This document shows, in pieces, positions 1-64,000 of a stretch of DNA of 64,000 nucleotides. The DNA comes from Euglena gracilis (Eukaryota). Position 1 is the first letter of the stretch. Every line of letters begins with the position of its first letter. Below the pieces are notes generated by a model. That model was given only the letters and a program-made list of their open reading frames with translations, made no database searches and was not told the origin of the DNA. Made by a program: the position numbers and the translations under genes. The stretch lies in NCBI GenBank assembly GCA_039621445.1, contig CP154954.1, positions 8,930,634 through 8,994,633 of the forward strand. Reading direction: 5' to 3'.

Positions 1-429
1 TGTACTCTGCATTCAGAGAGTGGCGGGGGGGGTGTTTAAATCCACTCCAGATGTGTGTTGGGGAGGGCTCGTCACCCTCCTCAGGCTGCCTGCTGTTTGC
101 CATTCCACACGGTACACTGCACCCCTCTGTGACACATGCAGGCACAGCATCCCTCCAGTGGCGCATGCCGTCCGCTCCCCATGTGCCTTCTCATAGGCAC
201 CACGGCACCTCACCATGTGGGACCACCTGTGTTTGGGTCTGACGTTTGGGATGGGGTGCTTGGTATGGAAGGGGGGGGGCTGGCTTGCACCCCTTTCCTG
301 CGTGTCACTGGTTTTTAAAGCTATGGAGCGGAGCCCCGCCTCAAGCCTTTCTGCCACAGACCATACCCTCCAGAACAGCCCTCACAAACAACATAAAATG
401 GCTCCTCTCCGAGGTTGCATGAGGCACAA

Positions 430-2760
430 GAATGCGCACGTGCGCACTCTTGAGGCCATTCCTTCGCTGGCTGGCTGTGATTCTATCTGCAGGAGAGCAG
501 GAGGGGAGCAGCGCTGGGCATCCACAAGAGTGCGCACCTGCGCATTCCGTGAGGGGGAGTGCGCAGGTGCGCATTCTCTGTGTGCTGTGTCTCGCACCCC
601 TGAACCCAGTGCCAGCACAGCATTGTGGTAGGGCTACCCCCATGGTGCACTGCTGGCCTTTTTGTTAGCAATTTCAGAGGCATCTCATTGCACAGGAGGA
701 TGCCGCCAGAGTAGGGTGTACGTCTCCTGGGCTGTGCCTCTACCTTGTGTGCTGAGTTGTTTGGCATGGCTCTCTATAGCAACCTCCTACCAGGGTGCTG
801 TAAGGGGAGACACAAGAAGGGAATGCGCATATGCGCATTCACCCCAATGTGCCATGTTTGACTGCAGCCATTGCGGATGGGGTGTGTGGAGAAGGTGTGT
901 GCACATGTGCTTTCCCTGGTCTTCACAGCCGCCAGGGGTTGTGTAGTTTGCAGTGTTGGTGTGTCGACTCTGAGTTCATGATAAAAAAGGGTTCTGTGTG
1001 GTGGGTGACGTTTATTGCCAGCAAGGCCACAGGTGGTGGTCCTCGTCTGCCGTGTTTCGCTCCAGGGCTGTCTCGTCCTCGGACACCATTGGATCCTCCC
1101 AGGGAGGTCTACACTTCAGCTGTGTGGTTTCAAACCCAGGCCACTCGGGGGGGAGTTGGCGTGGGTGGTGGCAGCCCACCTGGGAGTGAAAATATTCGAC
1201 GGTGTGGCTGTCATTCAAAGAAAGGCACAGGACGATTTTTTGCGCATGTGCGCATTCACCAGCTTTTCACTCATGCCATGAAGGACTGCTGACCGCATTT
1301 GGGAATTAGGGTGCCCGTCACCGAGGAACTTCCTGGGGCATTGAAGTCCCTTTCTCATCCGTTTTCCCTTGGTATGACACAGTGGAATACACAGAAAAAG
1401 CAGAACGGAAAAACTTACTTGGTTTATCGGCAAGTTTTTGTTGTGATGTTTTTGTCCCTGTCTCACAATCTCAAGGGCCTGGAGAAATTTTGGGGTAAGG
1501 ACTGACCAGTGGTGTTCGCTTCTTTGAGTCCATCTGGATTGTAAATTAATTCTGTGTTTACAGACCGTTTTTGGGGAATGATGCCGAAGGTGGTGACAGG
1601 CGTGTTTCGCTCTCGAGGTGCCAACCCCATGAGCACTGTGTGTGGTACCAGACACAACCCCCTGCGTTGACCCTAATTGTGGGGCACAGTGCTTCTTGCA
1701 CCTCGTACCGCAGCCCAACGTAAGGTTGTTCAGTGCGACCATTGGCTGTGTGCTGCCATGCACGCTCTGGGGCGTGGGGTTGGACAACGCTGGCACCAAC
1801 CGGCCCACCACCTCCGCTGGGTGGGGGACCGTTGCCTGTGTGTTGTTACGTGCTCCACACGTTCATGAGAGCAACGCAGGCTGGGCTGGGCACTGGACTG
1901 CAGCGGGTGAAGTGGAATGCGCAGGTGCGCATTCTGATTTGCTCAATGATTTGCACTGCAGGGGGCAGTTCCCCTATCACTGAAGGACATGGATTCGTGC
2001 CTTGACACCTGCCATCGCCGAGCCCAGGGTTTTCCACGCCGCTGCAGGTGTGGTGTTCCAGGGTGTGGTCTGGTACCGCGACATGGTTGCCCAGGGTCTA
2101 TTCTCTTGGTTCATCTCCCCCTCACACACCCATGTTCTGCAAGCCCGAAACCACATCATAGCGGTGCACAGCTCGGATTCCAGGCAGGCAAACAACAGGC
2201 CATACCCAGTGTGTCCTTCAACATCAATGCGCGTGTGCGCATTCCCCCTTCCCACAGGCTGTGTCCATTGCAAAAAATGCGCACCTGCGCATTCTTTTGG
2301 GTTTCCAAAAAATGCGCAGGTGCGCATTCTTCGGCCCTGATACTCAGTGACATCCCCATTGTTTTGACCGTGGGAGAGCTGTGTCTCCATGCCTGCAAGG
2401 TGTTCCTTCCCATGCTCATCCCGGGTTCACCAGGCCCTGCCCCCAGGAGCCATCAGCACGCACCGGTGAACACAAGGTGGCACACCCAGGTCCAGGTTGG
2501 TGTGCGTCGTCCGTGTTCCGCATGCCGTGTGGAGTGTGCCCAGTGTGAGTCCAGCCACGCACTGTACCACAGTCGTCGGGAAACAGCTGTAAACAGCATG
2601 CTGCGTAGTTGAACCAGTAAACAAGGGGATGGTCCTTATGGTCGTGTAATATCCAAACAGCTCTTTTTTGTGGTGTTTACCCCCCAGTCTGGAAGAGGCA
2701 TCAAACTATGCAAAATGCGCACCTGCGCACTCCGGGTCCAAAATGCGCGGATGCGCATTT
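430..2760. repeat. Dispersed array of 11 copies of a 20-bp palindrome GAATGCGCA(CC/GG)TGCGCATTC
   Basis: Copies at about 430, 528, 557, 821, 1238, 1915, 2225, 2275, 2310, 2713 and 2741. Confidence 0.85.
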
Positions 2761-3538
2761 TCACTAAAATTGTCATAATTTTGTGACTCAACAAGAAAAG
2801 TGCATTCCCGGCCGTCTAAGAAACACGCGGTGTGGAAGTATCCCCAAGGTCCAACCAACAAAATGTTCGTGTGTAACACGCCAAATTTTTTCCAGGTCCC
2901 CCCCCCCAAGGTTACAACCCTCGGGGCCAAACTAACAGCAGCAGTTTAAGCAGCTTCTGAACCAGCACAAAGAATCAAATCCTGACGGAAAATGCAGTAA
3001 CTGCAAAGACGTGCAGGAGAAAACCAAACCACCAATGCTGGCCTTCCACTGTTCCGTTCTTTAACCCGCTGGATTGTGCGCTTGGGGGGAATCTACCTTT
3101 AGAAGTGAAATTGCCAAAAAAAGTTGCCCCCCCCCCCCATTTGCAAACCCCCCAAGGGACCAACAAAAGGACGATATGAAACCCCCCAGGAAGAAAAGTG
3201 AAAAACGCTGGGGACAATTTTTTTGGCCCCAAACCACCGAAAAACTTGATTTTTGGCAATTTTCATGAGACCAACCACCATGAATTTGGGGAGAAGTGCA
3301 GAGCAAGGACCCCGTCCAGACACTGGTCCAGCCAGTTTTGGAAACCCCAGCCTCGCACAGAAGCCCCTGTCCGTCTCAGCTCCAACAACACAAGGAGAAA
3401 CCTTCACCAAAGTTTGCCCATGCACCCAATAAGGTCCCCCCTGATATTTCCACCAAAATACAAAAAAATCGGGCTTCTATTGAGGGGGGGGGCTAACTGC
3501 ATCCTGCTGCAAATTCTGTGTCAAATGCCTGTTCTGGC

Positions 3539-3798
3539 CAGGGTTTTTTTAGTCGTGGACCCCGGGGGGGGGGGGGGGTGGGTGGGTCCGGCCGAGCCCC
3601 CCGGGGGGGGGGGGTCCCCGGGAGGGGGGTGGGATATACTTTTCGGCGCCGAAGGCGCCGAAAAACTGCTATTTTTAGCACTTTTCGCGATTTTTCGGCC
3701 ATTTTTTTGTGGGTCCCCGGGGACCCCCCCCCCCGGGGCCCCCCCCAGGGGGTGGGTGGGTGGGGGGACCCCCCCCTCCAGTCTTAAAAAAACCCCTG
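3539..3798. mobile_element. hAT-like MITE, family A
   Basis: TIR CAGGGTTTTTT/AAAAAACCCCTG; 8-bp TSD GTTCTGGC/GTTGTGGC; body shared with 49775-50042. Confidence 0.85.
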
Positions 3799-4144
3799 GT
3801 TGTGGCCATGACAGAACCGTCCAAACTCGGGAGCGGAGTGTGGTCGCAAATGCGGGCTTTGCTGGGGATGCCAGAGGGTGGTTTTTGGCCCAAACAAACA
3901 ACCGTAAACCCCTCATTTGTAACCCCCCGGGCTTACAGGTCAGCAGGGCTGTGTAGGAATCCCCGCAACCCCATGGGGGGTTGGGGGGTCGACCACCCCC
4001 CCCACCACCTCCCTCCTGGTGGATGGGGGGGGGGTCCGACCACCCTATTCACCACCACCAGCCCTGTGGGGTCGGCCGAAAGGGAGGTCATACTTTTTTG
4101 GAATGGTGATCAAAATCTGACCCTCCAAATCCCTCCCGATGCAT

Positions 4145-4166
4145 TTACCCTCCCCCCCCCCTCCAG
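4145..4166 (+). promoter_or_regulatory. Probable spliced-leader trans-splice acceptor of the SDR gene
   Basis: Polypyrimidine tract ending in CAG (4164-4166) two bases before the ATG. SL trans-splicing is established for euglenozoans. Confidence 0.55.
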
Positions 4167-4168
4167 CC

Positions 4169-12507
<8,339 letters not shown>

Positions 12508-13907
12508 GCTTGAGGGGACCCTGCCCCCCCGGGGGGGGGGATCCAGCTGGCCAGCACCTTTTTCCAGCCAGCAGCTCCCCAACCAAGCTGTGGACCCCCC
12601 CCCCCGGGATCCGCTGAAAGAAAGGGTGGGCCAGCCCAGGGAAGCCGGGCGGGACCGCAAAAGTTTTCGGCGCAGAGGACCGAAAGTGTCGTTTGAAACC
12701 CGGTCAGAAATTGCCAGAAAAAACAGACATTTTGACAGGTTCCTGGTTTTCACCTCAAAATTTTGGCTGAAAGATCCCAACCATACGCTGAGTTAACCCC
12801 TGCGCAACAAGGATGGATATTGGATATCGGCCCATATCAGGTTTGCCGAAAATCTTGAATTCATCGGGTCCCGAAAAATCATCGTGAAATATCGGCTTTA
12901 TTGGGGGGGGGGGGCGGGGTAACGTACTTTTTTGTTGTTTTTGGCCGATTTTGGGATTCTCCAAATCAGAAAAATGAGGACATCAGGGCACAAAATGATC
13001 ATATCGGTTTTATCGACTTTTATCGAGGATATCAGGGTGTCAATCTATCCAAATTTATCGGCACCCCCTAAAACCAATATCAATATCCACTCTTGTGCGT
13101 GATCCCCCTCCGGCGGGGGATGGGATGATGGGTTGTCAGAGTGGGTGGGTGTGGTGTATGGGCCGTAGGCCCGCTTTGGGGAGGTGGGGTGTTCCATGGG
13201 TCAGCCCAACTCGGCTGAAGAGACCCTTGGGGGGCCTAGGCAGCGTGGCCCGCGGGACCCCACCCAAGGGTCCTTAAAAAAAAAAAACTCCTGACGACGA
13301 CCCGGAGTGACCGTCCGGGTGTTTTCCGCTCGGTCCATCCATATCCCCGACACCCATATGCATCCGCCCGTTTATTGGCTCGTACCGGTCCAGCTGTACG
13401 CTGCTTTGGGTACTCGGCCAGCACGGCTGGGCGCAACTCCTGTGCTGCTGTCGCCTCTTTTTTATCACCTTTGCGTTCGTTTTTCAGAAAATTGCAACCA
13501 TTTTTCGGAGGAATCTCACCTCCAGACTAAAAATCCTGCACCACTACATTTTGTTTGTGTTTGTGATGTCCTTTTAATGGGTGCAGTGTGCATGTGCGCA
13601 TGTGCACCTTAGATTTTCTCAAACGTCTACGCTTCTGCTTTGGGGTTGACAATATTAACCCCCCCTGTCGGGGACACACGGGGTCTTTGACACGCGCCTC
13701 ATGTCAATGGAACATTCAGGAACAATATTTTCAGAGAATATTTTTCTGAAATTTTTGAGATTTTTTTTTGACAAGCAAAATTGTTGATTCTGTCCATCTG
13801 AGCTGTGGATGTTTTTTTCCCTCAAATTTGCTGATTTCGCCAAATATGTGTGCCAAAATTTATGGTACCGTTCCGTTGACACAACGTATCGTCGGCACAC
13901 AGACACG

Positions 13908-13909
<2 letters not shown>

Positions 13910-13991
<82 letters not shown>

Positions 13992-14010
13992 ACGCACGCA
14001 CACACACACT
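13910..14010. repeat. (CA)n microsatellite
   Basis: Directly visible; similar tracts at 6710-6900, 7280-7440, 9555-9785, 38886-38940 and 43073-43350. Confidence 0.95.
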
Positions 14011-14490
14011 TTGTCAACGTCCTTGGATCGTCGTTGTGTCTAGGACAGGGTGGGGTGTCCAGTTTGGGAAATCATTTTTGTAAACCTCGAACCTTGTTGG
14101 GGCAGGGAAAAAAACATAAACAAAAATAATTTGCAACTTTCCAAACATTGAGAACACTTTGTTCTACTTGTTCTGTTGGAACATTTGTGGTATGTCATTA
14201 AAAAAATTACTGAAAAAAATCTGACAAAAACGTTGGTCACAAACGAAAAAAAATGAAAACCAAAATGGGAATTACTCCTAGTGGAAAACATTTCCAAGCA
14301 GAACTTGTGACAGGAAGAAAGAAGCACAAAAAATAAATGAGCACTAATGAGCACAAACCCTAGAAAAATCAAGAAGGCAAAAATGCTTAAAAACACGTGC
14401 ATTATTTCCTTCCCCTCCCTGTAAAATGGTAAAAGATTGCTAATGAGAACCTGATTTCAATTGCAATTCGACCAGCTTCTCCATGACAAC

Positions 14491-17400
14491 CTACCCAAGA
14501 AACAAGATGGGCAACGCACCGCGAGAGGCCAGTGGAAGAACCAGCTCAAGAAGTTTGCGGGTGTCAATGGCTGCAGGCGGGGCCACGGTGCCTGGGAAGA
14601 CAACGTTGGGAGGCAGCGGCAGCGAGAGTGGCTTGATCAAGTGCAGGAGCAGGCGACTGGCAAATACCCACCACCCTCGCCGGCTGATATGGTCATCTGC
14701 CAGCCAAAAAATTCTCCAGTGGGGATGTGTGAACATCTCTGACTTCCCACGCCGGCTGGGTCCCGCCCATCCCCAATGATTCCCTCGCGGGGCTCGGACG
14801 CGAAAAAGCCTGTTTGCCCCACGGAACGTTTCCGGGTCCGGGCCGGCCGACAGTACAGGCGGTGATCGGGCCAACCTGTGCGGGCCGCAGCGGCGTCGTA
14901 CAAGGCACAATCCATCTCCAGCAGGCAGGCCAAGGCAACGCCCACGCCGGCAGCGACCTGGGCCTCCACCGCGTTCTCCGTCCCTGCGGGAGGGAGGTAC
15001 CCAGGGGGGGGGTCGCACCCCCAACCGGAGGCGGAGCAGATAGTGTCGGCACATTTTTCGAAAGAACAAATCCAATACATTGATAATGAATGGATTAATT
15101 AAGTACAGATGTCTCGCAACAATTATTTCGTTGGAGATTTCTTTGCTTTGGGGCCATGGCGTTTGAGATCCAACTGGCCTCTCATGGTTTGACGGCAATC
15201 CCAGAAATCCGACGGGTGGTTGTGGATGGGAGGTCGGCCAACCCCCCCCCCCCAGATCACCGCACCACCCATTCCCGTTTTTTGGGGGGACGATTTTCCT
15301 TGCGAAGGACGTTGGTAAACTGGCCCCCCTAATAGAAGCGCGGGGCCACTACAAGCGCAGGGTCCAAATAAAAGAGCACCTCCGGCTGCCGAAGGCGGCG
15401 GTCCATTTAACCCCAAATAATACACCCCCAAATAATAAACCCCCCAAAATAACAAAACCCCCTCTGAGGACCGACTTCGGCCACCCAAATAATAAACCCC
15501 CCTCCGGCAGGTGTGAAGGCAAAGGGAAATAAAAAAGAGGTCAAAAAAGTCAGCAGAAATGTTGCAAAGAATCACAAAAATTGGTGCAGAAAGTATACCA
15601 AAGAAGGCACCCATTTTTCAAAAAGGCCCAAAAATGCCAAAAAAAAGTGACCATTGGAGCCTGTGGAGGGGTTTTTGGGTCGATTTTTGACTTCGAAAAT
15701 TTTGCCCAAATACTAAACCCCCCGGACCCCAATTTTGAGTGTCCAAATAATAAACCGGGAGGTTTATTATTTGGGGGGGGTTACAACATCTGCCATGGGC
15801 CTCGGTCGTAGATGCGCTACAATGTCCACTGGACAACATGGGGGGACTTTGGGCCAACCTCCCTTGGCCCAAAACAAAATTTTGATGGTTACCCCTTTTT
15901 GGGATTCAGCCACCTGGTGCCCCCAATTAATCAAAATGAAAGTGCCAGGGGGCCACTTTGAGGCATCCGCCCAATTCCGACTCCCGTCCCCAATCCCAAC
16001 CTCCAACACTTGCCCACGCAGGGAATTTCTTAAGCTGGACCCAACCTACCACCCTGGGGGAGGGTCAGCCAGCACCTTTTTTCCAGCCAGCAACTCCCAG
16101 CCGGGCTGCAAACCCCCGACCCAGGAGGGGGGGGGGAGGGTCGAGCAGTAATGAAGTTTTCGAGCCGGGCTGGGACTAAAATTTTGAACAGGGGTAAAAA
16201 TGACCAAACTGTCCATTTTTAAGGGGATTTTTTTGGGGATTGGGGCGTTCCCATTGCAGTTCTTGGGATAATTCTTCCGGTGTGCCGGCGGGAGTGCCCA
16301 AGGGTGTGAAAACATGCGGATGTCAAAAAAAAAACGATTCCAGAAATGGACAGTTTTGGGGGAGTATCTCAAAATTTACTCTAAATTTTAGTCTAATTTA
16401 ATAAATTTAATTAAATTAATTAATCTAATTTAGTCCAAAATTTAGTCTAAATTTAGTCTAGGCATCCCATCTGGATTTGGGTGTTCTCGGTTCCAGCCCA
16501 GTCCAGCCTGGCAGCCAGGTCGGACCAACCCCCTGGACCCCCATTCCGGTGGCTCCCGCCAGTGCTTTTCTTTTTGGACCGCCCTGGGGGGGTCCGTAAG
16601 AAGTTCCCCCCACTCAAAAATCATGGTGTTGTTGTTGTTTTGTTGTTATTATATCTGACAAAGGTTTTTGGGTTGGTGAAATTTGTGCTTCAAATGTATA
16701 TTTGATCCTCTTGCTTTCCCTCTCCTTGCCTCAGGAAGCGTCGCCCTCCATCCACGTATGACCCAGTGGGGGTACCCGTTGTGTGCATTCCCTCTGACAC
16801 CGCCAGTCACCAGCTATTCCACGCCCGGGCCGGTTCTCACACCTCCGGAATGATGCCTCTGCGACCCAGGGGGAAACGGGAATTCTTTTTTTTGCGTTTT
16901 TTTTCAGCCTTTTTTGTTTGGCAAATTTGCATTTTTATTTGTTTTTTTTTGCGTTTTTGGTGGGTTTCCTGGTGATTTTTGGATCTTTGTTGGAAATTTT
17001 TTGACAAGGAAAAAATCCTCTATTTGGCCCCAGTTTTCTCCCGAGATCAAGAATTTTGTCAGTTTTTTTGGCATTTTTGCATTTTAACAAAATGCTTTTT
17101 TATGCAAATCTGCAAAATGGACAGTTTTCTCCAGCAGAGCCGAAAATTTTTACAAGTCCTCTCCAGTGGGAAAATGTATGCCCAGGGGATCTCCTAAAGG
17201 GTTTTACATGCAACTTACGTTTTTTTCGCGTTCAATTGTGTTTTTTTTTTGCTTTTTTGCATTTTTTGTGTCTCGCTTTTTGAGGGTCCATATTGCGTTC
17301 CCCCCAGCAGGGTCCACCACGCAGATTCCAGCACACAACCACCACCACCACCCACCAGCACGCCATAACCACACCCCCCACCCCCGGGGCTGTACGGGAA

Positions 17401-20400
17401 TGCCCAAAACAGATGATTCGCCGCTTCGAGCACCTCGCCGGCGTAAACCCCCCCAATTACAACCCCCCCCCCCAAATAGAAGCCCCCCCCCTCCCCAGGT
17501 TTCCCGCCGAAAATCCAAATGATAGCCCCCCCCCGGCCAAGCCGGCCGATAAAGTTGACCAGAATTTTTCTGAAAAATGGTGAAAAACTCGAAAAATCTC
17601 CACAAAAACAGGTTCACATCGGAACAAAATTGATATCTGGTTTCCTTGAAACATAGCCTATCCACCCAAAACTCGAAAAAATGCATCTTCCAAATTTTTA
17701 AACTTGGACCCCGTTCAATTCCCAGATCGGCCACTGGTACCCAATTAGAAGCCCCCCCCCTCGGGTTTTCCGCAGAGTGACTGAATAGTAGCCCCGGGGG
17801 GGGGGGGGGCTTCTAATTGGGGGGGGGTATGGACCCGGGGGGGGGGGGGTGATATCCACAATTTTTCCACAATTTTCCGCAATTTTTTCCGCATGTTTTC
17901 TGCAATTCTCCGCAATTTTCCGCAATTTCCGCAGTTCTTTTCCCGCAATTTTTCTGCGATTCTCCGCGATTCTCCGCAATTTTCCAACAAATTTCCCGCA
18001 GCTTTCCCATATCCGATGGACCGCCAGGCCGCAAGCCCGGCGGTCGCCCACCGGCTGGGGCAAGCGGCCCGCAGTGGTCCGGCCCCTTCCTGGGGGGCAC
18101 TTTCGTCGGCCCCGGCCCCTCCATCGAAGCCGGTGGCGGCGGAGTGCCGGGGCCCTGCTTCGGCGGCCCCGCCCCTCCCAGGCCTTTCGGCGGTGGCTGC
18201 CCTCGGGGTATCAGCTGCATGCTTGCCCCCCCCACCCAATTTCTTTGAGCAATTCAATTTGACCAAACAAAACCTAAACCACAAAATGCCAACTTTCAGC
18301 GGAAAAAAAATCCGAAAACAGACCCCAATAATAAGAGCCCCCCCCCCTCGGCATTCTTAGGAAAGGAAAATAAACCCCCCCCAAAAAAGTGTGTGAATAG
18401 CCCGAATTGGTTTTTTGGGGGGGTTTGGTTTTTTTAAATTTTTACCAATTTCCAGACACCAAAGGTAGCATTTCCATGACACTTTTGTCCATTAGGATAA
18501 ATCCTGCTTTTGAACCCATTGTCGGACCCTCCTGTGGAATGTTTTTTTCGGCCAACCCCCCCCCCAAAAAAAACAATTGCACGTTGGGATTTCCTTCAAG
18601 TACCCAAAACGTGGATTTGAGTGCTTATTTGGGGGGTTACTAAACTGGCACAATTTTTTGGTGGTTGGCCATGTATTGGCGTTTGGTTTTAGCTTTGGTC
18701 TCCCGAGCTTTAAAACCCCCTCCTAACATCAGCAACCCCCTTCGCTATAAGCAACCCCAAGTCTCAGCAACCCAATCCCCTCCCATACCAGAAGGGGGTC
18801 CGGACCAATTCTGGGGAGGGGGGTGTCCCAGACCCCCCAAAAAGGTCAAATGTTTTCTTGCGGCGATTCCTGCCCAAAATTTCTGCATTTTTGACACAGA
18901 TTTTTGCCCAAAATTGGCATCTCCGGCCGATTTTGGGAGGCCGAATGTTTTTTTTTCCGGCCCAGCGCTTCGTGCCGGACCTAAAATCGGTCCCCCAGAT
19001 CACCCACTGTTTAGTTTAGATGGGTGGGTGTCCCGCCCCACACCCCCCCCCCCCGGACTGGACTGGTCCCACCTGCCCGTATATGACGCAAAAGCTTGTG
19101 CATATGCAATTCAACAGTTTCACACTATGGTCGTGTTGGCCAATGCCCCTGGGGCATCGCCTTTCTTCGTTCTGCACAAAGGAAGTGTTCCAAAAGTGCG
19201 CGCGAAGTTGAATGGCAGTGTTCGTCTCACGGACGAGTCGCCTGCAGCGCAACTCATGTTCTGCCTCCGAGTGCCTTCAGCTACGGCCACAGCCCCAAGC
19301 TCCAGCCCGTCGTTGCGTGGCCGGGTCCCGGTTTGTCCTCCAGGGTGTTTGGCTTGTGTGGCTGGCAAGGGGAGGTTCTTGATATCCGGAATTTTTCGCA
19401 ATTTCCGCAATTTTTCCGCAATTTCCACAATTTTTCCTCAATTATTCCGAAGGTCTCCGATATCAATCCCCCCCCGGGCTGGCCAGCCCTGGATTTGTGG
19501 TTCACCCTTCCGCGATTCCCTCTGGCTTGAGAAATCTCTTTTGTTGTCCCATTCTGGTATGCGCTGATCCTCGCCTTTCCCACTCAGAGCATGTGAATGT
19601 GCGCTGGTGATCCCATGCTCTGCCTCATTTTCACTTCATTATCTGCATCATTTGGTGTGGTTCAGGTTTGGTCGTCGTACCCAAGCCAGGGGGTTAGTGA
19701 AGGATGTAGGGTTCGGGTCAGGACCAGCCAGCCTGAGAGTTCGGCCGCACACGCAACGCACAGTCTCCTTCTTTTGTCATTTTTTGTATGTTTTGGTCAA
19801 CGAAATGCTTGTCTTTATGCAAAATGAGAAAAAATTCCGGCAGAGCCGAAATTTTTCCCAGTTCTCTCCAGCAGAAAGTGTTCATCCCCGGGGGAGCTCT
19901 AAAGGGTTTTACATGCAATTTGCATTTTTGTCTTTTTTGTGTTTTTTTTGTGTTTTTTTGCGTCGCGTTTTTTTAGAGAGTCCGTGTTCCTTTTTCCCCC
20001 TGCCAAGCTACAACCCACCTGCCATTATTAATGTGATGTTATATTATTATTATTATGTGTATTATATATATTACATATAACACTAAAACATACACATATC
20101 ATAAATAACATACAACATAAAAATAACATATGTTACAGTGTTGTGTATAGCATATGTGATAAGTAGCATATAAACAATAAAATTATATGTTTTATATATG
20201 TATATATATTATAAACAATATATTGTATGTTTTTTTACATAATGTATAATGCATTACCATTCTTATTGTAAAACATATATATACATATGTGTGTGTGTAT
20301 TCTCTTCCGTGGGTAGTAAGAAAATCGCAGCAATTGTGTGGGGTTTTGGGCCCCAATTCAAAGCTTTTTGAGGTCAACCACCAAACTTGATTTCCGAACA

Positions 20401-23400
20401 CCAGGGGGTGCTGCCAGTCAACCCCCCGGTGGGTGCGGCCCATCCCTTCCTGGACCAGGGGATTCAACACCACAGACGATGGCTTTTGGCTCCATTGCCG
20501 GAATCGCCACCGCCCTGTTTCCAACGTGGTCCCCACAGTTGATGCTAGCGGCACCTGCATTTCCCCCTCCCATCGGGCCTCCCCCTCCCTATTTTTGGAC
20601 CATATCACTGCTGAGACATTGGGAGTGGCTGCTTGGGGGGGGGGGGGGAGGGATGAAATTACCTCTGACCATCAAACTGATAAAATAAATACTCACACAT
20701 ATGCACATAAATACATGACACATAAATACGTATGGCCCAGATTTTCCCATTCAGTTCCAGGTGCAGGCAAAAGCCTTTTCCCAAATGATTGATGGTTCCT
20801 ATTTCTTTTGCATTTTTTTTTTGCACTGTGTCAGAAGACGTATGTTGAAAAATGCATTTCAGAAATGAAAATGCCTGTTTCCGGGATTGACGATCCCCCC
20901 AAAAAAAACATTTCCCCTGAGACCCCGTCAAGTTCCCCGCCAAGCTGTCAGGCGACAAAGGGTGGGGCAGTTATGATTCAATATTTCAACGCAGTAATTT
21001 AATTTAATTATGTTTAAATAGAATAAAATAAAATGATAAATGTGGCTGGGCCGGGGTAAACCCCCCCCTAATAAGTGCGCAGTGCCCTAATTGTGCGCAG
21101 TGCCCTAATAAGTGCGCACCCCCCAAGGGTCCGAAACTACCTCCCTAAAAAGTGCGCACCCCCCCCAAAAGAGAAATCACTGTCATATCTCAGGTCGGAA
21201 AGCACACACAATTCTCAGAACTGTCCTTCTCAGACCAAATATTTCTATCGTCCAAGCCCAAATTTGACACATTTGACACATAATCACTTGACTCAAAGCT
21301 TGAAATCACAAAATTAGGGGGAAAATTGAAAAAGAGTGGGGGTGACGTCAGAATTTTTGGCTTTGCCCTAAAAAGTTGCGCACTGCCCTAATAACTGCGC
21401 ACCCCTTGGGGTCCGAAACTACGTCCTTAAAATGCGCGCACCCGTGCACTTATTGGGGGGGGGGTTACAGTCTTTATGTGTTTCATCGGAATGAAAGCGG
21501 TCCCCACAGGACGAGGTCAGCACCGGTATGGCCCCGGCCCCACCGAGACCACCACAATACGGGCAGGCTGGGCCCAGCGCTGGGTGGCCGCCCATCAAGC
21601 GTGACGCGAAGGGCCGACCGATCCGCCGCGCCCGGGCCTATTCTTTGGACGAGGCCACACTGTGCAGGGCGTGTCCCCCAGGGCTGAACGGGAATCCCGG
21701 AAGCCCTTTTGGATGGTGAGGGGGGGGGTCGACCCCCCCACTTCACCCCATCCCGTGAGAAATGGCCAAAAAGGAGTTAATATTGCCAAATGGACGAAAA
21801 ATGACCCCGGAGAAATTTCAAATACGTTGCAAAAAAAAAAACAATCACGTGTCACTACCCTACGTTGCAGGGTAGTGCCATGTGATTGTTTTTTTTTAAC
21901 TGGCAATCCCCCCACCTACACTACGGCCAATTTAATACCACCGTATTATTTGCATCATCACCGTTGCAAACTCCAAGACGATCAACAATCATTTCGTGGG
22001 GTCACATTTTCCGTCTACTGTTTCAAAATTTGCTTTTTTACTTTAAAATACTCCAAAGTGCATTTGTTTCACAAAGACGGATGCCGTCAATACTGTTCCC
22101 AGCCGTCCTCAGCCGTCCGCAGCTGCCCACACGTCCAAAATTGTGACTGACCATAGGGTGACACTCCGGCTTACAATTCCTTCGGCTTGCCACTGAAGGC
22201 TCGGCTTTATTGTGAAGTTTTGGTTTTCAGAGTGACTTCTGCCCCCCAAAAAAATTGGGTCATATCAATGGCAGCAACCTGGGTCCCTCCCCCCAAGAGT
22301 GCGCCCGCCAGAGGCTCTGATTATTTTGATTGACCCCCACCGCTTGCATTGCCGACGGGGCTACCTCAACAGTCTTGACCCATTGGGCCGGACCCGCCCT
22401 GGAGGCGATCGTGCAGTTGTAGTCGGCAGTCAGGCGGATGGGCAATGGGCTCTGGAAGGACCGCCGCGTGAGGCGTGAGTATGGGTTGTACAGGGATGGC
22501 GGCCATCCTGGACGAGGGGAGCGCGGGCGACCAGAAGCCACCTTTGGGATGTCGCCGCAAGACGCACAAAACCTTTTACTCGCTGGGTTGTACGTTGTTG
22601 CCAACGCCGGTCAAATCCTGCCCGATTATCTTTGACAAACAAATGAATGCCTCGTGCAGGTGCGTTAATAATGGTTGGGTGCAGTGACATGGTTGGCTGA
22701 ATTCCCTGAGGATCGAATAGGGTGCAGGGCGTCGCTTAATTTGAAGTGGACCCCATCCCTGGGGGGGGGGTCCAGCCAGCCAGCTGCCTTTTTCCAGCCC
22801 GGACCCCCCTCCCCCCCATTGACGAGTTTTGATAATTCTCCAGCCGCTCTTCGGCAGGATGGTAATGGATTTTTCATTTTCGGGGGTGCAAAAAAATGGG
22901 CCAAAGTCGGTCGGGGGTTTGATTTTTTTTGGTACCCGGTTCGACCCCAGGTCGGGCCCAGCTCCAGCCGGGGGATATGTAATTTGGGGCCAATTATTTG
23001 GGTTTGATATACTTCTTGTGGACTCGACTTAGCTTACCAGGTTTTTTTTGCACAGAAATTGAGGAGTGAACACCCTATTAGGGCGTCGCTTAGTGAGCCT
23101 CCCGGGGGGTCAAGCTCAGAGGGTGGAAAATTTGGGCCTGCTGGAAAAAGGCTGCTGGCTGACTGCCCCCCCCATGGGGTCCCCCCCTCAGTATTGCGGT
23201 AAAGTCCCAGGGCAGAAGGAGATAAAATCACAAAAAAATATTGCCAAAATCACGAAAATCGATGACATTTGGTCAGAAAATGTTTCAAAAGATCATTCAT
23301 TGTGCAAAAAAAAAAACAACCAGAATTGCCAAAAAGGGGGCTGGTTTGCCTGATGGAGATTTTTTCCGGCCATTTTTTGACTTTGATTTTTTTGTTGAAA

Positions 23401-24043
23401 TTATGAACACCACCCAAATTATAAAAACCCCCCGACCCCCAGAACCTCGACTGAGTGTCCAAACATTAAATTGGGGGTTATTTGGGTGGGGAGCTATTCC
23501 TTCCAACCCCCAGCTCTTCTCACCAAATGCAAAGTTCAAGATTTTCTTTTCGACCCACCTGATGGTCTTAAGATCAAACTGCAGTTTCTATGGAGCCTGT
23601 GTGAAAGCCAAAATTTTGCAGCCATCCTTTTTTGGTCCATTTCCAGGATTGAGAAATTTAGCATTGTGTGTGAATTGTGTGTGAAAATAAAGAATTTTGG
23701 TGTCATTTTTTTATTTATTCAACCTTCGGCCTCGCCCCCCTCGGGTTCCCTTTTACTCTGCAACCGGTCGAATGTAATCGCCAAGGGTCGCACGTGCACA
23801 CACACAATTCTCCCCACACGCCTACACACACGCCACACACACACGCCACACACACCCACACCCACACCCACACCCACGCACCGACACACCGCCACACACA
23901 CCCAACCCCCCCCCCCCGCACACCCCCCACCCCCAAGCTCCAGCCACCGTGGCGTGGCTAGGCAACAGTCCACCGCCCATGATGTTTTGTTTGTGTGATT
24001 AGCAGCCCAGAACACGTGCTTCCTCCCCAGGTCCCTATCCAAC
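14491..24043 (-). CDS. Multi-exon gene, hypothetical protein (partial model)
   Basis: GC-rich open segments on the minus strand: ~24043-23933, ~22570-22365 (..YNPYSRLTRRSFQSPLPIRLTADYNCTIASRAGPAQWVKTVE), 21659-21574 (CGLVQRIGPGAADRSALRVTLDGR..), 20546-20456, 19335-~19231, ~18214-18020, ~14985-14845 (..VEAQVAAGVGVALACLLEMDCALYDAAAARTGWPDHRLY), ~14670-14491 (FASRLLLHLIKPL...LPILFLG*). A GT-AG junction at 22364/21660 and in-frame N3-CAG...(C/G)TG-N5 junctions at 21573/20547 and 20455/19336. No recognisable domain; start codon and some phases are unresolved. Confidence 0.55.
15806..15952 (+). mobile_element. Decayed DIRS MTase fragment
   Basis: VDALQCPLDNMGGLWANLPW / KILMVTPFWDSATWCPQLIKMKVPG, clearly homologous to ~59250-59435, with an internal deletion. 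Confidence 0.8.
17446..17829. mobile_element. TA-flanked MITE, copy 2
   Basis: Homologous to 6059-6446; TIR CCCCCCCAATTA/TAATTGGGGGGG. Confidence 0.75.
21059..21465. mobile_element. Tc1/mariner-like MITE (TA-flanked) with TAAGTGCGCA subterminal repeats
   Basis: TIR CCCCCCCCTAATAAGTGC / GCACTTATTGGGGGGGG; internal GTGCGCAGTGCCCTAAT repeats. Confidence 0.72.
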
Positions 24044-24756
24044 CTAAAAGAAAAAATATGTTGTTGTCAATTCATCCCGGTATGTCCCACACCCTCCCCA
24101 CACATCCCCCCACGGTGCCCGCACTTAAGTGTGGTATTGTTCAGCGGAATGGTTAAGTGTGTTAGTTAAGTGTGAACGGAATTGTTAAGTTAGTTAAGTG
24201 TGGAATTGTTCAGGGGAGGGGGGAGTTAGCCAGCCCAAAGTTTCCAGCCTCTGAGCTGGACCTGGGGGGGGGGGGGATTAACCCTCCCATTTGAGTGCAC
24301 GTTTTTTTGACCGCATTTTCGGGTCCTCAGGGGGGCGAAATTATTAGCGACTGCCTGAAATCAGTTCAGTGTGAACTGATTTTATTGCGGTGGGGGCGTT
24401 TTCGGGCTTCGTTTTTCGGGTGCTCACAGGTGTAACACGACACCATTTGGGCACCGCGCATTGAAATGGGGAGGGCAGGGCTGTATCGGAATCCCCACAA
24501 CTCTATGGGTGGTGGGTGGGGAAGGTCTAACCCCCCCCTCCAGGCTTTCCCGTATTTCCACGAGCACCGATTTTTGGGTCAAATCTTCACCGCCGAAAGG
24601 ATTTGTGCGGGTGGTGTGGTGGGTGGAGAGGGTCGACCCACCCCCGGTGGGGATGGGGTCGACCCCCGCCCACGAGGCCTTCCCGCACAGCCCTGGGGGG
24701 GGTACCGGAATAAACTCACGCCTGCTTCACACATGAAGCTTCACGCCGGACCCGCC

Positions 24757-24791
24757 CCCCTCCCTCCCGTGCGCCATTTCTGTTCCCGCAG
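24757..24791 (+). promoter_or_regulatory. Probable SL trans-splice acceptor of fucosyltransferase-like gene
   Basis: Pyrimidine-rich tract ending ...TTCCCGCAG (AG 24790-24791), 14 nt upstream of ATG 24806. Confidence 0.5.
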
Positions 24792-24805
24792 CCCCGCCCC
24801 ACCCC

Positions 24806-43717
<18,912 letters not shown>

Positions 43718-46309
43718 TCCCAGGGGGTGGGTGGTTTCGAAAGTGGGTGGGCGGGTTGGGGCTGCTGTCAGGGATTTTTTAAAGGTTTTGCCTGGGCGGG
43801 GAAGGTGGATGGGTTTGTCTGCTGGACCCCCACCACCCCCTGGGGGTATCCCCCAAGGGCCCCGTGGGTGTCCCACTAGAGGCAGGGGTTTGGCCATTTT
43901 TTTGGTCTTTTTTTGGCGTGAAGCACCGGAAATTTTTTGTGTGTCCCCGGACCGGACCCAAAAAAGCCTGTCACCCGGACCCCTCTCCCTTTCCGGGGGG
44001 TACCCCCTGGTTGGGTGGGGACACCTCTCCCTGGGGTCAGTCCGGCCTAGCCAAAGGCCAGGCTGATTATTTTTTCAGTGGTTTTCGGCCAATTTGGGTT
44101 TAGTTTTTGGGTGGGTGGTGACCACTCCCCCAGGGTCGTTGGTTTTTCAAAAAAAAAAAAGTCCCCCCCCCCAAAGTTTCAAAAAGGGCCGATTCCGGCA
44201 TGAACAGTTGGATGAACTCAGCAATGCAACCTTTTTTTGAGGTTCTGACCATGTCCTCATGGTCATGCTTGGACGCACCCCTCCCCCCCCTCCCCCAGGG
44301 GTGCTAATAAACGAAATGCCTTGAAGCCCACCTGCAGTGCCATCCACCTTTCCATCCTCGGAAAGGACGCGCAGCGGGCATTGGCGCAGGGAGCAACTCC
44401 CGGCACGTTTTCTATCGACGGCCTTGGCCTCAGCAGGACCCCATGGCACTGCTGAATGACTTTGCCCCACGCCCGAAGTCATCCAAAGTGTCTGCCGCTG
44501 TGGCCACCGGACATGACGCCGACCACATCGATGGCGGGATGTGTTTGTGTGTGAGGACTGCGTGTTGTACAGAAGTGATGGTGGCAACGTCAGCTCGCTC
44601 CAGTATTGCGATGTAAACCCCTCCCTAATGAAACCGTGGGACAGCAACGAGTGCAGGATCCAGATACAAGCACCCCCAGTGCCAAAGGCAGCCAATGGAG
44701 GGGGGGGGGGGCACTACAAGTGCACCGCCATTTTTGATGACACTTCTGAAGGAAACCATTAATCACTAGGCTGGAGAAGCTCACCCCCGGGGAAGTTGCC
44801 GCTGCTAATCCCAATTCGACAAAACGAAACTTCTTTTTTCCAAGTATTATTTCTCGTTCGCCTTCTCGGGTGGGGGGGGGTCCAGCTGGCCAGCCTTTTT
44901 TTTTTTAACAGCCAGCAGCTCCCAGCCAGGCCTGCAGACCCCGGGGATCCACTGAAATGAATTTGGGCCAACCCAGCACAACCAGGCTGAGCAAAAAAAA
45001 AATTAACAAAACGAAGTCAAAAATGGCCAAAATGGTGTTTTTAAGAGTTTGGGGGGGTACCAAAAAATGTGTTTGAAAAAAATTAACCCGGCTGGATTTG
45101 GGCTTCTGCCATTTTTCAGGAACCTGCTGGGTCCAGCTCGGCAGCCGGCTGCCACCCTCCCCCCCTTCCTGCACTCCCCACCCCCACCTCCTTTGTCAGC
45201 CAGCCGGCTGGACTCCCGGCTGGGGGGGGGGGGGGTGATGGACTGTATGAAAATGGATTGCATGATGGACTGCAGTAAATGCAATGAGAGCAAGCACCTC
45301 AAACACACGATGGCAATCCGCAAAAAAACAAAGGCCATTCAATGTTAGGATCCCTTTCAGAGTATGGCTTGAAACCCTGTCGGTGTGTCAAGCAGTGAAG
45401 CAGGCTGAATGTGTTTCAACCTTGAAAACATGATTTTGTTCTACTTGGGTGTGCTTATGAGGTCAAATACGTTCAAATAAAACATATGCAATAAATATAA
45501 TAAAATGTTGCACGTCACACACCATATTTGTGTTTTTTTTAATAATATAAATAATTGATAATTGGTATGCAAACATGACATGAATGCTGAATGAAAATAT
45601 ATTTTTACTGCTTTTTGAAGTTGTTTTTTCATGCGTTTCTGTTCTGTGTGTTATGTTTCTGTGCCTTTTATTTAATAAACGTATAATGGATATGTATATG
45701 TACAATATGTGTGTGCTTGTATGCATATGTCGACAAATGTGGATGTCAGGACCTGCATGGGGTGGTGTATGAAGCTCGCGGTGGGTCGCAGAATACTGTT
45801 TGGAAAAGCATTATTCTGGAAAAACACTATTTGGAGAAACGTCACTTTTAATGCCTTTTTTATCCCTGTCACTCGTCGTCTTCTATAACCAGGCTTTTCA
45901 AAGTCGACACACAGGCATTTGATCATTTTATGGCTTTTCCACAAAAGGAATGGCAAATGGCTCCCCAACCTTTTGCTAAAATGAACAAATTCTTTTTTAA
46001 ACCCAATGCCAAGAATCACAAAGTCTTTTGTTTTAACTCCATGGAATAAAATACAACCCTAATAATAAACCCAAAAAGTATTTTATAAGGGAAAATAATA
46101 TTATAAAATAAATAAGGGAAATTATCCCTGGCGTTAACCCTAACCCTGACTTTGCTCCTCACCTTAACCCCATCTTTATCCCTATCTCCAACCCAAATAA
46201 CCCTCTTCCCAAACCCCAACCTTGCCAAAACATGCAAGGATCCCAAGAACTTTCAAAGGAGATGAGAAACACCAGTTCGACGGGTTTTATTGCCATACAT
46301 CTGAATAAA

Positions 46310-46339
46310 ACATCATCAACAGCAGCATCAGCATCATGG

Positions 46340-46371
<32 letters not shown>

Positions 46372-46449
46372 GTAAGTGTAATCATAATCATAATCATAAT
46401 CATAATCATAATCACAATCATAATCACAATCATAATCATAATCATAATC

Positions 46450-46525
<76 letters not shown>
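46310..46525. repeat. Compound (ATC)n-(ATAATC)n-(ACA)n microsatellite
   Basis: Directly visible. Confidence 0.93.
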
Positions 46526-46526
<1 letters not shown>

Positions 46527-48759
46527 CGAATCGATCAACATGACAATAGTCATCGAATCGATCGAATCGATCAACATGATAATAGCTATCATCATGGGAA
46601 TCGGGGTTAGGTGCATTTTCTTTAGTCGAATATGCCAATCTAATTCAGCTTAAATCCATCTCGACCTGGATTTCGGCAGAGTTCCACAATTTCCCCCTCT
46701 GCAGAGCTTGTTGTGGTGATGGTTTTTGATTGATTCGTTCAAACACCGCTTCGATATGGCTTTTGAGTATGCCCTTCTTTGAGCAACGATGAATTCTCTC
46801 CCTCTCCGCCTTTTTTTCACCGTGTGTGGGTGAAACAGAGTATGCACCAAAACCTCTAAATGTGTTGATAGTGTTCATTTTGTTCATGAGTTTCATCATT
46901 AGATTAGTCGGACAGTTTTCATTTGCAAAACATTTTCGTGGAAGATCTGGCAACAGATCCTCAGGCAACAATGGGCTTGGGAGAGTTTTGTAAATACAGC
47001 CTGATAAGTAGTTTCATCCAAACTTGTGTGAGAGAAACTGAAGCATTGCCAAGCCCAAGAAACAAAGCCCCAATCCCCTTGGAGGAGGGCAGTCCTTCCT
47101 ACCCATTGCCCCCCACCCCCCCCCCCACAGTCGCGCACATGAATACATGCATGCATGTGTGCGTGCGGCCTTTTGTGCCGAAGCTGACACATTCACACAA
47201 TCGCATAAAATCTGCCCAGAGCCTCGTGCGGTTTCACTTCTCATGGATTCAAGGCCGCGATTGGACAGTTCAAGTTTTTGTGGGAGAGGGGTATATTTTC
47301 CGGGAAGATCATTCTCCAGGTATCAATATGTTAACCCCTCCCCTGAATCGAAGCCCGGGGTCGGCCAGTGACTAAGTGATTGAATGACATGTAGACCCAC
47401 AAAGAAATTTCTTCGATAATTCTCAGACGCTCTGTTTTTCGACCACTTTTGCGAGTAGTGCACCCCCCCCCGAATAGAAGTCCCCCAGCCCCCCCTCAGT
47501 TTTCGACCAACGTTCCAACGAATAATAGTCCCCGGGCCCCCCCCCCAGGGTGGGTGACTGGTTTTTTCAGAGTGACTGGTTTTTGGCCCGGACCCCCTCC
47601 TCCCCGGGGGGGGGGTCGGAAAAAAACTACTAAAGTGACCCGGCGCCGAAGGTGCTTTTTTTCATGTTTTTGGTCAAATTTCTTTTGGATTCCAGAGTGG
47701 CCGACCCCCCGGGGGGGGGGGGGGGTAGTGACTGGCTGGTTTCCCAAGAAAAGTGATTGACTGGTTTTTCGAAGAGTAGAGTGACCCCCCTCCCCCCCGG
47801 GGGTTGGTAAAAAATTGAATGCTACATGTCCTACCTTTCCAAACCATGTCAAATTTGCTGCAAATGTTGCTCTTGTGGATGCATTGGATCATTAAACGTA
47901 AAACCACCCAACCCTCATTTAACCAATGGCTGAAGAAGCCAAAGCACTTGCCGTCTCAATTGACAGACAACCCACGGGTAGGGCCTATTATTCGAGAGGG
48001 GTGGCACTATTTGGAACGTTGGTCGAAAAACGAGGGGGAGGCTTCTATTTGGGGGGGTTGTACATTTTTGGAGGTTCTGATCCAATACCACCAATTCTTG
48101 GCGAAATTCCAGCTGGGAACGATTTCTTCTACTCTATTGCCAAAACGCCACAAAATGAAAATGTTCAAGGGGTTTTCTCATTCCATGGTGGCTGTGCAGC
48201 ATGTGGACACCAGATGTTTTTTTTAAGTTTACTGACGCGGGGGGACCCCACCAAAGGTTTTTTTAGGGCCTGGGGGGACCCACTTTTGGCATCAGTTTTG
48301 GGGTCCAAAATTGATGGGTTCCCATTTGGTGGGGGTACGTTGTTCGCCCCAAAAGAAGTTATTACTGGGAGAGGGTTTTTCTTTGGGGGGGGGTGGAAAC
48401 CTACTCCCTCACCCCCCTGGTTTGTTTCTAATTTGGAAGTCAGATAGAAAAAAGGTGAATGCGAGTCGCGAAGAGACTGTATCCGACAAAGTGGCGGAAA
48501 GCAGAAAAGAAAAAATCTTTGATTTTTGAAAAGATAAACTGTCAGCCATAAAATTTGGGAACACAAATTTCCTGGAAGCCAAGTCTCGCGTGGGTGGGCA
48601 GGGAATTTCGGGGCCCAATACCGAGGCCTGGGCCTACATCCCTTTCACCCCTGTGCGACCCCAGCCCCCTCGGGGGGATGGAAAGTGGGTGGGTGGGTTT
48701 GGGCTTCCCCAGGCCAGCACCCCCATAGCTCCCCCAAATGGCCAAAATTGGCTTAAGAT

Positions 48760-49160
48760 GCTTTTTTGACCCCCCTATAGATGGGGATCCCTAAAATGGC
48801 CTAAAATGGCCCAAAATGACCTAAAACGGGAAGAATTCTGCTGCGCAACTTTTTTTTCTGTGAACAATCGAAGTCCTTCAGGTGAGGATATCCAGTGGCT
48901 TTTGTGTATGTAAGCGGCAAACGGTGGATTTGGCGGACGATGGTGGAAGAGCACAGACCCACAAGGCTTTTTTTTTTATATCCCAAGTAATGATTACGTC
49001 CTGAAAATCCATAATCCCCAACCATCTCACCCGCTTGTGTGCTAATTGCTTATGATGCCTGTTTCAATGCAATGCATTTATAGCAAAAATGGCCTAATAT
49101 GGCCTAAATGGGATTAAAGTGGTCTAAAACGGCCTAAAACAGCCTAAAAATGTCCTAGAA
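48760..49160. repeat. Paralog of the element hosting the DIRS (empty-site copy)
   Basis: Aligns with 56170-56321 followed directly by 60857-60940; contains GGCCTAAAAT repeats. Confidence 0.8.
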
Positions 49161-49774
49161 AACTTTTTGCAGCATGAAAATAATTTTTTTGTTATCTATT
49201 AATGTTATTGCCATGTGTGGACACCTGAAATGATTTTTTGACCCATTGAAGACGTTATACAGGTTGAATGGTGCAAATGGCAAATGATTGTAACTTCTGG
49301 TAGGGTGGGGATCCCATGCTCTTGGCTTCAGCAAACCTCTCCAGCAAAAACCTCAGCCGAGGCAACTGGAATTATAAATTAAAAAGTGAAAAGATTGTGA
49401 TTGCTTGAAAAGATTGTGATTTCACGCATTTCACCTCCATTTGGGTAATATTCGATTTTCACATTCGGAGCAATTGTCCCATTATGCATCGATTTTTGAA
49501 GTTTTTGAAGTTTTTGAGTTGGGAAAATACAAAGTTTGGTATCAATGCTGTTGGATTTCTTCAGAAAAGGGTTTTTGTATTCATCGTTTTACCTGTCTTT
49601 TTAGCATTTTGTCCAACATTTTTCGAGTTTTTTTTTCCTGTGATAAATCCTAACCCCCCCCCCGAAAAATGGCCCATGGGGTTATTATTCGGACACTCGA
49701 TTGAAATCTCAGGGGGGCTATTATTCGGGGGGCTACTGTTTGGATTTTTTTTTACGGAAAATGGGCCCCCCTGC

Positions 49775-50042
49775 CAGCGAGTTGTTTTAGGCCTGGACCC
49801 CCGGGGGGGAGGGGGGGGGGGGAGGGGGGGCGGTTCCGGCCGAGCCCCCCCCCCCCGGGGGGGTCCCCCCGGAGGGGGGTGGGATATACTTTTCGGCCGA
49901 ATTTTTTTTGAAAAAGCGCTATTTTTAGCATTTTTCGTGATTTTTTTGTGGGTCCCCCCGGCCCCCCCCCCCGGCCCCCCCAGGGGGCGGGTGGGTGGGT
50001 GGGGGGGGCCCCTCCCCGCCGGTCTTGGAAAAAAAACCCCTG
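49775..50042. mobile_element. hAT-like MITE, family A (second copy)
   Basis: CAG...CCCCTG termini; perfect 8-bp TSD CCCCCTGC; internal GGGATATACTTTTCGGC...CTATTTTTAGCA shared with 3539-3798. Confidence 0.88.
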
Positions 50043-50128
50043 CCCCCTGCAGAAATGCCCTCAAAATGCCTATTCCCCTTCTTTAAAGGACCCTCCTGTC
50101 AAGATGAGTGAGTGGTTTTTGTGTGCAA

Positions 50129-53100
50129 GTGACTGGAGCAGTCACAATACCTCCATTTGACCCCAACTCCCCGAGTGGGTACTTTCGACTCTGCCATTTT
50201 GCCAAGGTGAGTTTTCAAATGTTGAGCCGGGGGAGAGGGGGTTCCCCCTGGGGGGCATCCCCAAGAGCCCTGTCGGTCCTTGCTGGAGGCAGGTCTTTGG
50301 CCCTAAATTCAGCGCCGAAATTGACCCCAAAATTGCCCCCCCCCCAAGGGGTTTGGGGATACCCCTGCATGGTTGGGGGGACCACCCCCAGGTCTTAAAG
50401 AAAATCCCGGTGGGTTCGGACTTTCACCTCCAAATTTTGGCTGAAGAATTCCAACCCAGGTGGTGGATTTGGGATATTTGTGCCAGTTTCCGGAGACGAT
50501 TCGGGTCTAGGCCCAGGAGCTAGTGGGCCCCACCGCTCTTGGGGGGCAGCTCCTGTTTCCAACTGGCTGGCTGCCCCCCCCCATGGGGGGTCTTTAAATT
50601 GTCCCCTGGTTGTGACTGCAAAATGAGCGTTGTTCATTCCTCTTCACCTTGGGGGACGGCGAAGTTGGGGTAGCCTGGCGCAGCTGGGCTGAGGTTAAAA
50701 AAAAAAACGTTCTTGTTCTGGTACGAAGTGCTTCTTTGGGGGAAGCGGCACAAAAGACCACAAATGGTGTTTTTTGAGTATTTTCTTTTTTTGAGTTTTT
50801 TTGTTTCTCCAGTTGAAAAATGCCAACCCAGCTGTGTTTGGGTTTCCCCTTTTTTCGTGTACCAAGTCCAGCTTGACAGCCAGTGACCCTTGATTCTTGT
50901 TCATCAAAGAAAAATTTTATGTTCACCAAATTTTATATTCACCACTTTGTGAACCCACTGAATGAGGTTCTGGTCAAGGTGTGACCTCCTAAGGCATTAT
51001 TTTTGACAAAGCAGTGGCATTCACACCCGGCATTCCCACCGTGTTCCTTGAAACAACCGACAACGAGCCAAAAGAACCAGTGGCCCAAAATGATCACGGT
51101 TGTTAGTGTGTTCATTGTGTGCACCAAGCAGGACGACGTGCTGTGGAGTGTTTCCACGTGTCACATGTGAACTCTTTGCAGCAGGGCGCACTGCTGGGGA
51201 GTACAGGGTGGGTCAACAAACAAAGAGCCCTGAAGGAGTCTGGAGTGTGAAAAAGTGCCCATATAATAAAGTTATTTTGGAAACAGGGGAGGTCTGGGAG
51301 TGCCAACCCACCCCGTTTGGATGAGACCATATTTGAAGACTGTGGATACAAATTTTGAATTTTTCCATTTCAGATGTCGTAAAAATTCCTTTCTTGAGTC
51401 ATCCCCCCCAACTCCCAAACGAGCCCCCCCCCCCAAGGACTCATTTGGTGCCTGCCTCCAACCGCCTTCGGCGCCAAGGCTTATTTTTTCTGTACGTCTT
51501 TTGGTTAAGCCAGCCCCAGCGGGGTCTTAGAAAGAACGTGTTTGTCAGTGTGTTGCAAGTGGGATTCGATGCTTTTCGCTTGTGGGAAGTGCTTTTCTGC
51601 TTTCAGGTCATCAGCCATCTCCAAGGAGCTGCCACTCATGCGGGCACGTTGCTTTGAGTCAGACTTGTGGCGACAGGTGCAATGACGGAAAGAGCAGTCA
51701 GTTGCCATCGAGCAGACACTTTGTCACTGCTGAGGGATTTTAGTTCACACCCATGTGTAAGCATGGATGAATATGGATGGATGATGGATTGCAAACATCA
51801 AATGTATAACATCTTGAATTGTACATATGTATATATATTATGTATATATGTGTATCATGTGTATATATTATATTATTGTCTATATATTATGTATATGTAT
51901 TATGTGCATAAATGTTAATAAACATATACGTATACCCACATATAAGTATATAAGTATATATATATATATATTGAGTATCAGAAATTCTTTATTGTATGAT
52001 CGCATCTTATTGTATCCTGCATATGCCCATTCGTTCGTCCTCTGTGTTCCTTGCCTCCTTGCGACCAGAACTTGGAGCGCAAGCAGGCCCGTGTTGTGAG
52101 CGGAGAGAAGCCGCCGGCGGTGCAGTGGGTGCACAAGACGTCGAAGCACCAGGCTGTCACGGAGCCTCGCGGGACGATCATCAACGAGATGCGAGTGCTC
52201 CGGCAGGGGCCGGAGCTGTTGCGCCGCGAAACCCAGGTGGAATATGTTCTAGTTCTACAATTCATTTGAAGTCGGAGACGATGAATTGCTAGAAGTGATA
52301 CTGCTTCCATTTATGTTTTTTTAAGCCCTGAGGTGAAGTCAAGCTTCGGACCACCTGGTCGTTGACCACTGGTCAATGGTTTGGTGGTTGGGTGTGTGTC
52401 ATTGCCCTTCCTGGGTTTCTGTCATTCTTTTTTTTTGTTTGGACCAACTTTTTTTTGCCCAGCCAACTTTTTTTTTTTAGGGAGTGGTTTGCGTATGTAA
52501 TAGAGCCAAGTAAATCAACGAAACAAAGGAACCATAGTAAATAGGGCACTCTCTGGTTTCCGCATGTTGAGTTCTTATCCCCCGCTTTTTCCTTCCTTGA
52601 TCCACTGGTCGACCGATGTATTTTGAAGAGATCTTTCTGAAATGACAGACGGAGGGCGACTTTTTGCGTTGGCTTTGCTCCTCAACTCTCTTTTCCGATG
52701 GTTTGATTGAAAGTGAGCCTGCTGTCCACACCAGAGCCAGTGGCTTTCTGGCGGCAAGCCAATATGTTGGAGGGATATTAATGGGAAGCGGTGGTGTGAA
52801 ATTTATTGGCATTTCACACCATTTGGGCACCGCGCTAAATGGGGGGGTTAGAATATCACAGGCTTTTTAAAGGAAGGCTACGCCTTTTTAACCCGGAAGC
52901 TGTCATGGGCAGGCAGGAAGGAATGCATTTTCGAGGGGTGTGTTTGGGGTGGGTGGGAAGTGCCATAGCACTCCCCCCCTGCAAATGCCCGAAGTGAAGA
53001 CCAAAACAGCGCGCACCCCCCACTGTACGCTTTCGGGTGATGCCCAAATAAGTGCTGAGGGTTCAAAACGGTCCAATAATGTGCGCACCCTGTGCACCCA

Positions 53101-54075
53101 ACCAACTGTCACAACACCCCCTTCTGCTGTAGGCCATGCTTTCCCAAGCGATTATCCACATGCTGGGGTGGGTGTGAGGGGGGGGGGGGGTCCCAGTTCG
53201 TGCCATTACTTCGATTATTGGCATGCAATGCAAGCTCCGATTATAAGCATGCCCCAGCCAACTCCAGCCAATTCCTTCAAATGACTTGTCCTGATTCTGC
53301 TCCGCAGGAAAAAAGAGACGTCCAGCGGCAAGTTGAAGAACGGAGGCAGCAAGCAGCGGTGTGCTTCCATCGATGACCCAGTCAGTTTTTGCGAAGACGG
53401 AGAGCACCCTGAAACGTTTTTTTGTGGTGGATCATTTCTTGGTGTGTATGTTATTTTCCTAAGTCTCAAACCCTCCTGTTGTACAGAGCCTCGCCCCCAA
53501 TTGAGGACCATTCAGGAGCATCCAAATCCTGATTGTGGCACCATCTCCTCATTTATCTGACAATGGAAAGGAGAGGAAAGGAAAAGAAATGGGGCTAAGA
53601 AATCGGGCTTGCAGGTTGGAGTGTAATGTTGGGCGAATGACAGAAACGGGGGAACCAACAATAAAAGAAAGCCCTCCTGTTTTCTGCCCCAATTTGTGTC
53701 TTTTGCTTTTTGAGGGAACAATCTTTGGGGAAAATCCAATTTTTCAATTTCAATTTTTCATTCACTGTTTTTGGAATCCCTTTTTTGTGCACCACACATC
53801 TTGTCCCTGGTCCATCAGGGGACGGTCAACTTTCGACGGAAGTTTCAACGCACTTGGGGGAGGGCGTTTCTTTTGTGGTTTTATTTCTGGCTTTATTTTG
53901 TTTATTTATGGCTATTTAAACGGTCATTGAGCCGTTGGACTCACCTCCCGGAGTTGTCTTCCCCGCCAGTTGTCTTCCGCCGTGTTACCTGTGCCATTGT
54001 ATTTCTGGCTGCCACGCAGTACGAAGCCCCCAAGTGGCGGCTCTTTGAGGGCCGGCTGGACTTTGCGGAGCGGCC
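50129..54075 (+). CDS. Multi-exon gene, hypothetical protein (partial; GT-AG introns)
   Basis: Phase-consistent GT-AG chain ~50129-50206, 51182-51207, 51607-51676, 52069-52236, 53308-53358, 54020-~54075 gives ..PPFDPNSPSGYFRLCHFAK-QGALLGSTG-SSAISKELPLMRARCFESDLWRQ-NLERKQARVVSGEKPP...LRRETQ-EKRDVQRQVEERRQQAA-YEAPKWRLFEGRLDFAERP. Further upstream exons are likely in 46600-49400. No recognisable domain. Confidence 0.6.
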
Positions 54076-54752
54076 TGCGCCCCACGCTGCCCCCGCAGCC
54101 AGCAGCCTCCCAGCCATATGTTCACAGCCCCCCCCCCCCCCTGGGGGGGATGGGAGTTTACGAGAGTGGGTGGGTTTGGGTCGCTAGACCCCCTCCCCCA
54201 AGGGTGGGGGGGGGGGGGGGCGCTGTGGCCGGAGGCAGGTTTGGCCTGAAAACTTTAAAAACATTTTTGGCTGGTTTCGGTGTGGATGGATTTAAAAAAA
54301 AATGGGTGGTGGGTTTTGGTGCGAAAAAAGTGCCCACCCCTCGCTGAGTGAATCTATGCACCCGGCGCCGCACGCGTGCGCGTTTGCCACCAGCAAAGGG
54401 CTGGCTCCCTCCCTGCCGCCAATCAACCGGATGGAGCACGCTTGATCCACCTCACCTCTCCAACCTCCTCTCCAACCGCTCCCCCTTTTTTCCCTCTCCC
54501 TCCTGTCCGTCTGTTTGTGCTTCTCACATTTTGGCTCCCCTTTTTTTCTTTCCAACCTTGTGAACCACCTGTCTGTATCATTCTATTTTCTTCGCTTTCT
54601 CTCAACAGGTCGAAGCAAAACCGAGCCATGTTAGGGAGGGTAGGCTGTTTCTTTTGTCAGAAATTTTGGTAGGTTTTGAATGACGGGCACGAACATTTGC
54701 AGTTTTCCTGCCCACAAAAAGAAAAGTGGCAAAACTGTGCCACCCTCCTGGG

Positions 54753-55868
54753 CAGGCACCTGTGGCCGACCAGGGCCGACCAGGGCCGACCAGGGCCGAC
54801 CAGGGCCGACCAGGGCCGACTATGATTTTCAGGACCCCCGTAGGTGGGGGTTCCGACCAGGGCCGACCAGGGCCGACCAGGGCCGACCAGGGCCGACCAG
54901 GGCCGACCAGGGCCGACCAGGGCCGACCAGGGCCGACTTGCATGTGATTGGCCGACCGAAGGGGAATGGATGAAGGACTTAGGCAGCTTTCCCTCTGAAC
55001 CAAGCTCCTTTGATGATGCTGGGCGGTGCTGGGCGATGCAGGACGATGCTGGCCCGGCAGCATCGACCGCGGGTTACCGCGGGTTTCAGGACTGTCATAG
55101 GTGGGTTGCCGACCGCAGCCGACCGCAGCCGACCGTGCAACTTTTTTTCTGATTGATGTCATTTTTTCAGTGAGAATGAGGAATTTCATCCCAGATTTTG
55201 AGATTTTTCTGGCTCGTCTGTTCTTCGTCGGCACTTTGGCTACTTTTGGCTACTTTTGGCCGCTTTTGGCCACTTTAGGTCGCTTTTGTCCCTTTTGGCC
55301 CATTTGTCACCATAATTCACCAATTTCGATCTATTTTGACCATTTTTTTTGCCACTTTTTGCGCACTTGTTGTAAGTTTGGGCCATTTTGTCCTGCTCTG
55401 GGGCCATTTTTGACCATTTATAGCCATTTTCGACCTTTTTTTTGTTTATTTTGCCCATTTTTTTGGTCTCTTTTTGGTCCAATTTGACCATTTTTGAGCA
55501 TTTTGTGCCAGTATATTGTATATTTTGAAGAACTCAACCCATTTTTGGATAATTTCCCCACAAATCTCCAGTTTTACACCCATTTTGGCCATTACGGATC
55601 AGTTTTTGCTAACTTGGGGGCCATTTGTCACTGATTTGGCAAATATTGGGCTAATTTGGGTCAATGTGAGCATATTTTATGGCATTTTGGCCATTTTACG
55701 CCCTTTTGGTAATTTTGGGCCATTTTTCACAATCTTTTTTTTCTGTGACGATACCCCCACCTATGGCCGACTATTTGCCGACCAGGGCCGACCAGGGCCG
55801 ACCAGGGCCGACCAGGGCCGACCAGGGCCGACCAGAGCACCAAAATGGGAAGTGACCATAGGAGCCTT
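54753..55868. mobile_element. hAT-like non-autonomous element with (GGCCGACCAG)n subterminal arrays
   Basis: Perfect 8-bp TSD CTCCTGGG (54745-52, 55869-76); imperfect TIR CAGGCACCTGTGG/CCATAGGAGCCTT; decamer arrays at 54764-54820, 54853-54937 and 55777-55835. Confidence 0.85.
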
Positions 55869-56611
55869 CTCCTGGGGAGTGGGGGGGAGCCAAAAACCAG
55901 CCAGTTACCCTGGAAAAAAAACAAATTCAGTCACGTCGGCTAGGTGGTTGCGGGATGGGCAGCTTTTATCAAAAAAAAATTCACACCAAAATGATGGTGT
56001 GAACAATGAATGAACTTTGAAAAGTTCACAAATGAACTTTGAAAAAAATGGCCGAGAAGGTTCAAGTCTGTTCTCCAAACCCAAGGGGGGGATTTGGCCA
56101 TTCTCGGTCACCTGGCACCAGGCACCTATGGCTAAAATGGCCTAAAATGGCCTAAAATGGTCTGAAATGAATTTTTGACCACCTATAGGTGGGGGTCCCT
56201 AAAATGGCCTAAAAAGGCCTAAAATGGCTTAAAATGGGAAAAATTCTGCTGCACAACAGTTTTTTTTGTGAATAAATAAAGCCATTCAGGTAATGACTTT
56301 CGGTATCTTTCGTTAATGTAGGACACCTCGGGCTCCGCACTTTGCCCTTGTGAGGCCATGCCTTGCTCGCCGGCGGTGTTGTCTGGATTGTTCTTGTTCG
56401 CTGGGTTAGGAGTCCCTGCTTAGTGCCTTTTTTCGCCGGAGTTGGCTGATTCCTAAATTGCCCTTCGACACCCAGAAGAAAGGAACCTCAAGTACCTCAC
56501 CAATTGAGAGAAGAAGAAGACAATCAATCAATACAAACTATCCAGAATTTCACGCTCGTGCAGAAATTCAAATCAAAACTTGTTGAATTTTTCGAAAGAA
56601 TTCAATGAAAG

Positions 56612-59116
56612 ATGCAACTTCAAAGAAGCACAGCGCTGGAGAACTTCAAGAGGCAGCAGCAGCAGAAGCTGGACAACCTGACGGCGCAGGTCAACTGTGG
56701 CGAGCCGTGGCTGCCCCTTCCCCAAAACAAATTTCCCCCACAGAAATTTCCAGAACCCAAACCCCCCAAAGGGATGGCCACGGACCCTGGCAGACAGTGG
56801 TCAGAAGACCCCGAAAGGGGCAGAAGCAACAACCAGCAGGCCACTACGGCCATTGGAGCCAGGGCCACTGGGGCCAACGTTATGCCACTTACACCAATAC
56901 CTTGTTCAAGCTGGGCCAGGGCGGCCACAACAGCAAACTGGGCCAGGGCGGCCACAACAGCAATGGCCATGGCGGCCGATGGAACAAAGGCCAGGGTGGC
57001 CAACAATACCAAGGCCAGGGTGGCCAATTCCACAAACAAATGCCCAATGGCAGGGGCAGGACAGGTCCACAACACCCCCCCAGCCATTTCTTCATCACAA
57101 ACCCCATCAGGGGAAAAGGATTGGCCCCCAGAGGCCCCCCAAGATTATCAATGGGCATGGTGCCCAAGATCAAAGAGAAATCAATGGGGACTTTCAAAAT
57201 CTCAAGAAGGCCAGTGGGGCCAACATCAAAAGGGCCAGTGGGGCCAGAATTATTATCAAGGCCACTGGGGCCATCGAATATCAGAAGGGGAGAACCCCCA
57301 GAAGCTAAAGGGCTGTCCCCCAGCAGGGGATTCCAATATTTTATTCCAGTGGCAGCCTCAGGAGGATGCCCCAGAAGGGGCTATGGAGGACAAGGGGGCA
57401 ACCCCCCCTCAAGTTTATTCTTCAGTGCCCATGGCAGGGGCAAATCACAACAAGGGGGAGACCCAAAAAGGGGCCCCTATGGTATGTCAATCGACAACAA
57501 CAATGACAAAGTGGAGGATCAGAGAGACTGTGAGCAGAGCATGCACACCCCCCCAGCCACCTTTGCAAAATGCTCAATTCACTTCAGAGGTGCAATGTCC
57601 AACACCCCTCACCCAGCCCCCAGAAAATCATCTGGTTGGGAAAATAAATTACATGGAGGAAAAATGGGGAGACACCCCCCTGTACCAGAGACTTCAGAAA
57701 AGTCTAAAATGGTGGACAAAAAATGCCCCCCCAGCAACATGTCAACTGATCAAGAATGGAATTCAGCCCCCCTGGGTAAATCCCCCAAAATTGTCCACCC
57801 ACCCAAAGCCCAGGGCCAACCTGGACCTGAACCAGGCAGAAGAAATTCTGCTGGATTACGAAAAATCTGGGTCAGTGAAACGAGTTTGGGATTCAGACAC
57901 CCAGCATTTGATCCTATGGTTTTTAATTTCAAAAACAGAAGGGGGAACAACCAAATGGAGAATGATCAGCGACTGCAGAGAAATAAATCAGCAGTTTCAA
58001 GTAAAACCCTTCAAGTTGGATCATATCCAACACATTTTTCCAGTTTTGGAAAAAGGCCACTGGGCAGCAAAAATAGACCTAAAAGATGCCTATTTTCATA
58101 TTCCAGTAAGTCCAGGCCTAAGGCCATTTTTAAGGCATCAGGTGGGGGGGCAGACCTGGGAATTTCAAACAGGCTGCTTTGGGCTAAATGTAATGCCCCA
58201 AATTTTCATGTCAGTGATGAAAACATTCGAGAAACTGTGGAGAAAAAGGGGCATCCAGGTATTTATTTACCTGGACGACATTTTACTGGTGGCCCCCACC
58301 CAAAATATTTTCCAACATCACCTGAAAACAGTTGTCAAAGATTTGCTGGATTCTGGATTCAAAATCAATGTGAAAAAGTCCACCCTGCAGCCCACACAAG
58401 TGGTAACCCATCTGGGGTTTCAACTGAACTTCCAGGAAGGAAAACTACAGGTGCCCCCCCAGAAAGTCAAAACCATAAAAAAGGAGCTGGGAAAAATTGT
58501 GAAAAAAGATTACATGTCAAAAAGGCAATTGGCTGCCATTTTGGGCCAAATACGATGCAACCTAATGGCCCTGCCCTTTTTAAGGGCTTTTACAGACACC
58601 CTGGCAAAATTTTTGGTGGCAAAGTCCACAGCCCCCTGGGACTCAAAACACCCCATTTCCCAGGAAATCAAGGCCCAATTAAGGGAAATAAAAATTCTGC
58701 TGGACACCTGGGGGGGCAGACCCTTCCCACAAAATGCAACCAGAGTGTTGCACTCAGACAGCAGCACCCATGCTTGGGGGGGGCTGGACATCCACACAGG
58801 AGAAATTGTGCAGGACTTCTGGAGAAAAGACTCCATTTTGCACATCAATGTAAAGGAGCTCAGTGCAGCAATCAGCACTGTGAAAAGTTTGAGCAAACCT
58901 GGGGAAACCGTTTCCTTATCAGTGGACAACCAGGTAATTTACTTTTACCTGACAAAAGGTGGGGGCAGAAAGGACCCCTTCAACAAAATGCTAAGACCAT
59001 TTTTCAAGTGGTGCATGGAGCACCAAGTAAACCTCCAAGTCAACTGGGTACCTTCAAAAGAATGCCTGGCAGACCCCATCAGCAGATGGGAAATGGACAG
59101 GGGGGATTATTCTTTG
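56612..59116 (+). CDS. DIRS reverse transcriptase/RNase H (upstream Gly/Gln-rich gag-like part)
   Basis: KWRMISDCREIN, KIDLKDAYFHIPV, CFGLNVMP, YLDDILL, THLGF; RNase H HSDSS...HINVKEL...SVDNQ...ADPISR. The pol frame is broken by a 1-nt insertion at ~59117. Confidence 0.92.
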
Positions 59117-59117
59117 A

Positions 59118-59609
59118 GACCCCCAACTTTTTCAATGGCTCAGACAGCAGTTCAAACAATTCATAAATTTGGAAACAGATTTATTTGCCTCCCCAGGCAA
59201 CAAAAAACTGCCCAATTTTGTGGCCAGGTGGCCCCACTGGGATGCCACAGCAGTAAATGCACTGCAATGTCCACTGGACAACATGGGGGATCTTTATGCA
59301 AACCCCCCCTGGTCAATAATTCACCAATTTCTACCCAGGTTGAAAATGTTTCCCCAGACCAAAGTTTTTATGGTCACCCCCTACTGGGTTTCAGCCACCT
59401 GGTGGCCCCAATTAATAAAAACGAAAGTTCCAGGGACCCCCTGCCTGAAAATCACCCCCTACAAGGGCATGTTCACCAACTGCAGGGGAGAACAAATGCC
59501 ACCCCCCAGGTGGCCCCTGGTTTGCATGATTTGCTCAGGCAAATTTTGGAGGGGAAACAAATTCAGGTTGAGACCATTAACGATTTCCTGGGGAGAAACC
59601 CCAGTTTAA
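59118..59609 (+). CDS. DIRS Dam-like DNA N6-adenine methyltransferase domain (normally C-terminal to RT/RH)
   Basis: DPQLFQWLRQQF...ETDLFASPGNKKL...YANPPWSII...VTPYWVSATWWPQL. DLFAS and NPPW motifs are present. Confidence 0.85.
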   Translation, partial: DPQLFQWLRQQFKQFINLETDLFASPGNKKLPNFVARWPHWDATAVNALQCPLDNMGDLYANPPWSIIHQFLPRLKMFPQTKVFMVTPYWVSATWWPQLIKTKVPGTPCLKITPYKGMFTNCRGEQMPPPRWPLVCMICSGKFWRGNKFRLRPLTISWGETPV

Positions 59610-60450
59610 AGCGTTATCAGAGTGCTTTTGCACTTCTGTGGGTCATTTTGGAACACATGGGGGTGCCCCCCCTGAAGCCACCACTGACCAAGTGGCTGAC
59701 GCTTTAATTCAATTATTCAAGTTTTCCAAGGCCCAAGCCCGTAATGCCTACAGTGCTATGCTTTTGATTCCTGGGTTTGGTGGGCTGAGATTCCACACTC
59801 TGTTGACCCCCTACAAGAGGCTTTGGAACCAAAATCTTGAGAAGTATGGGGCATTTTGGGATCCCCTCCCAATCCTCCTGGGGCTGGCAAAGGCGCCTAT
59901 GCCCACTGATATTTGTACATTGCGTACACAACTTATTTTTTGCTCACGAATCCTCTGTTTATACCGATCCTCCGACTTATCGCAAGTCAAGCGAACCACA
60001 AGTGTGTTGGGTAGGGCACCCTACATCAAGATTAAGCGTAAAGGACAGAAATTCCATAAGTGGGAAAGGGTTGTGTCCATTCCCCAATGTCCCCAAATCA
60101 GCCCCTTTCATTTAATGATGTGTTATGTGGCTGCTACACGCTTATTCGTCAGACCTGGGGGTCCCCTCCTAATTTCCTTAAAACCACCCTTCAGGGCCAT
60201 AAGTGCAGACACCATTGCTTCCATCACAAACGCATTTTTGGCCCAACATGGGGTATCCCCCCAGGTGTGGGGGGCCCACTTCACCAGAGGGGCAGGATTT
60301 GGTCTACTCAAAAATTGGGCCTTCCCGCCCAAGAAGTTTGTTAACTTGGTCAGTAGTGGGTGGTGGAGGATTTTACAGCCCATTACCAAAGACTGGGTGC
60401 CCAAGGTGCCCTGGAAAATGCCCTGGCCCCCCTAATTTCAGTGCACAATC
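59520..60450 (+). pseudogene. DIRS tyrosine recombinase (frameshifts and stops)
   Basis: N-domain LHDLLRQILEGK...SLKRYQSAF; catalytic LYRSSDL, KRKG, GAHFTRGAG; C-terminal LGLPAQEVC*LGQ*WVVEDFTAHY in a shifted frame. Frameshifts at the C-run ~59670 and A-run ~60312; stops at ~60342 and ~60354. Confidence 0.85.
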
Positions 60451-62819
60451 AGGCCTCACAAGGGCAAAGTGCGGAGCCCGAGGTGTCTCGTACTCCCTCG
60501 AGGAAAACCGACCAGGGAGGAAGGGACACCGAGGGCGAAGCACAAAGACCTTGTGAGCCCGACCCCCCCCCACCCGTAAAAGAAAATTTGTGTTCAAAAG
60601 CCCTCGGTCAGACAGTGGGGGCCAGGGGGGGGGGGAGGGGGGGGGACACCCCCCAGGGGCAAAAAGCCACGCCGCCCAGTCGGAGCAGCATCGTCAGCCA
60701 ACTCCGGCGAGGCGGCACTAAGCAGGGACTCCTAACCCAGCGAACAAGAACAATCCAGACAACACCGCCGGCGAGCAAGGCATGGCCTCACAAGGTCTTT
60801 GTGCTTCGCCCTCGGTGTCCCTTCCTCCCTGGTCGGTTTTCCTCGAGGGAGTACGAATGGCAAACAGTGGATTTGGTGGAGGAGCACAGCCCCACAAGGC
60901 CATTTTTTTATCCCAACTAATAATGGTATCAGTCCCCAACCTTCTTTTGATTGCTGAATTCTGAAGGATTGTGGGTAGTACGATGTCTGTTTTGCAAATA
61001 ATGAAATAGTGCAAATTTGGAAGCATGGGGAAAAAGAAAGAAAAATAAGATGAAAGATGCTGGAAAAATCCCAATTGAGAGATGGGTATGCTCATTCGTC
61101 ACCCGGGATTCCTTCGAACCAGCACAATTTCGGGTATTTTCCAAAACCACAAATAGTCATGCCGAATGATCAAATGACCCAAACAACCAACCACAAACAA
61201 ATTTGAATGAGATTCTCTGCTGTTTAGGTTTTCTTTTTAGTATTAAGTTTCCCCAAAGGGGAAAACAAACACGGAGAAGAGGAATTGCTCTCAGCTTTGC
61301 CCTTTGATCTGTGCCATCCTCTCTCATTTATGCCAAAAAAGGCTATGCCAAATGCCAAATGGCTAAAACAATGCCAAAATCAAATTGAATTTCAGCAACA
61401 GCATCATCTTTCAGAAAAAATGACTTCTTTTGGGAAATCCCGCAAAGTGCTGTAGATTTCACAAAATACATAAACCAGGCCACAAATAAAAAAATTTAAT
61501 ATTTGTCCGACGCTTTTTTTCTGAACAATCTTTCATTGCCGAAAATTCTTACTGTTCAGAATTCCTCTATGGGCGTGCATTAAGATTTGTTGAGCTTCCC
61601 ATGGTTTTGATCCAGTGTTCATGAATGTTGCATGTTTCTTTGGATGTACATTTCTGATCACCGAATAAGAGAAGTTTGCACACGTTATGATACAGTTTTC
61701 GGGACAAAAATGATGCAAAAGTATGATTTTCAGACCCCACGTATCTTTGTATACCTGCATACAAATGGCCTAAAATGGCCTCCAATGGCCTAAAATGCCC
61801 TAAAATGGGAAGTTTTGGGCTTGACTATAGGTGCCTGCCCGGCACCTTCGGGGCTGGGGGTATGCAAAACTCCAAAATCTGATCCCCCCGTGCCCCCCAT
61901 AGCACCCCTAGGGGCGTTGTGGGGCTAGGTGCTATCTTCCTTAAAAAGAGGCCTGGTGATCACCCTGGGTTCCAAAATCACCTGGAAATAAAATTAATAC
62001 ATACATAAGTTACATCTGTAACGCATACATGCACACACACACACACATACACAACAAATACACATAATATTTCTGTACATCCATTCATTTAAAAATCATT
62101 AAAAGTTTTTTTTCTGGAGACCTGTGTCCCAAATTTTCAGCAAGGAAAGTGGGAGGAGTCTTGCTTGATATTTTAATTGAAACTCGAGGGGAATATTTTG
62201 AATTAACAGATGGATGCACAACAATATACAACTTTCTAATTTGTTGCATATTGTTATTCATGCATGCGCATGCCCCATTCATTTACAAGAACACACAAAA
62301 AATGCACCATTATGTTGTATTGTAATGTTATAATGAAATAATATGTTGTTTTATTTATTATTCATATAATATTCTTACAAAATGTGATATTATCTATTGA
62401 AATGTGTGCACATATTTTTTAATTGTATTATATTATTATTATTAATACATATAAAATTAATGTTATGTTTTTCATGCATTGTGCTATATAATAACTTTTT
62501 ATAAGGGTCATGGCCCCCAAATCCCCCCTACCCCAATTTTTTTTGTCCAACGATGTTTTTTTTGGCCTCCCAGACCCCTACCCCAATTGTTTTTGCCCAG
62601 AAGGATGTTTATTGGTCTTCCGGACCCGGAAAACATGTTTCTGAGCCGAAAATGGGCGGTTTTTTTAAACCCCCCAGAACCCCGTTTTTGGCCCAAAACC
62701 CTTGGTGTTTGGGTCAAAAAAAAGTGGGGGACAGCATAAATTTTTTTGTCCAACGATGTTTTTATTGCCTACCAGACCCGGAATCGGACTGCCACGACAG
62801 AGGAAGGGGGGAGGAAGGA

Positions 62820-64000
62820 ACCAAGACGGCTCCGCAATGCGAGTTGATGAGTGAGGTCCTGCTTTCTTTGCCGGCTGTTCTGCTCTGGTGTGTTTGTGCG
62901 TGCGCGGGGAGTGCTTCTTACTGCTTTGTTTGTTTCCGGAGTTGGCTGATTGCTAATTCTGCCCTTCGACCTCAAGAAGAAAGAATTTTACTTCTACGAG
63001 TTCAAGTGGGACTACTTTCCGATGAGCACCACATTCACGAAGACCAGTACTTTGTCAACTAGTGGAGCGGACTTTTTCGTACCTTCAACTTCCTGGAGGA
63101 CGAATTCAACTCTTCGAGTTCAACTGGAATTATTACCAGGAGCATTGCACTTACTAAAACAAGATCAACAACTGGACTTACTGTCATAGGGGAAAATAAC
63201 ACCCAGAAAAAATAACATCTGGAAAAATAACATCTGAATAAATAACATCGAGAGAGTCTTGTAAAAAGGCACTTAAAGGTCATCTAGTTCCAGCGCTTCA
63301 GTTACCCCGACTGCGCCATTGTGCAGTTGGAGGGAGTGCAAGGCATTGCAAAAAAAAACTGGAGCGCACACCAGACATTTACCCACACCCCCCCACGAGT
63401 CATTGCCAGCTTCCCCCCAAGGACCCCCACAGGACAGGGTCCCGGGGGGGAAACTGGCCATAAACGTGTGTACCAGGCGTATGTTTCTGTCCCCTTCCGT
63501 TGAGGAAGTTAGGATGGAAGCAGATCCTATTAGGATCTCCTAATGGGTGCCACTTCTCTCTCCACAGGTGGTATTCTGTTTTTCCCTTTGTCCTTCCTTT
63601 TTCTCCGGACCGGACTTGGACATCCAGTCCGTCCTCCCTGCATTGCTCTGTGCTTTGCTTCTTGGGAAGTGGGAAAGGGGTTTTTCCTGTTACTCTGATT
63701 TTCAGTTCCCAAGTAGGTGCGCCAAGGCGAAAGTGAAGGCTTTTTGGGAATTGGGAAAGGGGAATTGGGAATCAGACGTACACTTGGTAGCAGATTGGTT
63801 TGATCCTACGCTGACTGGCAGCGGAGAGCCCCTGCACCGTTATTACACGGTCGCAGCGTCAGCTCCCGGCTTCTAGTCAACGTCTAAGCAGGTTCTGTAC
63901 GGTATTACCCGTTACAGCCCCTCTGGTGCCAGCACAACTGCTTATTTTTGTGGGTTTTTGCTGCTTTTGTCATCAGAAAGATGCAAAGCACAGACCCCAA
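62820..64000 (+). mobile_element. 5' part of a second, divergent DIRS-like element (degenerate)
   Basis: 62827-62985 resembles 56331-56483 (GGCTCCGCA...GTGAGG...CCGGAGTTGGCTGATT...TGCCCTTCGAC...AGAAGAAAG). It is followed by stop-interrupted protein-like sequence; the 3' extent is a guess. Confidence 0.55.

Follow-up and report, generated by a model that had tools for sequence, protein, structure and literature searches.

A MITE origin of the nonconventional (NC) introns of euglenids was proposed in 2014 by Milanowski et al. (PMC3935182; this and the other PMC papers are cited from the sections of them that were available), so that the proposal predates the present analysis, and the first-pass annotation of this DNA was right that a transposon origin had been put forward before. 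The idea is the same as the one considered below: in PMC3935182, PMC11282704 and PMC12501133, pairing of CAG with CTG at positions +4 to +6 and −8 to −6 is read as a TIR, direct repeats at the junctions are taken as TSD-like, and a dedicated removal pathway is held to make exonic insertions tolerable. The available sections of these three papers name neither a TSD length, nor a superfamily, nor a link from 3+5 to 8, and a connection of NC introns with 8-bp TSDs or hAT elements was not found in the literature searched; in 2025 the origins of NC introns were said to 'remain unclear' (PMC12501133). According to the same source, NC splicing in Euglena places one cut 3 nt 5' of CAG and the other 5 (in some cases 6) nt 3' of CTG; knock-in experiments, among them some with synthetic 50-nt introns, tested this code (5'-N3CDG...CHGN5-6|R), to which 61.2% of the NC introns of E. 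agilis conform. A junction with 'eight nucleotide direct repeats' is described for a strain-specific, recently gained intron of E. agilis gapC, and a pyrimidine|purine rule applies at both intron junctions (PMC4770533).

Several related systems offer points of comparison. The introners of Micromonas, Aureococcus, dinoflagellates and other lineages are likewise MITE-like DNA transposons whose insertion gives rise to an intron, and their TSD helps to define the splice boundary, as modelled for the Euglena MITEs; introners are, however, removed by the spliceosome, in Micromonas with one GT/GC or AG from the element and the other from a 3-bp TSD (PMC11282704), whereas removal in the Euglena model would be non-spliceosomal and structure-measured, with the TSD giving both spacers. 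As to introner membership, no intron copy of the Euglena MITE groups was found in the window, the 64,000-nucleotide stretch of Euglena gracilis DNA analysed here. In Fritillaria borealis and Amoebophrya, noncanonical introns derived from MITEs also carry a TIR and TSD at their ends and are tolerated by the host splicing, but are held to be excised by an adapted spliceosome, while another mechanism is assumed for the NC introns of euglenids (PMC11282704). The Merlin elements of Euglena gracilis are euglenid DNA transposons with 8-bp TSDs as well, though their TIRs start with GG and measure at least 24 nt (PMC8101967), in contrast to the CAG starts and 9–13 nt seen here. Non-autonomous hAT elements share with the present MITEs the 8-bp TSD, short CAG-type TIRs and subterminal repeats (the last in group C), but no transposase was found in the window and the hAT target consensus is not matched. 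Giroux, in 1994, reportedly described maize Ds as an intron (cited in PMC3935182), so that splicing of a hAT element out of an exon has a precedent. Maize Ds is spliced imprecisely, at cryptic spliceosomal sites, in contrast to the exact exon restoration that the Euglena model predicts.

The first-pass annotation had listed five elements with CAG...CTG ends (one with CTT) between 8-bp direct repeats, and direct reading confirmed the positions, ends and flanks of all five (E1–E5). Three further elements brought the total to eight, in three TIR groups, and a degenerate fragment was also found:

3539–3798, unstranded: MITE E1, group A, 260 bp; start CAGGGTTTTTTT, end CCCCTG; TSD at 3531–3538 and 3799–3806, GTTCTGGC/GTTGTGGC, 7/8 identical; 371 nt upstream of the ATG of the NmrA-like gene
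41812–42092, unstranded: MITE E2, group B, 281 bp; TIR CAGGGCTGT at both ends; flanks CTCAGTGG/CTCAGCGG, 7/8 identical
49775–50042, unstranded: MITE E3, group A, 268 bp; TSD CCCCCTGC twice, 8/8; within the 4840-nt GT-AG intron of gene G2
54753–55868, unstranded: MITE E4, group C, 1116 bp; TSD CTCCTGGG twice, 8/8; left TIR CAGGCACCTGTGG, right end with two mismatches and a CTT terminus; subterminal tandem repeats of the 10-nt unit GGCCGACCAG; start 308 nt past the G2 stop codon
56119–61837: E5, 5.7 kb, CAG...CTG; flanks CCTGGCAC/CCCGGCAC at 56111–56118 and 61838–61845, 7/8 identical
56119–56321, unstranded: left arm of the E5 shell, group C; TIR CAGGCACCTATGG, then 10-nt repeats CTAAAATGGC
56322–60858, plus strand: DIRS-like retroelement nested in E5, with an RT ORF and inverted terminal repeats
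60859–61837, unstranded: right arm of the E5 shell; end CTATAGGTGCCTG
24476–24695, unstranded: MITE B2, group B, 220 bp; TIR CAGGGCTGT at both ends; TSD GGGGAGGG/GGGGGGGT, 6/8, G-rich; left ~100 nt homologous to E2
3944–4066, unstranded: MITE B3, group B, 123 bp; start CAGGGCTGT, end CAGCCCTG; an old copy, as its flanks agree at 3/8 only; 103 nt before the start codon of the NmrA-like gene
1063–1604, unstranded: candidate element B4?, 542 bp; start CAGGGCTGT, end GTG; TIR 9/12; TSD TTTCGCTC, 8/8; group assignment uncertain
48714–48883, unstranded: degenerate group C fragment, 82% identical to 56145–56291

Structure alone is weak evidence for such elements, as the window holds 137 CAG...CTG cases with 8-mer flanks matching at 7/8 or better, and a 7-nt TIR seed combined with a 7/8 TSD occurred 35 times compared to 16–31 times in 20 Markov shuffles. 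The homology of E1 and E3 runs exactly from CAG to CTG between unrelated flanks, while the core of E2 (41891–42080) has a 96% paralogue at 45011–45201 that is devoid of the E2 termini. The E2 terminus CAGGGCTGT occurs six times against 0.66 expected, a count reached in 0 of 100 shuffles, and defines two complete copies besides E2. The four group C termini are matched by CAGGCACCTATGG, with at most one mismatch at 54753, 56119 and 61825 (minus strand) and with two at 55856 (minus strand). Across the eight elements, flank identity was 54/64 compared to a permuted mean of 20.1 (sd 3.3, maximum 31, 14,833 derangements), and it stood out at k=8 only (0.84, against 0.27–0.44 at k=4–7 and 9–12). DNA contig depth reached 1.0e5 in the E3 bin and 4.5e5–8.9e5 in the E4 bins, compared to 84–135 in single-copy bins, a difference of 10^3 to 10^4 times. 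Pfam gave no match in ORFs 54602–55249 (over E4) and 55498–56013 (beside E4) or in one ORF spanning E2, and RVT_1, in E5, was the only match among the ORFs tested. The elements are thus genuine MITEs, non-autonomous, non-coding DNA transposons of the cut-and-paste type with TIRs and 8-bp TSDs, which form three TIR groups and reach very high copy numbers in this euglenid nuclear genome.

E5 had been taken for a single 5.7-kb element, of which the 8-bp-flanked MITE shell held up and the one-piece structure did not, since a DIRS-like retroelement is nested inside. The latter contains an ORF at 56609–59707 with RVT_1 (Pfam, E 3e-22), inverted terminal repeats at 56321–56427 and 60714–60820 (107 nt, 92% complementary) and an internal complementary region at 60452–60560; a downstream ORF (59581–60435) resembles eukaryotic tyrosine recombinases, as an Atlas lead only. 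Loose ends in the DNA data lie at both edges of the nested element (56322 and 60859), and six contigs of run X15 diverge immediately before 56119, the left edge of E5. The retrotransposon would have inserted later than the MITE itself.

Ten introns, nine of them NC, were mapped in two genes, which are given here together with the GT-AG introns of G2:

4169–12507, plus strand: NmrA-like gene, 10 exons, mapped with protein P0004
4270–5060, plus strand: N1, GT-AG
5142–6505, plus strand: N2, N3-CAG...CTG-N5
6658–8623, plus strand: N3, N3-CAG...CTG-N5
about 8737–9329, plus strand: N4, ambiguous
9420–9887, plus strand: N5, N3-CAG...CTG-N5
9916–10630, plus strand: N6, N3-CGA...TCG-N5
10696–11319, plus strand: N7, CAG...CTG, spacing 3+4
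11375–11799, plus strand: N8, N3-CAG...CTG-N5
11862–12405, plus strand: N9, CAG...CTG, spacing 3+6
46756–54445, plus strand: gene G2, coding for a small protein (about 150 aa)
46767–51606, 51677–52068, 52237–53307 and 53359–54019, plus strand: four GT-AG introns of G2, from RNA joints
54112–54363, plus strand: NC intron of G2, 252 nt, RNA-verified

The boundaries of eight of the nine NC introns were placed by protein-homologue alignment (51–94% identity per exon) and not by RNA. The NC intron of G2 is verified by the joint 54108>54361 (slide range 0 to +3), which was supported by 41 reads of X21, 2 reads of X24 and one X15 contig, with the joined form in 0 contigs of DNA run X1. At slide +3 the intron reads AGC-CAT...ATG-CACCC|G, with the TIR CATATGTTCAC/GTGAATCTATG (9/11) and junction 8-mers CTCCCAGC/CACCCGGC that agree at 6/8 in the predicted register.

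The MITE termini and the NC introns of both genes have the same architecture, a CAG...CTG inverted repeat whose ends can pair in RNA. End duplex energies ranged from −4.7 to −23.2 kcal/mol for the MITEs and from −9.3 to −24.2 kcal/mol for the NC introns (background −6.4, sd 3.8), and the paired ends ascribed to the non-GT-AG introns were present in 8/9. A CAG...CTG core and exact 3+5 spacing were each found in six of the nine NC introns, and both together in four; the statement that most of them are N3-CAG...CTG-N5 consequently fails when taken strictly, and holds (6/9) if CGA/TCG and CAT/ATG cores are allowed. The remaining spacings are 3+4, 3+6 and one ambiguous case, and the donor spacer is thus 3 wherever it is readable. 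That a 3-nt and a 5-nt spacer add up to one 8-bp TSD is arithmetically correct and agrees with the knock-in-tested spacers (PMC12501133).

In the proposed mechanism, a MITE with short CAG-initiated TIRs would transpose through an 8-bp staggered cut. As the NC code cuts at offsets of 3 nt and 5 nt, a MITE landing in an exon would leave together with exactly one 8-bp TSD copy, and the exon would be restored; if the two junctions each derive from a copy of TSD positions 5|6, a pyrimidine|purine boundary should be seen at both. For removal, position 6 of the TSD would have to be a purine on the transcribed strand, and the stem would have to be sufficiently stable. The claim that any exonic insertion would be spliceable was overstated, since the acceptor exon must start with a purine, which 3 of 7 readable TSDs offer on the plus strand and 6 of 7 on the minus strand. 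E4 and B4? end in CTT and GTG, respectively, and each accordingly misses one core pair. In our judgement, these free-standing, high-copy, hAT-like MITEs are the most plausible source population of NC introns, though with no better than even odds; such insertions may be spliced, and existing NC introns may descend from them.

The hAT assignment of the first-pass annotation is suggested by TSD length and terminal bases: hAT termini follow the consensus YARNG, with which the CAGGG and CAGCG termini agree. The hAT target consensus is nTnnnnAn, and in this form it is fitted by 0 of 8 TSDs. Because no hAT transposase was seen in the window, the name derives from TSD length and termini, and the MITEs are best described as probably hAT-like. 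Both the absent transposase and the target mismatch would suit a mover from another 8-bp-TSD superfamily (Merlin or P-like) with the intron link intact, as would the known Merlin families of Euglena gracilis. This is nonetheless unlikely, given the fit to YARNG and the fact that Merlin TIRs all start with 5'-GG (PMC8101967), whereas 8/8 left and 7/8 right termini here, each read on its own strand, start with CA; the right end of E4 starts with AA, and moving the element boundary destroys the TSD. A different view is that these are ordinary MITEs without a causal tie to introns, the offsets being the NC enzyme's own geometry and 3+5=8 a coincidence. CAG-type starts are common in hAT-like elements, 0/8 elements are exonic, and no RNA joint skips E2, E3 or E4 among the 15 joints listed (1387 further joints exist); E3 leaves the RNA solely inside the 4840-nt GT-AG intron of G2, as judged from the RNA joints listed. 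Intron matches to a MITE family and significantly alike junction 8-mers, both looked for on the first-pass model, did not appear. None of the ten mapped introns matches any group, and the repeat matches of N1–N3 lie outside MITEs only (N2 internally at 6061–6424 with 17465–17801; 26 nt of N1 and 51 nt of N3). In the mapped NC introns, the 8-mers at the junctions agreed at 22/48 compared to 17.6 (sd 2.8; not significant, as a fraction of 0.079 reached at least this value) and, with all eight included, at 27/64 compared to 22.1 (fraction 0.083), and identity had no peak at k=8 (0.42, against 0.28–0.50 at other k). Moreover, the spacers of 3/9 introns do not sum to 8, and the published acceptor spacer is 5–6, not strictly 5 (PMC12501133). 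We nevertheless regard coincidence as rather less probable than the MITE source, as the junction repeats reported for the newly acquired gapC intron are eight nucleotides long, one Y|R rule governs both junctions, NC introns arise at new positions within species (all PMC4770533), the G2 NC intron combines 6/8 junction 8-mers with a TIR, and TIR length and pairing strength are common to MITE and intron termini.

Double-strand-break repair with filler DNA, the eight-nucleotide repeat being its fingerprint and the MITEs bystanders, is the interpretation of the authors of PMC4770533, and short junction repeats, varied in length, are common, with 84.4% of E. agilis introns described as 'slidable'. 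Repair leaves unexplained why CAG-starting terminal inverted repeats lie at fixed offsets and why the repeat is exactly as long as the TSDs of MITEs that are resident here in abundance, which makes it improbable. The opposite direction, MITEs formed from circular NC-intron RNAs that RT elements reverse-transcribed and reintegrated, is disfavoured: NC introns are reportedly released as full-length circles (cited in PMC11282704) and RT-encoding elements are very abundant here, but the copies should then contain the 3-nt and 5-nt spacers of the donor locus, yet group homology ends at CAG and CTG, and the outer 8 nt differ among copies and are duplicated at each site. We consider this origin highly improbable.

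As for the intron-generating transposon system that had been suggested, MITE identity, pairing and arithmetic stand, while no exonic, spliced or intron-family MITE was found in the window. The evidence from the window, short of proof, fits the derivation of NC introns from transposons, and what it adds to the MITE-origin hypothesis is a set of free-standing, high-copy elements with measured 8-bp TSDs.

The five free-standing elements described in the first-pass annotation, each starting with CAG and flanked by an 8-nt direct repeat, could all be read directly from the sequence at the coordinates listed below as E1 to E5. CAG stands at the claimed base in all five, and the opposite ends read CTG in four and CTT in one. 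The flanking repeat is perfect (8/8) at 49775-50042 and 54753-55868, and agrees at 7/8 positions at 3539-3798, 41812-42092 and 56119-61837. Together with further copies recognised by their termini, the elements fall into three groups:

3539-3798, E1, group A
49775-50042, E3, group A
41812-42092, E2, group B
24476-24695, B2, group B
3944-4066, B3, group B
1063-1604, B4?, candidate element, tentatively group B
54753-55868, E4, group C
56119-61837, E5, group C

The cores are CAG...CTG in 6/8 elements, E4 ending in CTT and B4? in GTG, and the duplex energy of the paired ends lies between -14 and -23 kcal/mol in seven of the eight, E3 reaching -4.7 kcal/mol.

In structure-only scans, the elements are not separable from chance. 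CAG...CTG pairs with flanks alike at at least 7/8 positions occur 137 times in the window, 14 of them with 8/8 flanks, and a 7-nt inverted seed combined with a 7/8 flank was found 35 times, compared to 16-31 times across 20 Markov shuffles. Similarly, among the 3643 CA-start TIR pairs matching at at least 9/12 positions, a TSD of at least 7/8 was seen eight times at the true offset and 0-6 times at nine control offsets. As the structure alone is not rare in the window, the case for the elements depends on family evidence. E1 and E3 can be aligned from CAG to CTG, and the flanks of the two are unrelated. The terminus of E2, CAGGGCTGT, has six occurrences compared to 0.66 expected, a number attained in none of 100 shuffles; it delimits two more complete elements, B2 and B3, and opens the candidate B4?. 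In group C, CAGGCACCTATGG forms the terminus of E5 on either side, and E4 carries it at each end with 1-2 mismatches. Finally, six contigs of run X15 match rightwards from 56119 and diverge before it, so that the boundary of the group falls precisely on the C of CAG.

Taken over all eight elements, a sample partly selected on the TSD, 54/64 flank positions are alike, while pairing the left and right flanks of different elements (14,833 derangements) gave a mean of 20.1 (sd 3.3, maximum 31). The identity is specific to length, being 0.84 at k=8 and 0.27-0.44 for all other k from 4 to 12. The three copies recognised by TIR only score 6/8, 3/8 and 8/8, the flank repeat of B3 being degenerate (3/8).

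The elements are very probably MITEs: seven of them measure 123-1116 bp, and the TIRs are 9-13 nt long. Pfam searches gave no match in two ORFs over or beside E4 or in one ORF spanning E2, and across 17 ORFs or ORF segments of the window RVT_1 was the sole match, with no DNA transposase among them; Rfam searches at gathering thresholds gave 0 matches. Groups A, B and C have 2, 3-4 and 2-3 copies, respectively, within the 64 kb, and in the genome the MITEs are highly repeated. Over 41790-61789, the contig depth of the DNA run X1 is 84-135 in single-copy bins, 1.0e5 in the E3 bin and 4.5e5-8.9e5 in the E4 bins, so that the MITE bins exceed the single-copy bins 10^3- to 10^4-fold in depth, a ratio which is not a copy number. 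Beyond the TIR, E4 and the shell of E5 have in common nothing but a subterminal arrangement of tandem 10-nt repeats with different units, and group C is thus a TIR-based grouping. A metagenome scan with a 21-nt core of group A yielded a single contig, L001, which is AT-rich, unrelated and without similarity to the window. At the E4 site, an X1 contig matches window positions 54189-54744 with 7 letter differences in 556; the match stops at 54744, the last base ahead of E4's left TSD, and the contig is 276 letters longer; a difference between strains at this site, or a repeat break, could account for this.

E5 exceeds the size of a MITE because a retroelement is nested inside it, and we read it as a MITE of ~1.2 kb with a DIRS-like insertion and not as a 5.7-kb transposon. 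An autonomous DNA transposon was ruled out, as the long ORF encodes a reverse transcriptase (RVT_1, E 3e-22). This ORF lies between 107-nt inverted terminal repeats accompanied by an internal complementary region, and DNA contigs break at 56322 and 60859. The ORF following it resembles a eukaryotic tyrosine recombinase by Atlas features only (score 0.97, 177 shared features, PF00589 on 69% of one cluster), with no match in Pfam and PDB sequence searches. The retroelement (56322-60858) is transcribed from both strands and, with a DNA contig depth of 0.65-2.0 million compared to ~100 in single-copy bins, appears to be among the most abundant repeats of the genome.

The assignment of the MITEs to a superfamily is tentative. 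The 8-bp TSD, the short TIRs and the terminal CAGGG/CAGCG, which fits YARNG, give a hAT affiliation roughly an even chance. YARNG is the terminal consensus of hAT elements, and groups A and B (CAGGG, CAGCG) fit it fully, group C (CAGGC) at 4/5 positions. The hAT target preference is nTnnnnAn, and T2 and A7 occur together in 0/8 TSDs, although as a criterion this preference carries little weight. E. gracilis is documented to have Merlin elements whose TSDs are 8 bp long (PMC8101967), and the 8-bp TSD of the MITEs described here falls within the 8-9 bp of that superfamily. Merlin TIRs, however, begin with 5'-GG (PMC8101967), whereas CA opens 8/8 left termini and 7/8 right termini of the present elements, each read on its own strand (the right end of E4 begins with AA). 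A Merlin-type TIR was ruled out, since taking GG as the element start destroys the direct repeat.

Introns were mapped in two genes. The small gene G2 was defined from RNA reads of runs X21 and X24 together with a single transcript contig of X15, and the NmrA-like gene by means of the protein homologue P0004 and a spliced-alignment script, with 51-94% identity per exon (82-94% in 8/10). The eight nonconventional (NC, non-GT-AG) boundaries of the latter were inferred from protein alignment, not from RNA. The features are as follows:

46756-54445, + strand, G2, with four GT-AG introns and one non-GT-AG intron
54112-54363, + strand, NC intron of G2 (slide +3): AGC-CAT...ATG-CACCC, then G
4169 to ~12507, + strand, NmrA-like gene, one GT-AG intron (N1) and eight non-GT-AG introns (N2-N9)
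N2, N3, N5 and N8: exact N3-CAG...CTG-N5 (spacers of 3 and 5 nt), next exon beginning with a purine
N6: same 3- and 5-nt spacing as N2, core CGA...TCG
N7: perfect 8-nt TIR (CAGATGCA), spacing 3+4
N9: spacing 3+6
N4: boundary unclear

The non-GT-AG joint of G2, 54108>54361, is carried by 41 reads of X21, 2 reads of X24 and one X15 contig, is absent from the contigs of DNA run X1, and can be slid by 0 to +3. At slide +3, the intron has a TIR of CATATGTTCAC/GTGAATCTATG (9/11) and junction 8-mers, CTCCCAGC and CACCCGGC, which are alike at 6/8 positions. It is removed from RNA at the measured offsets, yet its CAT/ATG cores fall outside the strict CDG/CHG code. Its similarity to other G/C-run repeats is weak (72-74% over 70-80 nt).

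Over the nine NC introns, CAG...CTG cores were found in 6/9 and 3+5 spacing in 6/9, with a donor spacer of 3 nt wherever it is readable. The earlier claim that most non-GT-AG introns here are N3-CAG...CTG-N5 needs correcting, 'most' amounting to 4-6 of 9. End pairing lies at -9.3 to -24.2 kcal/mol compared to -6.4 (sd 3.8) for random pairs, and GT-AG introns give -5.1 to -8.3 kcal/mol in four of five cases, the fifth, N1, reaching -19.4. With its strongly pairing ends, N1 (4270-5060) combines conventional GT-AG splice sites with a secondary structure resembling that of NC introns, and so belongs to the 'intermediate' type of the literature. N5 (9415-9892) carries a perfect 5-nt direct repeat, CCAGC, directly outside the CAG...CTG core on both sides; its length misfits an 8-bp TSD and it may be due to chance. 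G/C-homopolymer runs near termini were counted at 4/18 NC, 8/16 MITE and 0/10 conventional termini, against 8% of random 60-nt windows, which does no more than hint at a hallmark shared by MITEs and NC introns. The search for further genes was fruitless, leaving an intron sample of ten: ten long ORFs had no Pfam match, and a codon-usage scan gave candidates at 26.6 kb and 29.4 kb, of which a query with 29351-29545 returned no homologue.

Other repeats were also observed. Within the large GT-AG intron of G2, the region 47100-48100 holds dense inverted repeats rich in G/C homopolymers, with a DNA depth of 3.6e5 and 'opposite strand' joints (47386>47831) in DNA and RNA alike, suggesting a very high-copy foldback element. 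A repeat of ~340-370 bp with G/C runs occurs at 6061-6424 and 17465-17801 (84% identical), the former copy being nested in NC intron N2. In the RNA runs X21 and X24, hundreds of reads over 41790-61789 run out into long, unmatched poly-G ends where the window has G-runs (42138-42162, 47725, 54202 and 60625-60645), and RNA depth is inflated in those bins; this is probably a homopolymer sequencing or mapping artefact. A poly-T tract of 159 nt at 38618-38776 is followed by AT and TG microsatellites.

The arithmetic by which the first-pass annotation connected such elements to NC introns is correct. With a TIR abutting an 8-bp TSD, cuts placed 3 nt before CAG and 5 nt after CTG would both fall after base 5 of the TSD, and together would excise the element plus one TSD copy. 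These distances agree with the spacers established by knock-in, 3 nt (strict) on one side and 5 or, less well, 6 nt on the other (PMC12501133). The NC intron code put forward in that work, 5'-N3CDG...CHGN5-6|R, demands an acceptor exon beginning with a purine, and synthetic 50-nt introns obeying it were spliced (PMC12501133). Further agreement comes from the gapC gene of E. agilis, where an NC intron that is confined to one strain and was gained recently carries 'eight nucleotide direct repeats' at the junction, a repeat exceeding in length that of older introns, and where a pyrimidine|purine rule was described for both junctions (PMC4770533). The authors of that study interpreted the repeat as left behind by double-strand-break repair (PMC4770533); an origin by TSD predicts both the eight-nucleotide junction repeat and the pyrimidine|purine rule.

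Within the window, the interpretation that ties MITEs to introns is partly supported and the link is not demonstrated. None of the eight elements is exonic, no RNA joint skipping E2, E3 or E4 is among the 15 joints listed (there are 1387 further joints), and E3 itself lies inside a 4840-nt GT-AG intron of G2. No match was found between the ten mapped introns and MITE groups A-C, so that within these ten the groups do not resemble introner elements, whose near-identical copies form the introns of many unrelated genes. For the six introns with 3+5 spacing, junction 8-mers are alike at 22/48 positions compared to 17.6 (sd 2.8) when permuted (fraction at or above the observed value 0.079), and for all eight introns at 27/64 compared to 22.1 (0.083), with no peak at k=8 in intron junction identity. 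Since old introns are expected to lack TSDs, these junction and match results are weak evidence either way. The claim that any exonic insertion would be spliceable proved too strong, as the required purine is not supplied by every TSD and E4 and B4? have no perfect CTG. Read from seven TSDs (B3 was omitted owing to its degenerate TSD), the acceptor purine is supplied in 3/7 in + orientation and in 6/7 in - orientation.

The idea that NC introns derive from MITEs dates from 2014, in a paper which states that euglenids then had no known transposable elements (PMC3935182), and was restated in 2016 (PMC4770533), 2024 (PMC11282704) and 2025 (PMC12501133). The 2024 review depicts a TIR and TSD at the junctions (PMC11282704), and in 2025 the origins of NC introns were still called unclear (PMC12501133). 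The excerpted texts of these four accounts name no source element, TSD length or superfamily, and searches of openly readable full texts returned no paper in which hAT or an 8-bp TSD is tied to NC introns. Two things are new in the present analysis: the recognition of CAG...CTG MITEs that are free-standing, occur in high copy, have 8-bp TSDs by measurement and adjoin genes with NC introns, and the explicit reading of 3+5 as 8. Together they give quantitative form to what had been a loose hypothesis, which will not surprise the field but provides a sharp, testable mechanism.

We consider it an open bet, with neither side favoured, that MITE types like these seed NC introns by the 8-bp mechanism. 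A bolder and more doubtful possibility is that NC splicing works in effect as a removal pathway at the RNA level that is tuned to a single class of DNA transposon, and that selection fixed its 3- and 5-nt offsets so that they add up to the 8-bp staggered cut made by hAT-like MITEs. Every suitably oriented exonic insertion would then be born precisely removable, and the NC introns of Euglena, which number in the hundreds of thousands, would for the most part be fossils of insertions by such MITE families. The origin and removal mechanism of euglenid NC introns, which make up ~72% of the introns of E. agilis (PMC12501133), is a question standing since the 1990s. If the MITE families are the source, it would become directly testable with named candidate families and a published knock-in assay, and young introns would show 8/8 identity in the 5+3 junction register, with sliding of at most 8. 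If true, this would represent transposon-driven intron gain without the spliceosome, which would widen the introner concept, and would explain how the genome tolerates the massive spread of MITEs into coding sequence.
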